Part shown: positions 1-64,000 of the stretch, one piece after another
Layout: each line of letters begins with the position of its first letter
Numbering within the stretch: the first letter of the stretch is position 1
Source of the DNA: Minisyncoccota bacterium
GTDB taxonomy: Bacteria > Patescibacteriota > Minisyncoccia > Minisyncoccales > Minisyncoccaceae
Reading direction: 5' to 3'
Assembly (NCBI GenBank): GCA_041649435.1
Contig: JBAZNB010000003.1
Span: forward strand, 29,041-93,040
DNA length: 64,000 bases
Made by a program: the position numbers and the translations under genes
The notes under the pieces: generated by a model
The model's input: only the letters and a program-made list of their open reading frames with translations
Database searches by the model: none
What the model was told of the DNA's origin: nothing

Positions 1-458
1 ATTAAAAAATCAGAAATTTCCTTAGTTTCACTAAATTTCCAATAATCGCCTATTCCTGAAAAACTATGCAAAATATTTTCTTTTTTATAATGGCTAATAG
101 CCTTTTTTCCAATCGGCATTATCTCGATTTCTCCTTGATTAGAGATTTCTTTTAAAGATCGATCAGCAAATTTTAAAATACTGGAATTAAAAGATCCGCA
201 AAATCCCCGATCAGAAGCAACAACACAAACTAATATTTTTTTAATCGGCTTTTCTTCTAAGTAAGCTGATTTTTTTTCTCGTAAAGCTTTTTCCAGTCTT
301 TTCAACATATTAGCCATATTTTGCACAAAAGATTTTGAATCTAAAAATCTTTTTTGGGTTTTTCTCATTTTCAAAGCAGAAAAAGTTTCCAAAGCGCTGG
401 TAAGCTCGGAAATATTTTTTACTGATCCAATTTTTCCTTTAATCTCCCGAAGATCCAT
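1..458 (-). CDS. atpG: ATP synthase F1 gamma subunit (5' part; runs off window start)
   Basis: Minus-strand translation from ATG at 456-458 gives MDLREIKGKIGSVKNISELTSALETFSALKMRKTQKRF..., the gamma-subunit N-terminal signature. It lies directly downstream of atpA and overlaps its stop. Not in ORF track because it is truncated by the window edge. Confidence 0.75.
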   Translation of the reverse strand, partial: MDLREIKGKIGSVKNISELTSALETFSALKMRKTQKRFLDSKSFVQNMANMLKRLEKALREKKSAYLEEKPIKKILVCVVASDRGFCGSFNSSILKFADRSLKEISNQGEIEIMPIGKKAISHYKKENILHSFSGIGDYWKFSETKEISDFL

Positions 459-1950
459 ATTTTTTCTTAATATTTTTTATCACTTCTAAAATTTTTGCCT
501 GAGCTTCATCTGTAAAATCTTCTTTTTCTCTAATTTCCGTCAAAATACCTTTATGGCTTACTTCTATTTCCCGAAGCAAATCATTTTCAAAGTCCTTGAT
601 TTTATCTAAAGAAATTTCTTCTAAGTTTCCGTTTACCCCGGCAAAAATAACGATTACCTCTTTTTCAAAAGGATAAGGATTAAGATCGTTTTGCCTTAAT
701 ATTTCTCTAATTCTTTTTCCTTTTTCAATAATACTTTTTGTTTGAGGATCAAGCTCTTCAGTAAATTCAGAAAATCTTTCCAATTCTTGGAATTGAGCCA
801 AGTCAAGCTTTAATCGACCAGCCACTTTTTTCATTGGCTTCAATTGAGCAGCTGAACCAACACGACTAACTGAAGTTCCAACATCAATCGCTGGTTTTTG
901 TTCTTTTTTAAACATTGTTGAGTTTAAAAATATTTGCCCATCCGTAATACTAATAACATTAGTAGGAATATATCCACTGATATCTCCGGCTTGAGTTTCA
1001 ATAATCGGCAAAGCTGTTAAAGATCCTCCGCCTTTTTCTTCGGATAATCTTGCTGCTCTTTCCAAAAGACGAGAATGTAAATAAAAAACATCTCCAGGAT
1101 AAGCTTCTCGACCTGGGGGACGTCTTAAAATCAAAGAAATTTCTCTCCAGGCCCAAGCCTGCTTAGTGAGATCATCAAAAACAACCAGAGCATCTTTTTT
1201 ATTATCTCGAAAATATTCACCAATAGTTACTCCAGCAAAAGGCGCTAAATAAACAAAACTAGCCGGATCATCTGGAAAAGCACAAACTATTGTTGTGTAT
1301 TCCATAGCTCCAGACTTTTCTAAAGTAGTAATCAATCTTCTCACTTTACTTTTCTTTTGTCCACAAGCAACATAAATACAATAAGGCCTGTTTTTTTCAT
1401 TTTTTTGATTAATAATAGTATCAAGAGCAACCGCAGTTTTTCCCAATCCCCGATCACCAATAATTAATTCTCTTTGGCCTCGCCCAATCGGAATCAAGGC
1501 ATCTATCATCTTTATGCCAGTGTGGATTGGTTCTCCGACTGGCTTTCTTTCAATTACTGATGGACCTTTTCTTTCTAAAGGAAGGTATTCTGAAGATTCT
1601 ATTTCTCCTTTACCATCAAGGGGGTTGCCCATTGGATCAACTACTCTTCCTAACATTCCTTCACCAACAGGCAAAGAAAATACTTTTCTTGTTCTTTTTA
1701 CAATAGTTCCCTCTTTAATATCTCGATCTGAACCAAGAACTACTGCTCCAGCCTCATATTCTTCCAGGTTTAAAACTAATCCAAAAACATTAGCTTGTTC
1801 AAATTGGATTAATTCAAAATTTTCTACATTTTTTAATCCGGAAATTTTTACTACACCATCTTTTACTTCAATAACTTCGCCAATTTCTTCAGCTTCGGGG
1901 CTAAGCTCTATCCCTTCTAATTGTTTTTTAAATTTTTCAATTATGTCCAT
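439..1950 (-). CDS. atpA: ATP synthase F1 alpha subunit
   Basis: 503 aa; Walker A GDRGLGKT and strong alpha-subunit conservation throughout. Confidence 0.95.
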   Translation of the reverse strand: MDIIEKFKKQLEGIELSPEAEEIGEVIEVKDGVVKISGLKNVENFELIQFEQANVFGLVLNLEEYEAGAVVLGSDRDIKEGTIVKRTRKVFSLPVGEGMLGRVVDPMGNPLDGKGEIESSEYLPLERKGPSVIERKPVGEPIHTGIKMIDALIPIGRGQRELIIGDRGLGKTAVALDTIINQKNEKNRPYCIYVACGQKKSKVRRLITTLEKSGAMEYTTIVCAFPDDPASFVYLAPFAGVTIGEYFRDNKKDALVVFDDLTKQAWAWREISLILRRPPGREAYPGDVFYLHSRLLERAARLSEEKGGGSLTALPIIETQAGDISGYIPTNVISITDGQIFLNSTMFKKEQKPAIDVGTSVSRVGSAAQLKPMKKVAGRLKLDLAQFQELERFSEFTEELDPQTKSIIEKGKRIREILRQNDLNPYPFEKEVIVIFAGVNGNLEEISLDKIKDFENDLLREIEVSHKGILTEIREKEDFTDEAQAKILEVIKNIKKKYGSSGD

Positions 1951-2329
1951 ATAGCTTGTTTTTTAACCCCATTAAAATATCTTTTAAAGAGGCTTTTATA
2001 AGAAAATCTTTTGTTTTTAGACGAAAGCCGGCCAACAATTCAGAATCAACCGAATATTCTATTTCTTTATCTAAACCAATGATTGCTTTTATTTTTTTTT
2101 CTATATTTTTTCTTTCTTTTTCTTCTATATTTTTCGCTAAAACTAATTTTGCTTTTTGTTCAGATTGATAAATTTTTTCAAATTTTTTAATAATCGGCAA
2201 AAGTAATTCTTGTTTTTTAATTAAATTTTTTTTTAAGTTAGTCAAAAAAAATTCTAAATTTTTAGGATTGTCTTTTACGGCAAAAAATAAAGCTTGAGAC
2301 CAAAAAGAAATTTCTTTTTCTTTTTTCAT
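1937..2329 (-). CDS. atpH: ATP synthase delta (OSCP) subunit, short form
   Basis: 130 aa between atpF and atpA. C-terminal ELLAGFRLKTKDFLIKASLKDIL resembles OSCP. Confidence 0.65.
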   Translation of the reverse strand: MKKEKEISFWSQALFFAVKDNPKNLEFFLTNLKKNLIKKQELLLPIIKKFEKIYQSEQKAKLVLAKNIEEKERKNIEKKIKAIIGLDKEIEYSVDSELLAGFRLKTKDFLIKASLKDILMGLKNKLYGHN

Positions 2330-2332
2330 ATT

Positions 2333-2821
2333 TTATAATTTTAACCTGCTTAAAAACTCGTCGGTTATCTTTTTGTTTTTCTCATCGTCGATATTTTGCT
2401 TTAAAAGATTTTCCGCTAAAAAAAAGGCGTTTTCAATTGTTTCTTTTTTTGTTTTTTCTGCTTCTTTGGCCTTTTTTTCTTGGGCTTCTTTCTCGGCTTT
2501 TAACAAAATATTTTGCCTTTCTTTTTCTGCTTCTTCGATTCCCAAGGCGATTCTTTTTTTTGCCTCTTCATTGGCAGAAAAAAGAATTTCCTTTTTTTGA
2601 GATTCGTTATCGGCTTCCATTTTCTGCTTGGTTTCTAAAAGTTTTTTTAATTTTTCTTCAGCCTCAATTGATTTTTCAACTCCTTCTTGTATTTTTTCCC
2701 TTCGTTTTTTAATCATTGCCAAAAACGGCCCATAAACAAAAACTTTCAGCAAAAAAAACAAAATTGCGAAATTTATCAATTGGCCGACAAAAATTTTCCA
2801 ATCAATTTCCAAAGCTTCCAT
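2333..2821 (-). CDS. atpF: ATP synthase F0 subunit b
   Basis: 162 aa with one N-terminal TM helix followed by a long charged coiled-coil (KKRREKIQEGVEKSIEAEEKLKK...). Sits in the expected operon position. Confidence 0.8.
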   Translation of the reverse strand: MEALEIDWKIFVGQLINFAILFFLLKVFVYGPFLAMIKKRREKIQEGVEKSIEAEEKLKKLLETKQKMEADNESQKKEILFSANEEAKKRIALGIEEAEKERQNILLKAEKEAQEKKAKEAEKTKKETIENAFFLAENLLKQNIDDEKNKKITDEFLSRLKL

Positions 2822-2827
2822 ATTTTC

Positions 2828-3058
<231 letters not shown>

Positions 3059-3095
3059 TTATTTAATTGCTTTTTTCAAAAAAGCTTTATTTTTA

Positions 3096-3368
3096 TTATT
3101 TTTTGTTTAAATCCTTATTATTTTTTTCCCGACCTTTTTCCAAAAATGGAATAATTAATTTATATAAACTGACAATTGTTAAAATAATACCAAATAAAAC
3201 AGAAACGAGAATGAAAACAGGGAAACTATCTAATTTCTTATCAAGAAAAACTCCAAAAATCAAACAACCAACCAAAGGCAAAGCAATTAAAAATCCTAAT
3301 TCACTTCCTAAAATAAGCGCTTTGGCAACGCTTGATTTAGTGTTCGACGGTGGCAACGGTAAAGACAT
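3096..3368 (-). CDS. AtpZ/AtpI-like small membrane protein (ATPase_gene1 family-like)
   Basis: 90 aa with two TM helices and GVFLDKKLDSFPVFILVSVLFGII, matching the AtpZ motif G..LD..lg..P.f.l.g.l.G. Overlaps the atpB 3' end by 32 nt. Confidence 0.45.
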   Translation of the reverse strand: MSLPLPPSNTKSSVAKALILGSELGFLIALPLVGCLIFGVFLDKKLDSFPVFILVSVLFGIILTIVSLYKLIIPFLEKGREKNNKDLNKK

Positions 3369-4041
3369 AAAAAACTGTGATTAATGATGAAAAAACCAAT
3401 GCTTGGATAAAAGCAACGAACAATTCTAACCCCAAAAAGGGCAACGGAACAATAAAGGGCAATAAAAATCCAACGATAATTAATAATATCTCTCCAGCAA
3501 AAAGATTTCCAAAAAGACGGACGCCCAAGGAAAATGTTTTTGTAATCTCGCCAATTGCTTCTAAAATTCCTACGAAAAACATAATCGGATCTTTGAAGTT
3601 TATATATTTTTTGATATGCCCCCCAATTCCCAATTTTTTAAGAGCGGAAATATGGATATAGGCCATTGAAAAAAGGGCTAAAGCTAATGTGATATGTAAA
3701 TCCGAGCTGGGAGACCTCATAACAGAAAAAACCCCGACTCCCGGGATTATTTCAACAAGATTAGAAACAAAAATAAAAATAAATAAAGTAGCGGACAAAG
3801 GAAAAACTTCTTCTGTTTTTCTTCGATCCCCTGTCATTCCATCAAATAAATCAAAAATAATTTCTAACACCCATTCAAAAAAATTCTGAATTTTTCCGGG
3901 AATAATAGTTGTCTTTCTGAATGCGAAACAAAAAACAAGAGCAATAAAAATGGCACAAACCACACTCAACAAAAAAGTGTTAGTAATATTAATTCCTAAA
4001 AAATTAAAAACCGCATGGCCGAAAAGAGTGGGCGTTTCCAT
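3337..4041 (-). CDS. atpB: ATP synthase F0 subunit a
   Basis: 234 aa polytopic protein; conserved LGVRLFGNLFAGE motif containing the a-subunit Arg. Confidence 0.9.
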   Translation of the reverse strand: METPTLFGHAVFNFLGINITNTFLLSVVCAIFIALVFCFAFRKTTIIPGKIQNFFEWVLEIIFDLFDGMTGDRRKTEEVFPLSATLFIFIFVSNLVEIIPGVGVFSVMRSPSSDLHITLALALFSMAYIHISALKKLGIGGHIKKYINFKDPIMFFVGILEAIGEITKTFSLGVRLFGNLFAGEILLIIVGFLLPFIVPLPFLGLELFVAFIQALVFSSLITVFYVFTVATVEH

Positions 4042-4113
4042 AAAATCTATTTATATTTATCAAACATTTTTATCCTATATAAAAAACAATTTGAAGTCAA
4101 GAAAGGCACAACC

Positions 4114-4371
4114 CTAAGTTGTGCCTTGAAAATTGTCTATCTGACAATTAGAAATAACAGCCTTATACCCTATCAACATAAAGAACAAGGTATAATTTGA
4201 TAAAGTGCTTTGGTCTAAGGCTTCTTCATCGCTATTAAAAAAGCAATTGGAAAAATAATTGATAATCCTGTCTTCGGGAGTTTCAATTTCTTCTTGTCCA
4301 GTTTCAATTTCTTCTTCCAATCCTTCGCCAAAAAAATTTAAAGATTCTTCTTCAAAAGACACAGTAACCAT
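4114..4371 (-). CDS. hypothetical small acidic protein
   Basis: 85 aa ORF rich in E/D with no recognisable domain. Followed by hairpin ggcacaac-cctaa-gttgtgcc at 4105-4125. Confidence 0.3.
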   Translation of the reverse strand: MVTVSFEEESLNFFGEGLEEEIETGQEEIETPEDRIINYFSNCFFNSDEEALDQSTLSNYTLFFMLIGYKAVISNCQIDNFQGTT

Positions 4372-4416
4372 TTGGCTGCCTCCTTTTACTAATATCAGCT
4401 TATCATAAATAAAATT

Positions 4417-5667
4417 TTAAAACAATTTTTCCAATTCTTCTTTAATTACTTGCCGATCGTCCCAGGGCTCTTTTCGGCCATCTTCAAAGCAAATCCAAGG
4501 CTCACATCCTTTTCCAGTTACAACTACCACATCATCTGGTTCGGCTAATAAAAGCGCTTGGCGAATTGCGTCTCGACGATTTAATATTTTCAAAAGCTTA
4601 TTTTTGTTCTTTACCCCTACCCCAACTTCGTCAATAATATTTTGCGGATTTTCATCATAAGGATCTTCATTGGTTATAATAATATGATCAGCGTATTGAT
4701 CGGCTATTCCGCCTAAAACTGGCCGCTTCCATTTATCTCTTCCCCCCCCGCAAGCGCCTAAAACTACAATTAGTTTTTTATTTTTAGGTTTTACAAATTC
4801 ATAAACTTTTTCTAAAGCAACCGGAATAAAAGCATAATCAACAAAAACCTTAAAAGGATTATCAATTATTTTTTCCATTCTTCCGGCAATTTGAGAAACT
4901 TCGCTTATTCCTTTTTGACAGTCTTCCAAGCTTAAACCTTCGGAAGTGGCAATAGCAATTGCCGCCAAAGCGTTGGAAATATTAAAACTGCATAATATTT
5001 TTAAATTAAAATCGATCTTATTGATTTGAAAATTAGACCCTTGATCAGAAACTGAAATTTTTTCTGCTTTTATTTCTGCTTCAGGGTTGTTTAATCCATA
5101 GGTAATAATTTTTTGCGCTGGAAATTTTAAAAAATATTCCGTATGCTTATCGTCTAAATTAACGATATGCGTTTGCTTAACGCTTTCAAAAAACTTTCCT
5201 TTGGCCTTTTTATAATTTTCAAATCCTCCGTGAGCCTCGATATGCTCTGGATTTAAAGTAGTAATAACCGCTGTTTTAAAATCAATAAATCGGTGGCGGT
5301 TCTGCTCTACCCCTTCGGAAGTAGTTTCAATTATCGCAAAATCACAACCTGCTTTTATTGCTTCGCTTAAAAATTTATTAATAACAAATCTTCCAGGCAT
5401 GGTCATTTTCAGTTTGTTTTCTTTTTCTTCGCTTCCTATTTTAAACATAATGGAAGTAAGTGCAGCAACCTTAAATCCAGCTTTTTCAAAAATCTTGCAA
5501 GCAATGTTAATTACTGTTGATTTTCCATTTGTTCCAGTTACTCCAATAACTTTTATTTTTTTGCCCGGAAAACCGTAAATAACCGCGCCCAAAAAAGCAA
5601 TTATCAAATGATAAAAATTGATAACCTTTTTAGGTAATAATTTTCTAATAAAAGCTTTTATTGTCAT
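4417..5667 (-). CDS. Mur ligase family protein (MurE/MurF-like) with N-terminal TM anchor
   Basis: 416 aa; ATP-binding GVTGTNGKST, C-terminal VDYAF (DYAH-like) motif, N-terminal hydrophobic helix. Confidence 0.65.
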   Translation of the reverse strand: MTIKAFIRKLLPKKVINFYHLIIAFLGAVIYGFPGKKIKVIGVTGTNGKSTVINIACKIFEKAGFKVAALTSIMFKIGSEEKENKLKMTMPGRFVINKFLSEAIKAGCDFAIIETTSEGVEQNRHRFIDFKTAVITTLNPEHIEAHGGFENYKKAKGKFFESVKQTHIVNLDDKHTEYFLKFPAQKIITYGLNNPEAEIKAEKISVSDQGSNFQINKIDFNLKILCSFNISNALAAIAIATSEGLSLEDCQKGISEVSQIAGRMEKIIDNPFKVFVDYAFIPVALEKVYEFVKPKNKKLIVVLGACGGGRDKWKRPVLGGIADQYADHIIITNEDPYDENPQNIIDEVGVGVKNKNKLLKILNRRDAIRQALLLAEPDDVVVVTGKGCEPWICFEDGRKEPWDDRQVIKEELEKLF

Positions 5668-6224
5668 TGGCCTAAATATTTTAAGGCTTGTTTTATTTTT
5701 TCGTTTGGATCTTTAACTTCAGAAGATAAAGACGACAAAGCATCTTTAATTTCTATTTTAGAAAAACCAAGTGTGGCCAAAGCTTCATAAACTTCATCTT
5801 TTGATTTTATTTTTGAATCCTTTTTTTTAATTTCTTCAATTTTTCCAGTAAGTTCTAATAATATTTTTTGAAGCCTTTTTGCTCCCACTCCTTTTGCTTC
5901 TGGAGGCATCCCCTCTTTTTCCAGAGCTTGTTTTAATTTTTCAATTGAACCGAATACCGCTAATTGCAAGGCTGTTTTTGCTCCCACGCCAGAAACATTT
6001 TTTAAAACTCTGAATAATTCCATTTCTTTTTCATTTAAACAACCGTAAAGCTCTAATGATTTTTCTCCAACCAAAAGAAAAGTATGAAGATGTGCTTCAT
6101 CTCCTTCGTTTAATTTTTCTAAATTAGAAAAAGCTAAAAAAACCTCAAAACCAATTCCCCCTCTTTCTAAGATGACTTTTTTGTCGTCCTTATAAATAAT
6201 TTTTCCAGCTAAAAAACTAATCAT
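5664..6224 (-). CDS. ruvA: Holliday junction DNA helicase RuvA
   Basis: 186 aa; MISFLAGKIIYKDDKKVILERGGIGFEV OB-fold start, central HhH region, C-terminal domain III. Confidence 0.85.
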   Translation of the reverse strand: MISFLAGKIIYKDDKKVILERGGIGFEVFLAFSNLEKLNEGDEAHLHTFLLVGEKSLELYGCLNEKEMELFRVLKNVSGVGAKTALQLAVFGSIEKLKQALEKEGMPPEAKGVGAKRLQKILLELTGKIEEIKKKDSKIKSKDEVYEALATLGFSKIEIKDALSSLSSEVKDPNEKIKQALKYLGQ

Positions 6225-6331
6225 TGCTATTAATTATATAACAAAAAACTATAAAAAACAAAGGATTTAAAATAAGGTGGAATGTGTTTGGGGGTTGCCT
6301 AAATTTAAAAAGTATTGTATATAATCTCTAT

Positions 6332-6604
6332 ATGCCTATAACAAAATCAGCCCAAAAACAACTTCGCCAAAGTTTTGTAAAAAAAGAACAAAACGATGCG
6401 AAAAAAACAGAAATGAAAAAGCTTTTAAAGCAGGCCCTCGCCTTAATTGAAAGCAAAAACAGCGAAGAATTGGAAAAAATTCTGCCCAAAGTATTTAAAG
6501 CAATAGACAAAGCTTGCAAAATAGGAATTATTAAAAAAAACAATGCTAGTCGAAAAAAATCAAGAATTGGCAGAAATGCTTCCCTTTTGAAAAAATCCGC
6601 TTAA
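6332..6604 (+). CDS. rpsT: 30S ribosomal protein S20
   Basis: MPITKSAQKQLRQS... is the typical S20 start and the protein is basic. The ORF-track start at 6284 is probably an upstream extension. Confidence 0.85.
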   Translation: MPITKSAQKQLRQSFVKKEQNDAKKTEMKKLLKQALALIESKNSEELEKILPKVFKAIDKACKIGIIKKNNASRKKSRIGRNASLLKKSA

Positions 6605-6609
6605 AATCA

Positions 6610-6634
6610 AAACCGCCCCTTCTGGGCGGTTTTA
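6610..6634. terminator. bidirectional rho-independent terminator (rpsT / holA)
   Basis: accgccc-cttct-gggcggt hairpin flanked by A-run and T-run. Confidence 0.6.
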
Positions 6635-6639
6635 AAATT

Positions 6640-7590
6640 TTAAATTTCTAAAATTAATAAGTCTAAAGCGGTTTCCGGAAAAATTTTTCCAACTTTCATG
6701 TCCGCGTCCAAATCAATTATTTTTTGATAAATTTTTTTTAGTTCATCTAAAGAAAAATTTTTAGCTTGATTGGCTGATTTTCTAAAAACAAAAGGGCTAA
6801 TTCCGCTTCCGCCGAACCCTTGGCTAGAGGTTTTGGCAATAATAATATTTTTAATTTGCCAAGCAATCATAGAAAACAAATAAGGCACCTCAGCTCCTTG
6901 TTTTAAATGCTCTTTTAATAAATTGATTGCTTTCTTTTTATTTTTATTGGCAATGGCATCAATGGCTTCAAAAATATTCAACTCCAAATCAGGAATAATT
7001 AATTTTTTTATTTCTACAGAAGTAATCTCTTTCTTTTTGTTGGCCAAAACATAATGGGCTAATTTTTTAATTTCATTACTTAGTGCCCATAAATCATTTC
7101 CCAAATAATCAATTAATTCTTCTTTTGCGGAGTCGGAAATTTCTACCTTGTTTTCCTCTACTTCTTTTTGAGCCCAATTTTTGATTTTTGGTAAAGGAAG
7201 AAAATCAAAATTTTCAAGTTTAGCCTGGATTTCTTTTAAATAATTTAAAAATTTATCTTTGGCTAAAATTTCTTTAGATTCGTAAAAAACCAAAACATTT
7301 TCATCTTCTGAAAATTTCTTGCCTTGAGTTAAAAAAGCTTCTTTAAATTTTACGCTTTCAAAAACATTATCAATAATAATTAATTTTTTTTCTTTAAACA
7401 TTGAAACCTCAAACATTTCTTTTTTTAAATCCTCAAAATCAATAGCCCTTGCCTCAAAACGCCTTAGATTTAATCCGCTGGAATGTTTTTGTTTATGAAG
7501 AGAAATAAAATCAGCCAAGCGCCGAGATGATTGATAAGAGTCTTTTCCAAAAATTAAAATTATCATTTTTTTGTTTGGCACTTTGGGCAA
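6640..7590 (-). CDS. holA: DNA polymerase III delta subunit
   Basis: 316 aa; N-terminal MIILIFGKDSY pattern and length/architecture typical of HolA. Confidence 0.6.
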   Translation of the reverse strand: MPKVPNKKMIILIFGKDSYQSSRRLADFISLHKQKHSSGLNLRRFEARAIDFEDLKKEMFEVSMFKEKKLIIIDNVFESVKFKEAFLTQGKKFSEDENVLVFYESKEILAKDKFLNYLKEIQAKLENFDFLPLPKIKNWAQKEVEENKVEISDSAKEELIDYLGNDLWALSNEIKKLAHYVLANKKKEITSVEIKKLIIPDLELNIFEAIDAIANKNKKKAINLLKEHLKQGAEVPYLFSMIAWQIKNIIIAKTSSQGFGGSGISPFVFRKSANQAKNFSLDELKKIYQKIIDLDADMKVGKIFPETALDLLILEI

Positions 7591-8441
7591 AAAAACGTGC
7601 TTCGGGCGCCGATTGTTATTTTACTAATAGTTTCTCTGCAAACCAAACACTTTTTCCCATTTCTTCCATAAACTTTATATTTTTTTTGATAATTTCCTTT
7701 TTCTCCAAAGATATTGCGATAGTCGGAAATACTTGATCCGCCTTGCCTTATCCCTATTTTTAAAACCTTTTTAATTGCTTGGTATATTTTTTTTAAATCA
7801 TTTTGTGTTAAATTTTCTATTCTTGTTTCGGGATGGATTTTAGCAATAAATAATATTTCACTGGCATAAATATTGCCAATACCAGCAATAAAGGACTGGT
7901 CCATTAAAACTCTTTTTATGTTTCCATTTTTTTTATAAAAAAGATCTTGAAATTTTTTAAAAGTAAAATTAGGATCCAATGGTTCTGGGCCAATTGTTAA
8001 ATATTCTTTTGAATTTAAAAAATCTTTTTTGTTCCACAATTCAATTTTGGCGAATTTTCTTAAATCAGACAAGGCGATCTGGGTATCATTATCTAAAAAA
8101 AAGATGACATGTAAAAATCGATTCATGGGGTCAGTTAGCAGACTCCCCTTTTCTTCGGAAGTCCATTTTTTATTTTCAAGCTTCCATTTTCCTGTTAATA
8201 AATGCCCGGTCATTTTCAAATGAATTAATAAAATATATTCTTGGTCTAAAAAAAATAAAATATTTTTTGCCCTTCTTTGAATTTTTATTATTTTTCTTTT
8301 AATAATCTTTTTTTTAAAATCAGAAAAAGATATTTTTTTAATTAATTTGGGCGAATCTGTCCAAATATCAAGAAAAGTCCTTTTGAGGACTTTTTTTAAT
8401 AAACCATTAACTGTTGTTTCTACTTCCGGTAGTTCCGGCAT
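7563..8441 (-). CDS. mutM: formamidopyrimidine-DNA glycosylase (Fpg/Nei family)
   Basis: N-terminal MPELPEVE catalytic Pro2/Glu3; H2TH region; C-terminal zinc finger CLVC...CPKCQ. Confidence 0.85.
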   Translation of the reverse strand: MPELPEVETTVNGLLKKVLKRTFLDIWTDSPKLIKKISFSDFKKKIIKRKIIKIQRRAKNILFFLDQEYILLIHLKMTGHLLTGKWKLENKKWTSEEKGSLLTDPMNRFLHVIFFLDNDTQIALSDLRKFAKIELWNKKDFLNSKEYLTIGPEPLDPNFTFKKFQDLFYKKNGNIKRVLMDQSFIAGIGNIYASEILFIAKIHPETRIENLTQNDLKKIYQAIKKVLKIGIRQGGSSISDYRNIFGEKGNYQKKYKVYGRNGKKCLVCRETISKITIGARSTFFCPKCQTKK

Positions 8442-8443
8442 AT

Positions 8444-8812
8444 TTATCCCAAGATTGATTTTAATTTATTTACTATTTCTTGTGGGGTGAAATGCGCTTT
8501 TACTAAAAAGTCTTCTGCGCCAAGCTTTAATCCTTTTTCAATGTCTTCGCTTTGGCCTAAATTAGAAAGAATAATAACTGGAATTTTAGCTGTCGCTGGA
8601 TTTTTTTTAGCATTTTCTAAAACTTCAAACCCGTTAATCCCAGGTAAAATTAAATCTAAAAGAACAACGTCTGGCATTTCTGATTTTATTTTTTCCAAGC
8701 CCTCTTCCCCATCAACGGCAACAGCTACGTCAAATTGTAAGCTTAAAAGCTTACGACTCATTAATTCTCTTAAAAATCTATCGTCTTCAATGATTAATAT
8801 TTTTTTGGGCAT
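8444..8812 (-). CDS. single-domain response regulator (REC only)
   Basis: 122 aa CheY-like: ILIIEDD, phospho-acceptor context VVLLDLILPG, and KxxK region. Confidence 0.75.
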   Translation of the reverse strand: MPKKILIIEDDRFLRELMSRKLLSLQFDVAVAVDGEEGLEKIKSEMPDVVLLDLILPGINGFEVLENAKKNPATAKIPVIILSNLGQSEDIEKGLKLGAEDFLVKAHFTPQEIVNKLKSILG

Positions 8813-8828
8813 ATTTTTGACGTCTAAT

Positions 8829-9203
8829 TTAATTGATTAGTTCCTTTTCTATTTTTTTTACTTTATCTAAAACATCTTTGGTGCTGAATTCTGTTTTAAT
8901 TATCCAGTCTTTTACTCCCATTTCTTTTGCCTTGCTTATTTCCACAGGCTGTCCGGAATTGCTAACAATAATAATCGGGATATCCTTAAGATTTTCATCT
9001 TTTTTCATTTCTTTGATTACCTCAAAACCGCTTTTTCTTGGCATAATAATGTCTAAAAGAATTAATTGGGGAAGATTGTTTTTCATTAATTCTAAACCTT
9101 CCTGGCCGTCACAAGCAGCCAACATTTCGTATCCAGCGCTGGTTAATTTTTTAACCAATAATTCTCGAAGCAATTTATCGTCTTCAATCAGCAATATTTT
9201 CAT
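8829..9203 (-). CDS. single-domain response regulator (REC only)
   Basis: 124 aa CheY-like: ILLIEDD ... LILLDIIMP. Confidence 0.75.
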   Translation of the reverse strand: MKILLIEDDKLLRELLVKKLTSAGYEMLAACDGQEGLELMKNNLPQLILLDIIMPRKSGFEVIKEMKKDENLKDIPIIIVSNSGQPVEISKAKEMGVKDWIIKTEFSTKDVLDKVKKIEKELIN

Positions 9204-9239
9204 ACCATTATTATTATTTTATAATTATCTCATAATTTG

Positions 9240-10481
9240 TCAATTGTTTTTATCAAAGACCGGAAGAGTAAAACAAAACATCGTCCCCTTTCCTTCTTCA
9301 GATTCAAACCAAATTTTTCCATTATGGGCTTCGATTATGTTTTTTGTTGTATAAAGCCCTAAGCCAGAGCCATCAGTTTCCATTTTTACAACATTGCTTC
9401 CTCGAAAAAATTTTGTAAAAATCCTGTCTTGCTGATCAAGAGGAATACCCACTCCTGTGTCTTTTATTTTAAATAAAATATAATTTTTTTCTTTTTGTAA
9501 AGAAATTGTAATCGTTCCTTTTTCTGAAGTATATTTTATTGCATTCTCTAAAAGATTTTGAATGGCCAAGCCCATTTTTTCCTCATCAACCAAAACTGAA
9601 GGCAATAATTCTCTTGGTTTTTCCAATTTAATTTTTATTTTTTTCATTGCTAAGGGGCCTTCTGAATTTTTAATAATTTTATCTGTCAAATCTTCAATTT
9701 GAGAAATTTCGGGCTTATATAAAAATCTCCCCTCTTCAATCCTGGTAACATTCAAAAGATCATTGATTAGTCCTATCATTCGCTCATTACTTTCATAAGT
9801 TTTTTCCAATAAACTTTTTTGATCTTCGCTAATGTCGCCAATATCTCCATCTAAAAGCATTCGAATTGTCCATTTTATTGCTGATAAAGGGGTTCTTAAT
9901 TGGTGGGCAGCAATAGACACAAACTCGGTTTTCATGGTTTCCACCAATTTATCCCGGGAAACATCGTGCAAAATAATTAAAACGCCTTTAGATTCATTTT
10001 CTTCTTCTAAAAAAACAGTGCTCACTTCAACAAAAATTTTTTCTCCTAATTTTACTTCTTTTTGTAAAATGTTTTTTATTTTCCCTTTTTTCCCGCTTTT
10101 TAGTGCTTGAAAAAATGGAGCTAAGCTAAATCGCGGAGAAGAAATTTTAAAAATATTTTTGTCTAAAAATTCTTTTTTATCTTTTTTAAAAAAGGCTTCG
10201 GCTAAGGGATTTATTAATTCTATTTTGTGAGAGGGGTCTAAAACCAAAATTCCGTCCGTAAGATTATTTAACATGGTTAAAGTTCTATTTTTTTCTCTAA
10301 CCGCATCTTTTCTAGCTTCTTCTGTGTCTTCTAAAATATTAAAAAGAGCTAACCGAATTTTTCTAAATTCTTCATCTTTCCATTTTTTTATTTCTTTGGC
10401 ATTTTCTTCCAAAAAATTTTTAGTTTCGCTAGTTTGACCAACTGGTTCAAAATCCATAACAATAAATTTTTTATTTAACAA
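9240..10481 (-). CDS. sensor histidine kinase (PAS-HisKA-HATPase), apparently cytoplasmic
   Basis: H-box AHQLRTPLSAI, N-box/G-box LLENAIKYT...DTGVGIP...GSGLGL. No obvious TM segment. Confidence 0.8.
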   Translation of the reverse strand: MLNKKFIVMDFEPVGQTSETKNFLEENAKEIKKWKDEEFRKIRLALFNILEDTEEARKDAVREKNRTLTMLNNLTDGILVLDPSHKIELINPLAEAFFKKDKKEFLDKNIFKISSPRFSLAPFFQALKSGKKGKIKNILQKEVKLGEKIFVEVSTVFLEEENESKGVLIILHDVSRDKLVETMKTEFVSIAAHQLRTPLSAIKWTIRMLLDGDIGDISEDQKSLLEKTYESNERMIGLINDLLNVTRIEEGRFLYKPEISQIEDLTDKIIKNSEGPLAMKKIKIKLEKPRELLPSVLVDEEKMGLAIQNLLENAIKYTSEKGTITISLQKEKNYILFKIKDTGVGIPLDQQDRIFTKFFRGSNVVKMETDGSGLGLYTTKNIIEAHNGKIWFESEEGKGTMFCFTLPVFDKNN

Positions 10482-10496
10482 AATCTTTGTTTTAAT

Positions 10497-11468
10497 TTAC
10501 CATAATTTCAAGTTTTCGGAAATATTTTGTTCTAATTTTTTTTTCTTTTTTGGTTTAATAAAAAAATCTTTTTCTCCTGGTAGTTTAGTTAGTAAGCTTT
10601 TAAAGCCAAAATCTTCTAATAACTCTCGGACTTTTTCTTTGTTAAATTCTTGCCAAGAACAGTCAGTAATATCTATTTTAATAGGCACATCTTTTTTAAT
10701 TTCTGACAACTCTCGACTTAAAAAAGCGGTTTCTTTGTTTTCTATCAATTTTTGACGAAGAGAGTCTTTAATTTCGGAATTTTCTTTTTCTGCTTCTTGA
10801 TATATATTTTCTAAATTTTTATATTTTTTCACTAATTGAATAGCTGTTTTTTCTCCGACTCCTTTTACCCCTGGAATATTATCCGAAGAATCCCCTTTTA
10901 AAGATTTTAACACGATAATATCTTCTGGCTTTAGGCCATCATATTTTTTTTGAACTTCTTGTTCGTTATAAATTATGCCTTGTTTTATTCCGCGGAATAA
11001 AAAATAAACACTAGTTTGATTGTTTATCAATTGTAAATTATCCAAATCTCCAGAAATAATTATATTTTTAATATTTTGAAATTTTGGCTTGTTTATAGCT
11101 TCGGATAATGTTCCGATCAAGTCGTCACCTTCATATCCGCTTTTTTCAAAAATCGCCACATTAAATGCTTTTAAAAATTTCTTTACTTCTGGAATTTGGG
11201 CATAAAGCTCATCTGGAGCCTTAACCCTTTTTGCTTTATAATCAGCAAAAGCTTGTTTGCGAAAAGTAGGCTCTGGTAAATCAAAACAAGCAGCAATATA
11301 TTTAGGATTAAAATCTTTTATTACTCGAAAAAACATTAATAAAAAGCCGTAAACAGCATTCACTATTTCGCCCTTTTTATTGGTCAAAGGGGGCAAAGCG
11401 TGAAAAGCACGATGAATAATAGAATTGCCATCGATAATTAAAAAATTTTCGGATTCTTTTTTTTCCAT
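10497..11468 (-). CDS. 5'-3' exonuclease (standalone Pol I N-terminal/FEN-like domain)
   Basis: 323 aa; LIIDGNSIIHRAFHALPPLTNKKGEIVNAVYGF is the hallmark start; H3TH region GDSSDNIPGVKGVGEKTA. Confidence 0.8.
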   Translation of the reverse strand: MEKKESENFLIIDGNSIIHRAFHALPPLTNKKGEIVNAVYGFLLMFFRVIKDFNPKYIAACFDLPEPTFRKQAFADYKAKRVKAPDELYAQIPEVKKFLKAFNVAIFEKSGYEGDDLIGTLSEAINKPKFQNIKNIIISGDLDNLQLINNQTSVYFLFRGIKQGIIYNEQEVQKKYDGLKPEDIIVLKSLKGDSSDNIPGVKGVGEKTAIQLVKKYKNLENIYQEAEKENSEIKDSLRQKLIENKETAFLSRELSEIKKDVPIKIDITDCSWQEFNKEKVRELLEDFGFKSLLTKLPGEKDFFIKPKKKKKLEQNISENLKLW

Positions 11469-11470
11469 TT

Positions 11471-11911
11471 TTATTGAATATTCTTAATAATTATTTCTCG
11501 CTCATCTTCATTGATTGTTTTAAAAATAATTTCTGTTCTTTTTTTGGGTAAAAATTTTTCTATTTTTTCTGGCCACTCAATGGCTACAATATTTTCTGGA
11601 TTAATAATTATATCTTTAAACCCCAAATTAATTATTTCTTCAGGATTCTCTAGGCGGTAACAATCAAAATGAAAAAAATTGTTAAACTCAGTCTTTTTTA
11701 AAGGAAATCTGGACATGATAACAAAAGTGGGGCTTTGAATTTTTTCTTTTACTCCCAAGCCCTTGCCAAACCCTTGCAAAAAAGCAGTTTTTCCTGCTCC
11801 TAAATCTCCGCGCAAACAAAAAACAAGAGCTGTTTTCTTTTTTTTTATTTTTCGAGCTTCCTTGTTTCCAATCTCTTTTGTTTCTTTAATATTACTAGTA
11901 AGATATTTCAT
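11471..11911 (-). CDS. tsaE: tRNA t6A37 biosynthesis ATPase TsaE (YjeE)
   Basis: 146 aa; P-loop LRGDLGAGKTAF followed by SPTF motif. Confidence 0.8.
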   Translation of the reverse strand: MKYLTSNIKETKEIGNKEARKIKKKKTALVFCLRGDLGAGKTAFLQGFGKGLGVKEKIQSPTFVIMSRFPLKKTEFNNFFHFDCYRLENPEEIINLGFKDIIINPENIVAIEWPEKIEKFLPKKRTEIIFKTINEDEREIIIKNIQ

Positions 11912-11955
11912 TTTTAACTTGGTTAATTATACCTGAAATCAAGAAAAAAATAAAA

Positions 11956-13086
11956 TTGACTTTTAGGTTGAAATCAAGTAGTTTGAAGAAAAATATGGAA
12001 GATGTTGAAAAAATCAAAAATACGCTTCAAGGCGCTAAAAACATAGGGCTTTTTGTGGCTGATGATCCCAGCAATGATACAATCGGAACTTTTTTAGCTT
12101 TATTTTTTTCTTTAAAAAATATCGGGAAAAAGCCTTTTTTGATAAATCAAACCCCTTTAAAAAAAATTAATTTCTTTCTTCAAAAAACAACAAAAGAAAA
12201 AATAGTTTTTTCTTTTTTGGGAGATCCTTTAGAAATTACTTACGAAAAAGCGCCAGGACGAACAAATATTTATTTAACGCCCAAAAATAATCCTGTTTCT
12301 TTAGAAAACTTTTCTTGTCAAAAAATTCAAGAAAAAGAAGATCCTTTGGCAAGTGAAAATATTGATTTCGATTTATTGATAACCATTGGCGTGCCAAATT
12401 ACTCCCAAATTGAAAAAAACTTTACCGGAAATCCAGATGCGCTTTATCAATGCGATATTATTAATATTGATAATAATCTGGCTAATCAAAATTATGGGGA
12501 TATAAATATTGTTGAAGATAATTTTTGCTTGTCACAAACAATGGCTTGTTTGATTTATCAATTGGGCCCTGATTTTTTAAACAAAAAAGTTGGAGATTCT
12601 CTTGTCTTTGGATTAGCTAATTCTCCAAAAAACTCGCGCAGTAAAAAAAACATAATAACCTATTCCTGGCTTTTAAAAAATAAAGCTGAGTTCGGATTAG
12701 CAACAAGCAGTAAAAATTCTGAATTATCTGAAAAAATAAAGCTTTTGGGTAAAACAATTGAAAATCTTGATAAAAATGCTTTACAAGAACATTCTTTTTA
12801 TTTCTCCTTTTTAAACGAAAAAGATTTTTCAAAAGCTAATGTTAAGGATTTAATTTTTGTGGTTGATAAAATAAAAAATTTTTTCCATCTTCCCTCTTTT
12901 GTTTTAATTTGGGAAAATAAAGAACAAAAAAATATAAAGGGATTATTTTTCAGCAACGACTATCTTTTAATTGATAAATTTAAAAAAAACTTTATTGGCG
13001 CCTTTAAAGAAACTGGCGGTTTGTTTGATTTAAACACCACTGACTTAAACCAAGCTAAAAAATACATCTTAAAATTACTTCCTTAA
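11956..13086 (+). CDS. hypothetical protein (weak DHH-phosphoesterase-like N-terminus)
   Basis: 376 aa; GLFVADDPSNDTIGTFLAL resembles a degenerate DHH motif I. No further catalytic motifs seen. Confidence 0.35.
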   Translation: MTFRLKSSSLKKNMEDVEKIKNTLQGAKNIGLFVADDPSNDTIGTFLALFFSLKNIGKKPFLINQTPLKKINFFLQKTTKEKIVFSFLGDPLEITYEKAPGRTNIYLTPKNNPVSLENFSCQKIQEKEDPLASENIDFDLLITIGVPNYSQIEKNFTGNPDALYQCDIINIDNNLANQNYGDINIVEDNFCLSQTMACLIYQLGPDFLNKKVGDSLVFGLANSPKNSRSKKNIITYSWLLKNKAEFGLATSSKNSELSEKIKLLGKTIENLDKNALQEHSFYFSFLNEKDFSKANVKDLIFVVDKIKNFFHLPSFVLIWENKEQKNIKGLFFSNDYLLIDKFKKNFIGAFKETGGLFDLNTTDLNQAKKYILKLLP

Positions 13087-13113
13087 AACAAAATTTTAAT
13101 TTATACTAAAAGC

Positions 13114-14421
13114 ATGGAACAAATTACTGGAAAAATAGAAATAGAAAATTCTTTTTTGGAAAAAAATGCCAAAAGTTTTAAAAATTCTCCCAGTTTAAAA
13201 ACAGCAATTGAAAGCGCTCTTAAAGAAGATCTTTCTTTGCTGATTAAAACAATAATGGCTGGGGCTATTCTTCTTAAAGTTTCTGATCTTCACATTGAAA
13301 CAACCGAACAAGGAAGTTCTTTTCGTTTGCGAGTTGACGGCTTGCTTGATCAAGTTTGCACTTTTACCAAGGCCCAGCACCAAGCTTTAGTTTCGAGAAT
13401 AAAATTATTAGCTGGATTAAAATTAAATGTAGAAAAAAAACCGCAAGACGGACGGTTTACTGTTTTAATGGAAGATGGTGAAAATAACTTGCAAAACATT
13501 GAAATCAGAGTTTCCACCCTGCCGGCCGAATATGGAGAAACAGTAGTGATGAGGGTTTTAAATCCAAAAAGTTTAATTAGTTTGGAAGATTTGGGATTAA
13601 GAAAAGATTTATATGAAATTTTTGATAAACAGTCTCAAAAGCCTAACGGAATGATTATTGTAACTGGTCCGACTGGATCTGGAAAAACAACAACTCTTTA
13701 TGCTTTTTTAAAAAAAATCCGCAATCCAGAAATAAAAGTAATTACAATTGAAGACCCGATTGAATATCATTTAGAAGGAATTTCTCAAACTCAGGTTGAC
13801 CCTAGTAGAGGATATGATTTTGCTTCTGGGCTAAGATCAATTGTTCGACAAGACCCGGATGCTATTTTAGTTGGAGAAATTAGAGATTTAGAAACTGCTA
13901 GTATTGCTCTTCAAGCAGCTTTAACCGGGCATTTGGTTTTATCTACTTTGCACACGAATGATTCCACTGGAACAATTGCCCGTCTTCAATCTTTAGGAGA
14001 ACAGCCAACAAATATTGCTCCAGCAATAAATATGATTGTTGCCCAAAGATTGGTTCGAAAACTTTGCCCAGAATGTTCGGAAACAAGAAAAATTTCAGCC
14101 GAAGAATACGAAAAAATAAAACAAGAATTAAAAGATTTACCCCTAGGAATTGAAATACCGGAAATAACTACTGATACAAAAATTGGCCAACCAAAAGGAT
14201 GCGAACATTGTAATTTTACAGGATATAAAGGAAGAATTGGAATTTTTGAAGCCTTTTTGGTTGACGATGAAATGGAAGAATTTATCCTTACCTCCCCCTC
14301 TTCTTCAGCCTTACAAAAAATGGCTATTAAAAAAGGATTGGTTTTGATGAAACAAGATGGATTTATAAAAGTATTGCAAAGAATAACTACAATTGAAGAA
14401 GTTATTAAAGCCGCTGGATAA
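13114..14421 (+). CDS. pilB: type II/IV secretion ATPase (PilB/GspE family, short form)
   Basis: Walker A GPTGSGKTT, Asp box, His box, and tetracysteine CPEC...CEHC zinc motif. Confidence 0.85.
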   Translation: MEQITGKIEIENSFLEKNAKSFKNSPSLKTAIESALKEDLSLLIKTIMAGAILLKVSDLHIETTEQGSSFRLRVDGLLDQVCTFTKAQHQALVSRIKLLAGLKLNVEKKPQDGRFTVLMEDGENNLQNIEIRVSTLPAEYGETVVMRVLNPKSLISLEDLGLRKDLYEIFDKQSQKPNGMIIVTGPTGSGKTTTLYAFLKKIRNPEIKVITIEDPIEYHLEGISQTQVDPSRGYDFASGLRSIVRQDPDAILVGEIRDLETASIALQAALTGHLVLSTLHTNDSTGTIARLQSLGEQPTNIAPAINMIVAQRLVRKLCPECSETRKISAEEYEKIKQELKDLPLGIEIPEITTDTKIGQPKGCEHCNFTGYKGRIGIFEAFLVDDEMEEFILTSPSSSALQKMAIKKGLVLMKQDGFIKVLQRITTIEEVIKAAG

Positions 14422-14612
14422 ACAAAAATCGGCAATAAAGCCGAGATTCAAAATGATTGCTGAACTGGGGGTCCAACTTTAGCATTCGGGCTGAAAGCGT
14501 AAGAGATATCCCGAGGAATATTCCAGCCGAAGCCGAAATATCCATATTCTGGAGAAAGCTCCTTCCCCCAGTACAAGAATCATTTTGTTTCTCAAAGATA
14601 ACACACTTTAAA

Positions 14613-15629
14613 ATGTTTGTCAATAGCAAACCAGTTGAATCAGAAAATGTTGAAGAATCTTTAGATTCTGCTTTGCGGCCGAAAAAATGGGATAATTATA
14701 TCGGCCAAGAAAGAATAAAAAAGAATTTAAAGATAATGATTGAAGCTGCTAAAAAAAGAAATGAATCTCCGGATCATTTACTTTTTTATGGTCCAGCTGG
14801 ATTAGGAAAAACAACTCTTGCCTATCTTGTAGCTGAAGAATTTGGGAGTAAAATAAAAGTAACCTCTGGTCCAATAATTGAAAAATCAGGAGACTTGGTT
14901 GCTCTTCTTACGAATTTAAACGAAGGTGATTTTCTTTTTATTGACGAATGTCACCGATTAAGCCGATATGTTGAAGAATATCTATATTCCGCAATGGAAG
15001 ATTTTAAACTATGCCTTATGCTTGGAAAGGGGCCGATGGCAAAAACGATCAATATCGACCTTCCCCGCTTTACTTTAGTAGGGGCTACTACTCGTATTGA
15101 TTTAATGACTGCTCCTTTGCGAAGTCGTTTTGGAGCGATAATGCAATTAAATTTTTACAACCAGGAAGAAATGGAAAAAATAATCAAACGCTCGGCAAAA
15201 ATATTAAATATCCCTATTGATCAAAAGGCTGTTATTCAAATCGCTGAAAGATCGCGTTTTACTCCTCGAATCGCCAACAAACTTTTAAAAAGAATTCGAG
15301 ACTTTGCAGAAATAGAAGGCACGGGGAAAATTACTGAACAAATTTCAGAAAAAGCTTTATCTTTTTTAGAAATTGATAATTTGGGATTAGAACCAAGCGA
15401 TAAAAAGCTGGTAGAAATGATAATTACAAAATTTGAAGGCGGACCGGTCGGACTACAAGCTTTGTCGGCTGCTACTTCAGAAGAAAAAAATGCTATTTTA
15501 GAAATATACGAACCCTATCTTACCCAATTGGGTTTGATTCGAAGAACCCAAAAAGGAAGAATTGCCACTCCCCTAGCCTATAAGCATTTAAAAATAAAAT
15601 GTCCGGAAAAACAAAAACGCTTGCTTTGA
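14613..15629 (+). CDS. ruvB: Holliday junction branch migration ATPase RuvB
   Basis: YGPAGLGKTTLA Walker A, sensor motifs, winged-helix C-terminus. Start taken at MFVNSKP (ATG 14613) rather than the ORF-track 14457. Confidence 0.9.
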   Translation: MFVNSKPVESENVEESLDSALRPKKWDNYIGQERIKKNLKIMIEAAKKRNESPDHLLFYGPAGLGKTTLAYLVAEEFGSKIKVTSGPIIEKSGDLVALLTNLNEGDFLFIDECHRLSRYVEEYLYSAMEDFKLCLMLGKGPMAKTINIDLPRFTLVGATTRIDLMTAPLRSRFGAIMQLNFYNQEEMEKIIKRSAKILNIPIDQKAVIQIAERSRFTPRIANKLLKRIRDFAEIEGTGKITEQISEKALSFLEIDNLGLEPSDKKLVEMIITKFEGGPVGLQALSAATSEEKNAILEIYEPYLTQLGLIRRTQKGRIATPLAYKHLKIKCPEKQKRLL

Positions 15630-16279
15630 TTTTTCTCTTTCTCTTTCTTTTTTTGTCTCCTGCTTTTGCAGGTTCTTTAATTTACTTGAATGAAATAGCC
15701 TGGATGGGAGACAAAAATAAAACCAGCAATGAATGGATTGAATTATATAACAACAAAAACGAATCTGTTGTGCTGGATAACTGGATTTTAAAAATTGACG
15801 ATACCGAAATAAAACTAAAAGGAACAATCCCTGGTTTAGGGTTTTATTTGATTTCCCGAGACAAAACTCAACCTGCTAATTTGTTTTTTAATAAAGCTTT
15901 AAAAAATACTGGCAATTATTTGAAATTAATTGATGACAATAAAAATATTATTGACGAAGCAAATTGGACAAAGGGATGGCCAGCCGGAGATAATCAAACC
16001 AAGCAAACAATGGAAAGAAAAAATGATTATTCTTCTGGTAATAATAAAACAAGCTGGCAAACCAGCGAGCAAACGCTTGGCACGCCAAATCAAAAAAATA
16101 GCTTAGGAATAATTATTAAACCATTAGAATCAGAATTCAAAAATTTTGACTCCCCTTCTCTCTCTAAATTTTCTAAAGAAGCAAATAATAATGTTTCTCA
16201 AAAAACTTTATTTTTAGCCGGATTGATTCCTTTTTTTTCCGGCATAGTAATTTTAATTCTTAAAAAATCTTTAAATTGA
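15599..16279 (+). CDS. secreted lamin-tail-domain (LTD) protein with C-terminal TM anchor
   Basis: Signal peptide, then LNEIAW...NEWIELYN...LDNWIL, the characteristic LTD pattern; C-terminal hydrophobic helix. Confidence 0.6.
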   Translation: MSGKTKTLALIFLFLFLFLSPAFAGSLIYLNEIAWMGDKNKTSNEWIELYNNKNESVVLDNWILKIDDTEIKLKGTIPGLGFYLISRDKTQPANLFFNKALKNTGNYLKLIDDNKNIIDEANWTKGWPAGDNQTKQTMERKNDYSSGNNKTSWQTSEQTLGTPNQKNSLGIIIKPLESEFKNFDSPSLSKFSKEANNNVSQKTLFLAGLIPFFSGIVILILKKSLN

Positions 16280-17668
16280 TTGTTCTGATCCGATTGAAGG
16301 AGAGGGCTCAGTAAAAATATATTTTCTTACTAAAACATTATCAAATCTTTGAGTAGCATAAATTGTTTGATCTGCTCCTCTTAAAAAATATAAATATTTA
16401 TTATAAGTAGAAGATTGACGATGGGTTGCATTAGTTACTAACTGAGTATTATCAGAAAAAATATTAACCGCGTTTTCGTTAATTCCTAATGTAAAAATAT
16501 GATTTCCCGGAAAATTAGAACCATAATAAAGCCTTTGGTCGTCACATGCTTCGGTGCCCCCGTTAGAAATCCTATCCGCAATACATATACTTGGAGGATT
16601 TGAGGGATAGGTAACCAAACTTTGGGTAATCATGATTGATGAAGGAACAGATGGGTAATTCGCGGGATCATAAGGCGGAGTTGAGGTGTCGCTTAAAAAG
16701 AATCCTCCTTTCCACCAACTACCCTCTCCTGAGCTTTCATATTGTTTAGCATAATACTGAATTGCATATCCATCTCTAATATCAAAAGTGCTGGCACTTC
16801 GGACATAACAAACTGTTCTACAGCTGGTGTAACAAGACGATCTGGCGGTAACAACAAGCTCTCCTCCAGATACAGAAACCGACCCTCCGCTATTACTTCC
16901 AATACAAGTAGCAATCCATTTGCTTGGGTCAATTGTTCCAGAATTAAAATCATCAAAAAATACAAAGGTATTATCTCCATTGGAAGCAGAAGATGCCTCG
17001 CTGTTGTTATAATACATATAAAAAGAGGAAAGCCCTGTTGGAATATTTGGAACCCTTACCCAAACTTTAGCCGAAGACGAATCGGTTTTTGATTCTAGCC
17101 AATAATTTAAAACAACATTATCTGTTGTTGCAAACCTTAAATCATCAAAATCTGGCTGCATATCAGAATCATAATCAATTTCTAATTTAATTTGATAATC
17201 ACTTAAGCTTGATTCTGAATTAGAGATTGCAATTAATTTACGTTTATGCCATCCAACAAAAGGAGTGCTAGGCATTTCCGCCCATCCTTGCTCCGGAGCA
17301 TAAGAATAAGTGTTGTCAGAAGACAAGGTTGTTTGAATCGTAAAAGTTGAGCCATCAGAAACATAAGTATAATCTGCATCAAGAGGAATATCCGGCATCT
17401 CTTGTAAATAAACCGGAACTAAAGCTTCTTCTAAAGAAAGACAATTATTCCCAATATTACATTCCGATTCTTCAACTGGATAATTATTATTTGCAGCTTG
17501 ATAAATAAGTAAGGCTCTTTGAATCATGGCTAGGTCTGATTTTTTCTTTGCGTCTTGAGCTGCGGCCACTCCTTGACTTAAAAAAACAATAACTATTCCT
17601 GAAAGAATGCCAATAATCACGATAACCATTAAAAGCTCGATTAAAGTAAAGGCTTTTTGTTTTTTCAT
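16271..17668 (-). CDS. giant type IV pilin-like protein (prepilin N-terminus plus ~430 aa extracellular domain)
   Basis: N-terminus MKKQKAFTLIELLMVIVIIGIL is the class III signal/methylation motif (A at -1, E at +5). Long Ser/Thr/Cys-rich C-terminal domain. Confidence 0.6.
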   Translation of the reverse strand: MKKQKAFTLIELLMVIVIIGILSGIVIVFLSQGVAAAQDAKKKSDLAMIQRALLIYQAANNNYPVEESECNIGNNCLSLEEALVPVYLQEMPDIPLDADYTYVSDGSTFTIQTTLSSDNTYSYAPEQGWAEMPSTPFVGWHKRKLIAISNSESSLSDYQIKLEIDYDSDMQPDFDDLRFATTDNVVLNYWLESKTDSSSAKVWVRVPNIPTGLSSFYMYYNNSEASSASNGDNTFVFFDDFNSGTIDPSKWIATCIGSNSGGSVSVSGGELVVTARSSCYTSCRTVCYVRSASTFDIRDGYAIQYYAKQYESSGEGSWWKGGFFLSDTSTPPYDPANYPSVPSSIMITQSLVTYPSNPPSICIADRISNGGTEACDDQRLYYGSNFPGNHIFTLGINENAVNIFSDNTQLVTNATHRQSSTYNKYLYFLRGADQTIYATQRFDNVLVRKYIFTEPSPSIGSEQSI

Positions 17669-17827
17669 GAATTAATAATTTAATGATAAAATACTTTTTA
17701 ATATTATATCATTATCAAAAAATGTTGCAAGATATTAAAAAACAAAATCAGTTGAATTTTTAATATTTTTAAGCTATGGTAAAAACAATAAAAAAAATAA
17801 TATTAAAATTGGTTTTTAAATAAAAAT

Positions 17828-18547
17828 ATGAGCGGACATTCCCATTGGAGTACAATTAAATTTAAAAAAGGAACTGAAGACGCGAAAAGAAGCAAAATTT
17901 TTTCAAAACTTTCAAAAGAAATATCAATTGCTGCCCGAGGAGGAGGATCTGATATGACTTTTAATCCCAAATTAAGATCTGTAGTTGATAAAGCTAAAGA
18001 GGCAAATATGCCAGCTGATAGTATTGAAAAAGCAATTAAAAAGGGCGCAGGAGAGCTGGAGGGTTTTACACTGGAAGAATTTTCCATGGAAGCTTATGGT
18101 CCAAATGGAGTGGCAATTATTATTGAAGGAATTACAGATAATAAAAATCGTTCTTTAGGAGAAATCAGATTAATTCTTAATCGTTTAGGTGGGAAAATAG
18201 TAGAAGGAGGCGGAATTAAATGGATGTTTGAAAAAAAAGGAGTAATTATTGTTGACGCTGAGAATATAAAAAAAAATAAAGACGAATTAGAGCTTTCTAT
18301 AATTGATTTTGGGGCGGAAGATTTGGCTTGGCAAGAAGAAGGACTGGTTGTTTATACTAAACCAGAAGATTTAGATAAAGTAAAAAAATATTTTGAAGAA
18401 AATAAAATAAAAACTGCTTCTTGTGGCCTAGAATGGCTGGCGAAAGAAACAATCTCTGTTGATGAAGAAATAAAAGAAAAATGCCATAAGCTTTATGAGG
18501 CAATTGATGATCATGATGATGTCCAAAATATTTATTGGAATATCTAA
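17828..18547 (+). CDS. yebC: YebC/PmpR family transcriptional regulator
   Basis: MSGHSHWSTIKFKKG...KLSKEI is the canonical YebC start. Confidence 0.85.
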   Translation: MSGHSHWSTIKFKKGTEDAKRSKIFSKLSKEISIAARGGGSDMTFNPKLRSVVDKAKEANMPADSIEKAIKKGAGELEGFTLEEFSMEAYGPNGVAIIIEGITDNKNRSLGEIRLILNRLGGKIVEGGGIKWMFEKKGVIIVDAENIKKNKDELELSIIDFGAEDLAWQEEGLVVYTKPEDLDKVKKYFEENKIKTASCGLEWLAKETISVDEEIKEKCHKLYEAIDDHDDVQNIYWNI

Positions 18548-18550
18548 TTT

Positions 18551-19060
18551 ATGATAATTTTAGGCATTGATCCTGGAACTGCCACAACAGGAGTCGGACT
18601 AATTGAATACAAAAAAACAAGCCAAAAACAATTAAATTGTTTGCATTATGGTACAATTATTACGCCTTCAAAAATGCCTTTATCGGAAAGATTAAAAATA
18701 TTATATCAAGATTTGAGTGAATTAATTGAAAAATATAAACCAGAAGCTATTGCCATTGAAAGTTTGTTTTTCTTTAAAAATGCCAAAACCGTAATGGCGG
18801 TTAGCCAAGCTCGAGGAGTGGCTTTACTGCTTATTGCTCAAAAAAAAATACCATTTTTTGAATTTACTCCCCTTCAGGCAAAAATCGCAATAACCGGTTA
18901 TGGCCGAGCGGAAAAAATTCAAGTTCAAAAAATGCTTCAGCATATTTTAGAATTAAAAAAACCTCCTAAGCCAGACGATGCGGCCGATGCCCTGGCTTTA
19001 GCTATTTGTTGTGCTTATGCTTCTGAATTTGATAATCTTAAAAAAAATTCTAAAAAATAA
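18551..19060 (+). CDS. ruvC: crossover junction endodeoxyribonuclease RuvC
   Basis: MIILGIDPGTATTG catalytic Asp; RNase H-like fold length; DDAADALALA near C-terminus. Confidence 0.85.
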   Translation: MIILGIDPGTATTGVGLIEYKKTSQKQLNCLHYGTIITPSKMPLSERLKILYQDLSELIEKYKPEAIAIESLFFFKNAKTVMAVSQARGVALLLIAQKKIPFFEFTPLQAKIAITGYGRAEKIQVQKMLQHILELKKPPKPDDAADALALAICCAYASEFDNLKKNSKK

Positions 19061-19088
19061 AAACCGCTCAGAAGAGCGGTCTTTTTTA
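19060..19088. terminator. bidirectional rho-independent terminator (ruvC / tyrS)
   Basis: accgctc-agaa-gagcggt hairpin followed by a T-run. Confidence 0.6.
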
Positions 19089-20294
19089 TCCAATGCGACA
19101 AAAACTTTTTTTACCCACTTGAACGACAGTCCCTTTTTTGATTTCTATTTCTTCTTTCCAATCTTTTTTGATTTCTATTTTCTTTTCAAAAATAAATTTT
19201 ACTCCGCCTTGCTCAATTACTCTCCTTGCCTCGCCTTTTGACTTAGTTAAATCCAATTTTAAAAGCAACTCTAAAATATCTAATTTTTTTTCTTTAATTT
19301 TAGTTTCTTTTATTTTTGTTGGTAAATTTCCTTTTTCAAAAACTTTTTCAAATTCTTGCTCTGATTTTTTTGCCGCTTCTTTTGAATAAAAATCTTCAAC
19401 AAGGGCTCGAGCTAATATTTTTTTAATCTCTTTAGGATTTACTTTCTTTTCTTTTAATTGTTTTTCTATTTTTTTAATTTCTTTCAAAGGGACTCTTGTG
19501 CAACATTCAAAATAGTCGACAATTAAATCATCTTTGATAGACATTATTTTATTAAACATAATTTCTGGTTCGTCGGAAATATTAATAACATTGCCCCAGC
19601 TAGTTGACATTTTCCGCCCATCTAATCCATAAATCATTTTAACGGTCATTATGTTTTGAGGAGGCATTCCAAAATATTTTTGGACGTCTCTTCCTGTTTT
19701 TAAATTAAATAATTGATCAAATCCTCCAAGCTCAACATCAGCGCTCACGGCCACAGAATCGTATCCTTGCAAAATAGGATAGAACATTTCATGAAGTCCG
19801 ATTGGCTTGCCATCCTCCCATCTTTCTTTAAAATTTCGACGTTGAATCATTTGCTGAGCAGTAAAATTCATAGACAAAGATAAAAGAGTGTGGAGCTTTA
19901 AAACTCCAAGCCATTGTTCATTGTAATAAACTTCTGTTTTTTTTAAATCTAAAATTTTTCCAATTTGAGGTAAATAATCTTGTAAATTCTTTTCAATCTC
20001 TTCTTCGGTTAAGGGCTGGCGCAAAGAATCTTTATCAGAAGCATCTCCAATTTGAGCAGTAAAATTACCAATAATTAAAATAATTTTATGCCCTAAATTT
20101 TGGAAATCTCTTAATTTTAACAAGGCTGTTGCCCGTCCGAGATGAATTTTGGGCCCGGTTGGATCCACTCCAAATTTTATATTAAGCCTTCGGCCAGAGA
20201 GTAGTTCTTTTTTTAAAGATTTTTTATCAATAATATCTTCTGTCCCTCGCGTTAAAATTTCTTCTATTATTTTTGGATTAGTATTGATTTTCAT
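19086..20294 (-). CDS. tyrS: tyrosyl-tRNA synthetase (class I, with C-terminal S4 domain)
   Basis: HIGH-like KIHLGRAT, KMSKS-like RKMSTS, and C-terminal S4-like EARRVIEQGGVKF. TyrRS is preferred over TrpRS because of the S4 domain and the ~400 aa length. Confidence 0.7.
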   Translation of the reverse strand: MKINTNPKIIEEILTRGTEDIIDKKSLKKELLSGRRLNIKFGVDPTGPKIHLGRATALLKLRDFQNLGHKIILIIGNFTAQIGDASDKDSLRQPLTEEEIEKNLQDYLPQIGKILDLKKTEVYYNEQWLGVLKLHTLLSLSMNFTAQQMIQRRNFKERWEDGKPIGLHEMFYPILQGYDSVAVSADVELGGFDQLFNLKTGRDVQKYFGMPPQNIMTVKMIYGLDGRKMSTSWGNVINISDEPEIMFNKIMSIKDDLIVDYFECCTRVPLKEIKKIEKQLKEKKVNPKEIKKILARALVEDFYSKEAAKKSEQEFEKVFEKGNLPTKIKETKIKEKKLDILELLLKLDLTKSKGEARRVIEQGGVKFIFEKKIEIKKDWKEEIEIKKGTVVQVGKKSFCRIG

Positions 20295-20383
20295 AATTTG
20301 ATAATAGCTTAAAAAATAATGTTTGCCAACACTTTAAAATATTGATTATTGGCCCCTCTAGTGGTATATATAAATATAAGAAT

Positions 20384-22405
20384 ATGCCAAAAGCAAATAA
20401 AAGACTTGGGGTTTCTGTAGCTATTGGAACAAGGCCCAATAAAGAAATTAAAAATAAAAAAACCGAATTAAAACCAAAGCCCAAAAAAAAGAGGGGTATT
20501 TTTTATAATCTTTTTAAAATTTTGGCTCTTTTTTCTCTTTTTATAATTTTTTGCGGAATAATGTTTTTTTTCTGGATTATTAGAGACTTGCCTCGGCCAG
20601 AAGTTTTTACCGAAAACAAAATGGTAGAATCTACAAAAATATATGATCGAACTGGCGAAATTCTTTTGTCTGATATTTATAATGAAGAAAAAAGAACTTA
20701 TGTTTCTTTGTCTCAAATTCCTGATATTTTAAAAAATGCAGTAATCGCCACCGAAGATCATCGTTTTTATAATCATTTCGGTATTGATGTTGCCGGCATT
20801 GTTAGAGTAATTATTTCTAATGTAAAAACCGGAAACGCCCATGGAGCATCTACAATTACCCAACAATTAATTCGTTCAACATTTTTAACTCCTGATAAAA
20901 AAATAAATCGAAAAATAAAAGAAATTCTGCTTTCTATAGAGTTAGATCGGCAATATTCGAAAGACCAAATTTTGGAATGGTACCTTAACCAGGTTCCTTT
21001 TGGAGTAAACATATATGGAGCCGAAGAGGCCTCGATGACATATTTCAAAAAGCCTGTTCAAGATTTGGAATTACAAGAAGCAGCCATGCTGGCAGCAATA
21101 ATTCAATTGCCAAGCTATTATTCCCCTTATGGCCAGCATTTTGATGAATTAATTGCTCGGAAAGATTTTGTTTTACGAAGAATGAGAGAAGAGGGATATA
21201 TCAATCGAGAGCAAGAACAGGCCGCCAAAGAAAAAGAAATAAAAATTTCTAAAAGTAGCCGAAAAATTTTAGCTTATCATTTTGTTGAGTATGTTAAAGA
21301 GCAGGTTGAAGAAATGTATGGAGAAGATTTTCTTCAAACAAAAGGGTTAAGAATTTATACAACCCTAAATTGGGATCTTCAAAAATCAGCCGAAGAAACG
21401 GTAAAAGAAAGTGTTGCCAAAAATAGAGCTAATTATAATGCTTATAATCAAGCCGCAATTATAATGTCTCCAAAAACAGGAGAGGTTTTAGCTATGGTTG
21501 GGTCAGCTGATCCTTGGGCCGATCCTTTGCCAAAAGGATGCGATCCAGCTAAAACTTGCAAGTTTGTGCCCAGTTATAATGTTGCGGTTCAAGCAATCAG
21601 ACAACCAGGGTCCTCGATCAAGCCGATAATTTATGCTTCGGCTTTTCGAAATGGATTTAATGATCAAACTATAATTATCGATGAGCCTACTTGTTTTGGA
21701 ACCTATTGCCCCAATAATTACGATGGCTCATTCCGCGGAGCTTTAACTTTAAGGCAATCGCTGGCAATGTCTTTGAATATTCCAGCCGTAAAAACATTAA
21801 ATGATTATGCTGGATTAAACGAAACCATTAGCCTGGCCCAAACAATGGGTTTAACCACTTTAGAAGACAAATCAAGATATGGATTATCTTTTGCTTTAGG
21901 AGCTGCTGATGTCCGCGTGATTGATATGGCTACGGCTTATAGTGTTTTTGCAAACGGGGGTTATTATCTTGAACCTTCAGTAATTTTAAAAATAGAAGAC
22001 AGTCAAGGCAATCTTTTGTTTAAAAATAAAAAAACCCCCCGAAAAGTTTTGGAAAAAAATGTTTGCGACATGATTACTGATGTTTTGTCTGACAATAACG
22101 CTCGAGCACCAATGTTTGGACAAAATTCTTTACTAAGATTTGATAATTATAAAGTTTCTGTAAAAACAGGAACCACTCAAGATAGCGTAGATGGTTGGAC
22201 GGCTGGATTTACTTCAGAAACAGTGGTTGTTGTTTGGGCTGGAAATAACAATCGAGCGAAAATGTCGTCTATTGGGCTTCAAGCGGCTGGACCAACTTGG
22301 AGATCATTGATTCTAAAATCAATTGAATTAAACAGCCAAAGCAGTCATCAAGAAACTTTCGAACCTGTTGAGCCAGGAACAGAGGTTCCTTTATATCAAG
22401 ATTAA
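20384..22405 (+). CDS. class A penicillin-binding protein (GT51 transglycosylase + transpeptidase)
   Basis: GT51 motif ATEDHRFYNHFGID; transpeptidase SxxK (GSSIKP), SxN and KTG (KTGTT) motifs. Start taken at MPKANK (20384). Confidence 0.85.
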   Translation: MPKANKRLGVSVAIGTRPNKEIKNKKTELKPKPKKKRGIFYNLFKILALFSLFIIFCGIMFFFWIIRDLPRPEVFTENKMVESTKIYDRTGEILLSDIYNEEKRTYVSLSQIPDILKNAVIATEDHRFYNHFGIDVAGIVRVIISNVKTGNAHGASTITQQLIRSTFLTPDKKINRKIKEILLSIELDRQYSKDQILEWYLNQVPFGVNIYGAEEASMTYFKKPVQDLELQEAAMLAAIIQLPSYYSPYGQHFDELIARKDFVLRRMREEGYINREQEQAAKEKEIKISKSSRKILAYHFVEYVKEQVEEMYGEDFLQTKGLRIYTTLNWDLQKSAEETVKESVAKNRANYNAYNQAAIIMSPKTGEVLAMVGSADPWADPLPKGCDPAKTCKFVPSYNVAVQAIRQPGSSIKPIIYASAFRNGFNDQTIIIDEPTCFGTYCPNNYDGSFRGALTLRQSLAMSLNIPAVKTLNDYAGLNETISLAQTMGLTTLEDKSRYGLSFALGAADVRVIDMATAYSVFANGGYYLEPSVILKIEDSQGNLLFKNKKTPRKVLEKNVCDMITDVLSDNNARAPMFGQNSLLRFDNYKVSVKTGTTQDSVDGWTAGFTSETVVVVWAGNNNRAKMSSIGLQAAGPTWRSLILKSIELNSQSSHQETFEPVEPGTEVPLYQD

Positions 22406-22431
22406 AAAAAGCGCAATTCTGCGCTTTTTTA
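22405..22431. terminator. rho-independent terminator after PBP gene
   Basis: agcgca-attc-tgcgct hairpin with flanking A/T runs. Confidence 0.6.
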
Positions 22432-22437
22432 TTAATA

Positions 22438-23577
22438 TTAAATCTTGATCGGCATTACAACATAAAGATAGCTCTGATCTCCAATCGGTTTAATTACGGC
22501 TGGGCCGTTATTCCCTTGCAGTTCAAAAACTATTTCCGAGGCTTTGATATTATCTAATCCTTCTAAAATAAATTTCCAATTAAAAGATATTCTTAATTCT
22601 GATCCCTCTATTTTTGCTGGCAAAGATAAATTACTCTCTCCCATTTCTGAGTCTTGGCTATAAATTTCAATTTCTTTATCTTTAGGATCAATTTTTAAAA
22701 TAGCTTCATTTGTTCTTCCGCCAAAAATACCTGCTGTTTTAATTTGTTTCGCAAATTCATCTTTATTTAAAATTACTTTTGTTTTGGCTTCTTTGGGAAT
22801 AATTTCTTGATAAGACGGATACTCTCCTTCAATCTGACGACTGATTAAGTTTATTTCTGGATGATCGATGCCTGATAAAAATGTTTCAAAAAGAACTTGG
22901 GACTCTGAAGTATAAATTTTTATATCTTTTTCTGTTTCGTTTAAAATGTTTATTATTTCTTTTGCTGTCTTTTGAGGTAAAATAAAAGATATTGGATTTT
23001 TAAATGTATTTTTATATCCTTGTTTTCCTCCAAAAAATAATGTTTTTTCTGCTAAACGAAAACTATCGGTTGCAACTATTTTAACTAAATCTTTTTCAAA
23101 AGAAAAATAAACTCCTGATATCTCTGGTCTAATTTGAGAAACACTAGCAATATTCACAACGCTCATTAATGCTTCTTTTAATTTTCCAGCGTTAATTTCT
23201 ATAAAAAGATCTTTTCCAAAAGAAGGAATAATTGGAAAATCTTCAGCTGATAGTCCTTTAATTTGGGTTTTATAATTTTTCCCCTCAATTACCAAGGCTT
23301 TATTTTTTTCTTTAATGTTTATTTTTTCTTCACCTAAAGATCCAGCGACTTGGTTTAATAATTTAGCTGGAATAGCAATCTTCCCTTCTTTCTCAGTCTT
23401 ACATAATCCCCACCATTGAATCCCTAATTCTAAATCAGTAGAAGATATTTTTAAAAAATTAGGCAAAGCTTCTATTAAAAGATTATCTAAAATTGGAAGG
23501 GTTAAGTTTCGGCCAGTAATTTTTTCTGTAAAGCCGATTCCTTTTTTTAATTCTTTGGTTAAAATAGTGAAGTTCAT
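22438..23577 (-). CDS. dnaN: DNA polymerase III beta sliding clamp
   Basis: 379 aa three-domain clamp architecture located immediately downstream of dnaA. Confidence 0.85.
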   Translation of the reverse strand: MNFTILTKELKKGIGFTEKITGRNLTLPILDNLLIEALPNFLKISSTDLELGIQWWGLCKTEKEGKIAIPAKLLNQVAGSLGEEKINIKEKNKALVIEGKNYKTQIKGLSAEDFPIIPSFGKDLFIEINAGKLKEALMSVVNIASVSQIRPEISGVYFSFEKDLVKIVATDSFRLAEKTLFFGGKQGYKNTFKNPISFILPQKTAKEIINILNETEKDIKIYTSESQVLFETFLSGIDHPEINLISRQIEGEYPSYQEIIPKEAKTKVILNKDEFAKQIKTAGIFGGRTNEAILKIDPKDKEIEIYSQDSEMGESNLSLPAKIEGSELRISFNWKFILEGLDNIKASEIVFELQGNNGPAVIKPIGDQSYLYVVMPIKI

Positions 23578-23856
23578 ATAAGTATTAATATTTTATTTAT
23601 TTAATTTATTTTTATTTTTATTAATTTTATTTTTATTGGGGATAATTTTTTTAAAAACCGATTAATCTTTTATTTTCAAATAAATATCAATTTTTTATTT
23701 TTGGAAAATATGGGGACAAGTTGAAAGATTTTTTGGGATGTATTTTTGGAAAAAACGGGGAAAAATTTTTTAGCAAAATTTTATATTTTTTAAAAATGGT
23801 TTTTTCCTGATTATACCCCCAAATTATAAATGAGTTTTTAACACTTTTTAAACATT
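23578..23856. promoter_or_regulatory. candidate oriC (dnaA-dnaN intergenic: AT-rich unwinding tract plus DnaA-box-like motifs)
   Basis: 23581-23636 is nearly pure A/T. TGGGGATAA (23637-23645) and TGGGGACAA (23711-23719) are one or two mismatches from TGTGGATAA. The same TGGGGATAA occurs upstream of dnaA at 25324-25332. Confidence 0.45.
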
Positions 23857-25251
23857 TTAAGATCCATAAACTCTTTGTAAAATTAATTCTATTTCTTGGT
23901 GAATTTTTTCATCTTCGTCCCAAAGTTTTTCTACTAATTGGCAAGCGTGGATAACAGTTGTATGATCTTTTCCTCCAAATTTTCTTCCAATTTCTGAATA
24001 AGAAAGCCTTAACTCTTTTTTTAATAAAAACATTGCTATTTGCCTTGGTTTACTGAACTCTTTTTTTCGAGAAGAATAAAACATATTTCCGCTAGGGATA
24101 TCATAAAATTGAGTAATTGTTTCTATTATTTTTTTGGGATTAGTAGCTTGGCTTGGAGAAATAATAATTGTTTTTAAAAGTTTTTTTGCGTCTTCTATGG
24201 TTGGATTTTTATTGGTTGATTTTTTAAAAATAATCAAACGGTTTAAAGCGCTTTCCAACTCTCTTACGTTTTTTTGAATGTTATTGGCAATAAAATCAAC
24301 AACTTCTTTATTGAAAACTACCCCTTTTTCTTCTAATTTTTGTTTTAAAATAGCACTTCTAGTTTCAAAATCTGGAATACTAATATCAGCAATCATTCCT
24401 CCTTCAAAACGGGACTTTAATCTTTCTGTTATCGCAGGGATATTATTAGGATGCCGATCAGAAGAAAGAATAATTTGTTTGTTTTTTTGGTATAAAGAAT
24501 TAAAAGTATGGAAGAATTCTTCTTGAGTCTTATCTTTGCCGGCGATAAACTGAATATCATCAACAATTAAAACATCAAGCTCTCGTAACGTTTTTTTTAA
24601 TTCTTCCACATTATTATTTCGAATAGCGTTTACGATAATAGAAATTAATTTTTCAGCCGGAATATAGCGGACCATTTTTTCGGAACAGTTTTCTTTTATT
24701 TTATTTCCAATAGCTTGGATTAGGTGGGTTTTTCCCAACCCCACTCCCCCATAAATAAACAAGGGATTGTAATTTTTACCAGGGTCTTCTACTACTGCTG
24801 TAGCGGCAGCATAAGCAATTTCATTAAAAGGACCAACAATAAAATTTTCAAAAGTATATTTAGGATTAAGGTTCGTTTCTTTATTTGTTTCCAATTCTGA
24901 AAAACCAAGCTGTTCTGTGAAATCATTTTCTTTTTCTGATTGTTTTTTAGAAGAAGATTGTTTTTTATCTATTTTTACTGCGCAAACAGAATAGGAAATA
25001 GTTTTAATGCTTGGATCAAGGTCTCGTAAAATTTTTAAAATATCTTTATTGTATTTTTGTTCGAGCCATTCCTTGCTAAAAGAATTTGGAACAGAAACAA
25101 TTACATTATCTTTTTCAATTGCTGATATTTTTGTGTTGGCAAACCAAGTGGCAAAGTTAGCCGATGATATATTTAATTGAAGTTGGGCTAAAACAGCCTG
25201 CCATAATTGTTCTGCTTCCATAATTAATATAATGTTATATTTTATATTCAT
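23857..25251 (-). CDS. dnaA: chromosomal replication initiator DnaA
   Basis: AAA+ Walker A GGVGLGKTHL, DnaA box-binding domain IV (IGRKFGGKDHTTVIHA). Confidence 0.95.
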   Translation of the reverse strand: MNIKYNIILIMEAEQLWQAVLAQLQLNISSANFATWFANTKISAIEKDNVIVSVPNSFSKEWLEQKYNKDILKILRDLDPSIKTISYSVCAVKIDKKQSSSKKQSEKENDFTEQLGFSELETNKETNLNPKYTFENFIVGPFNEIAYAAATAVVEDPGKNYNPLFIYGGVGLGKTHLIQAIGNKIKENCSEKMVRYIPAEKLISIIVNAIRNNNVEELKKTLRELDVLIVDDIQFIAGKDKTQEEFFHTFNSLYQKNKQIILSSDRHPNNIPAITERLKSRFEGGMIADISIPDFETRSAILKQKLEEKGVVFNKEVVDFIANNIQKNVRELESALNRLIIFKKSTNKNPTIEDAKKLLKTIIISPSQATNPKKIIETITQFYDIPSGNMFYSSRKKEFSKPRQIAMFLLKKELRLSYSEIGRKFGGKDHTTVIHACQLVEKLWDEDEKIHQEIELILQRVYGS

Positions 25252-25477
25252 TATAATTTATTCAAGTCAATATAGCAAAAAAGCCTTATAAATAAAGGAA
25301 AAATAAACAGCTTGTTGAAAATCTGGGGATAAATTGTTAAGAAAATTACTTAGAAAAATTAAAACTAAAATTAAAAATAAAAGACTTTTTAGATAAAGTA
25401 TTAAGAATTTTCTATCTTGACCGAAGCTAATAATATTGCTATATTTTAAATACTTATTATTAATATTATTAATCAAT

Positions 25478-25612
25478 ATGAGTGTTACCTATAATCCCAA
25501 GAAAAAGAAAAGACAAAAAACGCACGGATTTTTAACAAGATCAAAAACTTCCGGGGGGAAAAAAGTCATCAAAAAAAGAAGAGCAAAGAAAAGAGCAAAA
25601 TTAACCGTTTAA
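25478..25612 (+). CDS. rpmH: 50S ribosomal protein L34
   Basis: Found by hand; too short for the ORF track. Translates to MSVTYNPKKKKRQKTHGFLTRSKTSGGKKVIKKRRAKKRAKLTV, classic L34, located upstream of rnpA. Confidence 0.85.
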   Translation: MSVTYNPKKKKRQKTHGFLTRSKTSGGKKVIKKRRAKKRAKLTV

Positions 25613-25644
25613 CGCACCCCGTGAAGACGGGATTTTTGTTATAG

Positions 25645-25977
25645 ATGTTGCCTATTAAACACCGCTTAAAAAAGAAAAAAGATTTTGAAATAATTTTTAA
25701 GCAAGGGAAAAATATAAAAAACAAGCTGTTTTTTTTAAAATTTTTATCAACGCAAAATAATTATTCTCGAATCGGCATTATTGTTAGTAAGAAAATAGCA
25801 AAGCAAGCAGTAAAGCGAAATAAAATAAAGAGGCAGTTAAGGGCGGCTACCAAAAGAGCAATTGAAACTTTTTCTTCTAAAGTAGATATTATTATTATCG
25901 CTCTCCCCCCTATCAAAAAGGCGCGTTATCAAGAAATTGAGCAAAGTATTTCCACAGCATTTAAAAATATAATTTAA
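25645..25977 (+). CDS. rnpA: ribonuclease P protein component
   Basis: 110 aa basic protein; RNR-like motif KIKRQLRAA; position in rpmH-rnpA-yidC synteny. Confidence 0.85.
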   Translation: MLPIKHRLKKKKDFEIIFKQGKNIKNKLFFLKFLSTQNNYSRIGIIVSKKIAKQAVKRNKIKRQLRAATKRAIETFSSKVDIIIIALPPIKKARYQEIEQSISTAFKNII

Positions 25978-25981
25978 AAAA

Positions 25982-26713
25982 ATGAATCCTATTACTATTA
26001 TTTTTGATAATCTTCTTTATCAGCCAATGCTGAATATTTTAATTTGGATTTATGGATTAATTGGCAATTTTGGTGTAGCGATTATTGTTTTAACTTTAGT
26101 GATAAAACTTATTCTGCATCCTTTGAATAAAAAATCTATTCAATCGCAAAAAGCAATGGCAGAAATTCAGCCAAAAATGCAAGAAATCCAGAATAAATAT
26201 AAAAACGACAAAGAAAAACAAGCTTTAGAGTTAATGAATCTTTACAAAAAAGAAAACTTTAATCCTTTTGCTGGAATATTTTTATTATTTTTACAAATCC
26301 CGATTTTAATAGCGCTTTTTTATGTGGTTAAAAACGGCATTGACGTTTCTCAAATTGGGAACTCTCTTTATTCATTTATAAAACTTCCAGAATTCATCTA
26401 CCCTTATTTATTAAATATTAATGGCTATGAAATTTTGGATTTAAGTAAGCCAAATATTTATCTTACTGCCCTAACTGCAGGCGCTCAGTATTTACAAATT
26501 AAAACAGCCACGCCACCAGCTCCAACAAAAACAAAAGAAGGAGAAAGCAACATGACAGAAGTTTCTAATATGATGCAAAAACAAATGGTATTTTTTATGC
26601 CCCTTCTGACCTTTTTTGTTCTTTTTAGCCTTCCCTCAGCAATGGGACTTTATTGGGTTATTTCAACCTTGATTTCTATTTTTGAACAAAAACAATTATT
26701 AAAAAAGAAATAA
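25982..26713 (+). CDS. yidC: membrane protein insertase YidC (short form)
   Basis: 243 aa; conserved hydrophilic-groove helix and position in conserved synteny. Confidence 0.85.
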   Translation: MNPITIIFDNLLYQPMLNILIWIYGLIGNFGVAIIVLTLVIKLILHPLNKKSIQSQKAMAEIQPKMQEIQNKYKNDKEKQALELMNLYKKENFNPFAGIFLLFLQIPILIALFYVVKNGIDVSQIGNSLYSFIKLPEFIYPYLLNINGYEILDLSKPNIYLTALTAGAQYLQIKTATPPAPTKTKEGESNMTEVSNMMQKQMVFFMPLLTFFVLFSLPSAMGLYWVISTLISIFEQKQLLKKK

Positions 26714-26714
26714 T

Positions 26715-27227
26715 ATGATTTTAGACCAATCCCGCTTTTCTTTTAAAGACTCAATCGGATCCGAAGAAGAAAAAATAATTGAAAATATAATTTTAGATTT
26801 TTTTGATGCTGCTGGATATGAAGCGGAAATTCAAAGCATTAATTTAAAACACGAAGGAGAAAATAATGTTTTGCGTGTAAATTTAAATACCGGAGATGCT
26901 CAAATGCTGATTGGAAAACAAGGCATGGTTTTGTCAGATATCCAATTATTGATTAGAAAAATATTAAAAAAAGCATTAAACCAAGAAATATTTTTAAATT
27001 TAGATATTGATAATTATAAAAAGAAAAAAGAAGAATATTTAAGAGATTTAGCCGAAGATATTGCCGACGAAGCTGTTTTTACAAAAAAAATAAAAGAAAT
27101 TCCAATGCCCTCTCCTTTTGATAGAAGGATTGTTCATTTAGAGCTATCAAAAAGAGATGATGTTGTAGTTGAAAGTGTTGGCGAAGGAGAAGAAAGGCAT
27201 ATTATCGTAAAACCAAAAACAGAATAG
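26715..27227 (+). CDS. Jag/KhpB-like RNA-binding protein (KH + R3H)
   Basis: C-terminal R3H motif RRIVHLEL...; follows yidC as in many bacteria. Confidence 0.75.
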   Translation: MILDQSRFSFKDSIGSEEEKIIENIILDFFDAAGYEAEIQSINLKHEGENNVLRVNLNTGDAQMLIGKQGMVLSDIQLLIRKILKKALNQEIFLNLDIDNYKKKKEEYLRDLAEDIADEAVFTKKIKEIPMPSPFDRRIVHLELSKRDDVVVESVGEGEERHIIVKPKTE

Positions 27228-27240
27228 TTAATTAAATTAA

Positions 27241-27266
27241 AATCGCCCTTTCTGGGGCGGTTTTTT
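27241..27266. terminator. bidirectional rho-independent terminator (jag / virB4-like)
   Basis: cgccc-tttct-ggggcg hairpin followed by tttttt. Confidence 0.6.
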
Positions 27267-27267
27267 G

Positions 27268-29070
27268 TTAAGACAATCCATTAGTTTGACGAGACAAACG
27301 ATCTTTTGCTTCTTTTATTTTTAAAACTTCTTCTGGATTAGTGGTAATAATTTGGTCTTCGGTATATGAAGCTCGAATAGCAATAGCAACATGTTTTTGT
27401 CCTGCGAAAAAAATACCCTCCCCCACCGGGGTTTCTAAAAGAAGATATTTTTCTTGATCAGTTAAATTAAATGTTTTTTGGACTAAATCAATACTAGCGG
27501 GACTTTGTTTTAATAATAATTGAATTGAGGAATTTGTAATAATCGGCTTGCCATAAGCAGAACTCATAAAATCAGAAACATCTTGAGTGATTGTTGTTAC
27601 CCCTAGCCAATATTTTCGGGAACGTTTACACATTCCAAAAAGAAAAGAGGCGCCGTCTTCTTCTTTCATCATCCACCAAGCCTCATCAACAACCAAGATT
27701 CTTTTTTTGAAAGTGGTACGAACAGCATTCCAAATATAACGCATAACAATAAACATAGCGATTGGCCTTAATTCATCTTCCATGTCTCGAATCCCAAAAA
27801 CAACCAAATGTTTATCCATGTCTACATTTGAGTAAGCATTAAAAAAAGACGAATAAGTACCACGAGTGAATTTTCTTAATCTTTCTGATAAAGAATCAGC
27901 ATTTTCCATTGTTTCTAAAACCGATTCCAAGTCTGATAAAAGAGGGACGTTTTCTTTCCATTTTTTAGGGTCAGAGCTAATAGTAATGTCTTTAGCAGCA
28001 TAAGTAGCCATAATCGCTTGATCCATAATTGCGTCTTCTTCTGGAGTCATTCCACCGAGCATTATTCTCATTAATCCAACCAAGTTAATAACATTGCCCC
28101 GAAGTACGTCTTCTGGAGTTTCCCCTTCCATCATATCAGGCAAATCAAAAGGATTGATATGGCTATCAGAACTTAAAGATATTCGGAAAAAAGATCCTCC
28201 AACAGCTTCAGCTAAGGGCTTGTACTCATTTTCTGGATCAATGATAATACATTCCGTGCCCATCATCATTGATCTTAAAATTTCCAATTTTACAGCATAA
28301 GATTTTCCAGATCCAGCTTTTGCAAAAATAACCATATTTGGATTTTCCATACTAAAGCGATCAAATAAAACCAAAGAGCTATTATGTTTATTAATTCCAA
28401 AAAGAATTCCTTCATTACTACTTAAATCAAAAGAAATAAAAGGAAACAAACTTGATAAAGGAGAGGTATTAAGAGTGTTGTGGATATTTAAAAGATCTTG
28501 GCCATAAGGAAAACAAGAAATAAGACCTTCTTTTTGTTGGAAAAGCGCAGGCTTTATATAAATAAGACGAGACTCGAGCATTGATCTTAGATTTGTTTCT
28601 ACAAATTCTAATTGTTTTTTATCGTCTACATATACAGTGATATAAAGCCCAAATTTAAACATTTTTTCTTGAGCTGTTTGTAAACTGTCGCGCAAATCTT
28701 CCAGGTCTTGAAAGGCAGTTTCCAAGGCAGGATCTCTAACCAATCCTTTTTCTTGCCTTTCAATAATTTCTGATTGAACCTCGGTGACACTTTTCCTTAG
28801 TTGTTTTAAAATTTCTCCAGTTTCAATAGGGTGGAAATAAAAAGATAAATCAAAAGGGACATCCATATTAATTACCGGAGCAATCCAGCCCATATTTAGA
28901 TAACGCGGATAAGAAAAAACAAAGTATGTTTTACTATATTTTTCTTCAAGCTGAACATAATTTTGAGCAACCTCAATTGAAGACGGAGCAATAATGTCTT
29001 TAAAATCAGTTACTTCGGTTTCAAATAATTTTTTCTTTTTTTCTTCTTTTTTTGCGCCAAATAGGGCCAT
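27268..29070 (-). CDS. VirB4/TrbE-like T4SS ATPase, C-terminal 600 aa part
   Basis: Walker A AKAGSGKS with downstream NPFD; Walker B VVDEAWWM; overall VirB4 (AAA_10) arrangement. It is in-frame with the upstream 214 aa ORF. Confidence 0.7.
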   Translation of the reverse strand: MALFGAKKEEKKKKLFETEVTDFKDIIAPSSIEVAQNYVQLEEKYSKTYFVFSYPRYLNMGWIAPVINMDVPFDLSFYFHPIETGEILKQLRKSVTEVQSEIIERQEKGLVRDPALETAFQDLEDLRDSLQTAQEKMFKFGLYITVYVDDKKQLEFVETNLRSMLESRLIYIKPALFQQKEGLISCFPYGQDLLNIHNTLNTSPLSSLFPFISFDLSSNEGILFGINKHNSSLVLFDRFSMENPNMVIFAKAGSGKSYAVKLEILRSMMMGTECIIIDPENEYKPLAEAVGGSFFRISLSSDSHINPFDLPDMMEGETPEDVLRGNVINLVGLMRIMLGGMTPEEDAIMDQAIMATYAAKDITISSDPKKWKENVPLLSDLESVLETMENADSLSERLRKFTRGTYSSFFNAYSNVDMDKHLVVFGIRDMEDELRPIAMFIVMRYIWNAVRTTFKKRILVVDEAWWMMKEEDGASFLFGMCKRSRKYWLGVTTITQDVSDFMSSAYGKPIITNSSIQLLLKQSPASIDLVQKTFNLTDQEKYLLLETPVGEGIFFAGQKHVAIAIRASYTEDQIITTNPEEVLKIKEAKDRLSRQTNGLS

Positions 29071-29079
29071 AAATTTTTT

Positions 29080-29724
29080 TTAAGTAATTATTTCTGGGGG
29101 CAGTTCTGGGTAGTATCCCATTTCCGCTTGTTTTGGATGATGTAATGACCAAAGCAATTCCAATACCTCTTCTGATCCCATTGCTGCTGATTTTAACCCG
29201 CAACGTCGAAGCCCCAAAGCAACATATTCAATTCTTTGCAAGAGCTGATATTTTCCTTTTTGGAAAAAATCTTCAGTGAGAGCTGATTGAGACACTGGTT
29301 TTCCTCCCAGATTTTGAGCAGCTGAAGAAGTAGAAAGCTCTAAAAGAGGATAATAAGGGATAACCACATAAAAGCTTTTATTCATAATAGACCCATCTGC
29401 TACCAGATCTTCAATAAATTTTCGATAATCTGCAGTTTGAATTTTTAATAATTCGTTTTTTTGTTTTGACTCTAATTCTTTTATTTTATCAATATATCCA
29501 GTAATGTTTACTTTTCGCGAACTAACTATCATTTGGCAGGAAAAATCCAAAGAATTAAGAAAATTTTGAAAATTAAAAATAATCGCCCCCTGTTCTTCTT
29601 CAGACTTTAAAGCAAAATTAATAGAAGAAACAATGAGCATCCCCCTCATTGATTGGTCATTCATTATCATAATCCCCTCGCGGATTTGTTTAATTGGAAT
29701 AAATTGTTGCGTGGGAGTAGCCAT
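29080..29724 (-). CDS. VirB4/TrbE-like T4SS ATPase, N-terminal 214 aa part
   Basis: Same reading frame as 27268-29070, separated only by a TAA (plus strand tta at 29080-29082) and three codons. Content resembles the VirB4 N-domain (IMIMNDQSMRGMLIVSSINFALKSEEEQ). Confidence 0.5.
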   Translation of the reverse strand: MATPTQQFIPIKQIREGIMIMNDQSMRGMLIVSSINFALKSEEEQGAIIFNFQNFLNSLDFSCQMIVSSRKVNITGYIDKIKELESKQKNELLKIQTADYRKFIEDLVADGSIMNKSFYVVIPYYPLLELSTSSAAQNLGGKPVSQSALTEDFFQKGKYQLLQRIEYVALGLRRCGLKSAAMGSEEVLELLWSLHHPKQAEMGYYPELPPEIIT

Positions 29725-29729
29725 AAAAA

Positions 29730-30152
29730 TTATTTTTCAAAATCTATTTTTTTAATTAAGTTTTCTATTTTTCCGGTTTCTTTTATTTTTAAAGGAGATG
29801 GTTTTTCTTGAAGTTTTGCTTCGGCCAATCTTTTTTCTTTTGGCGAAGAAAGAAATACAGGAGATTGTTTTCTTTTCCAAAGGAATAATTTATTATTTAA
29901 TGTGTAGGTAGTAAAATTTTTTCCCACCTTAGCTACTCCCAATCCTTCTATTTTTATAAAAGCAAGGGCAAAGGCAATTCCAAAAAGTAAAACAGTGATT
30001 ATAACATATAAAGTTAAATGGTTTTTTGACATTAAAAAATATAAAAAAAAAGAAATTCCAAAAGCTGTACCAACAAACATAGTTTGGCTTAGAGTAAGCG
30101 GCCCTAATATTTTCGGGTCATGTTCGATAAATTGTGGCACTCGAAAATCCAT
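29730..30152 (-). CDS. VirB3-like small membrane protein
   Basis: 140 aa; DPKILGPLTLSQTMFVGTAFGISFFLYFL matches the VirB3 DP-lf-G-tRP motif followed by TM helices. Lies immediately upstream of virB4-like, the canonical order. Confidence 0.5.
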   Translation of the reverse strand: MDFRVPQFIEHDPKILGPLTLSQTMFVGTAFGISFFLYFLMSKNHLTLYVIITVLLFGIAFALAFIKIEGLGVAKVGKNFTTYTLNNKLFLWKRKQSPVFLSSPKEKRLAEAKLQEKPSPLKIKETGKIENLIKKIDFEK

Positions 30153-30201
30153 AAATTAGAATATTGATATTTTATTTATTTTATCAAAATATTTTTAATA
30201 T

Positions 30202-31086
30202 TTAAAGCGGAGCTTCGCGATAAGGATCAGAATAATCATTTTTAATATTGAAAGTATTCTTTGATTCAGATATTGGAGTTGGTTTAGGGATGTTTGGCTC
30301 AGAGTCTGGTTTTTTAAAAGACGAATCAGAACTTGAAAAATCTGAAGAACTTTCTTTATCAATTTTTTCTCGATAAGAAGACTGGTTATTTAAAATATTT
30401 TTATTTTTAATTTCCGTGTTTAGAGTCGGCTCTGTTAATTCTGTAAAATCAATACTAGAAGTGCTAGGCTTTTTCACTTCTTCTAAATTTTTATCGCTAA
30501 GGTCAATCCGAGACTCTTCTTTTTTGGTAAAGCTTTTAACTGAAACAGAAGTTTTTGGTTTTTTTTCTTTAATTAAAGACAAAAAAGATTTTAAAGATTT
30601 TATGATGGGAAATTTGATTTTTCCGCTCCCTCCTTGGAGCTGAACATCTTCTTCTTTGTTATTCAGGCTTTGAGCTTCTGATTCTAAAAGAGAAGATTTT
30701 TTATCTTCAGGGATTTCTTCGGGAATAAATTTATCTAAATCAGGAATTGTTTTTTTGCCTGTTTTTTGTTCTTCTAGTCGTGATAAGGCCAAGCGCAAAT
30801 GTTTGAAAATGCTGAAATTTATTTCTTGGGTTATTTTATTGGCTAAAAATTCATTAATATTTAATTCTAATTCCAAAGTAACTCCAAAATCTTTGAGAGA
30901 CAAAAGACCCATTAAAACTCGACCAGTATATTTAGCAACAATAGAAGTCTGATCTTCGTCCAATCCTAAACGGCTACAAATATTATAAATAATTTGGTTG
31001 TTTTTTTCATCAAAAACAGCTTCTTTTAATTCTTCGGGCAGGGTTTTATAGGTTTCCCAAAAAAATTCTTTAGTGTACTCTTCCAT
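30202..31086 (-). CDS. hypothetical protein (ordered N-domain + low-complexity Ser/Lys/Glu-rich tail)
   Basis: 294 aa with no TM helix and no recognisable motif. Co-directional with the virB3/virB4-like genes. Confidence 0.35.
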   Translation of the reverse strand: MEEYTKEFFWETYKTLPEELKEAVFDEKNNQIIYNICSRLGLDEDQTSIVAKYTGRVLMGLLSLKDFGVTLELELNINEFLANKITQEINFSIFKHLRLALSRLEEQKTGKKTIPDLDKFIPEEIPEDKKSSLLESEAQSLNNKEEDVQLQGGSGKIKFPIIKSLKSFLSLIKEKKPKTSVSVKSFTKKEESRIDLSDKNLEEVKKPSTSSIDFTELTEPTLNTEIKNKNILNNQSSYREKIDKESSSDFSSSDSSFKKPDSEPNIPKPTPISESKNTFNIKNDYSDPYREAPL

Positions 31087-31196
31087 ATATTGATTATTTT
31101 AACACAAATCATTATTAAGAATCAACTTATTTTTAAATTATTTTTAAAAAAGAAAATTAAAATAATTATTTAGAAAAAACAAATCTTTATTACATA

Positions 31197-31225
31197 TTGA
31201 CAAATATAATCAAGTAGTTTATAAT
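31197..31225 (+). promoter_or_regulatory. consensus sigma70-type promoter (TTGACA-17-TATAAT) for the SPFH gene
   Basis: ttgaca at 31197-31202, 17-nt spacer, tataat at 31220-31225, about 45 nt upstream of the ATG at 31274. Confidence 0.55.
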
Positions 31226-31273
31226 TATAATAATCCCCTATTGTATTTAGGGGCGTACCTTAACAATTAACAG

Positions 31274-32725
31274 GTGATGAAAATGGTTTTCTGGAAAAAA
31301 GAAAAAAAAGAAGAAGTAAAACGAACAGCTGAAGAACAACTACAAAGCTATCAGCAAAAAAGAAAACAAGCCCGCAATAAGGGATTGGTAATTATGATTT
31401 TTGCTGTAATTTTTGGAATTGCTTTAATCGCAATGTCTACTTCTAATGTTTTTTCTCTCATTGGAGCAACAGCCGCAGCGATTTTGATTGTAGTATTTTT
31501 TGTTTTTTTAGTGCTTTATTTTATCTGGGCAAAACACGACATCTTAACTTGCAATGTCAATGAAGGATATTGCAAAGTTATTGTAGTGGGAGATAAGTTC
31601 AAAAGAATTGTTTTTAACCACAAAGGCAAAGCAATGAATAAAGATTGGGAAATCGTGGAAGAAAATAGTCCTAATGCATATTACAAAGATAAAAGTACTT
31701 TAGGTATGCATACAATTTGGCCTTTATTTTTCGGCAAGGTTTATACCCACATCTTAGCCTGGCGGAAATATGATTTTTTGAAAAAAGCTCCAATTGACAG
31801 GAGAGAGTTGTTAACTCAAACAAGCTTGATGGATTATCCATATTATATCGAAACCCTTCAGGCTGAAGACAAAGACCGGGCTCCGCTTGATCTATTTACA
31901 GTAGTAACAATGCGGATAGTTAATCCGTATAAAGCTTTGTTTAAAATTACTACTGAGTGGATTGAGGTTGCTACTCCAAAAATACAGGGCACTTATGTGG
32001 CTTACATCAAACTGCACTCCTTTCAGGAAATGCTGGAAAATGTGAAGTCGCTTGGCGACAGCATTTTTGAAGAAATGAAACAGTCGGGGGGTATTTTTGA
32101 AGAGCTTCGCGATATTTATGGAGTGGAAATAATCTCTATAGACGTAATAGAGATTATTGGTGGCGACAAAGACATGCAAGCAGCGATTAAAGCAAATGCT
32201 GTCGCCAAGCTTCGAAAAGATGCCACTATAACTGATGCCGAAGCAGCGGCCAAGAAAAAAGTAATAGATTCTGAGGCCGAGATGCAAGCTCGAGCTAATA
32301 AAACAGCGGGTCTCTTTATGACTTTAATTTCAGGAAGAACTGGTCTTTCTGAAGATAAAATAAAAGAGTGCATGACAGAGCACCCCCAAGAATTCCAAAA
32401 AACATATGGACCGGAAATTGAAGCTTGTAACAAGCTGGTTGAACAAATGGTGTCAGCTGAAGCTAATGGTCTGGTTCAAATTTTGACTAGTGGAAGTACT
32501 GGTTCATCAGGCGGAGGAGTGAACAATGACCTTATTGCTACGGTTGTTGGGATGCTCAAGGCAATGAACACTCCGGCTGTTTCTGGTAACTCTCTAAATA
32601 AAAGCGGAGGGAAATCACAAGCACAATCAGAACCAACAAAACAAAACCCTTCAGAAGAAAAGAAACTTACGAAGGAAGAAAAAAGGAAAAAATTTTTAAA
32701 AGATAATGGACTTGAAGAATACTAA
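31274..32725 (+). CDS. SPFH/band-7 (stomatin/flotillin-like) membrane protein
   Basis: N-terminal TM helices followed by an SPFH-like core (...YGVEIISIDVIEIIGGDKDMQAAIKANAVAKLRKDATITDAEAAAKKKVIDSEAEMQA) and a Gly/Ser-rich tail. Confidence 0.6.
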   Translation: MMKMVFWKKEKKEEVKRTAEEQLQSYQQKRKQARNKGLVIMIFAVIFGIALIAMSTSNVFSLIGATAAAILIVVFFVFLVLYFIWAKHDILTCNVNEGYCKVIVVGDKFKRIVFNHKGKAMNKDWEIVEENSPNAYYKDKSTLGMHTIWPLFFGKVYTHILAWRKYDFLKKAPIDRRELLTQTSLMDYPYYIETLQAEDKDRAPLDLFTVVTMRIVNPYKALFKITTEWIEVATPKIQGTYVAYIKLHSFQEMLENVKSLGDSIFEEMKQSGGIFEELRDIYGVEIISIDVIEIIGGDKDMQAAIKANAVAKLRKDATITDAEAAAKKKVIDSEAEMQARANKTAGLFMTLISGRTGLSEDKIKECMTEHPQEFQKTYGPEIEACNKLVEQMVSAEANGLVQILTSGSTGSSGGGVNNDLIATVVGMLKAMNTPAVSGNSLNKSGGKSQAQSEPTKQNPSEEKKLTKEEKRKKFLKDNGLEEY

Positions 32726-32737
32726 GTCCATTTTTTA

Positions 32738-33130
32738 TTACACTAATTCTTGCCCAATCCCTTTAGGCGTTATTTTCATTTTAGGGGTTGTATCTAATGC
32801 ATCAGTCTCGTCGTCTATAGATAATTCTTTTAGAACGTAATCATTTTTAATTAATTTAGCGGATATCTCTTCTGCTGCTTCTCTAGTAAGATTTAAATTT
32901 TTAATAAGATTATTTACAACCTCAGCCGTTGATATTTTTTTATATTTCAAATCTAGGATTATTTTATATAAAATTAAAGACGCCAAGTTTTTTTGAGAAG
33001 ACATTTTGAAAAATAGCCTCTCTCTCGCTGTTTTAAAAGACGATAAATTATTACGAATATTTTCGTCTATATCTTCAAGTCGGTATTGGCTAACTAAGTC
33101 TTCTATTAAGTTGTATATTTCATCTAGCAT
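32738..33130 (-). CDS. hypothetical protein
   Basis: 130 aa with no recognisable domain; downstream of and co-oriented with the virB6-like gene. Confidence 0.35.
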   Translation of the reverse strand: MLDEIYNLIEDLVSQYRLEDIDENIRNNLSSFKTARERLFFKMSSQKNLASLILYKIILDLKYKKISTAEVVNNLIKNLNLTREAAEEISAKLIKNDYVLKELSIDDETDALDTTPKMKITPKGIGQELV

Positions 33131-33141
33131 ATTATTGTGCG

Positions 33142-35058
33142 TTATGGATTAGATTGTATATATAAAATATTATCTATAAAGTTGTCTATTTGACGTTGGA
33201 ATTCATCTCTCTCTTGTTGCGTCGTCGCAGCTCGCATTTGGGTTAACAAATGATTATAGTGAGCATTAATATTTGCTTGGTTCTGTTGTCCCCCGAGTCT
33301 TCTTAAGTTGTTGACTTGAGCTGGAGACCCATCTTCAATCGTTCTCCTAATTTGTCTTTCATTTGCATGAGTTAAGACATCCAAAGAATTAAGAGACTCT
33401 GCTCGAACTGTTTCTTGGAATTTTCTAGCCGACATCCCTTGGATTGTCTGTTGGGTTGTTTGTCCATTAATCCTTAAGGATAACTCTGGAGCATATTCTG
33501 CAATTTTATTTAGGTCGGCGCCTCTTCTTCTTAATTCAACGTGATTTGCGGCAATCCAATTAATTTCAGCATCTGTTATGGCGGCATCTTCTCCTCTGTC
33601 CACAGCAGAAATAATTCCAGCTATTTTTTCTTGCCTACTTTCAACAGAGATCGCATTTTGTTGAGTAATTCTTTGCAATTCGGCCGCTTCTATATTTTTA
33701 TAAGACGAAACTAAATTATTAATTTCTTTTTGTTCCTCTTGAGTTGCGCTTCCAGCTGGAGCCACACCAAGAGGTTCTTTTACATTTCTTGTATACCAGC
33801 GGTTAATTTGGCTTTCGGCTGATTTTCCTTGAGTAAGGCCACCTTTTAGGCCTCCTCTTAATGCTCCCCCAGCGCCACCTACAGCAGAGGAAAAAGCTGA
33901 AGAAACTCGTCCCCCTCCTTCAGCTCGGCTTTGAGTCCATTGATTTGATATTCCCGACCCAGCTCCAACAGCAGCACCGATAGCCGCTCCCCCAATTACC
34001 CCCTTAGTAGTTCCAATTGCTTTATTGGCCAAACCTTTTATTTTCCCGCCTACTGGACCGCCTGAATCAAGAGTAATAAAAAATCCAAGAATTAAGACAA
34101 TAAAAGGAATAAGATAAGCAAAAAGCAAACCCAATGTTCCATTTAAAACATTTCCTGTCGGAGGATTAATAATTTGACTGGAATCTGTGGCAATTTGAAA
34201 CATTATTAGATTTGATAAAAAAATAGTTCCAGCGGCCGGGATTCCCAAAAAACACCATTGAAGAAAATCATCCCACCAACCATCCCAAGTGCAAATTCTG
34301 GGAAAAATTTTTAAAAAATATTTTGATTCTGGTAAAACCTTGGTGGCAAAAGCAACAGGAGATAAAATCACTAAAATCCAAAGCATAACAATTCTTACCA
34401 AAAGCAGTAAAGCAAAAAGCAAATAAATTACACTGGCAAAAATAGCAAAAATCGTGAGAACAAATAAAGTTGGAATATCGGCCGAATTAAAAGTTGTCAT
34501 TTTTTCAGACAAAAGATTGACAAAAGTAGGAGGAACCCCACCCTTCAAAAGAAGATCCATTATCATTGTCGCAAGGTCAATAATTAATCCGCAGAATACT
34601 GGAGTAAAATTTATTAGAGCTGCAATTAAAATAAAATTAACTAAAGTTTTTTTTGCTCGAGTTTCTTGGTAGCCAAGGATTATACTAAGCGCGATTATAA
34701 CTAATCCAAAAATAAGGACAACGTTGGCCAAATTTCTTACAAAACCCCAGCCAGTGGAAACAATCACATTGTCTGCTCCAGTAAAAGAAACAGCTAAAAA
34801 ATTTCCACTTGCTACCCAAGTTAATAAATCAAGGGATACATTTAAAATATAAAGCGGAACAGTCATTAATAACCCAAAAATAGCGCCCAATAAAGCTTCG
34901 CCTAAAGAATCTTTTACGTTACTTAAAAAATTAAATGGATTTAAATCTGATAATTCAAAAGCAGAGGCAAAAAAAGGGAAAAATAAAAAAGAAATAAAAA
35001 CAAAGCAAAAAAACGCAATTATTGTTTTATGAGAAAATATTTTTTTGAAAAATTTCAT
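33142..35058 (-). CDS. VirB6/TrbL-like polytopic membrane protein with Gly-rich linker and C-terminal soluble domain
   Basis: 638 aa; signal peptide, at least 6 TM helices, Gly-rich stretch (GGPVGGKIKGL...GGAGGALRGGLKGGL), then a ~250 aa hydrophilic domain. This is the TrbL/VirB6 architecture. Confidence 0.5.
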   Translation of the reverse strand: MKFFKKIFSHKTIIAFFCFVFISFLFFPFFASAFELSDLNPFNFLSNVKDSLGEALLGAIFGLLMTVPLYILNVSLDLLTWVASGNFLAVSFTGADNVIVSTGWGFVRNLANVVLIFGLVIIALSIILGYQETRAKKTLVNFILIAALINFTPVFCGLIIDLATMIMDLLLKGGVPPTFVNLLSEKMTTFNSADIPTLFVLTIFAIFASVIYLLFALLLLVRIVMLWILVILSPVAFATKVLPESKYFLKIFPRICTWDGWWDDFLQWCFLGIPAAGTIFLSNLIMFQIATDSSQIINPPTGNVLNGTLGLLFAYLIPFIVLILGFFITLDSGGPVGGKIKGLANKAIGTTKGVIGGAAIGAAVGAGSGISNQWTQSRAEGGGRVSSAFSSAVGGAGGALRGGLKGGLTQGKSAESQINRWYTRNVKEPLGVAPAGSATQEEQKEINNLVSSYKNIEAAELQRITQQNAISVESRQEKIAGIISAVDRGEDAAITDAEINWIAANHVELRRRGADLNKIAEYAPELSLRINGQTTQQTIQGMSARKFQETVRAESLNSLDVLTHANERQIRRTIEDGSPAQVNNLRRLGGQQNQANINAHYNHLLTQMRAATTQQERDEFQRQIDNFIDNILYIQSNP

Positions 35059-35464
35059 ATTTACTTGTGCATTAGTGAATGTTATAATTATTATAACATT
35101 AATTGAATTTTTGGTAAATTACAAAATTATGAAGGCCAATTTAAGAGCAAGCCCTGAAACTATTATGATCCTTCCTTTGGCAATAATGGGAGATTTGATC
35201 GGAATCATCCTGCTTTTATTTGGGCTAGACGATTGCGGAATAACAGACTTAGTAATAACACCAATTTTAACAATTTGGATTATGATAAAAAGAAAAGATC
35301 CAACAATAATGAAAAAAGTTTTATTCCGTTTACTTGGTTATGGCACAATAGAGCTTATCCCCTATTTGGGAGGAATTTTCCCAGGGTATAGCTTAATCGT
35401 GATTCAAACTATTTTGCAGACTCAAAAAGCGGAAAAAGATTCAGAAGAAATTATTTTAGAATAA
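35045..35464 (+). CDS. small hydrophobic membrane protein (uncertain; true start may be ATG ~35129)
   Basis: 139 aa ORF with 3-4 predicted TM helices. Overlaps the virB6-like start region on the opposite strand. Confidence 0.3.
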   Translation: MKNFIFTCALVNVIIIITLIEFLVNYKIMKANLRASPETIMILPLAIMGDLIGIILLLFGLDDCGITDLVITPILTIWIMIKRKDPTIMKKVLFRLLGYGTIELIPYLGGIFPGYSLIVIQTILQTQKAEKDSEEIILE

Positions 35465-35482
35465 TAAAACAAGGATTATCGC

Positions 35483-38400
35483 GTGAAGAAAAAAATGAAA
35501 AAAAATAAAAAAATTGGATTAATTATTTTAGGATTATTTTTTTTAATTCCGTTAACTGTTTTTGGCGCCCTAGAAAATACCTATCCTTCTCTTCCAGGAT
35601 TTTCTCCAGAAGAAGGAACAGGGCTGTTGGTTTATTTTTTTAATTTTTTGGTTTATTCCGGAGGAATAGTGGCTGTCTCAGTAATTATTTATCAAGGAAT
35701 AACCATTTTTTTATCCAAAGGAAATGTAGCAAAAATAAATGAAGCTAAAGATAGAATTAAGGCGGTATTTTTAGGGTTAACAATTCTTTTAGGCGCTTAT
35801 TTTATTTTAATGTTTATTAATCCTGATTTAACAAAAATTAATCTTCCAATCTTAGAATACGGCGAAAAAATTTTTTCGAATAATAAAGAATTCGAATCAA
35901 AAGATGTTGTTTATAAAGAAATTGCCTTGGGAGCAATTATCGAAGCAATTTTGATGCCGTCTTCGACAGCTGAAAATCAATATTTTAATTATTCCCAACT
36001 TAACAAAAAAACAGAAGAAAAATGTTATTTATATGACGAAGAAGGAAACACAATTGATCGCAATAATGATGGCGAAATTAACAACCAAGATATGGTTGAG
36101 GGAATGGACTTGTCTGTTTGTATGGATAATTTACTAAGAGCAACAATTGCAAAAATTAGCTGGTTTAACGGCAATCAATCAATTTGTAATGGTGCGATTG
36201 CTAATACAGAAGGCCCGATTAATGCTTTGAAAAAATTTATTAGGACAGGATGTACTTGTGAGCCTTGCACTAAATGGCCAGATAAAACATTCCCAGAAAC
36301 AAACTGGCCGCAAGGGTGTAAAACAACAGATACAAAAGTTACTTGCTATGACAATGACGGATCAAGCTATGAAATAGATGGAACTTATTGTGACTGGAAG
36401 TGTAAGTGCTGTGGAGAGCCTCGGGGAAGTGATATTGGCTGCCAAGATCAACCTTCTAGTCCATTTTATTTGGAAAATGTTTATATCAACCACGATCCTT
36501 GTACAAATCGTCAACAGATTGATTGTGCTCGGCAAGAAATGAATTTTAGAATTTACGGCAAAGGATTGGATTTGGGATTAAAATGCGCTGGGATTTATGA
36601 ATACAGTCCAGACATTGCCCCTTTTATCGATGAAGAAACTAATACTTTAAAAATAATTGAAAAAACAGCACCAGATGGAAAAATATATAAAGCTCAATTC
36701 TTAACTTTTACCGGCGCAGTTGAAAGCAGTGTTCTCAATAGAATCGAAAGCTTTAAGTCGTATTTCAATAATCGGTTAGCAGAACTACAAATTGCTAAAA
36801 ATTTTATTAATGCCGATAAAACAAAAAATATTTTATCTTTAGCTGAATTTCAAAATCTCCAAGAAACTAGTTCTGAAAATGTGGTTAAAGAACCTTTGAT
36901 TACCGGCTACGATCCCTCAACTTACCATTCTTTTGTTTGTAAAAAATATAATATTAATAATGTTTGCGTTCAAGGAGAGTTGGTAAAATTAAAAGAATCA
37001 GGATACGCTTTTTTGCCTGGACAAAATTATGAATCTTTTCCTACTCAAGGAGAGGGCCAAGTGCCAGCAACTTCCCCAAGCTCGGAAATTGACAATACTA
37101 AATATACAAGCGATAAATATGCTTTTGGCTGGCCATTTACAGCAAAAAGAATTTGGAATAATAAATTAGGAAAAACAGCTCTAAAAAGCGATTTATATAA
37201 TACTGGAGACCCTGATACCTTATATATTTTATCTTATCCAGGAACAACTGATCCAAACAAATATCCAGCTTCTGCTCGGGCCGGAATTATTGATAATTCC
37301 CCTACCAATAATCAATGCACCTTAAAAGATTCGGAAAAAACAGATAAAGAACAAATTGAAAAAGGAACAGCAGTTTCTAATATTCCGATTGGACAATTAA
37401 CTGACAACATGACTGAATATGTAGAACAAATAAATTTAATTTTAGACAACACAGTTGATGAAGTAAATAATGTGATTGATTCTGCTGATCAGCTAGCTAA
37501 TTATTTACCAGAACATTGCAGCTGTTCTTCTGGCTGTGGAAATACCAATATTTGCGAACCTCAACTTGGACCAACCTGCGCCGAGCCATTTCAAGTTTGC
37601 GGAGCGCCTCCTTGCACGGATTGCGAAACATCGGAACAAGTTGTTTGTGAATTTGGATGTCTTGATTGCGGAGCAACTCAAGCAATAGATTCAGCAAGAT
37701 ATTATTGCGTAAGAGATGGATCTCCTACGGGAGAATGGTCAGCTGCTAGAAATTATGATTTTGATGCTGCCGGGGTATTAAATCCATTTAATTATATGCC
37801 TTCGCAAGAAGGATGTTATGTTTCTAATCCGGCGAATAATTATACATCATTTTATTTATTAAAAAATCCTTTTCTTATAATTGGTGGAGAGCATTGCGGA
37901 TGCGAACAAGGATTATCATATCTAATAAGAGATGCTCTTGATGGTGCTCATGAATGCAATACTTTGGTTTATGGCAGTTCACTAGAAGGTTCTTTTGGAG
38001 CAGTTTGCACCACAAATGATGTTCAAAAAATATTAAATAATTATGAATATCGGTATGACAAGCAATTATTAGAATCAGGATATATTTGTACTTGTGCTCA
38101 TAATATTGGTTCAACCCAATGCTATAATCCAATAAATAATGAACCATTAAATTGCACACTAAATCAATTAAACGATGAAGAGTTTACAACAGATAGCGAT
38201 TGTTATCAATTATTAGAAAAATCAATTGCTGGTGATTGTATAAAAAATGCCAAAACAGTCACAAATTTAGGCGGCTTTTGGGATATTGCTTCTTGTAATG
38301 GAAAAACTATTAGAATAACCCCAAAATATACTTCTAATATTATCTCTTGCGAAGAGGGTTATACAAACTTAACCGAAGAAGAAAGAATTTTAATCGAAGA

Positions 38401-39250
38401 TAATTATAGTCAAGAAATTACTTGGCTTAATGAGCTTGGCAAAGGACAAGACGAATTGACTTATAGCGGTTTAGATTGTTGTGGTCTTTATGTAGGGAAT
38501 ACTAATGAACTTCAAGCAAATATTGATAATTTAATGTCTAATATTCCGAGCGGATTTAATACCGAATGTTCGATTGATTTTGAAACAGGACAATCATCAA
38601 TTAAAATTAGTCGAAAAGTTGATTTGAGCGGACCAATTATTCGGCCAGAAAAAATAAAAGATAATCAAGCTTATTATGTTTGTCCATATAATGAAATCAA
38701 AACCCAGCAATCCAGAATTTATAAAAGAGTGGGAGATCCTTCTTGGGTTGGATTAGAAGATTTAACCACAGATCAAGCATGCTTGGATGATGTTCCTGGA
38801 TTTTTACAAAGGATAGAGCAATGGCGAGAAAGATTGTGGAATTATCAAAATGCAATAGATTTATCCCCTATTGATGTTAATCGATTTACTTTATTAGATT
38901 TATTAAATGTTACTCGTTCACGTTTTCATCAGTGTATTCAGGGATATGGCCAGCAATATAAGCCGGCTGCGACCACGGTTTACTTATTTACTTGCGAAGA
39001 AGGAATTGATGCTCAAAACTTAGGGGCTTATCGTATCTATCCAGAATTTCCATTAACCAATTCATTTTTATCAGAAACAAAATCAGAATCTCAATGGGGA
39101 TGCTATCCTTTGAATAGTTCAGTTCTCAACGCTCAAGAAAGAAAAAATTGTTTTGAAAATAAAAATAAAAAAGGAGTTGACGGATGTCAATCAATTTTAC
39201 AAGAATATAATTTAATAAATGATTTTTATTGCTGTTCTGGATCTCAATAA
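35483..39250 (+). CDS. giant secreted Cys-rich protein with N-terminal VirB2/TrbC-like pilin module (paralog 1 of 4)
   Basis: 1255 aa; signal peptide ...VFGALENTYP, then two hydrophobic helices joined by loop SKGNVAKINEAKDRIKA. The remainder is hydrophilic with many Cys clusters (CTCEPC, CKCCGEP, CSCSSGCGNTNICEP, CTDCETSEQVVCEFGCLDCG). Confidence 0.6.
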   Translation: MKKKMKKNKKIGLIILGLFFLIPLTVFGALENTYPSLPGFSPEEGTGLLVYFFNFLVYSGGIVAVSVIIYQGITIFLSKGNVAKINEAKDRIKAVFLGLTILLGAYFILMFINPDLTKINLPILEYGEKIFSNNKEFESKDVVYKEIALGAIIEAILMPSSTAENQYFNYSQLNKKTEEKCYLYDEEGNTIDRNNDGEINNQDMVEGMDLSVCMDNLLRATIAKISWFNGNQSICNGAIANTEGPINALKKFIRTGCTCEPCTKWPDKTFPETNWPQGCKTTDTKVTCYDNDGSSYEIDGTYCDWKCKCCGEPRGSDIGCQDQPSSPFYLENVYINHDPCTNRQQIDCARQEMNFRIYGKGLDLGLKCAGIYEYSPDIAPFIDEETNTLKIIEKTAPDGKIYKAQFLTFTGAVESSVLNRIESFKSYFNNRLAELQIAKNFINADKTKNILSLAEFQNLQETSSENVVKEPLITGYDPSTYHSFVCKKYNINNVCVQGELVKLKESGYAFLPGQNYESFPTQGEGQVPATSPSSEIDNTKYTSDKYAFGWPFTAKRIWNNKLGKTALKSDLYNTGDPDTLYILSYPGTTDPNKYPASARAGIIDNSPTNNQCTLKDSEKTDKEQIEKGTAVSNIPIGQLTDNMTEYVEQINLILDNTVDEVNNVIDSADQLANYLPEHCSCSSGCGNTNICEPQLGPTCAEPFQVCGAPPCTDCETSEQVVCEFGCLDCGATQAIDSARYYCVRDGSPTGEWSAARNYDFDAAGVLNPFNYMPSQEGCYVSNPANNYTSFYLLKNPFLIIGGEHCGCEQGLSYLIRDALDGAHECNTLVYGSSLEGSFGAVCTTNDVQKILNNYEYRYDKQLLESGYICTCAHNIGSTQCYNPINNEPLNCTLNQLNDEEFTTDSDCYQLLEKSIAGDCIKNAKTVTNLGGFWDIASCNGKTIRITPKYTSNIISCEEGYTNLTEEERILIEDNYSQEITWLNELGKGQDELTYSGLDCCGLYVGNTNELQANIDNLMSNIPSGFNTECSIDFETGQSSIKISRKVDLSGPIIRPEKIKDNQAYYVCPYNEIKTQQSRIYKRVGDPSWVGLEDLTTDQACLDDVPGFLQRIEQWRERLWNYQNAIDLSPIDVNRFTLLDLLNVTRSRFHQCIQGYGQQYKPAATTVYLFTCEEGIDAQNLGAYRIYPEFPLTNSFLSETKSESQWGCYPLNSSVLNAQERKNCFENKNKKGVDGCQSILQEYNLINDFYCCSGSQ

Positions 39251-39257
39251 TTAAATT

Positions 39258-40604
39258 ATGAAAAAAACAATTATCAAAACAATATTATTAGTTTGTCTTT
39301 TTTGGCCAAAATCAGTTTTGGGAGCTTTGGAAAATATTTATCCCCCTATTCCGATTTCTTTGAATAAAACCTTAACAATTACTGCCAGCAGCAATGCGAC
39401 AGAATATCTTTTATATTTATTTGCTTTTTTTTCTGGCCTGGGCACAATTATTGCTTTAGGAGCCATGATTTGGGCTGGGGTAGAAATGATTCTTTCACAT
39501 GGCAATCCTCAAAAGTTTTCTGAGGCTAAATCCAAGGCTCAAAACGCTTTGATTGGACTATTAATTTTATTTGGAGCTTATCTTATTTTAAATGTTGTGA
39601 ATTCAGAAATAAAAAATGTAAAAGTAGAACAAATTGATTGCAATCAGGAGGATATTTGTGTTGCTCGTTATTTTTTGGGAAGTGAAAATCAAAAAATAAG
39701 CTATTCTTCGTCTCTTCCTGATAGTCCTAATTTAGATTTAAAATCAAATGAGGTAATGGTAATTAAAAGATTTAAAGGATTAAAAGAGATTTGGGGATTT
39801 CCTGAGCTTGATTTTCAAGGAACTCCGTTTTTAATTCAAGGATATCGAAACGACGATGAATCAGATTTGAATAATGATTTGCCAGCAGAAATAACCATTG
39901 ATAGTTCTGTTAAATCCGTTAGAGCCTATATTAAACAACCAGGAATATATTTATATGATGGATTAAATTATCAAGCTAGCAAGATCCCTCCCCTATTTTT
40001 AAGAAATAGCACTGTTGATTTGGGAGAATTTAAAAATAAAATAAAATCAATTCAAATTTTTAATGAACCAAATTTTAAATATTATGCTGTGGTTTTTGCC
40101 ATAGAAAAATATAATGATAGTTATGATTATAATTTTTATCCCCAATCTCCCAGCTCAGATTGCAGCGATGTGATTGAAGAAAGCGATTCGTCTTTTTCTG
40201 GGCCGAGCGGATCCATTTTAATTTTTAAGAGCTCGGATTCTTTTTTAGCAAAAAATCATAATCCAGGCATAACTTTTTATAATACTTTAAATTGCTATAT
40301 CCCACTGGGCTCGGTATCTGGTCAATTAAGCGAGTGTTCGGCCCCGTTTCAAGGATTATTTAAACTACAAACAATTCCAATTTCAAATTGCTCTGGAATA
40401 TCTGCTGGAGATGTTTTGTCTGTTAGACTCTCAGAAGAATCGGGAGTTTTGATGATTGCAGAATCATCTGGAAAAAGATATTGTAATTTTTTTGACATTG
40501 ATAGTGTAAATATTGTTAGTGGTAATTGTATCAGCGATAATATATTCTTTCGAAAAGCAGAAATTAATAATTTTATAATTATCCCTTATGAAAAAAAATT
40601 ATAA
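39258..40604 (+). CDS. secreted pilin-module fusion protein (paralog 2)
   Basis: 448 aa; ...SVLGALENIYP signal end, helix-loop-helix AGVEMILSHGNPQKFSEAKSKAQNALIGLLILFGAYLIL. C-terminal domain shares LKEIWGF / GIYLYD / FYNTLNC motifs with paralogs 3 and 4. Confidence 0.6.
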   Translation: MKKTIIKTILLVCLFWPKSVLGALENIYPPIPISLNKTLTITASSNATEYLLYLFAFFSGLGTIIALGAMIWAGVEMILSHGNPQKFSEAKSKAQNALIGLLILFGAYLILNVVNSEIKNVKVEQIDCNQEDICVARYFLGSENQKISYSSSLPDSPNLDLKSNEVMVIKRFKGLKEIWGFPELDFQGTPFLIQGYRNDDESDLNNDLPAEITIDSSVKSVRAYIKQPGIYLYDGLNYQASKIPPLFLRNSTVDLGEFKNKIKSIQIFNEPNFKYYAVVFAIEKYNDSYDYNFYPQSPSSDCSDVIEESDSSFSGPSGSILIFKSSDSFLAKNHNPGITFYNTLNCYIPLGSVSGQLSECSAPFQGLFKLQTIPISNCSGISAGDVLSVRLSEESGVLMIAESSGKRYCNFFDIDSVNIVSGNCISDNIFFRKAEINNFIIIPYEKKL

Positions 40605-40616
40605 TAAAAATATAAT

Positions 40617-41996
40617 ATGAAAAAATTATCAATAATTATTTTTACAGTACTTTTGTTTACGGGTTTTTTAATTCAACCCTGTTTTGCTTTAGAGATTCAA
40701 TATCCGGAAATAACCACCATAGATGGCCAAAAAATAACAATTACGGATGAATCTTCTCCAGACCAGTACGTAATTTATGTATTTTATATTTTAATAAGCC
40801 TGGGGGCAGTGATTGCTTTTATTGTTTTAGTAATGGCTGGATTTAATTTTTTAAACAGCGGAGGGTTGCCGACAAAAATAAGCTCTGCAAGAAATCAAGC
40901 TCTAGGCGCTTTTGTTGGACTTGTTGTTTTGTTCTCTTGCCATTTAATTCTAAATACAATTAATAAATCTTTAGTTAATACTCCTGTTAAAGCAATAGAC
41001 TGCAAAGATGTTCCAATTTGCGTAGCGTTTACTAGGATAGCAAACGAAAAATCGAAAACAACAGTGGAAATGGCTATTCAGACAGCTAATGATAATTTAT
41101 TGTTACAAGAAGGAGAAAGTATTGTTATTAAAAAGTATGATAATTTAAAAGAAATTTGGGGGTTTCTTGATTCAGGATTTAGAGGCACGCCAATTAAAAT
41201 TTTTCCTGATCCCAATAATCCAGAGGCAGAGGCAAAAGACTTGGCTCTTAGTCCTACAGCTGATGGCACAAATTTAAAATCTTATAAAATAATCGAAAAA
41301 AGAGAAGGAATTTATCTGTATGATAGACCCAATTTTGAAGTTGGTGATGGATCTATTGCCCCGTTTTTTTTAGCTGGCAATGTAAGCGATTTTTCTAAAA
41401 CCAATCCTGATTTTTTTCGTAAAACCCAATCAATTCAAGTAGTTGCTCCACGGTTTACTCCTGCCGATCCTGAAAATCAAGTTGGTCATTTGGGAACTAC
41501 ACCAGGAGCAGTATTTTTTTCTGAACCAGAATTTAGAGGAACATGTTTGGAGTTTTTTCCAACTGCGGGAACAGAAACTGGATTGAATGATTTAAATCAA
41601 GAAGGGCAATTAGGAAAACCATTAATCCCTTTTGGTTATAATGTAAGCTCGGCAATTACTTTTAAATATACTACAACTGGGAGTGCGGCAGTTAATGGGG
41701 TTGTTACTTTTTATAATACACTGAATTGTCAAAAAAATGAGGCTATTCCTGAACAAAAATCTTGTGAGCAAGAAATTTATGAAAATCCGTGGGGAATATA
41801 TTTAAACTCAGCTTGTGGGCAAGATTTTAAAATAAAATCATTTAAAATTAATGGTCCAGTAGGAGTGGTTTTAGTTGAAGGAAATAAATGCCAATATTTT
41901 GATAAAAAAGATTTTTGTTCAGGTAATTGTGTTTGTTCAATTTTAGAAACCAGTGTTAGTAATCCTGACATTTTCGAACTCTTGCCAATAGATTAA
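40617..41996 (+). CDS. secreted pilin-module fusion protein (paralog 3)
   Basis: 459 aa; CFALEIQYP, loop NSGGLPTKISSARNQA; motifs LKEIWGF, GIYLYD, FYNTLNC. Confidence 0.6.
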   Translation: MKKLSIIIFTVLLFTGFLIQPCFALEIQYPEITTIDGQKITITDESSPDQYVIYVFYILISLGAVIAFIVLVMAGFNFLNSGGLPTKISSARNQALGAFVGLVVLFSCHLILNTINKSLVNTPVKAIDCKDVPICVAFTRIANEKSKTTVEMAIQTANDNLLLQEGESIVIKKYDNLKEIWGFLDSGFRGTPIKIFPDPNNPEAEAKDLALSPTADGTNLKSYKIIEKREGIYLYDRPNFEVGDGSIAPFFLAGNVSDFSKTNPDFFRKTQSIQVVAPRFTPADPENQVGHLGTTPGAVFFSEPEFRGTCLEFFPTAGTETGLNDLNQEGQLGKPLIPFGYNVSSAITFKYTTTGSAAVNGVVTFYNTLNCQKNEAIPEQKSCEQEIYENPWGIYLNSACGQDFKIKSFKINGPVGVVLVEGNKCQYFDKKDFCSGNCVCSILETSVSNPDIFELLPID

Positions 41997-42000
41997 TTTT

Positions 42001-43311
42001 ATGAAAAAAAACATTTTATTATTTTTATTTATTTCAATTCTTTTTTGCGCTAATAGCGTTTTAGCTTTGGAAATTTCCTATCCCACAATCGGTGGAGTAT
42101 CTTTGCCTCCTAATCCTACGTTTACAAATTATTTTATTTATTTTTTTAATTTTGCTTTATTCGTTGGAATGGTGGCGGCTAGTTTTGTTTTGATTTTTGG
42201 AGCAATATCATATTTTCTTTCTAAAGGAGAAATTGGGAAAATAGAAAAAGCAAAAAGAGAAATCATAAGGTCTTTTATCGGGCTTGTTGTTTTATTTGGA
42301 TCAGTAATGATATTAAATACGATTAATTCTGGAATTAATAAAAATACTTTAGAAAGTTTGAACCCTGAAAAATATTCTGGAGGAATAATTTTACAATATG
42401 AAAACGGCCGAGAACAAAACATTGCTGGCGACATGACCGAAACGCCTTATAATGTAGGCGGAATTAAATGGCTTTCCGCAGAATCGGAATTACCGAGAAT
42501 ATTTGTTTTTCCGCAAAAAGATTTTTCTGGCAACCCCCAAGAAATTATGAACGGAAACAGTGTTTTTATTGCTAAAGGAAGTTCAATTTCTTTTGATTGG
42601 CAACGTCCCGGAGTTTATCTTTATAATGCGCTTGATTATCAGTTAGAAAACAGAAGGTCGCCATTATATTTATTAAATAGCCAGCCAGCCTTAGGAAATA
42701 ATGGATTTGATAAAAAAACCGCTTCGATAAAAATAGTTCAGCCTTCGGAAAAAGGATTTGTAAAATACGGAGCCGTGCTTTTTTCCGGGGATAATTATAC
42801 TGGAAAATGTTCTTGGGTAATGAATGATTTGCCAAATATTAATGAAGTTAGTCAGAGCAATCCTGAAGAAAATAGTGTTCGAATTAACGAAAGCGATGAG
42901 TTTTCTGGCATTGGCCAAGTATCTTCAATTTATGTTTTAAAAATTGATCCCGCCACTCCCCTTTCCGAGGTCGTGCTTTATAATGGTACAAATTGCGAAT
43001 CAAAAGATTCTATTTGGAATGATGCCACCAAATCATTTCTTGAGCCGAATTATTGCGTTGTTCCAGAATATCAAAAAGAATTTAAATTTGAAATTTGCGA
43101 AACAATGCCTCAAAACGGAGATACTATTTTATCAGCGAAAATAAGCGAAGGTGCTGTTTTATTATTAAAAGACAAAGAAGGAAATTGCCAACTATTCAGG
43201 AAGCAAGGACTAAGCAATTGTATTACTTCTATTACTTATGGGAAGGTTTATGATATAGAAAATAGAGAAAAGACAAAACCTTTATATTTTACGATTTTAC
43301 CGGGTAAATAA
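42001..43311 (+). CDS. secreted pilin-module fusion protein (paralog 4)
   Basis: 436 aa; SVLALEISYP, loop SKGEIGKIEKAKREI; motifs GVYLYN, LYNGTNC. Confidence 0.6.
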   Translation: MKKNILLFLFISILFCANSVLALEISYPTIGGVSLPPNPTFTNYFIYFFNFALFVGMVAASFVLIFGAISYFLSKGEIGKIEKAKREIIRSFIGLVVLFGSVMILNTINSGINKNTLESLNPEKYSGGIILQYENGREQNIAGDMTETPYNVGGIKWLSAESELPRIFVFPQKDFSGNPQEIMNGNSVFIAKGSSISFDWQRPGVYLYNALDYQLENRRSPLYLLNSQPALGNNGFDKKTASIKIVQPSEKGFVKYGAVLFSGDNYTGKCSWVMNDLPNINEVSQSNPEENSVRINESDEFSGIGQVSSIYVLKIDPATPLSEVVLYNGTNCESKDSIWNDATKSFLEPNYCVVPEYQKEFKFEICETMPQNGDTILSAKISEGAVLLLKDKEGNCQLFRKQGLSNCITSITYGKVYDIENREKTKPLYFTILPGK

Positions 43312-44152
43312 TTTTAACTAAATTTTCCCACTCCTCTACTGATAAAGACTCTGCTCGGCGCAAATGATTAAAACCGTTTTCATTTAAGCGGTTTTTTAGT
43401 CTTTCTTTGTTTATTTTTAAACCCAATGACAAATTATTTAATAATTGTTTCCGCGGAGAGGAAAACCCAGCCTTAATGATTTTAAAAAAAACTTGGGCTT
43501 CTGGAGAATAAGATTTTTTAGTTTCTAAATTGATGATAGCGCTATCTATTTTCGGTCTTGGCCAAAAGCAGTTTTTAGAGACATAAAATAATATTTTTGG
43601 ATTGGCGTAATATTGGACTGCCGCAGAAAGCAGGCTCATTTTGGGCGGAGCAGCAACAATTCTTTGAGCTACTTCTTTTTGAATCATTAAAGTAATGTTT
43701 TCTGGCTGTGGATTGGATTCTAAAAGAAGCCGAATTAATGGACCGGTAAGATAATATGGGATATTGGCAATAACCCGATAATGCCGGCCTAATTTTTTGA
43801 TTGCCTCTGATTCTTTCCCTTGTTTTAATTCTTTAATAATATCAGAATTAAAAATTTCGATATTATTAATTTTTAAATTTTGGATTGTTTTTTTCAGCTC
43901 TTGGCTAAGATTATCATCTTTTTCAATTGCAATTACTTTATTAGCATAATAGGCAAGCAAAAAAGTTAAAGCTCCTTGGCCTGGTCCAACCTCTAAAATA
44001 TTATCATTTTTAGTAATTCCAGCCGAGGCGATTATCTTATTAATAATGTTTTTATCTTGTAAAAAGTTTTGGCCAAGTGATTTTTTAGGCAAAATTAGGC
44101 TCGCAGAGCCCTTATTAAAGAACATTTTTTCAGTGGAAAAATTGCTTGACAT
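43289..44152 (-). CDS. rsmA: 16S rRNA (adenine1518/1519-N6) dimethyltransferase
   Basis: SAM motif ILEVGPGQGALT and catalytic NIPYY region. Confidence 0.85.
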   Translation of the reverse strand: MSSNFSTEKMFFNKGSASLILPKKSLGQNFLQDKNIINKIIASAGITKNDNILEVGPGQGALTFLLAYYANKVIAIEKDDNLSQELKKTIQNLKINNIEIFNSDIIKELKQGKESEAIKKLGRHYRVIANIPYYLTGPLIRLLLESNPQPENITLMIQKEVAQRIVAAPPKMSLLSAAVQYYANPKILFYVSKNCFWPRPKIDSAIINLETKKSYSPEAQVFFKIIKAGFSSPRKQLLNNLSLGLKINKERLKNRLNENGFNHLRRAESLSVEEWENLVKIIYPVKS

Positions 44153-44295
44153 GGGCTTAAAACAAGGTAAACTTAATAATACGTAGAAAGCATTGATTTA
44201 ATGGTGAGAAATTATTATTTTATTTTTCAAGGCTTATTTTAAAGAAATTCCAAAAAATATCTTTTGCGCTGAAAATCCTTAAAAAATCAGGATTA

Positions 44296-45369
44296 GTGAA
44301 ATATTTAAAAACCCCAAAGGGCCGATTTTTTTGTTTAATTGTCTTGACTTTATCAGTTTGGGGTCTTTTTGCTATTTTGCCCTTAAATAAAGAACAGGCT
44401 AATATTTTTGCTAAATCTTATAATAATTTTACCAATATTGAACCAGGAACACAAGCAGTGCCAAGCCTGATTATCGGGGGAAATAGTATTGTTAGCGCAG
44501 TGCCATCCCCTGTTTTTATTTCTTCTCAAAATTTAGGAGTATTACTAGTTGATGACACCAGCTCAGGAGATTCCAAATCTATTATTAAATATATAGTAGA
44601 AAAAGGAGAGACCCTTTCTGAAATTGCGGATAAATTCAATATTTCGATAGATACTATTCTTTTAACAAACGAATTAACAAGCAGTCGAATCGTTCCTGGC
44701 CAAGAATTAATGATTTTGCCTGTAAATGGCATAATGCATATGGTAGAAAAGGGAGAAACAGTAAAGTCTTTAGCTTTAACCTATAAAGCAAATGAAGAAG
44801 AAATTATTAATTTTAATGATTTATCAGAAAACGGAGATATTTACGTGGGAGATATATTAATCATTCCTGGAGGAAAAATGCCGATTAAGCAAGTGGCTAA
44901 ACCACAAGTCAAAGATGTTTCTGGAGCAGGCTCAAACTCGCAAATAACTTTATCTGATTCTTATTTTATTGTTCCGGCCGTGGGAAAGATTTCTCAAGGA
45001 GCTCATTTCTCTTATATTTCTAATGGCCGAAGCTATTATAATGCTATAGATATTAGTAATGTTATTGGAACGCCGATTTTAGCAGCCGCTGGAGGAGAAA
45101 TTCAAATCATGAAAAATGTTTGGCCTTATGGAAATTATATTACAATTGCTCATCCAAATGGCGTTGTAACCCTGTATGCCCATTTAAATTCGTTTGCCAA
45201 AGGATTAACTATAGGATCAACAGTTACCCAGGGCCAGATTATTGGATATATGGGCAATACGGGAAGAGTTATCAGTTTGGGAGGAAATGGATCCCATTTG
45301 CATTTTGATGTAAGAGGAACAACCAATCCTTTAACTAAATATAGAACAGGAACGAAAGTTTCTTACTAA
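44296..45369 (+). CDS. LysM-domain M23 family peptidase
   Basis: Signal/TM, two LysM repeats (YIVEKGETLSEIADKFNIS... ; HMVEKGETVKSLALTY...), and C-terminal M23 motifs (HxxxD region ...; GNGSHLHFDV). Confidence 0.8.
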   Translation: MKYLKTPKGRFFCLIVLTLSVWGLFAILPLNKEQANIFAKSYNNFTNIEPGTQAVPSLIIGGNSIVSAVPSPVFISSQNLGVLLVDDTSSGDSKSIIKYIVEKGETLSEIADKFNISIDTILLTNELTSSRIVPGQELMILPVNGIMHMVEKGETVKSLALTYKANEEEIINFNDLSENGDIYVGDILIIPGGKMPIKQVAKPQVKDVSGAGSNSQITLSDSYFIVPAVGKISQGAHFSYISNGRSYYNAIDISNVIGTPILAAAGGEIQIMKNVWPYGNYITIAHPNGVVTLYAHLNSFAKGLTIGSTVTQGQIIGYMGNTGRVISLGGNGSHLHFDVRGTTNPLTKYRTGTKVSY

Positions 45370-45379
45370 AAAGAAAAAA

Positions 45380-45407
45380 ACAAGCGCCTTCTGAGGCGTT
45401 TTTTTAT
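45380..45407. terminator. bidirectional rho-independent terminator
   Basis: cgcct-tctg-aggcg hairpin followed by ttttttt. Confidence 0.55.
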
Positions 45408-46007
45408 TTTTTCCGATACATTAAAGCTTCGGAAATATGGGAAAAAAGAATTTTTTCTGAAGAATCCAAATCAGCAATAGTTCGAGCTACTTTTAAAACT
45501 CGATGATAGGCTCTGGGAGAAAGCTTACCAGAATCAACAGCTTGTTTTAAGAGACTTTTTGAATCATTATCAAAACTGCAAAAAGTTTTTATTTCCGGAA
45601 TTTGCATTTCTGAATTTTTTAATATTTTTAAAGATTTAAATCTATCGGCTTGAATTTTTCGAGCAGTTTTTATTTTTTCTTTTAATTCTTTTTCTAAAGA
45701 TTTATTTTCTTCAGCATTTAATTTGTCAAAATTTATCCGAGGAACATTAATAAACATATCAATTCTGTCCATTAAGGGGCCTGATAATTTTCGGCGATAC
45801 ATTTGAATTTGAGAGGCAGAACAAGTGCAAGCTTTTTCTGGATCTCCATAATAGCCGCAAGGGCAAGGATTGGCCGTGGCAATTAAAATAAATTGTGCCG
45901 GAAAGCTTATTTTTGTTTTTGCTCTTAAAATATTTATTTGGCCTTCTTCTAATGGCTGTCTTAAAGATTCTAAAACATCTCGGTGGAATTCCGGCAATTC
46001 ATCTAAA
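45404..46007 (-). pseudogene. comM: comM/yifB (Mg-chelatase-like AAA+ ATPase) 3' fragment, severed by element insertion
   Basis: The frame reads ...LDELPEFHRDVLESLRQPLEEGQINILRA...ATANPCPCGYYG, the conserved ComM/YifB C-terminal half. An in-frame stop lies immediately upstream at 46019-46021, inside element DNA. Confidence 0.8.
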
Positions 46008-47717
46008 GTTATTGTCCCTCAATAACTGATTACCCTCTGATATTGTGAGACCGACGTTAGCGTTGTTGTCCCACAATACTGGACTGGCCACTCCCACTAA
46101 GGCCGCTAAACCGTGAGAATTGGCTTGTTTTTCGGCATTAAAGTTCAATTCCACCTCGGCCTCTGCCTTTTTAGGATACACGATAACTCTTTTTACGAGA
46201 AGCCTTAGCGCCTCCTGTTGCTCGTCATAGGTCAGGCTATCCAGTTTTTTTGCCAGTCTTGCGTACTGACTTTCTATTAATTCGGCCATTTTCTTTACAC
46301 CCTTTCGATCAAGTAGCCTGCGCTCAAGTCTCATTTTATCTTGTCTCAATTTATCCTCTTGCTCGCGACACTCTGTAACTGATTTTTTATAGTTTTCGTG
46401 GTCCATTCCCTCATCCTCCGAATAAATTTGACCGAGGCGGTACCTTTTTAATGTGAGTGACTTCAGGCTTTTATCAATTTGTTGTAAACGTTCCTCGGTG
46501 TCGTCCTTTGATATTCTTTCCTCATTGTATTTCCTTAGGCGCTCAAGTGTCAGCTCGGGCTTTTTGAGAATGTCTTTTATTTTATCCCAAATTGGGTAGA
46601 GGCGCGTTTCTGCTATCTGCTCACAAGCCGGGCACCTTTGCGTTGTACCGACTTCCATTTTGGTACACATTCCGTGGTAGTATTTTGATCCGTTGTTTCC
46701 GTCTTTCTTTGGTGGCTGGTATCCACCGAATAGCTTAAAACCACAGCTTCCGCAATAAATAATTTTTGAAAATAAATAATTTCTTTTCTGATTTCTCTTT
46801 GAAAATTCCCTGTTCCTCAAAAGCTGTTGAGTGCAGGCGTCAAAAACTTCCCTCGGTACAATTTCCGGTACTTTAATTTCTACCCATCCTGCGCGGTCTC
46901 TTAAAAGGTTCTCGTCAATCAAACTGGTCAAATTATTAAAAGGTCTTTTGTATTTTCGGTAGTAGGCGCTCCCTGTGTAAGTTTCGTTAGTTACAATTCT
47001 GCCAAGTGTTCTTTTATGCCAAACGTTTAATGTGTCTTTTTTGGACACCTTTCTACGTGGCAGGGGTATTTTCATACTATTTGCTCTTTTTTGTACTTCC
47101 CGAAGCGACAAGCGATCCTCTACAATCCAACGAAAAAATGTTTTAACCCATTTCGCTTCCTCGGGTACTACTTTCAATTTTTGAGTTTCGTCGTCTACTC
47201 TGTAACCATAAGGTGGAACGCCTGTTACCCATTTTCCGTCTTTAGCGGCTGAAATTCTGCCATTCGTTGTTCTCTCTCGGATCGTGTCTCTTTCCATCTC
47301 AGCGATAATTGAAAGAAAGCCAACCATTCCTTTCCCGTACACAGTGGTTGTATCAAATGATTCAGTTACTGATTTGAATTCCATTTTCCATTCGCGGAAT
47401 TCTTTTAGGGTGTTTAATAAAAGAGTGGCGTCTCTGAAAAGTCTATCAAGTCTATAAACAAGAATGATATCAAACTCGCGGTTTTTCGCGTCTGCAAATA
47501 ATTTTAATGCCCCGGGCCGTTCTGATGCTGATAATGAGCCGGAAAAACCCTCATCGCGATAAATGTGTTTTTCGTCGAGGGTGTAGTCGTTTGCAATAGC
47601 AAACGCTTTTAATTTTTCCTCTTGAACAGCAAGCCCGTACCCAGTTGTGGCCTGCTCATTGGTGGATACTCTTAAATAAATTGCGGCTCTTAGTCTTTTG
47701 TTTGGTGTGTTGTTCAT
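45999..47717 (-). CDS. large serine recombinase (integrase)
   Basis: 572 aa; resolvase catalytic domain with AAIYLRVSTNEQ (nucleophile Ser), recombinase domain, Cys-rich zinc ribbon (CGSCG...CPAC), and C-terminal coiled-coil. Confidence 0.85.
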   Translation of the reverse strand: MNNTPNKRLRAAIYLRVSTNEQATTGYGLAVQEEKLKAFAIANDYTLDEKHIYRDEGFSGSLSASERPGALKLFADAKNREFDIILVYRLDRLFRDATLLLNTLKEFREWKMEFKSVTESFDTTTVYGKGMVGFLSIIAEMERDTIRERTTNGRISAAKDGKWVTGVPPYGYRVDDETQKLKVVPEEAKWVKTFFRWIVEDRLSLREVQKRANSMKIPLPRRKVSKKDTLNVWHKRTLGRIVTNETYTGSAYYRKYKRPFNNLTSLIDENLLRDRAGWVEIKVPEIVPREVFDACTQQLLRNREFSKRNQKRNYLFSKIIYCGSCGFKLFGGYQPPKKDGNNGSKYYHGMCTKMEVGTTQRCPACEQIAETRLYPIWDKIKDILKKPELTLERLRKYNEERISKDDTEERLQQIDKSLKSLTLKRYRLGQIYSEDEGMDHENYKKSVTECREQEDKLRQDKMRLERRLLDRKGVKKMAELIESQYARLAKKLDSLTYDEQQEALRLLVKRVIVYPKKAEAEVELNFNAEKQANSHGLAALVGVASPVLWDNNANVGLTISEGNQLLRDNNFR

Positions 47718-47798
47718 AATTTTAGTTTAATTTTAATAATAATTTGTGGATGATGTCCCTACTACACATATGCCAATTAAATCGATATAAGTAAAGCG

Positions 47799-48503
47799 TC
47801 ATTTGCAGAATTTGTCGTATTTGCCGGGAGTGACGGGAATATAGTTTGAAAATTTTGTTTGATTATTGTTTCCTTTTTGGGATTCTCGGTGATTTTTAAT
47901 AAAAATGCGAAGTGCGGCGTTGTAGTTCTCATAAGTTTTCCCGGTTGTTTTGCAGTAATTTATTAAATCGTCAATTTTTCTTAAAATAAATTGTTCGGAC
48001 ACTTTGTACTTGCTTACTAATTCGGCCATATCGTCTGCCGGTATTTTTTCAAGGTAATTAACAGACGACCTCTCGACTTTTTCTTGTAATTTATATATAC
48101 CCTTGATCTTACTTGGGTTGAGTTTAATTTTAGTTGAGTTAGTAGCTATCTCCTGCCCCGTGGTTTGGGCATCGTTTGCCCCATATGGGTCATCGGCTGA
48201 CCTATTACTTTTTTTATTTTTTATGATTAAAATTTGGTACAAGTTTGAATAGTTTTTCCCGTCACAACTTTTTCTTATTGTCTTTTTTACAAACCCCATT
48301 TCTTCAAGACGTGCTATCCGTTTCTTGACGGTGTTTTTACAAACACGCGATAAGCGTGCGAGCGTATTAATGCTTGGGTAACATTGCCCGTTTTTATCTG
48401 AGAAGTCACAAATCCAAAAGAAAATACTTTGACTGATTGCATCTGTTTCTTTCAGTTTTTCTTTGTTTGGTATAACGAGGAAAGAGCCCTTTTCGTATTT
48501 CAT
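47799..48503 (-). CDS. HTH (winged-helix, replication-initiator/regulator-like) protein
   Basis: 234 aa; CYPSINTLARLSRVCKNTVKKRIARLEEMGFV is a typical phage/plasmid replication-protein wHTH. Confidence 0.4.
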   Translation of the reverse strand: MKYEKGSFLVIPNKEKLKETDAISQSIFFWICDFSDKNGQCYPSINTLARLSRVCKNTVKKRIARLEEMGFVKKTIRKSCDGKNYSNLYQILIIKNKKSNRSADDPYGANDAQTTGQEIATNSTKIKLNPSKIKGIYKLQEKVERSSVNYLEKIPADDMAELVSKYKVSEQFILRKIDDLINYCKTTGKTYENYNAALRIFIKNHRESQKGNNNQTKFSNYIPVTPGKYDKFCK

Positions 48504-48691
48504 AACTCTTTTGGGTCCGTTGTTACGGCACTTGGGTTTTTCTCGACCTTTTGTATTTCTGCTGATGGTTGATCGTCTTGTTCGTTAAGAACACTGTCAA
48601 AAAATGCAAACAATACTTTGTATGATTCTTTTTCGTCGACAGTTTGTGCCGAGAAATTTACTGAAACTGGTTGTTTGCATTTAGTGTCCAT
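48500..48691 (-). CDS. hypothetical protein
   Basis: 63 aa ORF inside the element; coding status uncertain. Confidence 0.2.
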   Translation of the reverse strand: MDTKCKQPVSVNFSAQTVDEKESYKVLFAFFDSVLNEQDDQPSAEIQKVEKNPSAVTTDPKEL

Positions 48692-48693
48692 AT

Positions 48694-48966
48694 TTATTCG
48701 CTGTAAATGCGGTTTTTCAACATTTTTATGTTGTCAAAAAACGATCTCGCTCCGACCTTTGTTTTTCCGGTCCAGTAACCGTCGGCGACCTTTTCTATGT
48801 CTTTTGCACGATTAAAAATAAACTGGACTTTTCTTGGATTTGTTTTATCCAGTCCAATTAATTCAAAACCGGCCGTAACAAGTAATGCGGCGGCTCCTAA
48901 ATCAAATGTGTACAGACGGTTTCCGTCCCCTTTGTCGATGTTTTGTTGTTCTTGATTGATTTTCAT
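48694..48966 (-). CDS. hypothetical protein
   Basis: 90 aa with no recognisable motif. Confidence 0.3.
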   Translation of the reverse strand: MKINQEQQNIDKGDGNRLYTFDLGAAALLVTAGFELIGLDKTNPRKVQFIFNRAKDIEKVADGYWTGKTKVGARSFFDNIKMLKNRIYSE

Positions 48967-49100
48967 AATTATTTTGATTAATTTTTTGCGCCCGACTTTG
49001 CACGTAAAACAAAAAAGACTACTTATGTGTGTAGTCTATGCTTTGAGCCTGTGGACGGCCGTGACTTTTTTCGGACGGTTTCGGGCGAGCTAAAGTCTTA

Positions 49101-49718
49101 TTAAATTGTTCTTAGAAATTCGTGTTTATTGTATTGAAAAAGCTCTTTTATCCCGAGCCGGTCTTGGGCTTTTTTATTTATTTCGGTCATTGTGTCATAA
49201 ACCTTTTTCCACTCACCCTTTTGAGGTATCTGCTGTATCTCCTTGAGGCCTTGAGCTTCGCTGTAAATCAAATCCCAACTTACCCATTGGTCTGTTGGGA
49301 ATTCATACATTTTCTTACAGAAATAAAATTGGCCAGTGTCGCGCGGTATTTTTACTTCATTGAGTCCGAAGGTTATCTGGCTTTCTGTGGGGTCAAAAAT
49401 CGTGCTGTCTCCGGCTCCTCTTTTTATAAATTCTCTCATTTTAGGAACGTCCATTTCGCAATCAAATGCGAAGCCAGTCATTTGTGAGTTAATTGTATGT
49501 GCTTCTCCGTAGTGAACCTTGTCTATGATTCTCAGGCTTTCCAGTAAGTCCACAAATTCCTTTATTTCGTTTTCAAAAATCCCGAGTTCCTCTTTTATTG
49601 GATCAATAAAAAAAGTAGCTGAGTCTATTTTGGGGGCTATGTCTCCAAAAATTCCAGCTAAAGCAGTACCTTTTTCCAGCACAAATTGTGCAAGTTGTAA
49701 GTTGATCTTGCGTGTCAT
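49101..49718 (-). CDS. hypothetical protein
   Basis: 205 aa with no recognisable motif. Confidence 0.35.
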   Translation of the reverse strand: MTRKINLQLAQFVLEKGTALAGIFGDIAPKIDSATFFIDPIKEELGIFENEIKEFVDLLESLRIIDKVHYGEAHTINSQMTGFAFDCEMDVPKMREFIKRGAGDSTIFDPTESQITFGLNEVKIPRDTGQFYFCKKMYEFPTDQWVSWDLIYSEAQGLKEIQQIPQKGEWKKVYDTMTEINKKAQDRLGIKELFQYNKHEFLRTI

Positions 49719-49814
49719 TGTAATTGTAATTTTGTAATTAAATTATACCTCAAAAAACAAAAAACCGCTATTAAAATAACGGTTTTTCAGCGTTCGTATT
49801 TATGTTACTTTCTG

Positions 49815-50162
49815 TTACTTATTCTCCAAAATCCACACTTGGCTTTTGTTTGCCCAGTTAATCGGCATTTCTACTGAGGCAAGCTCCGCGCCGTGACCAA
49901 TAATTTTAAGGAGACCTTTTCCTAAACCTTTAGCGTCAACTGCTACAGTCTCAATATCCTTGATTGGTACCCGGAACGTTTGGCCGTAAGGATGGTTAAA
50001 ATTCAAAAAACCTGTTTCAATTTTTAGTTTACCGCCAACGCCCAGTGGCCCCAGCTTCAAAACTTTGTTATTCATATTTTTGCTTGATTGGACTTTGTTC
50101 GGCGGTGTCGACTTTCGCTTTTTTACACAAAAAGCCCACCACCGAGTAGTGGCTTGCGCCAC
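49815..50162 (-). CDS. hypothetical protein (possible PH-like fold; likely start at internal Met ~50075)
   Basis: Gly-rich beta-strand pattern LGPLGVGGKLKIETGFLNF...; no catalytic motif. Confidence 0.3.
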   Translation of the reverse strand: MAQATTRWWAFCVKKRKSTPPNKVQSSKNMNNKVLKLGPLGVGGKLKIETGFLNFNHPYGQTFRVPIKDIETVAVDAKGLGKGLLKIIGHGAELASVEMPINWANKSQVWILENK

Positions 50163-50312
50163 TCATACCTGTTTCCAGATATGGCCAATCAAGCGACCCC
50201 GATGATGGGTTGTTTATGCTCGATTGGACTTGCGGCCATACCGTCAGTTTCCCGACGGGTTAGGTCATTTTTATTCAGTTGTGATTCTATCTTATCAAAT
50301 TTTTCGGACTTA

Positions 50313-50774
50313 TTAAAGGGCCGTTTGATAATTATCCAGTAAATCCTCAAGCGTCTTTTCTCCACTGCCTTTCGCGGAGTAAAAATACACTTCTTTGTGT
50401 GTTTTATATGCTGGGTGTTTACGGCTTAAATAAAACCTCACTGATGGCCCATCTCCTTGTAGTATTTTCAACATTAAAATGTCCTCAACAAGATCGTTAA
50501 GGTGGTTTTGAATGTGATCAATTTTTTCTTTAAATTCTTTATCCTCTTTTAGCCAGCGATAGAAGGTGTCCCGGCTGATTCCTGTTTGTTGGGCTACGAG
50601 ACTAACGCTTGAACCGCCAACACTTTCAAATACCGCCACAAATCGTTCTTTAGCTTGCCGGGTGCTGTTACGCTCAACTTTCTGAACATAATCGCACACG
50701 GGGCCAACAGTGGCCCCACGGGTGGTTAACGCTGGTGAAAGGTGCTCAATTTTGTAGGATTTGTCAGATTTCAT
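50313..50774 (-). CDS. HTH protein resembling a phage terminase small subunit or regulator
   Basis: 153 aa; GISRDTFYRWLKEDKEF helix-turn-helix typical of TerS/HTH_23-type proteins. Confidence 0.35.
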   Translation of the reverse strand: MKSDKSYKIEHLSPALTTRGATVGPVCDYVQKVERNSTRQAKERFVAVFESVGGSSVSLVAQQTGISRDTFYRWLKEDKEFKEKIDHIQNHLNDLVEDILMLKILQGDGPSVRFYLSRKHPAYKTHKEVYFYSAKGSGEKTLEDLLDNYQTAL

Positions 50775-50808
50775 ATTGAGAATGGCTTAGATTGCCTTAA
50801 CTCTATTA

Positions 50809-50855
50809 TGTCAAAAACTGCCATTTTTGACAACGCAAACTGAAAAAGGTAAAAT
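50809..50855 (+). promoter_or_regulatory. sigma70-type promoter (TTGACA-17-TAAAAT) overlapped by a 9-bp perfect inverted-repeat operator
   Basis: tgtcaaaaa(50809-50817)-ctgcca-tttttgaca(50824-50832). The second arm is the -35 ttgaca (50827-50832), followed by a 17-nt spacer and taaaat (50850-50855). Lies upstream of the xis-like gene. Confidence 0.5.
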
Positions 50856-50887
50856 TAAAGCACAACAGCTAAAAGTTAAACATAGTT

Positions 50888-51079
50888 ATGAACACAAGTA
50901 TCGATAAACTTTTTACGATCGAGGAAGTGGCTAAAATTTTGAGAGTAAGTACGCGCTCTGTGACTCGCTATATTGAGACCGGAAAATTAAAGGCCTCAAA
51001 AATTGGATTGTGGAGAATTAAAGAAACAGATTTAAACGAGTTTTTGGAAAGAACGAGTAATACAAAATCAAAAAAATAA
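50888..51079 (+). CDS. excisionase/MerR-type HTH_17 DNA-binding protein
   Basis: 63 aa; LFTIEEVAKILRVSTRSVTRYIETGKLKASKIG..WRI is the Xis/HTH_17 signature. Confidence 0.6.
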   Translation: MNTSIDKLFTIEEVAKILRVSTRSVTRYIETGKLKASKIGLWRIKETDLNEFLERTSNTKSKK

Positions 51080-51082
51080 TTT

Positions 51083-51913
51083 ATGGAATTTAATAACAAA
51101 GTTTTTTTTAAAGACGCACGAACGATGAAGGAGTTACCTGATAATTCCGTGCAGTTGATTGTAACAAGTCCGCCTTATTTTAATATAAAAGACTATTCAC
51201 TTGATGGTCGCCAAGAGAAAAAGCAAACAGCTAAGGCAAAGGGTCAAATCGGAGATATCTCTGACTATTCAAAATACATAAAGGAGATGCTGGCTGTATG
51301 GAAAGAATGCGAAAGAGTTTTAAAGCCTAACGGAAAACTGATTGTAAACACTCCATTAATGCCGATGCTAAAAAAGAATTTAATTACGCACTACAACCGG
51401 CACATTTTTGATATTAATAGCGACATTGAACATTCCATTTTAAATGGAACAGGTCTATTTTTAATGGACGTGTACATTTGGAATAGAACAAATCCGTCAA
51501 AGAAGTTAATGTTCGGAAGCTATCCATATCCTCGTAATTTTTACGCACAAAATACAATTGAATTTATAACAGTTTTTGTAAAAGACGGGCAACCGGAAAA
51601 TAACTTGCCAAAAGAAATAAAAGAAAAAAGTAAACTAACGCAGAAGGAGTGGGTGGAGCTGACCAAGCAGATATGGAACATACCAATTCCCGGCAGAGGA
51701 GATATCGCCTTCGGTGAACACTCTGCAATTATGCCAGAGGAAATTGTTAGGAGATGTGTAAAATTATTTACTTTTGTAGGCGAAACGGTATTAGACCCTT
51801 TTGCTGGTTCCGGCACCACTCTTAAGGTTGCCAAAGAATTAGGCAGAAAATACGTAGGCTATGAAATTTCAAAAAGCTATGAGAGAGTTATTAAGCTAAA
51901 GTTAAAAGACTAA
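51083..51913 (+). CDS. DNA methyltransferase (beta-class N4-C/N6-A, SPPY motif)
   Basis: Motif IV VTSPPYFN precedes motif I LDPFAGSGTT (beta-class order). Confidence 0.85.
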   Translation: MEFNNKVFFKDARTMKELPDNSVQLIVTSPPYFNIKDYSLDGRQEKKQTAKAKGQIGDISDYSKYIKEMLAVWKECERVLKPNGKLIVNTPLMPMLKKNLITHYNRHIFDINSDIEHSILNGTGLFLMDVYIWNRTNPSKKLMFGSYPYPRNFYAQNTIEFITVFVKDGQPENNLPKEIKEKSKLTQKEWVELTKQIWNIPIPGRGDIAFGEHSAIMPEEIVRRCVKLFTFVGETVLDPFAGSGTTLKVAKELGRKYVGYEISKSYERVIKLKLKD

Positions 51914-51915
51914 CT

Positions 51916-52698
51916 ATGCTTGAAATTAATAAAATTTATAACTTAGACTGCTTTGACTTCTTAAAAAAAGTTGATAATAACTCCATTGATCTTGCTGTAA
52001 TTGATCCGCCCTATAATATGCATAAAGCGGACTGGGATACGTTTAGGTCGCAAAAGGAGTTTTTGGATTTTACCCATAAATGGCTTGATCTTGTTATTGA
52101 TAAGCTAAAAGAAAATGGCAGTCTTTATGTGTTTAATACGCCATATAATTCCGCTTTTATTTTGCAGTACCTTGTTTCAAAAAAAATGGTGTTCCAAAAT
52201 TGGATTACTTGGGATAAACGGGATGGTATGGGTGCTTCAAAAAAGAAATACAGCAACGGACAGGAAACGATATTGTTTTTTACAAAGTCAAACAAACACA
52301 CTTTTAATTATAATGATATTCGCCTCCCTTATGAGTCTACCGAAAGAATTCAACACGCGGCCGAAAAAGGTATATTGAAAAATGGTAAGAGGTGGTTCCC
52401 AAACCCTAAGGGTAGATTTTGTGGCGAGGTTTGGCATATAACAAGCGAAAGACACAAAAGAAAAGTAAACGGAAAGACACAAAAAATGGGTCACCTAACC
52501 CCAAAACCACTTGATCTTGTTGAGAGAATTATCAAAGCAAGCTCAAAAAAAGGTGATCTTGTGTTGGATTGTTTTGTCGGTAGTGGGACAACTGCTGTTG
52601 CCGCAAACCGATTGCATAGAAATTATTTGTGTGCTGATTCGGACAAAAATTATGTAGAATTATCAAAAAAAAATCTCAAAGAATATGGCATTAATTGA
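51916..52698 (+). CDS. DNA methyltransferase (beta-class N6-A/N4-C, DPPY motif)
   Basis: Motif IV VIDPPYNM precedes motif I LDCFVGSGTT. Confidence 0.85.
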   Translation: MLEINKIYNLDCFDFLKKVDNNSIDLAVIDPPYNMHKADWDTFRSQKEFLDFTHKWLDLVIDKLKENGSLYVFNTPYNSAFILQYLVSKKMVFQNWITWDKRDGMGASKKKYSNGQETILFFTKSNKHTFNYNDIRLPYESTERIQHAAEKGILKNGKRWFPNPKGRFCGEVWHITSERHKRKVNGKTQKMGHLTPKPLDLVERIIKASSKKGDLVLDCFVGSGTTAVAANRLHRNYLCADSDKNYVELSKKNLKEYGIN

Positions 52699-53944
52699 TA
52701 TTAATCAAGGGAATAAAGCGCTGGAGTTTATAACGAAAAGGATCGCCGATGATAAATATCGGGGACTTCATTTCTCACAGCATAATAGATATGATTCAAA
52801 ACGAATTGTAGAAATTTTGAAATTGTTAGACCAGTATGCTCCTAACAAAACATTGATGGCCATTAGGACGACTGATTTATCAAAGAGGCCAACTAATACT
52901 TCAGAGGAAGCTGAATATGCGCGTTTTTGTGATGCGGCAAAAGACATCTCTGGGATCGGAACTCAAGACGCGATGCGAAAAAATTTGTTTGTTGATTTGC
53001 ATAGGATGGGTCTAATTAATCGATATAATAAAAAGGAAGAAACACTTGACCCGTTTGCTCGTTCTGGTGTTAAGTACGTTTCAATATCCGACCTTGGCCA
53101 CAAGCTAATTAAAGCACCCACGATATTAGACCAAGACTTTATTTTTTCAAAAGCAATCGATACGCTTCTCGGCGGTTCCATCGATATGATTCTTGATATT
53201 CTTAGAGATACAGACTACCAATTAGACCATATCTCGATTTCCGAATATATGTTTTTTGTTTCTGCCATAGGTATGGATGCTTCATTTAAAGTAAATACCG
53301 ATGAAGCAGTTGATTTAATCAAATCATATAGAACGCTTGCTAAAACACAAAGACAAGCGGTATTGGAAACGTTAAAAAATGATTTAGTCCCTAAAAAATT
53401 TACCGGATCAAAAATTAAAAAAAGAGATTTTCATAATTGGAGAAACGAAGCCCAACAAGTTTTTGTTTTATTAAATCAAACTGTGTATTTTGAACAGCGT
53501 GGCGAACAACTTGTATTAAGGACCGGCAAGGACAGCTTTGAGGGTATTCAGACACAAAAAAGACTCGATAGGTCTCTTAATGAAAAATACCAATACTTTG
53601 TTAATCATAAAATCAAAACAAAAATTAGTGGCTTTGAATTGCATCACGTCGTGCCGTTAGCGTGGTCAGAAAGTCAAAATCACTTCAAGCTATTAGATAA
53701 ATGGCAGAATATGGTTTATATTGACGCCTTTAGTCACGCTAAAATAACTCAGAATAAAAATAGAAACGTGGTTATGGACTTCGATAATGATAATATGACC
53801 CTATCTGATTATTCAAAAAATTGTGTTTATTTGAAAAAAGATGAAAACCTTGCTTATGACTCCTCAAAGAGCACAAAACTAAAAGACTATAATTTAGATT
53901 TACTTAAAACTGTTCCTAACGATGTCGGCGTGACTGTGCAATAA
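52685..53944 (+). CDS. putative restriction endonuclease with C-terminal HNH nuclease motif
   Basis: 419 aa; overlaps the end of MTase 2; ELHHVVPLAWSESQNH...H is HNH-like. The assignment as the R-M nuclease partner is an inference. Confidence 0.5.
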   Translation: MALIDINQGNKALEFITKRIADDKYRGLHFSQHNRYDSKRIVEILKLLDQYAPNKTLMAIRTTDLSKRPTNTSEEAEYARFCDAAKDISGIGTQDAMRKNLFVDLHRMGLINRYNKKEETLDPFARSGVKYVSISDLGHKLIKAPTILDQDFIFSKAIDTLLGGSIDMILDILRDTDYQLDHISISEYMFFVSAIGMDASFKVNTDEAVDLIKSYRTLAKTQRQAVLETLKNDLVPKKFTGSKIKKRDFHNWRNEAQQVFVLLNQTVYFEQRGEQLVLRTGKDSFEGIQTQKRLDRSLNEKYQYFVNHKIKTKISGFELHHVVPLAWSESQNHFKLLDKWQNMVYIDAFSHAKITQNKNRNVVMDFDNDNMTLSDYSKNCVYLKKDENLAYDSSKSTKLKDYNLDLLKTVPNDVGVTVQ

Positions 53945-54110
53945 GTCTTAAATTAAAAAGGTAAAAAATAAAACAGGGCTTAAGCTCTGTTTTATTTTAA
54001 TTGTCGATGCATTCCCGGGTTTGTTGCTATAACCTCTCGGCGCCTATCTAACTCTGAAAGGATTGGGATTTTTATAAACAAACTTCGGTATATTGTGGGA
54101 CATTTATCAA

Positions 54111-55031
54111 AAATAAAACACCTTTATGGGCCAAAGTTATTTCGCCAGGACAAGGCGGATTTCCGCCTCCCAAAAGAGCAGCTTCAGATGAAGTATGATG
54201 GGGAGATCGAAAGGGAGCGGAAACAATCAAAGGATAATCTGCAGATAAGTTTCCAATCAAGCTGTGTATTTTTGTCACTTCTAAAGATTCTGCCTGATTT
54301 AAAAAAGGGAGAAGTCGGGCAAAAGATTTAGCGAGTAATGTTTTTCCTGTGCCTGGAGGCCCTTCCATTAATAAATTGTGGCCTCCAGCAGCTGCTATCT
54401 CTAAAGCACGTTTTGCATATTCTTGGCCTTGAACCCAGCCAATATTTGCTCTTTTCCCTATTGTCTCAGAAAATTGCAAATAGGAATCATTAATTATGGT
54501 TTCAGGAATATTTTTTATTTTTTCCAAATGGCAAATAACTTGTTTTAAATTTTCAAATCCGAAAACCTTTATCCCCTTAACCAGAGCTGCTTCTTGGCTG
54601 TTTTCTTTTGGAAGAATTATTTCTTCAAAACCTTGCCTTTTTGCTTCGCTGGCAATAATTAGAGCCCCTTTGATTGGTTTTAGTCGTCCGTCTAAAGAAA
54701 GCTCTCCAACAATCATTTTTTTATCAGCATTAAAAAAAGCTTGTTTTGAAGCTAAAAGATAGCACAAGGCAATAGGCAAATCAAAAAGCGCCCCTTCTTT
54801 TTTTATTTCTGCGGGCGCTAAATTAACAATTATTTTTTGAGTCTGTTCGGTCGGGCTTTTAATCTTGGTATTTTTAATGGCCAAATCTACTCTTTCTTTT
54901 GATTCATCTACTGATTTGGCGGCCATACCAACAACACTAAACGATCTTAATCCATTAGTGCATTCTACTTCTACTTCAATTATTTGGGCATTTATTCCCA
55001 AAATAGTTGAAGAGAAGACTTTAGCACACAT
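54111..55031 (-). pseudogene. comM: comM/yifB 5' fragment (N-terminal half), severed by element insertion
   Basis: ComM N-domain plus AAA+ core (EGPPGTGKTLLAK) ending ...AHKGVLFL. The ORF then continues 11 codons (INVPQYTEVCL) into element DNA to a stop at 54072. Confidence 0.8.
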
Positions 55032-55034
55032 ATT

Positions 55035-55400
55035 TTATTTATTAGTACTACATTCATTACAAAACCTGGCTTCAGGAAAGGCTTTTAATCTTTCTTCTGA
55101 AATTTCTTTTTGGCAATTTTCACATCGTCCATAAGTATTTTCAGCTATTTTTTTTAAAGCCAAGTTTATATTTTTTAAATCTTCTTCTAAAACATATTCA
55201 ACCGGCAAAATATTTTCAAAGTCTTCCACTTCCGATGTCTCGTCATCAATATCAGTATTTGTTTCGTCATTAGGAAATTTTGGTTCCCAGTGCTCGCTTC
55301 CCTCTTGGGCTTTTTGAGCGATTGATTCCATTTCTTTTTCCAGTTCCAATTTTTTTATTTCCAGTTGATTTTTTAGTTCTTGTATTAAAGATTGATCCAT
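55035..55400 (-). CDS. DksA/TraR-family C4 zinc-finger protein
   Basis: 121 aa; acidic coiled-coil, then CENCQKEISEERLKAFPEARFCNEC. Confidence 0.65.
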   Translation of the reverse strand: MDQSLIQELKNQLEIKKLELEKEMESIAQKAQEGSEHWEPKFPNDETNTDIDDETSEVEDFENILPVEYVLEEDLKNINLALKKIAENTYGRCENCQKEISEERLKAFPEARFCNECSTNK

Positions 55401-55484
55401 TTTATTTTATAATTAAAAAAATAATTATTATAATTACTAAAAGATAAACAGCCCGGATTAGTATTTTTTTAAAAAGGCCCATTT

Positions 55485-56372
55485 TTAAATTTGTTCATCC
55501 ATTTTTTTATTTATTAAGGCTAGTTTTTCTTTAATATTGTTGATATCCAAGGGCATAATCTGGTATTCTGCTTTTAATCGGGTGTATACGTCTTCCAGCT
55601 TGCTTAATTCGTCTTCAGCCTCCCATCTAGCTTGTTCAAGTTCTCTTCTTCTTTCTTCGGCTGCTCTTCTTTGATCTTCTAAAGTTCGAACATCTTCAGA
55701 AGAAGTAGAATTTATTTTTTCTTCCAAAGATTTAATTTCTTTTTCAGCTGAATCCTCGGCTTTATTTATTTCTGATAATTTTTTATTTAGAACTTCTCTC
55801 TGGGCCGCAGTGTCATGTAAAAGATTTTTTAAACCAGTAGTTCGAGTTTGAATTTTTTCCAAGTCGATCATTAAATTTTGTTTTTCTTCTTCCAAAATCA
55901 GAGAATCGAGGCTTTTTTCAAAATCAGGATTCCATTCAGTTTTTTCATAATAAAATTTATCCCAGTCTTTTAGCTGAAGCTTCATTAGCTTCACTTCTTC
56001 TTGTTTTTTTGCTAAATTTTCTTCTACTAAATTTCTTTCATCTTCAACAATTCTTCTTTGTTGCTCTGCGTCTTTTCTTTCTTCTGGAGTTTTTGCTCCC
56101 GCTTCCCTATCTTCAATCTCTTTTTTTAATTGTTCGATTCTTTTTTTTCTCTCAAAAAGTAATTCTAATCTTTTTTCTGCTTTTTCTATTTCGTTTTCAA
56201 TTTCTTTTCGTTTGTCTTCAAAAGATACTCCCTGAGGAAGATTATGTTTTGGAGTGTCTGAAATTTCTTTGGTTGACAAGCCAAAAGAATCAAGTCCTTT
56301 TTCTAAGGTTTCTATTTTTAATTTTATGCTTTTTAAATCTTTTTTTATATTATCAATTTTTTCTTTGTCCAT
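55485..56372 (-). CDS. K/E-rich coiled-coil protein (paralog of 56384-58189)
   Basis: 295 aa; ...ERKKRIEQLKKEIEDRE...ERNLVEE... aligns with the C-terminal half of the next ORF. Confidence 0.4.
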   Translation of the reverse strand: MDKEKIDNIKKDLKSIKLKIETLEKGLDSFGLSTKEISDTPKHNLPQGVSFEDKRKEIENEIEKAEKRLELLFERKKRIEQLKKEIEDREAGAKTPEERKDAEQQRRIVEDERNLVEENLAKKQEEVKLMKLQLKDWDKFYYEKTEWNPDFEKSLDSLILEEEKQNLMIDLEKIQTRTTGLKNLLHDTAAQREVLNKKLSEINKAEDSAEKEIKSLEEKINSTSSEDVRTLEDQRRAAEERRRELEQARWEAEDELSKLEDVYTRLKAEYQIMPLDINNIKEKLALINKKMDEQI

Positions 56373-56383
56373 TTTTAAAAGAA

Positions 56384-58189
56384 TTAATCGTTTTTATTCA
56401 TTTTCTTATTTATTTCGGAAATTTTTTCTTTTAATTCATTGGCCTCTGAGGCAAAAGATTGGTATTTTTCTCTTAATTCCAAGCGCAAAGATTCGGCCTT
56501 GCTTAAGTCGTCTTCTGTTTGCCATCTTTCTTCTTCTGTTTTTCTTCTCTTTTCTTCCGCTGACTTTCTTTGAGCTTCTAGTTTTCGCAATTCTATTTCT
56601 GGAATCGTTAGGTCTGTTCTTTTTTCCAAAACTTTTATCTCTTCTTCAATTCCCTGCTCTTCTTCTTTTATTTTATTTATTTTTTTATCAATCAATTCTT
56701 TTTGAGAAGTGTTTTCATTCATTAAATCTTTGATACTGTTTGCTTCGTTTTGGACTTTTTCTAATTTTTCTAATAATTTTTCTTTTTCTTCATTTAAAAT
56801 TAAATAATTTTTATCTCTTTTTAAAAGGTCAAGCTCCATATTGAGTTCTTTTTCTCGAGAAAGAATTTTTTCAAAATTAAGATTAAATTCATTTAATTGA
56901 AGACGTAATGATTTTATTTCATCTTCTTTTTTGTTTTTTTCTTGCTCTACAGTGTTTCTTTCATCTTCTATCTTCCAGCGTTCTTTTTCCATATTTCTTT
57001 TTTCTTCAGCTGTTTCCGCGCCTTCTTCTTTGGTTTCAGTGGTTTTTTTTAATTCTTCGATTCTTTTTTTCCTTTCTAAAATTAGGTCTAGGCGTTGTCT
57101 GGCTTTATCTATTTCCCTTTCAATATCTTTTCTTTTTTCTTCAAACGGAATTTTTTCATCATTAATTTGAATAATGTTTTGTTCTATTTCAAAAATAAGG
57201 TCGGTTAATTTTCTTAGCTTTTCTTCATTTGTTTCTTCTTTTTTCAAAGAAAAAAATTCATCACTTAAGAAAGATTCTTCTTTGGCAGTTTCTTCTTTTT
57301 CTAAAACATCTTCTTTCTTTTTCTCTGGCTTTAATTCCTCTAAAGAAATTATTGTTTCTTCTTTTTCATCTTTTTTTTCTAAAGAATCTTTGAATGGAAA
57401 ATCAACACTGCGCAAACCTTGCTCTTCTTTTAAATTATCGTCTAGCTCTAGACCTGGAATCTCCCCGATATCTATTTGTTCGTGGTCGCTTTCTGGCAAT
57501 TCTAAATTTTCTAAATCATCAATAGCTAACCCAGCGCCAGAATCTTCTTTTGAAAAATCAGGCGATTCTTGTTCAAAATCAGTTAAATTTTCAGCCAAGC
57601 TCAAACCTTCTTCGGCTAAATCGGAGATGTTTTCTTCTTGAGCAACTTCTTCAGTTAATTCTGGTTCTTTGATTTGTTTTGGAGCAACTTCTTCAGTTAA
57701 TTCTGGCTCTTTGATAGTTTTTTTAATTTCTTGTTCAGATGAGTCTTTTTTGGGTGCGATAAAAGCTGGAATTGGCAATTCTGGTTCGGGTTCATTTTTT
57801 TCAAAAACAGATTCTATGTTGGTCGGAGCCTCTTCAATATGAGGCATAAGTTCTTTTTCTTCTTCGCTATCCCCTTCGGCAACATTTATTTTTATTTGAT
57901 TTCTTTTTTCCATTGGTACAATAATTGCATTGCCTTCGATAATGGGTATATTTTTTTCTGTCGAGTTAAGAGGTTTTTCTTCTAGAGCTTGTTTTTGTTC
58001 AAGCTCTTTTTCTTTTTGCGCCAAAGCGGCAATAACTGCTTTTTCTTTTTCTAATTGATTTTTAACGTTTTCTATTTTTGTATCTAAAAAAACACCCTGC
58101 GCATTAGCTTGTTCCCTCTGCGCGGCATTAATATCTTTTTTCATTGTCCTTATTTTGGTGGTTTCTATTGTGAAAATATTTTCCTCCAT
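56384..58189 (-). CDS. large acidic coiled-coil protein with internal tandem repeat
   Basis: 601 aa; repeats IKEPELTEEVA x2 (42-nt DNA period at ~57641-57715); C-terminal half paralogous to 55485-56372. Confidence 0.4.
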   Translation of the reverse strand: MEENIFTIETTKIRTMKKDINAAQREQANAQGVFLDTKIENVKNQLEKEKAVIAALAQKEKELEQKQALEEKPLNSTEKNIPIIEGNAIIVPMEKRNQIKINVAEGDSEEEKELMPHIEEAPTNIESVFEKNEPEPELPIPAFIAPKKDSSEQEIKKTIKEPELTEEVAPKQIKEPELTEEVAQEENISDLAEEGLSLAENLTDFEQESPDFSKEDSGAGLAIDDLENLELPESDHEQIDIGEIPGLELDDNLKEEQGLRSVDFPFKDSLEKKDEKEETIISLEELKPEKKKEDVLEKEETAKEESFLSDEFFSLKKEETNEEKLRKLTDLIFEIEQNIIQINDEKIPFEEKRKDIEREIDKARQRLDLILERKKRIEELKKTTETKEEGAETAEEKRNMEKERWKIEDERNTVEQEKNKKEDEIKSLRLQLNEFNLNFEKILSREKELNMELDLLKRDKNYLILNEEKEKLLEKLEKVQNEANSIKDLMNENTSQKELIDKKINKIKEEEQGIEEEIKVLEKRTDLTIPEIELRKLEAQRKSAEEKRRKTEEERWQTEDDLSKAESLRLELREKYQSFASEANELKEKISEINKKMNKND

Positions 58190-58214
58190 GGAAAAAATAA
58201 GCGGGATTTTTAAA

Positions 58215-60329
58215 TTATTTCTTTGCTTCTTTTAATGATAGATTAATCCTGCCTTGTTCGTCAATAGAGATAACTTTTACCGGAATGATGTCATTTAGTT
58301 TTACAACGTCAGTTACTTTGTTTACGCGTTTGTTGTCTAAATGAGAAATATGAACCAATCCCTCTTGTCCTGGTAGAATTTCAACAAAAGCGCCAAAATC
58401 CATTATCCTTTTTACTGTTCCTTGATAAATTTCTCCCACTTCCACTTCTTTAACAATATTATTTATCCAATCAATAGCTTTTTTGGCTGATTCTTGATTT
58501 TCCGAAGTAATGAATATTTCTCCAGAATCTTCGATATCAATAGTAACATTGCAAGTTTCTATTATTTCATTAATTATTTTTCCACCAGTTCCAATTACTT
58601 CTCCAATTTTTTCCGGATTTATTTTAATAACAAAAATTCTTGGAGCATAAGGAGATAATTCTTTTCTTGGTTCAACTAAGGTTTGAGTCATAGTATTTCT
58701 TATCTCTTCTCTAGCTGGACGCGATTGTTCAAGCGCTTGCTTGATAATTTTATCGGTTATTCCCCTTATTTTAATATCCATTTGCAGAGCAGTAATTCCT
58801 TTTTCTGTGCCGGCAACTTTAAAATCCATATCACCATAATGATCTTCTTCTCCTTGAACATCAGTTAAAACAACATATTCTTTATCTTCAGAGCTTTTTT
58901 CGTTATTTATTTCCATCATTAATCCCATAGCAATTCCAGAAACAGGCCTTTTAATTGGCACACCTCCATCCATAAGCGCTAAACAAGCAGCGCAAGTTGA
59001 GGCCATAGAACTTGATCCATTTGAACACAAAACTTCAGAAACAACCCTGATTGTATAAGGAAATTCTTCTGCCGAAGGAATCATTGGACGGAGAGCTTTT
59101 TCTGCTAACATTCCATGCCCTATTTCTCTTCGGCCAGGGCCACGCATGGGTCCTGTTTCGCCGACACAATAAGGAGGAAAATTATAATTATGCATAAATC
59201 TTTTTTTGCCCTGAATTTCCATTTCGTCAATAATTTTTTGATCTCCCGGAGCGCCCAAAGTAAGAAAAGATAAAACTTTTGTCTGGCCGCGGGTAAACAA
59301 GCCGGTGCCATGGGTTCTTTTAAATAATCCTGTCTGGCAATTTAATTCCCTTAATTGGGTTATTTTTCGGCCATCTGTTCTAAGACCCATTTTTATTGCT
59401 CCATGATGCATGGTTTTTTCTGTTTCCATTTCAAAAATATTCAAACCCTGTCTTAATTGTTGAGGATCGTCATTTAAAGCTTTTAAATGTTCGGCTAATT
59501 CATTTTTTAAATTTTCAATAGTATCTGTTTTTTTAAATAAAGCTTTTTCCAGGCGATTGCCAAGAAAATTAATTACTTCTTTTTTTAGCTCTTCGTTAAT
59601 TGGGTATTCTTTTATTTTTATTTTTTCTTTTCCGATTTCTTTTTGGATTTTTTCTTGAAAGTCTAAAATTTCTTTTTGAATTTTTTTCGTTTCCGCAAAA
59701 GCCGTTAAAAGCATTTCTTCAGAAACCTCTTTTAGTCCAGCTTCAATCATATTAACTAAAATTTCTTTTCCCGATTCGGATCTTAAAGCGGAAATCATTA
59801 AATCCATATTCCCCTCTTCTCTTTCTTTGGCTGTTGGGAAAATAATTATTTGACCATCTTTTTCTCCTACTCTAATTGGGGCAACCGGACCACTCCAAGG
59901 AATATCAGAACAAAGCAAGGCAACTGAGGCAGCCAATAAACTTAAAGAAGCCGGGTCTGATTCTTGATCCCAAGACAAGCAAGTGACAACAAGCTGGACT
60001 TCATGATGCAAATCAGATGGAAAAAGCGGGCGAATTGCTCGATCAATTAGTCTTGATGTTAAGATGGATTGTTCTGATGGCCGCCCTTCCCTTTTCATAA
60101 AACGGGAGCCAAGTATTTTTCCAACTGCATAATATTTTTCTTCGTATAATACTGTTAAAGGAAAAAAATCTGCATTTTCAATTTCTTTTTTTGCGATAAC
60201 GCAATTGGCCATTACAACAGTATCGCCGTATTTTACAAAAACAGAACTGTTTGCTCTTTCGGCCAAGCCATTAAATTCTATTTCTAGCAATTTATTGTTA
60301 ATTTCTGTTTTAAATAATTTTGTTTCCAT
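58215..60329 (-). CDS. pnp: polyribonucleotide nucleotidyltransferase (PNPase)
   Basis: 704 aa; two RNase PH domains, KH and C-terminal S1 (GTVKRIMDFGAFVEI). Confidence 0.95.
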   Translation of the reverse strand: METKLFKTEINNKLLEIEFNGLAERANSSVFVKYGDTVVMANCVIAKKEIENADFFPLTVLYEEKYYAVGKILGSRFMKREGRPSEQSILTSRLIDRAIRPLFPSDLHHEVQLVVTCLSWDQESDPASLSLLAASVALLCSDIPWSGPVAPIRVGEKDGQIIIFPTAKEREEGNMDLMISALRSESGKEILVNMIEAGLKEVSEEMLLTAFAETKKIQKEILDFQEKIQKEIGKEKIKIKEYPINEELKKEVINFLGNRLEKALFKKTDTIENLKNELAEHLKALNDDPQQLRQGLNIFEMETEKTMHHGAIKMGLRTDGRKITQLRELNCQTGLFKRTHGTGLFTRGQTKVLSFLTLGAPGDQKIIDEMEIQGKKRFMHNYNFPPYCVGETGPMRGPGRREIGHGMLAEKALRPMIPSAEEFPYTIRVVSEVLCSNGSSSMASTCAACLALMDGGVPIKRPVSGIAMGLMMEINNEKSSEDKEYVVLTDVQGEEDHYGDMDFKVAGTEKGITALQMDIKIRGITDKIIKQALEQSRPAREEIRNTMTQTLVEPRKELSPYAPRIFVIKINPEKIGEVIGTGGKIINEIIETCNVTIDIEDSGEIFITSENQESAKKAIDWINNIVKEVEVGEIYQGTVKRIMDFGAFVEILPGQEGLVHISHLDNKRVNKVTDVVKLNDIIPVKVISIDEQGRINLSLKEAKK

Positions 60330-60339
60330 AATTTTACAA

Positions 60340-60371
60340 ATAGAAAAATACGGCCCTAAGATTTAAGGCCG
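60340..60371 (-). terminator. rpsO-pnp intergenic hairpin (terminator/attenuator-like)
   Basis: cggcc-11 nt-ggccg hairpin (60351-60371) overlapping the rpsO stop, followed on the minus strand by a T-rich tract. Confidence 0.45.
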
Positions 60372-60622
60372 ATTTTTTTAGTGATTTCTTTATAGATTTT
60401 TTCGTCGGTCTTTTGAAGGTATTTTAAAAGTTTTCTTCTTTTAGAAACCATTTTCAAAAGTCCTTTTTTTGAATGAATATCTTTTTTGTGCTCTTTCAAG
60501 TGCTCTAATAGTTTTTCAATTTCTTTGGACAATAAAGCGACTTGAACTTCAGCTGAACCAGTATCTTTTTCGTGAGTTTTGAACTTATCAATAATACTTG
60601 TTTTGTCTTCTGGTGATAACAT
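60356..60622 (-). CDS. rpsO: 30S ribosomal protein S15
   Basis: 88 aa; LSPEDKTSIIDKF...GSAEVQVALLS is classic S15. Confidence 0.9.
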   Translation of the reverse strand: MLSPEDKTSIIDKFKTHEKDTGSAEVQVALLSKEIEKLLEHLKEHKKDIHSKKGLLKMVSKRRKLLKYLQKTDEKIYKEITKKIGLKS

Positions 60623-60737
60623 TTTTTTATTTTTTAATTTTTATTATGCGCCTTGTTTTAGTTTTTTAACCAAAACAGGTGTCTCTTCAATATTTAATTG
60701 TTAATAAGATTGTCTTTTTTATCGCAGGCTTCCGTTG

Positions 60738-60810
60738 TGCCCCGTGAGGGATTCGAACCCACGACCTTGAAGTTAAGAGCTTCCTGCTCTACCAACTGAG
60801 CTAACGGGGC
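60738..60810 (-). tRNA. tRNA-Lys (anticodon CTT)
   Basis: Manual cloverleaf: acceptor GCCCCGT/ACGGGGC, D-arm GCTC-AGTTGGTA-GAGC, anticodon loop CTCTTAA (U33, CUU, A37), T-loop TTCGAAT with one U-U mismatch in the T-stem. No encoded CCA. Confidence 0.7.
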
Positions 60811-60842
60811 CTATTTAGATTAACAGAATTTCTTGATTAAAA

Positions 60843-61280
60843 TTAAGGCGTGGTTTGCGTGGTGAAAAATTGTAATAGCCAATTGCTTTGAGTTGGTCCT
60901 CCAATAAAACTGATAAACCAGTACACTAACATCCAAGCGGAATAAACCAGGATTATTCCAATAACAGCGGCAGTAACCATATCTTTAGCTTGTTTTGTTT
61001 TCCCCGGATCTCCCCCAGAGGTTAGCATTAAGAATCCAGCATAAGCAAACCAAATCACTATTAATGGCGGAACTAATTGCCATAAAATAAAATTTATTAT
61101 GCTTTGGACTAAACAAAATAAGTCTGCCAAGGTGCAGGCAGGCTGGCCTTCATTTCCACAGCAAACAATTGAGTCGCAAGTTGGACAAGTGGCAGCACTG
61201 GTAATAATTGGAAAAGCAATGAAAACTAAAAAAAGAAGGCCAATTAAAGAAAAATATTTATATTTTTTATTAAAAATCAT
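60843..61280 (-). CDS. free-standing VirB2/TrbC-like pilin-module protein (Cys-rich N-terminal segment)
   Basis: 145 aa; signal peptide, CPTCDSIVCCGNEGQPAC, then helix-loop-helix AGFLMLTSGGDPGKTKQAKDMVTAAVIGIILVYSAWML. Architecture and motif are the same as the N-terminal modules of the four paralogs at 35483-43311. Confidence 0.5.
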   Translation of the reverse strand: MIFNKKYKYFSLIGLLFLVFIAFPIITSAATCPTCDSIVCCGNEGQPACTLADLFCLVQSIINFILWQLVPPLIVIWFAYAGFLMLTSGGDPGKTKQAKDMVTAAVIGIILVYSAWMLVYWFISFIGGPTQSNWLLQFFTTQTTP

Positions 61281-61350
61281 CTTTTTTTAGGTTGCTATTC
61301 TGGGTTGAGTATAGTTTATTTTGTTTAAAAAATCAAGGCTTTTTAAGTTC

Positions 61351-61483
61351 GGCCTCGGGCCCGTCGGCCCTCCGGCTTCGAGTCCGAAAATTATACGGCA
61401 GGACTCGCCCTTCTGTAATTTTCTGGTGAAAATTCCTCAGGGCCGGCCTCGGGCCCGTCGGCCCTCCGGCTTCGAGTCCGAAA
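61351..61483. repeat. two copies of a GC-rich 39-nt direct repeat (period 94 nt) with an intervening tRNA-Arg 3'-end-like fragment
   Basis: ggcctcgggcccgtcggccctccggcttcgagtccgaaa at 61351-61389 and 61445-61483; contains T-loop-like TTCGAGTCC. The segment cggcaggactcg(c)cc at 61396-61410 matches the 3' part of the adjacent tRNA-Arg. Confidence 0.7.
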
Positions 61484-61489
61484 GTAATT

Positions 61490-61519
61490 AAAAGAGAGGG
61501 GCATTTGCCCCTCTCTTTT
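61490..61519. terminator. perfect 9-bp stem hairpin terminator downstream of tRNA-Arg
   Basis: gagaggggc-attt-gcccctctc flanked by aaaa / tttt. Confidence 0.65.
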
Positions 61520-61525
61520 AATTAG

Positions 61526-61597
61526 TGCCCCCGGCAGGACTCGAACCCACACCGCTGGTTCCGAAGACCAGAACTCTATCCGTTGAGCTACGGGGGC
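61526..61597 (-). tRNA. tRNA-Arg (anticodon TCG)
   Basis: Manual cloverleaf: acceptor GCCCCCG/CGGGGGC, D-arm GCTC-AACGGATA-GAGT, anticodon stem CTGGT/ACCAG with loop CTTCGGA (U33, UCG), T-loop TTCGAGT. 72 nt, no encoded CCA. Confidence 0.7.
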
Positions 61598-61630
61598 AGA
61601 TATAAAAAATACAACGTATTTACTTAAAAG

Positions 61631-62302
61631 TCAAAGTTTATTTTTAAAAAACTTTATTCGGAAAGCAGGAACCGTATCTTGATCAAACAAAAGACGATTT
61701 TCTATTAATTCCCGTTTTTTCTTTTGGTCATTAATATTTTTTATTTCTTTAATCGGACTTAGCCTTTTAATAAAAATTGGGAAAAGAGAGATTAAAAGTA
61801 AAAACCCTGGAGCTTGCCATTTAGTAAAAGCAAATCCTAAAAAAATTCCAAACAATAAAGACAAAATAGTGCCGATTGAAGCAGTCCAAATAAAAGTAAA
61901 GATAATACAAGGAATAACAATAATAAAAAGAAAAACAGGAGAAAATCCAATAATTGCGCCAACTAATGTCGCTAATCCCCTTCCCCCTTTACCCTTAACA
62001 AAAATAGACCAATTGTGTCCTAAAATAGCGCAGAGTCCTGCCAAAACTTGAACAAAAAGAGGAAGTCCTAGCTTTTGAGATAAATAAATTACTAAAAATC
62101 CTTTACCAACGTCTAACAAAAAAGCTAAAATTCCCGGCAATTTTCCAATATTTTTGATAACATTACTAGCTGAACTTTTTTTCCAGCCTAATTCAAAGAC
62201 ATTTTTTTTGGTAAAAATTTTTGTAATCAAATAACTGAAAGGAATAGATCCAAGCAAATAAGAAAAGATAAAAAAACCAAAAGATAATAAAATTTGAGAC
62301 AT
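61631..62302 (-). CDS. plsY: glycerol-3-phosphate acyltransferase PlsY family protein (paralog A)
   Basis: 223 aa polytopic; GSIPFSYLI...SASNVIKNIG...LDVGKG pattern. Confidence 0.65.
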   Translation of the reverse strand: MSQILLSFGFFIFSYLLGSIPFSYLITKIFTKKNVFELGWKKSSASNVIKNIGKLPGILAFLLDVGKGFLVIYLSQKLGLPLFVQVLAGLCAILGHNWSIFVKGKGGRGLATLVGAIIGFSPVFLFIIVIPCIIFTFIWTASIGTILSLLFGIFLGFAFTKWQAPGFLLLISLFPIFIKRLSPIKEIKNINDQKKKRELIENRLLFDQDTVPAFRIKFFKNKL

Positions 62303-62303
62303 T

Positions 62304-63026
62304 TTATTTTATTAAATAATTTTTTGCTTTTATTTTTTTTATTTGTTCTTCTAACCGATCGGAATGAGCTAAAAGCACTGGCAATAAAGGCAAGCAAACA
62401 ATTGCAAAAACATAAGGGTTCAAGAAATAAATTAGTCCTAATCCTAAAATTTCTCCAATCAAGCGGCCTAAAATCTGATTATTAATAGCGCGAGGAATTA
62501 ATTTTTTATTAAATTTTTGGCCAGCCAAAATTTCTCCGATAATTATTGCTAAAAGGACTATTCCTGCCCAAAGCCAAGCAATCTGACAATTTAAAAACAA
62601 GGCAATGCCAAATAAAGTTGCCGCTCCTCGACCGCCTTTAAATTTAAGAAATATAGAATGATTATGCCCAACAACTGAAAACAAGGAAGCAATCATTGAA
62701 GAGATTAAAATCATAACAGTGGATCCTTCTAGGCCAAGTAAAAGAGGATTAGTTATTGTGGCTAAAGCTAATTTTTGAGCTAAAATAACAGCAATAACAC
62801 CCTTACCTGCATCTAATAAAAATACAGCCAAAAAAGATAAAGCTCCAATCATTTTTCCCCCCTTTGTTGTTCCAATTCTTAAAGTATTCAAGGCGCCAAT
62901 ATTTTTAGATCCTGTTTGGCGAGGATCTTGTTTGAAAATTAATTTATTAAAAACAAGGGCGAAAGGAATAGATCCAATCAGATAAGAGAAAATAGCAATA
63001 ATCAATAAAATTGGAAATAAAGTCAT
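62304..63026 (-). CDS. plsY: glycerol-3-phosphate acyltransferase PlsY family protein (paralog B)
   Basis: 240 aa; GSIPFALVF...GSKNIGALNTLR...LDAGKG, closer to the PlsY consensus than paralog A. Confidence 0.7.
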   Translation of the reverse strand: MTLFPILLIIAIFSYLIGSIPFALVFNKLIFKQDPRQTGSKNIGALNTLRIGTTKGGKMIGALSFLAVFLLDAGKGVIAVILAQKLALATITNPLLLGLEGSTVMILISSMIASLFSVVGHNHSIFLKFKGGRGAATLFGIALFLNCQIAWLWAGIVLLAIIIGEILAGQKFNKKLIPRAINNQILGRLIGEILGLGLIYFLNPYVFAIVCLPLLPVLLAHSDRLEEQIKKIKAKNYLIK

Positions 63027-63044
63027 ATTTTAATTAAAACATTA

Positions 63045-63923
63045 TTAATCTTCAATGAAACAACAAATTAAAGTTCCTGGGCCAGTGTGCGATCCAATTG
63101 CTCGACCCATAGTGGCTAAAAATTCTATTTTTATTTCCGGAAAATTTTTAACAATTAAATCTTTTAGTTTTTCTGCTTCAAACAAAGTATCAGAATGAGA
63201 AATACCAATACTTATTTTTTTTCCTTGAGCCAATGGCTCTTTTACGAGCCCTTCTATTTGTTTAAATAAAGCATTGGCCGTATCTTTAGCTTGCATTTTT
63301 AAATTAGCTGGTTTAACCATGCCGTCAATAATTGATAATAAAGGCCTCATTCCTATTTTTTGCATTTGTTCTAATAATACAGCGATTGGATGGCTTAATC
63401 TACCTCCAGCCTCAAGCCAATAAGGGCTTTCAATCATGCCGAATAATTTTGTTTGAGGTTTTAAGATTTCAATTTTTTTAACAATTTCTTCAACTTTCAT
63501 TCCAGCTTTATCCATTTCCGCGGCTTTAATTGCAAGCATTGTTTCTGCGGCATCAGCATTAAAAGAATCAATCACAAAAATTCTTTTTTGATCTTCTTCG
63601 CTAAACATTTTTTTTGCTTGAATTGCGGAATTATAGGTTCCAGAAATTCCCGAGCTTATCGTGATTGCTAAAACATTAGAAGCTTTTTTAAAAGCTTGCT
63701 CGTAAGCTTTTTTAAAAGTTCCGATTGATGGCTGGGAAGTTTTTGGAGTTGTTTTAACATTCATTCTTTTAGCTTCGCGCATTTTTTCAAAAAGATTTTT
63801 TCCAAAAATTCCAGCTTCTTCGGGCCAATCGATTTTAAATTCAACAATATTGAATTCGAATTTTTCTACTATTTCCGGAGTGATTGGCGCGCTATCACCG
63901 ATGATTATAGCAAGATTTTTCAT
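63045..63923 (-). CDS. DegV family fatty-acid-binding protein
   Basis: 292 aa; N-terminal IAIIIGDSAPITPE pattern and length typical of DegV. Confidence 0.75.
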   Translation of the reverse strand: MKNLAIIIGDSAPITPEIVEKFEFNIVEFKIDWPEEAGIFGKNLFEKMREAKRMNVKTTPKTSQPSIGTFKKAYEQAFKKASNVLAITISSGISGTYNSAIQAKKMFSEEDQKRIFVIDSFNADAAETMLAIKAAEMDKAGMKVEEIVKKIEILKPQTKLFGMIESPYWLEAGGRLSHPIAVLLEQMQKIGMRPLLSIIDGMVKPANLKMQAKDTANALFKQIEGLVKEPLAQGKKISIGISHSDTLFEAEKLKDLIVKNFPEIKIEFLATMGRAIGSHTGPGTLICCFIED

Positions 63924-63962
63924 GTTTTTATTTATTAAAGGGTTGCATTATTTTATTGTTGC

Positions 63963-64000
63963 CAAGAAAGAATCATTGTTCCTGGACCGGTGTGCGATCC
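63963..64000 (-). CDS. second DegV-family gene, 3' end only (runs off window)
   Basis: Window end encodes ...GSHTGPGTLICCFIED-like C-terminus, near-identical to the end of 63045-63923. This implies tandem DegV paralogs. Confidence 0.4.

Follow-up and report, generated by a model that had tools for sequence, protein, structure and literature searches.

A Paceibacteria type IV secretion locus whose pilin modules carry large, probably host-facing domains

Type IV secretion systems (T4SSs) of Patescibacteria, published from 2020 to 2025, combine VirB4, TrsD, PrgI, VirB6, and arrays of VirB2, lack a relaxase, and adjoin dnaA, rnpA, and ksgA (PMC12102498; PMC10633639; PMC12857230). The T4SS of Southlakia epibionticum (S. 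epibionticum), with its pilin array and no relaxase, is essential for epibiotic growth and has been proposed to form a pilus-like structure (PMC10633639; PMC12102498; PMC12857230). We analyzed a 64-kb stretch of DNA (the window) from a Paceibacteria (Patescibacteria/CPR) bacterium. The closest known system to the locus at 27268-43311 is the T4SS of S. epibionticum ML1 (SEML1_0006-0019), along with the Patescibacteria-clade T4SS of Quinonero-Coronel et al. 2025. The locus is a T4SS of this published clade, so reading it as one is correct and not new.

Besides four proteins that combine a signal peptide with a VirB2-type two-helix module, the locus encodes VirB4 and PrgI/VirB3 together with TrsD-like, VirB6-like, and SPFH proteins. 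A sequence-only reading had listed these genes, and each was found where it had been placed. (The conserved tm111 gene at 35129-35464 was missing from that list.) There are four apparent transcription units: hyp294-PrgI-TrsD-VirB4, VirB6-hyp130, SPFH alone, and tm111 with the four pilin-module genes. The features are:

27268..29070, minus strand: VirB4-family ATPase, 600 aa, the motor of the system (NCBIfam, Pfam, and PDB matches)
29080..29724, minus strand: TrsD/TraC-like protein, 214 aa, the N-terminal domain of a full-length VirB4 as its own gene
29730..30152, minus strand: PrgI family protein (VirB3 equivalent of monoderm systems), 140 aa (Pfam PrgI)
30202..31086, minus strand: conserved hypothetical protein (hyp294), 294 aa, first gene of the virB4 operon
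31274..32725, plus strand: SPFH/stomatin-like membrane protein, ORF of 483 aa (Pfam Band_7)
32738..33130, minus strand: hypothetical soluble protein (hyp130), 130 aa, downstream of the VirB6-like gene
33142..35058, minus strand: extended VirB6/TrbL-like polytopic membrane protein, 638 aa
35060..35118, no strand: divergent promoter-like region between the VirB6-like gene and the pilin operon
35129..35464, plus strand: small polytopic membrane protein (tm111), 111 aa, first gene of the pilin operon
35483..39250, plus strand: pilin-module fusion 1, 1255 aa (signal peptide, VirB2-type module at about 1-122, ectodomain)
39258..40604, plus strand: pilin-module fusion 2, 448 aa (T4SS_pilin above cut-off)
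40617..41996, plus strand: pilin-module fusion 3, 459 aa, a paralog of fusion 2 (module and ectodomain)
42001..43311, plus strand: pilin-module fusion 4, 436 aa, a paralog of fusions 2 and 3
44296..45369, plus strand: LysM-LysM-Peptidase_M23 cell-wall hydrolase, a conserved neighbor (Pfam)
60843..61280, minus strand: stand-alone canonical short VirB2-type pilin, 145 aa (precomputed T4SS_pilin match)

As in S. epibionticum, a VirB4 of about 600 aa sits beside a separate gene (SEML1_0009, its counterpart there, is a TrsD homolog according to PMC12102498), and an extra stand-alone pilin gene adjoins rpsO. PrgI, a VirB6-like protein, and a tandem T4SS_pilin (PF18895) array, in a cluster without a relaxase or coupling protein (T4CP), are shared with S. 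epibionticum and the wider clade, and the chromosomal site by dnaA/rnpA/ksgA is the one the clade uses in Paceibacteria. But S. epibionticum, a member of the Saccharibacteria, has array pilins of 126-185 aa among those with known lengths, while those here have 436-1255 aa and large ectodomains. Also, S. epibionticum has an NTF2/VirB8-like protein (SEML1_0012), and none was recognized here; its VirB6-like protein has about 1085 aa instead of 638; and its SPFH gene (SEML1_0609) is far from its T4SS instead of embedded in it.

The gene order of the locus is conserved in four relatives (L002, L003, L005, and L008) and across the species surveyed (51 related loci), so the genes are co-localized rather than scattered. 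The intact cytoplasmic motor shows very strong conservation. VirB4 (27268-29070) matches NCBIfam conju_CD1110 at 374 bits (cut-off 325; model positions 181-734 of 752), Pfam P-loop_TraG (1.9e-27) and AAA_10, and the VirB4-like structure PDB 4ag5 (2.2e-41). Its P-loop (AKAGSGKS, at about residue 250) and Walker B motif (ILVVDE, at residue 458) are intact. The TrsD-like protein (29080-29724) matches only the N-terminal part of VirB4 models (NCBIfam Mbov_0397 VirB4, positions 104-233 at 5e-11; CD1110, positions 1-117 at 7.4e-6); it also matches the TrsD model (6.7e-4) and, among precomputed matches, Pfam TraC-like (PF26593). The VirB4-like identity first suggested for 27268-29724 therefore stands. 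The same reading saw a VirB4 in two in-frame pieces, and a single in-frame TAA does separate the ORFs, but this is not a split gene. The TrsD-like ORF is separate in 45 of the 51 related loci (about 200-270 aa, apart from a 99-aa fragment at the end of a contig), in L003 it is separated from virB4 by another gene, and TrsD homologs adjoin VirB4 in 1,664 cases (PMC12102498). The pair is the normal TrsD and VirB4 arrangement of the clade. VirB4 is 86-87% identical to its L002/L003 orthologs and the TrsD-like protein is 75-80% identical to its own, versus 50-76% for the flanking RnpA, YidC, Jag, and KsgA proteins of the same genomes. Given this and the conserved gene order, the locus is functional, not decaying. 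By contrast, all envelope-exposed parts evolve fast, and VirB6, the fusions, and SPFH share only 22-51% identity with their orthologs.

The gene at 29730-30152 is VirB3-like, as had been proposed: it matches Pfam PrgI (2.5e-7, 31.6 bits, cut-off 27), has a hydrophobic hairpin at about residues 24-74, and is 57-60% identical to its L002/L003 orthologs. In its operon partner hyp294 (30202-31086), the N-terminal domain (about 115 aa) is conserved and is followed by a low-complexity tail; the protein lacks transmembrane segments. Pfam and NCBIfam profile scans gave no family for it; residues 1-115 are 72% identical in L003 and 56% in L002, and a homolog is present in 32 of the 51 loci.

For the VirB6-like protein, the sequence-profile scans run gave no significant match, and its VirB6/TrbL-like identity is supported by a predicted fold that matches TrwI of R388. 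The model has a helical membrane domain (about 1-335), a glycine-rich disordered linker (340-437), and a confidently modeled helical C-terminal domain (440-638). Hyp130 (32738-33130) had no family match in Pfam and NCBIfam profile scans. It has a homolog in L003 (43% identity), and genes of 135-178 aa occupy its position in all four relatives. For tm111, which has hydrophobic segments, the same scans gave no family either; orthologs at the same position in these relatives are 34-55% identical. (The public gene call gives 111 aa; the longest ORF starts at 35045.) Upstream of it, promoter-like sites face both ways: TTTACT-17-TATAAT on the plus strand (35060-35088) and TTTACC-17-TATAAT on the minus strand (35118-35090), both having an extended -10 TG. 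The region contains 87 promoter-like sites, not clearly more than the 74 +/- 8.5 of shuffled sequences, so the support for this promoter assignment is positional.

The SPFH gene is present as described (Pfam Band_7 at 6.9e-10, 39.7 bits, cut-off 23.6; PH stomatin PDB 3bk6 at 2.5e-4), but it lies between the two minus-strand operons rather than beside the pilin genes. The public gene call starts at 31283 (480 aa), the protein has an N-terminal hydrophobic hairpin, and a 12/12 sigma-70 consensus lies at 31197-31225. Its position and strand are kept in the four relatives, at 22-26% identity. It is embedded in 14 of the 51 loci, 12 of which have a VirB4 at least 74% identical to ours, so this embedding is limited to the closest relatives.

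As predicted from the sequence, no relaxase, VirD4, VirB9/10, or VirB11 appears among the precomputed Pfam matches for the called genes of the window, and no VirB8 either. The only T2SSE ATPase there (13114-14421) is of the GspE/PilB type (443 bits, versus 53 bits for VirB11). Neither a VirB5-like tip protein nor a VirB8-like protein was recognized in the window. With no relaxase, T4CP, or VirB8-11 in these 64 kb, we consider the locus to be non-conjugative. A coupling protein or relaxase may be encoded elsewhere in the genome, and VirD4 homologs in Patescibacteria are usually encoded far from virB4 (PMC12102498).

We read the apparatus as a monoderm-type system, related to MPF-FATA, that has lost its conjugation functions. 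We compared it with pGO1 (TrsC/TrsD/TrsE), CTn2 (CD1110), pCF10 (PrgI/PrgJ/PrgH), and the Mycoplasma ICE (Mbov_0397 VirB4 and the pilin-like Mbov_0395). CD1110 and Mbov_0397 are the VirB4 models that match best, pGO1 likewise has the TrsD-type N-domain as its own gene, and the pilin modules match the Mbov_0395 family. A PrgI-type VirB3 and the lack of an outer-membrane core are further shared traits. Unlike MPF-FATA systems, our locus is not on a mobile element and has no relaxase, coupling protein, VirB8-like protein, or PrgB-type adhesin. It does have VirB2-type pilin genes, generally absent from Gram-positive conjugation systems (PMC12102498). Compared to Gram-negative systems (Agrobacterium VirB, R388 Trw), the predicted VirB6-like platform is similar, but VirB5, the VirB7/9/10 core, and VirB11 are missing. 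Profile, fold, and synteny evidence thus supports the earlier proposal that an episymbiont-type bacterium has a stripped-down apparatus of VirB3/4/6 and pilins that lacks conjugation genes.

The four tandem plus-strand genes do begin with a signal peptide and a VirB2/TrbC-like module, as the sequence-only reading claimed. T4SS_pilin matches all four N-termini and exceeds the curated cut-off only for fusion 2 (39258-40604; 2e-8, 34.6 bits, cut-off 26.6; also TrbC at 0.0031 and NCBIfam Mbov_0395 pilin-like at 8.8e-7). BLAST ties the other three to it (about 1e-15 to 1e-43). Fusion 1 has T4SS_pilin at 0.0033, below the cut-off, and its N-terminal module is 34-41% identical to those of fusions 2-4 (E about 1e-16); fusion 3 has T4SS_pilin at 4.8e-5 and 33% identity to fusion 2 over 376 aa (BLASTP, 1e-43); fusion 4 has 2.4e-5 and 28% over 465 aa (7e-25). 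The modules share an A-L-E-x-x-Y-P N-terminus and a net-positive loop between the helices (47-79 and 84-119 in fusion 2), and resemble VirB2/TrbC/TraA conjugative pilins in their signal peptide, two hydrophobic helices, and short basic loop. All four fusions have one-to-one orthologs, in the same order, in L002 and L003 (50% and 37% identity for fusion 4 in L003 and L002), and similar arrays occur in two further relatives. Fusion 1 orthologs keep their position and have 1301 (L003), 1215 (L002), 805 (L005), and 1025 aa (L008). A terminator-like hairpin lies at 43370-43395.

The ectodomains are predicted to be of two kinds: three are of the beta/gamma-crystallin type and that of fusion 1 is a cysteine-rich domain of about 1135 aa (56 Cys in the whole protein; 7-56 per fusion) with no PDB sequence match and no crystallin-type domain. 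The fold assignments in this analysis come from medium-confidence models (pLDDT 70-72, shallow alignments of 12 and 32 sequences). The AlphaFold2 model of fusion 2 (pLDDT 69.6 overall, 80-90 over about 155-280) has two long helices followed by an all-beta domain. Foldseek ranks two-domain gamma-crystallins first (E = 1.9e-4), and single microbial domains such as Protein S, Flavollin, Clostrillin, Hahellin, and Nitrollin reach TM 0.6-0.69. The predicted Greek-key domains carry [FYW]xxxx[FY]xG signatures (FLDSGFRG and FSEPEFRG in fusion 3), and genuine Crystall, Crystall_3, and Inhibitor_I36 proteins are also among the matches of an ectodomain profile. Unlike in microbial beta/gamma-crystallins, the canonical N/D-N/D-x-x-S/T-S Ca2+ site was absent from the window fusions in a motif check, and the domains are attached to a T4SS pilin module. 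Pfam Crystall gave nothing above threshold in the window proteins (best 0.073, fusion 4, residues 259-296). The pilin module is present in 135 of 158 proteins examined with ectodomain similarity (150 listed ectodomain-profile matches plus earlier full-length matches). This co-occurrence, the signal peptides, the net-positive loop, the cysteines, and the crystallin-type fold together favor a position of the ectodomains outside the cell. The fusions had been called unusual. This holds relative to Saccharibacteria pilins and to the top 120 matches to a pilin-module profile (83-253 aa), but in the Paceibacteria-type loci of our 51-locus survey, long pilin-module proteins are common. Classical pilins are small, and we know of none with a folded C-terminal domain of hundreds of residues. 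We found no published description of the fusion ectodomains (including a crystallin-type ectodomain on a T4SS pilin module), the orthologous fusion arrays, the long pilin-module proteins, or the SPFH embedding in the closest relatives.

Outside the array, the short pilin (60843-61280) adjoins rpsO, 17.5 kb away. It matches NCBIfam Mbov_0395 pilin-like (5.8e-5) and has close homologs of 145 aa (P0201) and 146 aa (P0202), found on contigs equal in length to those with the VirB6 homologs P0002 and P0020. In S. epibionticum, the pilin gene next to rpsO (SEML1_0024/0025) was scored as non-essential, but the array pilins are essential. The hydrolase (Peptidase_M23 at 7e-23, LysM at 2.6e-22) adjoins ksgA and the pilin array in all four relatives. 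From its position, it is a possible VirB1-type wall-opening partner of uncertain membership; Patescibacteria VirB1-like proteins with M23/LysM domains have been reported (PMC12102498). A ComM-like gene is another conserved neighbor; here, an inserted element disrupts it and the T4SS is intact.

We propose that Sec/YidC would export the pilin-module proteins, with the signal peptide cleaved before the A-L-E-x-x-Y-P motif. The two-helix hairpins would then sit in the membrane, keeping the K/R-containing loop inside and exposing the large C-terminal domain on the outside. A VirB4 hexamer, docked via PrgI/VirB3 and the separate TrsD N-domain protein, would extract the hairpins on the VirB6 platform and assemble them into a short pilus or stalk-like surface structure, from which the three beta/gamma-crystallin-type ectodomains and the 1135-aa cysteine-rich one would point toward the host cell. 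Judging by position, SPFH would scaffold the membrane site and the LysM-M23 hydrolase could open peptidoglycan.

Could the locus instead be what is left of an integrated conjugative element in decay, its virB4 interrupted by a nonsense mutation? The in-frame TAA and the missing conjugation genes would fit, but the two-ORF state across related loci (and the intervening gene in L003), the many adjoining TrsD homologs (PMC12102498), the conservation of both ORFs above neighboring housekeeping genes, and the intact Walker motifs already contradict this reading, which we consider extremely improbable. A working DNA-transfer system (conjugation or ComB-like uptake), with a relaxase and/or coupling protein encoded outside the window, seems unlikely. 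The VirB4 model matches (CD1110, Mbov_0397, and TraC), the distance of VirD4 homologs from virB4, and the ComM-like neighbor would agree with it; according to PMC12102498, the VirB4 clade derives from monoderm conjugation systems, and a review proposed DNA uptake (PMC11665869). But there is no relaxase or T4CP in 64 kb, the T4SS outlasted the disruption of the ComM-like gene, and in many species the locus has a fixed place at the origin, beside housekeeping genes, and is not part of a mobile element. Also, relaxases were detected in only 103 Patescibacteria genomes, versus 2,474 virB4 genes (PMC12102498), and in S. epibionticum comEC is dispensable and the T4CP is non-essential (PMC12102498; PMC12857230).

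A more serious, though still doubtful, alternative is that the core forms a channel that translocates effectors or nutrients or takes up DNA from the host, and that the fusions are not polymerized, being static adhesins anchored by their hairpins, or else substrates of the channel or its gatekeepers. For pilus subunits, the ectodomains are very large. The separate canonical short pilin and the one-to-one retention of four different paralogs, which fits distinct adhesin specificities, also suggest this alternative, and reviews consider effector delivery or uptake of host molecules (PMC11665869; PMC12857230). Two further points weigh on our pilus proposal: we know of no VirB2-family pilin with a domain of 300-1100 aa that assembles, and by a rough estimate from F/T-pilus geometry, a filament made solely of subunits decorated with 35 kDa would be crowded. 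Against the alternative, the hairpin belongs specifically to the T4SS_pilin/TrbC type and, from species to species, is always located with VirB6/VirB4, a plain anchor would need neither the conserved A-L-E-x-x-Y-P N-terminus nor the module, and in S. epibionticum it is the array pilins, not the rpsO-linked one, that are essential.

On balance, we favor, with some confidence, a chromosomal, origin-proximal T4SS that exposes pilin fusions as host-contact structures; the core machine most likely assembles or exposes them, and the adhesin-pilus idea is our inference. It would be used for attaching to the host, and possibly for exchanging material with it, and not for DNA conjugation. The sole under-described feature of this locus is the fusion of pilin genes to large surface domains, which probably contact the host cell.

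The locus at 27268-43311 is an ordinary representative of an already published system, Patescibacteria's type IV secretion system (T4SS). This system was described in Saccharibacteria in 2020 (PMC7427843), was found in 2023 to be essential in Southlakia epibionticum (PMC10633639), was surveyed across Patescibacteria in 2025 (PMC12102498), and is covered in a recent review (PMC12857230). The sequence-only reading had proposed a stripped-down, non-conjugative apparatus built from VirB3, VirB4, VirB6 and pilins. This interpretation is supported: the core is intact and there are no conjugation genes in the 64 kb. The ORFs that it listed are all present, and it missed one in the pilin operon, for a 111-aa membrane protein.

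Genes and predicted signals of the locus (window positions)
27259-27244: terminator-like hairpin directly after virB4
27268-29070, minus strand: VirB4 (600 aa)
29080-29724, minus strand: TrsD-like protein (214 aa)
29730-30152, minus strand: PrgI family protein
30202-31086, minus strand: hypothetical protein without a family match in Pfam or NCBIfam
31197-31225: sigma-70 consensus upstream of the SPFH gene (12 of 12 positions match)
31274-32725, plus strand: SPFH protein
32705-32732: terminator-like hairpin directly after the SPFH gene
32738-33130, minus strand: hypothetical protein without a family match in Pfam or NCBIfam
33142-35058, minus strand: VirB6-like protein (638 aa)
35060-35118: predicted divergent extended -10 promoters
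35129-35464, plus strand: 111-aa membrane protein
35483-43311, plus strand: four tandem pilin-module genes, at 35483-39250 (1255 aa), 39258-40604 (448 aa), 40617-41996 (459 aa) and 42001-43311 (436 aa)
43370-43395: terminator-like hairpin directly after the last pilin gene

By orientation, these genes fall into four transcription units: the hypothetical gene at 30202-31086 with PrgI, TrsD and VirB4; VirB6 with the other hypothetical gene; the SPFH gene; and the 111-aa membrane protein with the four pilin-module genes. We infer this operon structure in part. The best-placed promoter and terminator consensus sites are consistent with it, and we used only their positions, as the totals of such sites showed no clear excess over shuffled sequences. 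(The window is AT-rich, with a GC content of about 0.29-0.40 per 2-kb window.)

The VirB6-like protein has an identical match in a Candidatus Paceibacterota MAG. The site is chromosomal. The genes dnaN-dnaA-rpmH-rnpA-yidC-jag adjoin virB4 and ksgA adjoins the pilin array; an origin-proximal position has already been described for Paceibacteria T4SSs (PMC12102498). At a distance of about 10 kb, within 13114-17668, there are type IV pilus genes (among them a GspE/PilB-type ATPase at 13114-14421, and a pseudopilin with N_methyl and DUF2341 domains at 16271-17668, minus strand), so that this origin region holds, near each other, both of the surface systems known to be essential for S. epibionticum. 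Elsewhere in the window, an inserted element of roughly 8 kb (at about 45998-54071) interrupts a ComM/YifB-like Mg-chelatase gene (45404-55031). The gene's N-terminal part (54072-55031) corresponds to residues 1-310, and its C-terminal part (45404-45997) to residues 307-502, of an intact 502-aa homologue in L008, a related locus. The insert has a GC content of 0.38-0.40, versus about 0.31, and carries a large serine recombinase at the junction (45999-47717), HTH proteins, DUF5659, and two N6_N4 DNA methyltransferases. We found no clear att repeat (the longest common word is 9 bases).

Among the precomputed Pfam matches for the genes called in the 64-kb window, there is no relaxase, no VirD4/TcpA coupling protein, and no VirB8, VirB9 or VirB10, in agreement with the earlier claim about conjugation genes. 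The set that marks a conjugative T4SS or an integrative and conjugative element (ICE), namely a relaxase, a coupling protein and a mobile-element context, is not found within the window. What is found matches the Patescibacteria clade of T4SSs, which is related to MPF-FATA, in these features: VirB4, TrsD, PrgI, VirB6, a pilin array, a chromosomal site, and neither relaxase nor coupling protein. We also considered the window's only T2SSE ATPase, at 13114-14421, as a VirB11 and rejected it: it is of the GspE/PilB type and is beside the type IV pilus genes.

The VirB4/TrsD/PrgI/VirB6 core is intact and strongly constrained. VirB4 scores 374 bits against NCBIfam conju_CD1110 (the curated cut-off is 325; model positions 181-734 of 752), matches Pfam P-loop_TraG (1.9e-27) and the solved VirB4-like protein in PDB entry 4ag5 (2.2e-41), and has intact nucleotide-binding motifs (P-loop AKAGSGKS and Walker B ILVVDE), so it is the VirB4 that had been claimed. 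The TrsD-like protein matches NCBIfam's VirB4 models only in the first part of these models (Mbov_0397 positions 104-233 at 5e-11; CD1110 positions 1-117 at 7e-6; TrsD at 6.7e-4). Its precomputed Pfam match is TraC-like (PF26593), and no PDB sequence matches it significantly; NCBIfam settles its identity. The small membrane protein near virB4, proposed earlier as VirB3-like, belongs to the PrgI family (Pfam PrgI, 31.6 bits versus a cut-off of 27). PrgI is the equivalent of VirB3 in monoderm systems. Compared to two related genomes, L002 and L003, VirB4 is 86-87% identical and TrsD is 75-80% identical, while the flanking rnpA, yidC, jag and ksgA (25645-27227 and 43289-44152) are 50-76% identical. 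The surface proteins (31-51%) and the SPFH protein (22-26%) are far below VirB4 and TrsD.

The VirB4 and TrsD-like ORFs are separated by a single in-frame TAA, and had been described as a split VirB4. There are indeed two in-frame pieces, but they are not a broken single gene. (Between the ORFs, at 29071-29079, the TAA lies within an A-rich run, ACT TAA AAA AAA TTT ATG.) The two ORFs are in frame in L002 as well but not in the related Paceibacteria contig L003, which makes obligatory readthrough unlikely. There, they are separated by a bAvd-like gene (17125-17517, 130 aa, with bAvd/23S_rRNA_IVP matches). This family takes in accessory proteins of diversity-generating retroelements; we saw no reverse transcriptase near this gene in the stretch of L003 examined. 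A VirB4 ORF (about 590-690 aa where complete) is accompanied by a separate TrsD-like ORF (about 200-270 aa, with one 99-aa fragment at a contig end) in 45 of the 51 loci surveyed, each representing a species. Single longer VirB4 ORFs (689-789 aa) occur in relatives from Gracilibacteria, Peribacteria and Tissierellaceae. TrsD is the commonest T4SS component in Patescibacteria and is beside VirB4 in 1,664 cases (Quinonero-Coronel et al., PMC12102498). Given this conservation (the intervening gene in L003, the identities, and the 45 loci), we reject a pseudogene or readthrough.

The VirB6-like protein is a polytopic membrane protein, and the earlier VirB6/TrbL-like assignment is supported mainly by its fold. 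It has no match in our Pfam or NCBIfam scans, and its family profile found only noise among PDB sequences. The precomputed annotation has a weak TrbL_3 match for this protein and stronger ones for its homologues, but our Pfam scan of 32 family members gave no TrbL_3 and one TrbL match (0.0064), so we rely on structure. Its AlphaFold2 model, built with 32 homologues, reaches a pLDDT of 72, mostly in the 80s in the membrane domain, and the top three Foldseek hits are TrwI/VirB6. On the basis of the model, we accept 33142-35058 as an 'extended' VirB6-like protein; it has a linker rich in Gly, and its C-terminal domain is helical and modelled with confidence.

At least two VirB2-like (PF18895) pilin genes near virB4 are expected for this system, and here there are four in tandem. 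As had been claimed, each protein begins with a signal peptide, and a T4SS_pilin-type module comes next; Pfam gives T4SS_pilin and TrbC matches. The 448-aa protein alone passes the Pfam T4SS_pilin cut-off, and BLAST ties the other three to it (about 1e-15 to 1e-43). In a model of the 448-aa protein built from 12 sequences (pLDDT 69.6 overall, 80-90 over about 155-280), two long helices (47-79 and 84-119) precede a region made up entirely of beta structure. In all four proteins the inter-helix loop has a net basic charge (K+R exceeds D+E), which by the positive-inside rule places the C-terminal domain outside. This conserved operon thus encodes membrane-hairpin proteins with external domains. 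Each has 7-56 cysteines. Directly after the signal peptide, all four have A-L-E-x-x-Y-P; E25, Y28 and P29 are invariant in an alignment of the 12-sequence family, and the motif is visible in a 76-sequence consensus. The motif may serve as a signal for processing or for assembly.

At 436-1255 aa, the array proteins all exceed a bare pilin module. The only protein of module size is a stand-alone, canonical T4SS_pilin with a Cys-rich mature N-terminus (60843-61280, minus strand, 145 aa), which lacks A-L-E-x-x-Y-P. Its gene adjoins rpsO (about 60356-60622). A pilin likewise adjoins rpsO in S. epibionticum (SEML1_0024/0025), and that pilin is non-essential (PMC10633639). The shared adjacency suggests an old, class-spanning synteny; the non-essential counterpart weakens the case for the short pilin as an essential major subunit. 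NCBIfam Mbov_0395, a pilin-like protein of Mycoplasma ICEs, matches both 39258-40604 (8.8e-7) and 60843-61280 (5.8e-5), and the VirB4 pieces show a parallel likeness in their Mbov_0397 matches. These matches suggest that, contrary to the usual statement, VirB2-like modules may not be foreign to monoderm MPF-FATA-type systems.

We predict that the ectodomains of the last three fusions (39258-43311) are paired Greek-key beta-sandwiches of the beta/gamma-crystallin type, from a model of medium confidence. For the ectodomain of the 448-aa protein, Foldseek gave matches to gamma-crystallins (E 1.9e-4); microbial beta/gamma-crystallin domains also matched (TM 0.6-0.69), and the [YFW]xxxx[YF]xG signature is present in these ectodomains. 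No Pfam Crystall or Crystall_3 match to them is above threshold (the best is Crystall, E 0.073), and the canonical crystallin Ca2+ motif, N/D-N/D-x-x-S/T-S, is absent. Run against 1.84 billion proteins, a profile of the three ectodomains matched 194 cluster representatives. The pilin module is present in 135 of 158 proteins (the 150 matches listed plus earlier full-length matches), and 62 proteins in a subset of 76 match T4SS_pilin. The outliers without it include genuine Crystall (best 1e-88), Crystall_3 and Inhibitor_I36 proteins. The 1255-aa protein resembles the other fusions in the module alone; its ectodomain (1135 aa) is cysteine-rich and had no detectable relatives of known structure among PDB sequences.

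The fusions had been called unusual. They are long compared to those S. epibionticum array pilins for which we could read a length (126-185 aa; PMC10633639) and to the best 120 matches of a pilin-module profile (all 83-253 aa, a sample and not a census, as the search missed the window's own fusions). But in the 51 loci, the majority of the visible pilin-module ORFs are longer than 250 aa, with many at 500-1400 aa, so fused pilins appear to be a common trait of Paceibacteria-type loci and no peculiarity of this genome. L002 and L003 both keep a one-to-one orthologue of each of the four fusions, in unchanged order; these are 31-50% identical, where VirB4 is 86-87% identical. Two further related loci, L005 and L008, have arrays of a similar kind, in which a giant fusion is joined by two to four fusions of the crystallin type. 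We found no mention of fused pilins in the literature on Patescibacteria T4SSs, including PMC12102498; no relevant paper, judged by title and abstract, that joins pilins, crystallins and Patescibacteria; and none on VirB2-like proteins and pLS20.

The SPFH protein is confirmed by Band_7 (39.7 bits versus a cut-off of 23.6 in Pfam) and by a match to the PH stomatin 3bk6 (2.5e-4), and has a hydrophobic hairpin at residues 33-93 as its membrane anchor. Homologues in L002, L003, L005 and L008 keep its position and strand at 22-26% identity. It is present in 14 of the 51 loci, and in 12 of these VirB4 is at least 74% identical. In S. epibionticum, the SPFH gene is far from the T4SS, whereas here it is embedded in the locus. 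PMC12102498 does not mention it, and among the papers listed we found no relevant one on SPFH proteins in Patescibacteria, judging by title and abstract. By analogy to SPFH proteins in general, it would be a scaffold.

How might the array work? In the likeliest mechanism, the pilin-module proteins would be inserted via Sec/YidC, and the signal peptide would be cleaved before the invariant E-x-x-Y-P. VirB4 would then extract the hairpins on a VirB6 platform and build from them a structure on the cell surface, with the ectodomains displayed towards the host. We think it possible, if on balance unlikely, that in Paceibacteria the VirB2-type hairpin is a general assembly handle, by which VirB4/TrsD/PrgI/VirB6 co-polymerise several adhesin-pilins that are not redundant (three of the crystallin type, and a giant, cysteine-rich one) into a heteromeric host-contact organelle, with the SPFH scaffold organising the site. 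This would be a pilus whose every subunit bears a folded ectodomain of 35-125 kDa, which to our knowledge is unprecedented for T4SS pili.

The main rival to assembly into a surface structure is that the hairpins are mere anchors for static adhesins, or are substrates, and that the channel moves something else. The T4SS of Patescibacteria is essential in the sole genetically tractable species, it is not conjugative, and its role as a pilus or a conduit is reviewers' speculation (PMC11665869, PMC12857230); its need in epibiotic growth is known for S. epibionticum only, by Tn-seq (PMC10633639). DNA transfer with the help of distant partner genes is unlikely. A decaying ICE is excluded, since the TrsD/VirB4 pair is kept in 45 of the 51 surveyed loci and both proteins are above the identity of neighbouring housekeeping genes.

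The array 'pilins' of this Paceibacteria locus are more than bare subunits: their surface domains are large, evolve fast and are rich in disulfides. These domains, and the one-to-one retention of the fusions in two related genomes, suggest that the array takes part in recognising the host or in adhesion. The fusions also give antibody work, cryo-ET, binding assays and multimer modelling something definite to aim at. This locus is a noteworthy variant of the published system for its crystallin-type and giant fused pilins, their one-to-one conservation, and its embedded SPFH gene, and the fused pilins and the SPFH gene offer testable leads on the role of the T4SS in Patescibacteria.

Follow-up and report, generated by a model that had tools for sequence, protein, structure and literature searches.

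A TrsD-like protein and a short VirB4-type ATPase encoded in one frame: a probable two-gene arrangement at a Patescibacteria T4SS locus

TrsD is a remote homologue of the VirB4 N-terminus and the most abundant T4SS component in Patescibacteria, with 2,272 homologues, 1,664 of which are associated with virB4 (Quinonero-Coronel et al., Microb Genom 2025, PMC12102498). In Southlakia epibionticum, the sole Patescibacteria species tested genetically, TrsD is essential (PMC12102498), and the species depends on its T4SS to grow as an epibiont (Wang et al., Cell 2023, PMC10633639). Patescibacteria T4SS clusters commonly have PrgI/VirB3 as an adjacent gene and are often situated near dnaA, rnpA and rpmH (PMC12102498). 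TrsD is not mentioned in the main text of Guglielmini et al. 2014 (PMC4027160). A comparable arrangement is the TrsD-TrsE (TraD-TraE) pair of the staphylococcal plasmids pGO1 and pSK41 (MPF_FATA), where a VirB4-N-related protein of ~200 aa is encoded just upstream of the ATPase. Full-length VirB4 proteins such as TrwK of R388 (PDB 7O41, 8RTB), by comparison, are single polypeptides of ~750-820 aa.

The locus described here is located on the minus strand of a 64,000-nucleotide stretch of DNA from a Minisyncoccota bacterium (GCA_041649435.1, JBAZNB010000003.1:29041-93040), which we refer to as the window. It contains two ORFs in one frame, ORF1 (214 aa, 29724-29083) and ORF2 (600 aa, 29070-27271), with 9 nt between the stop codon of the first and the start codon of the second. 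Very probably, both are real genes and belong to a Patescibacteria (Paceibacteria/Parcubacteria-type) chromosomal T4SS locus, ORF1 being a detached VirB4 N-terminal module and the shared frame a coincidence. The gene arrangement is ordinary and already described for Patescibacteria T4SS. As in the published Patescibacteria loci (PMC12102498), a stand-alone homologue of the VirB4 N-terminus occurs directly upstream of virB4, PrgI/VirB3 is adjacent, dnaA, rnpA and yidC are found beside the cluster, and candidate pilin-like genes with weak matches lie nearby; no substantive difference was seen, except that the genes here happen to share a frame across a 9-nt spacer. The central features are as follows.

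29733..30152, minus strand: small membrane protein of the PrgI family (VirB3-like), 140 aa (PF12666 PrgI, 31.6 bits, cutoff 27)
29083..29724, minus strand: ORF1, stand-alone TrsD-like or 'TraC-like' protein, 214 aa (NCBIfam, Pfam annotation, predicted fold, homologues)
29080..29082, minus strand: TAA stop codon of ORF1, the 'interrupting' stop (from the sequence; the same in six independent assemblies)
29071..29079, minus strand: spacer from the ORF1 stop to the ORF2 ATG, AAAAAATTT, 9 nt, A/T only, without a Shine-Dalgarno site
27271..29070, minus strand: ORF2, VirB4-type ATPase without the first ~180 residues of the family profile, 600 aa (NF045971, Pfam, PDB)
28314-28300, minus strand: Walker A motif of ORF2, GSGKS, residues 253-257, intact
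27693-27676, minus strand: Walker B motif of ORF2, VVDEAW, residues 460-465, intact

An earlier, sequence-only reading of the window had drawn attention to this junction, and its ORF coordinates, minus-strand orientation, shared frame and combined length of ~817 aa proved correct when re-derived from the sequence. The codons following the ORF1 TAA are AAA AAA TTT, after which come the ORF2 ATG (29070-29068) and, at 27270-27268 on the minus strand, the ORF2 stop; part of the TAA and of the spacer constitute a run of eight A residues (29081-29074). Translated through the stop, the junction reads ...PPEIIT*KKFMALFGAKK..., and the whole comprises 819 codons with both stops counted. At the C-terminus of ORF1, the conserved motif YYPxLPPE stops 3 residues short of the stop codon. 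TAA is a normal stop in the window, as the same reading had noted: the 61 long ORFs end in TAA (50), TGA (10) or TAG (1). An SD-like core within 22 nt upstream was found in only 4 of these 61 ORFs, and the leaders are A/T-rich. Genes in the window typically start with an ATG behind an A/T-rich leader that lacks a Shine-Dalgarno site, and the missing site before ORF2 is not informative.

Several lines of evidence relate ORF1 to the VirB4 N-terminus. Among NCBIfam profiles, it matched VirB4_plasma at positions 104-233 (E 5e-11), the CD1110 family at positions 1-117 of 752 (E 7e-6) and TIGR00929 at positions 7-123. It also matched TrsD/TraD (NF041427) at positions 21-142 of 201 (E 7e-4), at 19.5 bits against a curated cutoff of 200, and so falls outside this equivalog-level family. 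PF26593 (TraC-like) is assigned to the identical protein in precomputed Pfam annotation, while our own Pfam scan of ORF1 returned no hit. A sequence search of ORF1 against the PDB yielded only noise, and the link to VirB4 therefore required the predicted fold. With the AlphaFold2 model of ORF1 (pLDDT 73), the best 13 Foldseek matches in the PDB were all TrwK/VirB4 chains of the R388 system (probability 0.92-0.99), the fold match to TrwK being modest (TM 0.36-0.47, E 2e-3 to 5e-2). By its profile matches and its predicted fold, ORF1 is the counterpart of about 175 residues at the N-terminus of full-length VirB4. Homologues of ORF1 are numerous (4,483 matches). Each of the best 120 (56-100% identity) comes from a Paceibacterota/Parcubacteria MAG and stands alone as a protein of 190-271 aa, in line with a Patescibacteria T4SS locus. 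The identical 214-aa protein is present on 17 contigs, and the family shows 64% mean column identity with many invariant residues.

ORF2 is a VirB4-type ATPase by several measures. It scored 374.3 bits against the CD1110 family profile NF045971 (cutoff 325), over profile positions 181-734 of 752, and gave Pfam matches to P-loop_TraG, AAA_10 and DUF87. Like VirB4/TrwK, it has Walker A and Walker B motifs, and its C-terminal domain aligns with PDB 4AG5, the VirB4 C-terminal domain (residues 218-576, E 2e-41; TrwK, E 2e-5). A complete N-terminal domain is not encoded by ORF2, since profile positions 1-180 are missing and are supplied by ORF1. The two ORFs thus cover complementary parts of VirB4 profiles, collinear with a single full-length VirB4 such as TrwK or the CD1110-family VirB4 of Gram-positive ICEs; unlike in those proteins, the first ~175-180 residues are here the product of a separate gene. 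Because ORF2 retains ~217 residues before the region aligned with 4AG5, the split sits inside the N-terminal domain and not at the border of the N-terminal and ATPase domains. Purifying selection on both ORF1 and ORF2 appears evident from sequence comparison.

The most direct evidence on the junction comes from orthologous loci. Fifty-one related loci were fetched, and a junction table was built from the 45 that contained both genes. At all 45, the ORF1 homologue ends in a stop codon (TAA in 40, TGA in 3, TAG in 2) and the ATPase begins with an ATG of its own. The spacers range from a 4-nt overlap (ATGA, -4) to 485 nt, with a median of ~4 nt; the long ones include L007 (143 nt) and L024 (485 nt, with another ORF between both genes). 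Adjacent genes on the same strand are expected to share a frame one time in three. Relative frames 0, 1 and 2 occurred at 13, 16 and 16 loci, respectively (chi-square p = 0.82), and the shared frame is therefore no more than chance would give. The relatives at 93% and 80% identity are in frame with 6-nt spacers, all three frame relations occur among relatives at 73-79% ORF1 identity, and a second in-frame stop is present in 2 of the 13 in-frame loci. The position of the stop and the downstream ATG are kept in relatives down to ~35% ORF1 identity. When ORF1 and ORF2 were joined into one query, the best 120 matches were all proteins of 588-607 aa that covered 72-74% of the query and none was fused, indicating that no close relative is fused. 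Finally, six independent assemblies from JGI, ENA and Logan samples show one and the same junction, which rules out an assembly artefact, and since three of the six differ by a nearby synonymous SNP (CCC/CCT), distinct populations keep the stop.

As judged from the homologues recovered, the split state is overwhelmingly the rule and fused lineages are rare. In an exhaustive search for ORF1 homologues, the best 150 cluster representatives (clustered at 50% identity) comprised 148 proteins shorter than 450 aa and two fused ones, namely P0357 (797 aa) and P0351 (898 aa). The former fusion was found on three Candidatus Colwellbacteria MAG contigs (P0357, P0391 and P0392); residues 5-213 of P0357 resemble ORF1 (40% identity) and residues 227-796 resemble residues 20-590 of ORF2 (57% identity). 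P0351, from Logan contigs, has a Pro/Ala-rich linker of ~100 residues between both parts. The existence of fused relatives suggests that both parts can work as a single chain, that the split or fused state is labile, and that a covalently joined product would probably be functional here.

Two further long ORFs, L044 (Gracilibacteria, 802 aa) and L051 (Tissierellaceae, 790 aa), were considered as fused TrsD-VirB4 proteins and rejected. No match was obtained by hhalign between the ORF1 family and the N-terminal parts of these stop-to-stop ORFs, and the first 220 residues of each gave no TrsD- or VirB4-N-like signal with NCBIfam; they are consequently not counted as fused. The ORF1-family HMM had no match in L038, L044 or L051. 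In L044 (3338-5743, Gracilibacteria, 802 aa) and L038 (2594-4663, Peribacteria, 690 aa), VirB4 homologues occur in longer stop-to-stop ORFs whose N-terminal extensions have no detectable TrsD/VirB4-N similarity, and there is no ORF1 homologue upstream. TrsD of Gracilibacteria has been reported in a published note to be unlinked to virB4, and L044 agrees with this.

The sequence-only reading had presented the locus as a VirB4 'interrupted' by a stop codon, had listed a genuine two-polypeptide split beside three other options, and had proposed a comparison with orthologous loci. Now that the comparison has been run, the 45 loci all have two separate genes, each with its own ATG; the interruption itself is not supported, and the two-polypeptide split was the correct option. 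A nonsense mutation that recently turned a once full-length virB4 into a pseudogene could account for two in-frame ORFs separated by a single stop with a combined length typical of VirB4, and the fused relatives of 797 and 898 aa show that uninterrupted forms exist. However, an uninterrupted ORF is absent from the orthologues at all 45 loci, the best 120 matches of each half are stand-alone, and the stop and downstream ATG persist to ~35% ORF1 identity in all three frame relations; with purifying selection evident on both ORFs as well, we regard such a mutation as exceedingly improbable. An error of sequencing or assembly would be most readily imagined in the A8 homopolymer, since the stop lies within it and such runs are prone to length errors. 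Yet the expected result of a length error is a frameshift, not an in-frame TAA, and the agreement of six independent assemblies, including SNP-distinguished populations, along with the presence of the 214-aa protein on 17 contigs, makes a false stop hardly credible.

Readthrough of the TAA, programmed or otherwise put to biological use, would yield some fused 817-aa VirB4 beside the two separate proteins. It draws on the in-frame pair with its single stop and 9-nt spacer, on the 93%- and 80%-identical relatives, likewise in frame with 6-nt spacers, and on the natural fusions, which show that the joined form is tolerated. Nevertheless, the genes are in frame at only 13 of 45 loci, two of these with a second in-frame stop, and relatives at 73-79% identity use other frames; the ATG of ORF2 is never lost, and both overlapping pairs and long spacers occur. 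Furthermore, TAA is the main stop of this genome, and in bacteria it is generally read through less often than the other stops, which counts against readthrough. The frame distribution of 13/16/16 and the invariable ATG thus leave the programmed-readthrough option of the earlier reading unsupported, and we deem it very unlikely. A narrower version, in which occasional TAA readthrough in this strain and its closest relatives (in frame, 6-9 nt apart) would produce a little covalently fused TrsD-VirB4, is given only a slim chance. If it were true, the product would resemble the 797-aa Colwellbacteria fusion and might help to nucleate or regulate the building of the ATPase complex.

If the locus consists of two genes, as we favor, the gene run would comprise the 294-aa protein, the PrgI/VirB3-like protein, the TrsD-like ORF1 and the VirB4 ATPase ORF2, the last contributing the RecA-like ATPase domain together with what remains of the N-terminal domain. 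Such a split is probably ancient and kept in place by selection. Both genes would be co-transcribed with prgI; ORF1 translation would terminate at the TAA and ORF2 would be translated from its own conserved ATG. Initiation of ORF2 would probably occur on the same mRNA, either by coupling and re-initiation or by SD-independent initiation at the A/T-rich leader. The two products presumably assemble non-covalently, completing the N-terminal domain, and presumably dock on PrgI/VirB3 at the membrane, by analogy with the VirB3-VirB4 contacts at the membrane in R388 and with the fused relatives.

The surroundings of the two genes resemble a chromosomal T4SS cluster. The stop of the PrgI gene is 5 nt upstream of ORF1, and the same neighbor is found in other assemblies. 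Further features of the locus are listed below.

30205..31086, minus strand: 294-aa protein, apparent first gene of the minus-strand run (position conserved in loci L052-L057)
27244..27259, minus strand: terminator-like GC-rich hairpin with a T-rich tail, 9 nt past the ORF2 stop (consensus scan)
23860-25251, minus strand: dnaA, ~2 kb from the VirB4 locus
within 23860-27224, together with dnaA, plus strand: rnpA, yidC and jag/khpB, an origin-region set that abuts the end of the T4SS operon
35483-43311, plus strand: four large ORFs of 1255, 448, 459 and 436 aa, the first two with weak pilin-like N-terminal matches

No significant family match was obtained for the 294-aa protein. The hairpin may mark the end of the operon, and the operon boundaries are tentative because scans for promoters and terminators gave no excess of matches over shuffled sequence. 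Since dnaA, rnpA, yidC and jag/khpB directly adjoin, the locus is chromosomal and lies beside the replication origin region. Among the large plus-strand ORFs, the 1255-aa ORF gave a weak match to PF18895 (T4SS_pilin, E 3e-3) and the 448-aa ORF matched NF045849 (Mbov_0395 pilin-like, E 9e-7, below cutoff); this run possibly represents the cluster of pilin genes described in published Patescibacteria T4SS loci. A gene for an SPFH/Band 7 membrane protein (31274-32725, plus strand) is situated on the opposite strand between the T4SS-associated minus-strand genes. Elsewhere in the window, a full-length match to the LOOT RNA motif (RF03000) was found at 50148-50266 on the minus strand (88 bits against a gathering score of 46), just upstream of ORF 49815-50162, which it overlaps by 15 nt. 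The region 46001-50000 has a G+C content of 0.38-0.40 vs. ~0.31 and a strongly negative AT skew, and no rRNA was found there by Rfam.

Beyond Patescibacteria, the locus shares with the TrsD-TrsE pair of pGO1/pSK41 the position of the small protein just upstream of the ATPase. Unlike TrsD of those plasmids, compared here via its profile, ORF1 is a weak match to NF041427, and its locus is chromosomal with no relaxase seen nearby. A closer parallel in gene order is provided by the Bacillota plasmids Geobacillus pGspE55-1, Clostridium perfringens pJFP838A and Bacillus thuringiensis BTB_502p, which have PrgI, an ORF1-like protein and a DUF87 ATPase in succession. Their small proteins are 24.5-26% identical to ORF1 over ~90% of its length, and their ATPase shares 28% identity with ORF2. 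The split occurs at the same position of the CD1110 profile, ~175-183, with the Geobacillus small protein covering positions 2-174 and the ATPase starting from 183. Unlike ORF1, the Bacillota small proteins are 312-328 aa long and plasmid-borne, and the gene pairs either share 14 nt or are separated by 130 nt. At the loci examined (L058, L059 and L060), all on large plasmids of Bacillus, Geobacillus and Clostridium that were typed non-mobilizable, the ORF1-like protein is annotated only as 'hypothetical protein'; a gene for a sigma-70 family sigma factor is nearby in two of the three, as is clpX in two of the three.

VirB4 is therefore split at the same fold position in Patescibacteria and on Bacillota plasmids, and the rare fused lineages support the view of TrsD-like proteins as a detachable N-terminal module of VirB4. 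When Patescibacteria or Bacillota are annotated, a short VirB4 that follows a small in-frame ORF should not be taken for a pseudogene or a recoding event.

Follow-up and report, generated by a model that had tools for sequence, protein, structure and literature searches.

Four consecutive genes in the window, the 64,000-nucleotide stretch of Minisyncoccota DNA analysed here, encode proteins that join a VirB2/TrbC-like pilin module to large, predicted extracellular domains. [quoted passage not shown] As a preliminary description made from the letters of the sequence had proposed, the region 35483–43311 holds four tandem paralogs, found as four plus-strand ORFs at exactly those coordinates, with intergenic gaps of 7 nt (P1/P2), 12 nt (P2/P3) and 4 nt (P3/P4):

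35483–39250, + strand: paralog 1 (P1, the giant), 1255 aa; residues 1 to ~118 are a signal peptide and a VirB2-like helical hairpin, residues ~120–1255 a Cys-rich ectodomain
39258–40604, + strand: paralog 2 (P2), 448 aa; leader (~1–23), ALENIYP, helix (47–79), basic loop, helix (84–114), linker and two beta-gamma-crystallin domains (~165–272 and ~273–405)
40617–41996, + strand: paralog 3 (P3), 459 aa; architecture as in P2
42001–43311, + strand: paralog 4 (P4), 436 aa; architecture as in P2; the most divergent of P2–P4

The module common to all four proteins consists of a signal peptide, an ALExxYP motif and two hydrophobic helices with a basic loop between them; the AF2 model of P2 shows these as two long helices. 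In an alignment of the four N-modules, which are 25–40% identical to each other, 23 columns are invariant, among them A-L-E, Y-P, the loop residues S78, G80, K84 and A88, and G98, L99 and L102. BLASTP similarity of the giant to P2 and P4 (73 and 70 bits, 34–39% identity) is confined to residues ~1–125. The Pfam family T4SS_pilin (PF18895) matches each of the four in one common stretch. P2 scores 34.6 bits, above the gathering score of 26.6, and P1 (17.9 bits, residues 52–110), P3 (23.8) and P4 (24.8) are individually below it; all three are homologous to P2 over this stretch (BLASTP 67–73 bits). P2 also has two matches below threshold, one to Pfam TrbC (PF04956; 18 bits) and one to the ‘Mbov_0395 family pilin-like conjugal transfer protein’. 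The conserved columns, the confined BLASTP similarity and the common T4SS_pilin match together indicate that the resemblance goes beyond the generic composition of signal peptides and membrane helices, the possibility that would have undone the proposed shared module; the conserved loop residues are present in the alignment. Judged by sequence, then, the N-module belongs to the VirB2/TrbC type of T4SS pilins – the description ‘pilin-like’ was right that it is a pilin module, and its class is that of PF18895, not that of type IV pilus pilins.

Several of the motifs first given for this module need small corrections. ALE and YP are conserved, with G, G, F and L before ALE rather than G/A throughout; the loop S-x-G-x-x-x-K-x-x-x-A-K/R is kept in all four, with AR instead of AK in P3; and the end of helix 2, given as ILN(T/V)xN, reads ILMFIN in P1. 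At 436–1255 aa, the array proteins are not of the small, hairpin-only size typical of PF18895 pilins. A word-indexed profile search with the N-module gave 27 PF18895-type matches of 68–226 aa, a result that did not recover its own query proteins and is a contrast in size, not a census.

P2, P3 and P4 are homologous over their full length (BLASTP: P2/P3, 150 bits and 33% identity over 376 aa; P2/P4, 96 bits and 28%; P3/P4, 67 bits and 24%) and therefore arose by duplication, as had been suggested. In each of them ~330 predicted extracellular residues form two tandem beta-gamma-crystallin domains. The crystallin fold is seen in an AF2 model, with the Myxococcus spore-coat Protein S among its matches; the assignment rests on this one model, built from a 13-sequence alignment with a pLDDT of 74. 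An internal repeat in the C-domain (hhalign E 4e-6) places the invariant serines S220, S264, S319 and S388 and [YFW]xxxx[YF]xG-like motifs in register, so both the corner motifs and the conserved Ser of two Greek-key domains are present. In Pfam searches the Crystall family (PF00030) remains below threshold in the window proteins (P4, 13.6 bits over residues 259–296, against a gathering score of 25) and matches 5 of 103 relatives of the C-domain, with a best E of 1.3e-5. A search of PDB sequences with P2 returned chance matches only, and a literature search for crystallin with Patescibacteria returned no relevant paper. At best, these domains are divergent members of the superfamily.

The ‘conserved C-terminal motifs’ of the preliminary description are the Greek-key signatures of the two crystallin domains, which had not been recognised as such. 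G(I/V)YLY(D/N) and (F/L)YN(T/G)(L/T)NC hold in P2, P3 and P4; LKEIWGF is replaced by LPRIFVF in P4, and the segment given as KSIQ(I/V) reads KSIQI, QSIQV and ASIKI. P2–P4 share the double Greek-key fold, the Tyr/Phe corner motifs and the structural Ser with microbial beta-gamma-crystallins such as Protein S, spherulin 3a, clostrillin, flavollin and nitrollin, and the tandem arrangement of two domains with Protein S and the lens crystallins. What sets them apart from the microbial proteins is a pilin hairpin as tether, additional conserved Cys, long insertions and the lack of the canonical Ca2+ motif, which is not universal in microbial members. In the sequence of P2, N/D-N/D-x-x-S/T-S is absent at all four positions, where the hexapeptides that end in S220, S264, S319 and S388 are DSSVKS, KNKIKS, SGPSGS and AGDVLS.

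The ectodomain of P1 is much larger, at ~1,140 residues (~125 kDa). The giant has 56 Cys (4.5%), none of them in its first 180 residues, and 49 recur in 11 or more of 13 homologues; these 13 orthologues are 30–84% identical and all unannotated. The reported CxC, CC and CxxC clusters are present (C257-x-C259-xx-C262, C307-x-C309-C310, C679-x-C681, C711-xx-C714, and CC at 999/1000 and 1250/1251), and the ectodomain is probably disulfide-rich. An EF-hand-like loop, D192-R-N-N-D-G-E-I-N-N-Q-D203, has invariant residues, with a Pfam EF-hand_1 match of only E 0.071. The AF2 model is poor (pLDDT 50), and fold and sequence searches found no match for the ectodomain. Two of its Cys clusters have a weak similarity to each other (hhalign probability 27%) that is probably compositional. 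Comparison of the two families by hhalign (probability 0.3%) indicated that the ectodomain is unrelated to the crystallin C-domain. The proposal of an adhesin-like or enzyme-like domain stabilised by Cys agrees with an ectodomain that is predicted to be extracellular and is rich in conserved Cys, which may be either an adhesin or an enzyme. Displayed enzymes are also possible, as one relative carries a papain-like peptidase, so an adhesin is only one option for the giant.

The array lies among genes for secretion and close to genes of the replication origin region. VirB4-like, TrsD-like, PrgI/VirB3-like and VirB6-like genes are found within 8 kb, with virB4 at a distance of 6.4 kb from the array, and dnaA (23857–25251), dnaN, rnpA, yidC and jag adjoin. 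The features of the locus are:

27268–29070, − strand: VirB4-like secretion ATPase (P-loop_TraG 96.4 bits, also AAA_10 and DUF87)
29080–29724, − strand: TrsD/TraC-like protein, similar to the N-terminal portion of VirB4 (NCBIfam VirB4_plasma residues 104–233, E 5e-11; TrsD E 7e-4; an orthologue matches PF26593 TraC-like)
29730–30152, − strand: PrgI/VirB3-like protein (PF12666 PrgI, 31.6 bits against a gathering score of 27)
33142–35058, − strand: VirB6/TrbL-like polytopic membrane protein of 638 aa, divergent from the array; same-position orthologues match PF19590 TrbL_3
35060–35118, no strand assigned: divergent promoter-like hexamer pairs in the gap that separates the VirB6-like gene from the array, consensus matches only
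35126–35464, + strand: small polytopic membrane protein, encoded immediately upstream of the array genes and in their direction
44296–45369, + strand: LysM-LysM-M23 peptidase (Peptidase_M23 81 bits, LysM 79 bits), next to the array in all related loci
60843–61280, − strand: short canonical T4SS_pilin of 145 aa without an ectodomain (PF18895 43.3 bits against 26.6; TrbC 19.3 bits)

The 638-aa protein itself has no significant family match, nor does the protein of 35126–35464 match any family. The ORF listed for the latter starts at TTG 35045; orthologues of 112–148 aa suggest ATG 35126. A gene of similar size is kept at the same position in six related loci (L001, L003, L005, L006, L007 and L008), and the array operon probably starts with this gene. 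The putative promoters consist of TTTACT-17-TATAAT with an upstream TG on the plus strand (35060–35088) and TTTACC-17-TATAAT on the minus strand (35118–35090); in a scan for promoters and terminators, the region as a whole was not enriched over shuffles. Pfam scans of most window ORFs of at least 100 aa revealed neither a relaxase nor a VirD4 coupling protein. VirB1 homologues with M23/LysM domains are known in Patescibacteria (PMC12102498), and the peptidase at 44296–45369 is a possible VirB1-like partner in wall remodelling. The 145-aa pilin, which also matches a custom N-module HMM (E 1.8e-9), comes after PNPase, S15 and tRNA-Lys, a position also occupied in L007, and is 17.5 kb from the array (about 9.4 kb without an inserted element). 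It is a likelier filament subunit than the array proteins. In S. epibionticum, the corresponding gene beside S15 (SEML1_0024) is recorded as non-essential.

These features suggest how the fusion proteins may work. A Sec-type leader would be removed to leave a mature N-terminus L-E-x-x-Y-P, after which both ends of the hairpin would face outward, and everything C-terminal to helix 2 would therefore be displayed outside the cell: the crystallin pair in P2–P4, and in P1 the ~1,140-residue module with its EF-hand-like Ca2+ loop. In characterised T4SSs, the VirB4/VirB6 machinery recognises, extracts and polymerises the hairpin. Since this is the module so handled, it is proposed that the hairpin docks the fusions at the apparatus or inserts a few copies – at the tip, at the base or as decoration – into a filament whose chief subunit would be the short pilin from the same neighbourhood. 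From there the ectodomains would touch the host cell, as the adhesin-like arm of a T4SS for which no PrgB-type adhesin was found.

It is rather unlikely that the fusion proteins are instead the major subunits of a ‘bottle-brush’ pilus coated with crystallin domains, the short pilin being unrelated or minor. Such a pilus would fit the presence of four hairpin genes at the locus where Saccharibacteria keep short essential pilins, and the ~15-residue low-confidence linker (115–124) that separates helix 2 from the beta domain in the AF2 model of P2. It also counts in favour of such a pilus that F-pilin accepts C-terminal additions, which are exposed at the surface. A pilus has about 5 subunits per ~1.3 nm layer of a ~8.7 nm tube, however, and this geometry would give an outer area per subunit far below the cross-section of a 35-kDa, let alone a 125-kDa, domain; in addition, the same genomic neighbourhood holds a conserved short pilin of the canonical type.

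An equally improbable reading is that the hairpin was co-opted purely as a two-helix membrane anchor, for structural or enzymatic envelope proteins that act independently of the T4SS. In keeping with this, widely varying ectodomains (crystallin, Cys-rich giant, Peptidase_C1) are found on one anchor, beta-gamma-crystallin modules are typically structural, as in the spore coat of Myxococcus, and purifying selection is at the housekeeping level. Against it, synteny is strict: in every related locus examined the array lies next to the VirB6-like gene and is transcribed divergently from a shared intergenic region, with the array slot syntenic in L001, L003 and L005–L008, and in the distant relative L004 the array comes straight after VirB4. 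The conserved ALExxYP and loop residues also exceed the needs of a simple anchor.

The preliminary description had further suggested that tandem diversification of the surface domains varies attachment or host range. A common pilin anchor with different surface domains is real at the level of the family. The C-domain profile matches 392 representatives (50%-identity clusters) at E<=1e-3, with match starts at ~100–190 in nearly all; T4SS_pilin is found in 87 of 103 C-domain relatives and Peptidase_C1 in some. In deeper Paceibacteria lineages the slot holds 3–6 genes with other ectodomains and insertions, including a papain-like peptidase, and the Cys-rich giant is found only with this locus. 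That the array itself is a rapidly diversifying family, like the VirB2 arrays of Bartonella and Anaplasma, is nevertheless very improbable. This variation among lineages, and a paralog identity of only 24–33%, would be in its favour, and such versatility has been suggested for Patescibacteria arrays (PMC12102498). Yet the paralogs have one-to-one positional orthologues in three related genomes at 42–58% identity (P3 43–51%, P4 50–58%), and four related genomes agree in the number and order of the genes. The dN/dS against a close relative is 0.076–0.117, similar to housekeeping neighbours (ksgA 0.10), with C-domains no less constrained than N-modules; these are pairwise, gene-wide Nei-Gojobori values at dS 0.45–0.99, which a few positively selected sites could escape. 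Neither repeats nor pseudogene cassettes nor a recombinase accompany the array. The one-to-one orthologues and low dN/dS thus argue against recent diversification, and rule out a recent duplication or an antigenic-variation cassette. Finally, the idea that the four proteins are pilins or pseudopilins of the type IV pilus (T4P/T2SS) kind, to which only the loose term ‘pilin-like’ and a PilB-type ATPase in the window (13114–14421) point, can be dismissed, as all four have two hydrophobic helices rather than one, match PF18895/TrbC and lack the G|FxxxE (N_methyl) motif that a genuine type IV pilin in the window (16271–17668) matches at 33.5 bits.

A pilin array with displayed ectodomains, the preferred reading, refines a known system. 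Tandem VirB2 arrays of 2–11 genes with ~25% mutual identity, in a T4SS locus by dnaA, have been published for Patescibacteria (Quinonero-Coronel et al. 2025, PMC12102498). The array described here is likewise chromosomal and composed of four tandem, divergent PF18895 genes near virB4 and dnaA, in a VirB4/TrsD/VirB3/VirB6 cluster, and is a long-pilin version of such arrays. The array studied by experiment, SEML1_0014–0019 of S. epibionticum, consists of short genes (381–417 nt for SEML1_0017–0019; PMC12102498; PMC10633639), and the structural domain ranges listed for SEML1_0014–0018 end by residue ~185, whereas all array members of the present lineage are fusions that carry a folded ectodomain. 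No mention of pilin-ectodomain fusions was found in PMC12102498 or PMC10633639, nor any structure of a Patescibacteria T4SS pilus in the literature surveyed; the crystallin-pair ectodomains of P2–P4 and the Cys-rich ectodomain of P1 appear undescribed in the literature searched. Canonical VirB2/TrbC/TraA pilins (PF04956) have the same leader, two-helix hydrophobic hairpin, basic loop and VirB4 and VirB6 partners. Unlike them, the array proteins belong to a monoderm, carry C-terminal extensions of 320–1,140 residues and give no evidence of cyclisation or acetylation. PrgB-type adhesins of Gram-positive conjugation and the large minor pilins capping T4P and T2SS pseudopili have the role proposed here, a bulky binding domain at the apparatus or filament tip. 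They are not related to the array proteins in sequence or fold – these have a VirB2 hairpin rather than LPXTG or a type IV pilin helix – and the analogy is functional only.

The Patescibacteria T4SS, whose function has been described as unknown (PMC11665869), is conserved beside the replication origin across a huge and mostly uncultured radiation and is essential in the one species tested; the pilin array is essential in S. epibionticum (Wang et al. 2023, PMC10633639). The array proteins are concrete, conserved and strongly constrained candidates for its host-facing part, and the combination of a VirB2 hairpin with crystallin-type domains recurs in several hundred 50%-identity clusters. Under automatic labels such as ‘pilin’ or ‘hypothetical protein’, between two-thirds and nine-tenths of each array protein goes unseen; the proteins would be targets for antibodies, nanobodies, cryo-ET localisation and knock-down once Paceibacteria are tractable. 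More speculatively, and with considerable doubt, the ‘pilus’ of the Paceibacteria T4SS may be a display scaffold, with the ectodomains (crystallin pairs, the disulfide-rich 125-kDa module, and the papain-like protease in relatives) as the host-contact and host-processing parts of a system that Patescibacteria need for epibiotic growth. These would then be the first VirB2 pilins with globular cargo domains, and the absence of a PrgB-like adhesin would be explained.

The window, with a G+C content of ca. 32%, contains dnaN, dnaA, rnpA, yidC and jag at 22.4–27.2 kb and therefore includes the origin from which a small bacterial chromosome is replicated. Four secretion-system genes were found no more than 8 kb upstream of an array of four tandem ORFs. 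The gaps between successive ORFs of the array are 7, 12 and 4 nt, and the array is preceded, at a distance of 18 nt, by the gene for a small membrane protein.

27268–29070: VirB4-like ATPase
29080–29724: TrsD/TraC-like protein
29730–30152: PrgI/VirB3-like protein
33142–35058, minus strand (divergent from the array): VirB6-like polytopic protein, 638 aa; its orthologues match TrbL_3/VirB6
35483–43311, plus strand: paralog array, four ORFs of 1255, 448, 459 and 436 aa (paralogs 1–4)

This locus is a type IV secretion system of the Patescibacteria type reported by Quinonero-Coronel et al. 2025 (PMC12102498), which is related to monoderm conjugation machinery, is often near dnaA, and usually lacks a relaxase. 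Neither a relaxase nor a coupling protein was seen in Pfam scans of most window ORFs of at least 100 aa. The same study reported 441 VirB2 arrays, each of 2–11 tandem pilin genes with a mean identity of 25%. Both the array and the secretion system are essential for epibiotic growth in Southlakia epibionticum (PMC10633639), and their function has been termed unknown (PMC11665869). The secretion cluster also contains an SPFH/Band 7 membrane protein (31274–32725, plus strand), kept there in the related loci L003 and L006, the latter from a close relative.

The four paralogs share an N-terminal module, as the preliminary description had claimed: an alignment of the four N-termini has 23 invariant columns, BLASTP aligns paralog 1 (the giant) with paralogs 2 and 4 at 73 and 70 bits over the first ~120 residues only, and Pfam T4SS_pilin (PF18895) covers this stretch in all four. 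Among the invariant columns are A-L-E-x-x-Y-P, which follows the hydrophobic leader, the loop motif S-x-G-x-x-x-K-x-x-x-A, and G-L-x-x-L of helix 2. The earlier observation is confirmed, though some of the proposed motifs were over-generalised, and the interpretation given with it is supported in part. In paralog 2, PF18895 scores above its gathering score and TrbC/VirB2 is also matched; the AF2 model of this protein (pLDDT 74) has long helices at 47–79 and 84–114, and an identical database protein is named ‘pilin [Candidatus Paceibacterota bacterium]’, which assigns the source organism to the Patescibacteria. A sub-threshold NCBIfam match of the module is to a Mycoplasma ICE ‘pilin-like conjugal transfer protein’. 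The module is the hairpin found in VirB2, the pilin of type IV secretion systems.

An identity as type IV pilus pilins was rejected – paralogs 1–4 have no N_methyl match, while the true type IV pilin of the window does. With this pilin and a PilB ATPase, the genome has a separate type IV pilus system near the secretion locus.

13114–14421, plus strand: PilB/T2SSE ATPase
16271–17668, minus strand: type IV pilin, 465 aa, with N_methyl and DUF2341 domains

Beyond the hairpin, paralogs 2–4 carry a crystallin-type domain. In structural terms it compares with Beta-crystallin B3 (score 11.3, 150 residues aligned), Protein S (11.2), Spherulin 3a (11.0), Flavobacterium and Ciona crystallins (10.9), Clostrillin (10.7) and Nitrollin (10.3). 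The C-terminal motifs noted earlier fall on signatures of this fold: (L)KEIWGF-x4-FQG and GIYLYD-x3-Y supply Greek keys 1 and 2 with their aromatic-corner motifs, the structural serine of key 2 sits in KSIQ, and key 4 has its corner in FYNTLNC. The four Greek-key serines (S220, S264, S319 and S388) are invariant in 13 homologues. In a profile-profile comparison of residues 160–272 with 273–405 the fold elements align in register (probability 87%, E 4e-6), so the C-domain is a tandem pair of crystallin domains. Sequence inspection found the canonical microbial Ca2+ motif missing at all four sites. Pfam Crystall stays below threshold in paralog 4 and reaches significance in only 5 of 103 relatives, which makes these domains divergent members of the family.

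The giant has only the N-terminal module in common with the other paralogs. As a crystallin relative its ectodomain was rejected (hhalign against the crystallin family, probability 0.3%). Thirteen orthologues or relatives, 30–84% identical and none of them annotated, were found. The protein has 56 cysteines, all of them past residue 180; 49 are kept in 11 or more of 13 sequences. At the ectodomain start, residues 192–203 (D192-R-N-N-D-G-E-I-N-N-Q-D203) fit the EF-hand loop pattern, with the key residues invariant.

36056–36091: EF-hand-like loop, invariant DxNxDGxIxxxD

A profile of the crystallin-type C-domain alone, run against 1.84 billion representatives, matched 392 proteins at E≤1e-3, of which 190 reach E≤1e-10, nearly always from residue ~100–190 onwards. 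T4SS_pilin was matched in 87 of 103 sampled family members, and a custom N-module HMM in 138 of 146, the remaining eight being short fragments. Those with names are called ‘pilin’ or ‘C1 family peptidase’ only, and all are from Candidatus Paceibacterota.

One further gene encodes a T4SS_pilin, without an ectodomain.

60843–61280: short T4SS_pilin, 145 aa, 43.3 bits

The same syntenic position is filled in L007. The mature N-terminus of the short pilin is Cys-rich (ATCPTCDSIVCCGNEGQPAC). Within the region 60356–61597, its gene is flanked by tRNA-Lys and tRNA-Arg and adjoins rpsO (S15, 60356–60622) and PNPase. S15 has a pilin gene beside it in L007 too, as it does in S. epibionticum, with SEML1_0024 (listed as non-essential) next to SEML1_0025. 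At 61631–63026 (minus strand), two PlsY-type glycerol-3-phosphate acyltransferase paralogs of 223 and 240 aa are encoded in tandem.

Between the array and this pilin, the Mg-chelatase-like competence gene comM is split into a C-terminal fragment (45404–45997) and an N-terminal fragment (54072–55031) by an insert of ~8.1 kb; comM is intact (502–507 aa) at the same position in L001, L005, L006, L007 and L008. The insert encodes a large serine recombinase (45999–47717), an HTH_36 protein, two N6/N4 DNA methyltransferases (51083–52698), several unknown ORFs, and a LOOT RNA (Rfam RF03000; 50148–50266, minus strand; 88.2 bits, with the gathering score at 46.4).

Export of the fusions would be directed by the leader. 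Because both hairpin ends would share one membrane side, the mature N-terminus would lie outside the cell, as would the whole region beyond helix 2; the conserved, even-numbered cysteine complement fits an extracytoplasmic location. The VirB2 hairpin is the element handled by the VirB4/VirB6 machines of known systems, and a short, ectodomain-free pilin is encoded. The model favoured on these grounds has the short pilin building any filament and the four fusions acting as apparatus-docked or low-stoichiometry pilus subunits, whose binding, structural or enzymatic domains would face the host. Given the short pilin, a bottle-brush pilus made up entirely of fusions is improbable; use of the hairpin as an anchor only, in a role independent of the secretion system, is likewise improbable.

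In three related genomes, L001, L005 and L003 (the last with five hairpin-bearing ORFs), and in L006, the genes between ksgA and the VirB6-like gene come in the same order: first a giant, then three proteins of middle size. Positional orthologues are 42–58% identical in amino acid sequence and paralogs only 24–33%, so the duplications are old and each copy has been individually maintained. Gene-wide Nei-Gojobori dN/dS, pairwise against L006 (dS 0.45–0.99), is 0.076 for the giant and 0.117, 0.091 and 0.096 for paralogs 2, 3 and 4, compared with 0.10 for ksgA and 0.07 for a LysM-M23 peptidase. The ectodomains are at least as constrained as the hairpin, which, on these pairwise, gene-wide values, argues against ongoing diversification; a rapidly diversifying host-range family, as first suggested, is thus very unlikely. 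Judged against L006, evolution is much faster than in the pilin fusions in the VirB6-like protein (64% identity, dN/dS 0.34), which has a long, hydrophilic, Gly/Gln-rich C-terminal tail, and in the adjoining 130-aa ORF (32738–33130, minus strand; 35% identity, dN/dS 0.30).

At greater phylogenetic depth the slot is plastic. Proteins of 1484, 504 and 390 aa immediately follow VirB4 in L004, and L007 and L008 have six slot genes each, five with the hairpin. In these other Paceibacteria, one array member has a papain-family Peptidase_C1 (PF00112, E 4.7e-17) inserted in a crystallin-like ectodomain behind a VirB2-like hairpin.

L007 10001–12919: array member with Peptidase_C1
L008 12509–15436: array member with Peptidase_C1

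The N-module profile retrieved pilins of 68–226 aa, and the S. epibionticum array genes SEML1_0017–0019 are 381–417 nt, unlike the long fusions of paralogs 1–4; no description of long pilin-ectodomain fusions was found in the literature searched. Long, domain-bearing VirB2 pilins are a new form within an already known and topical system.
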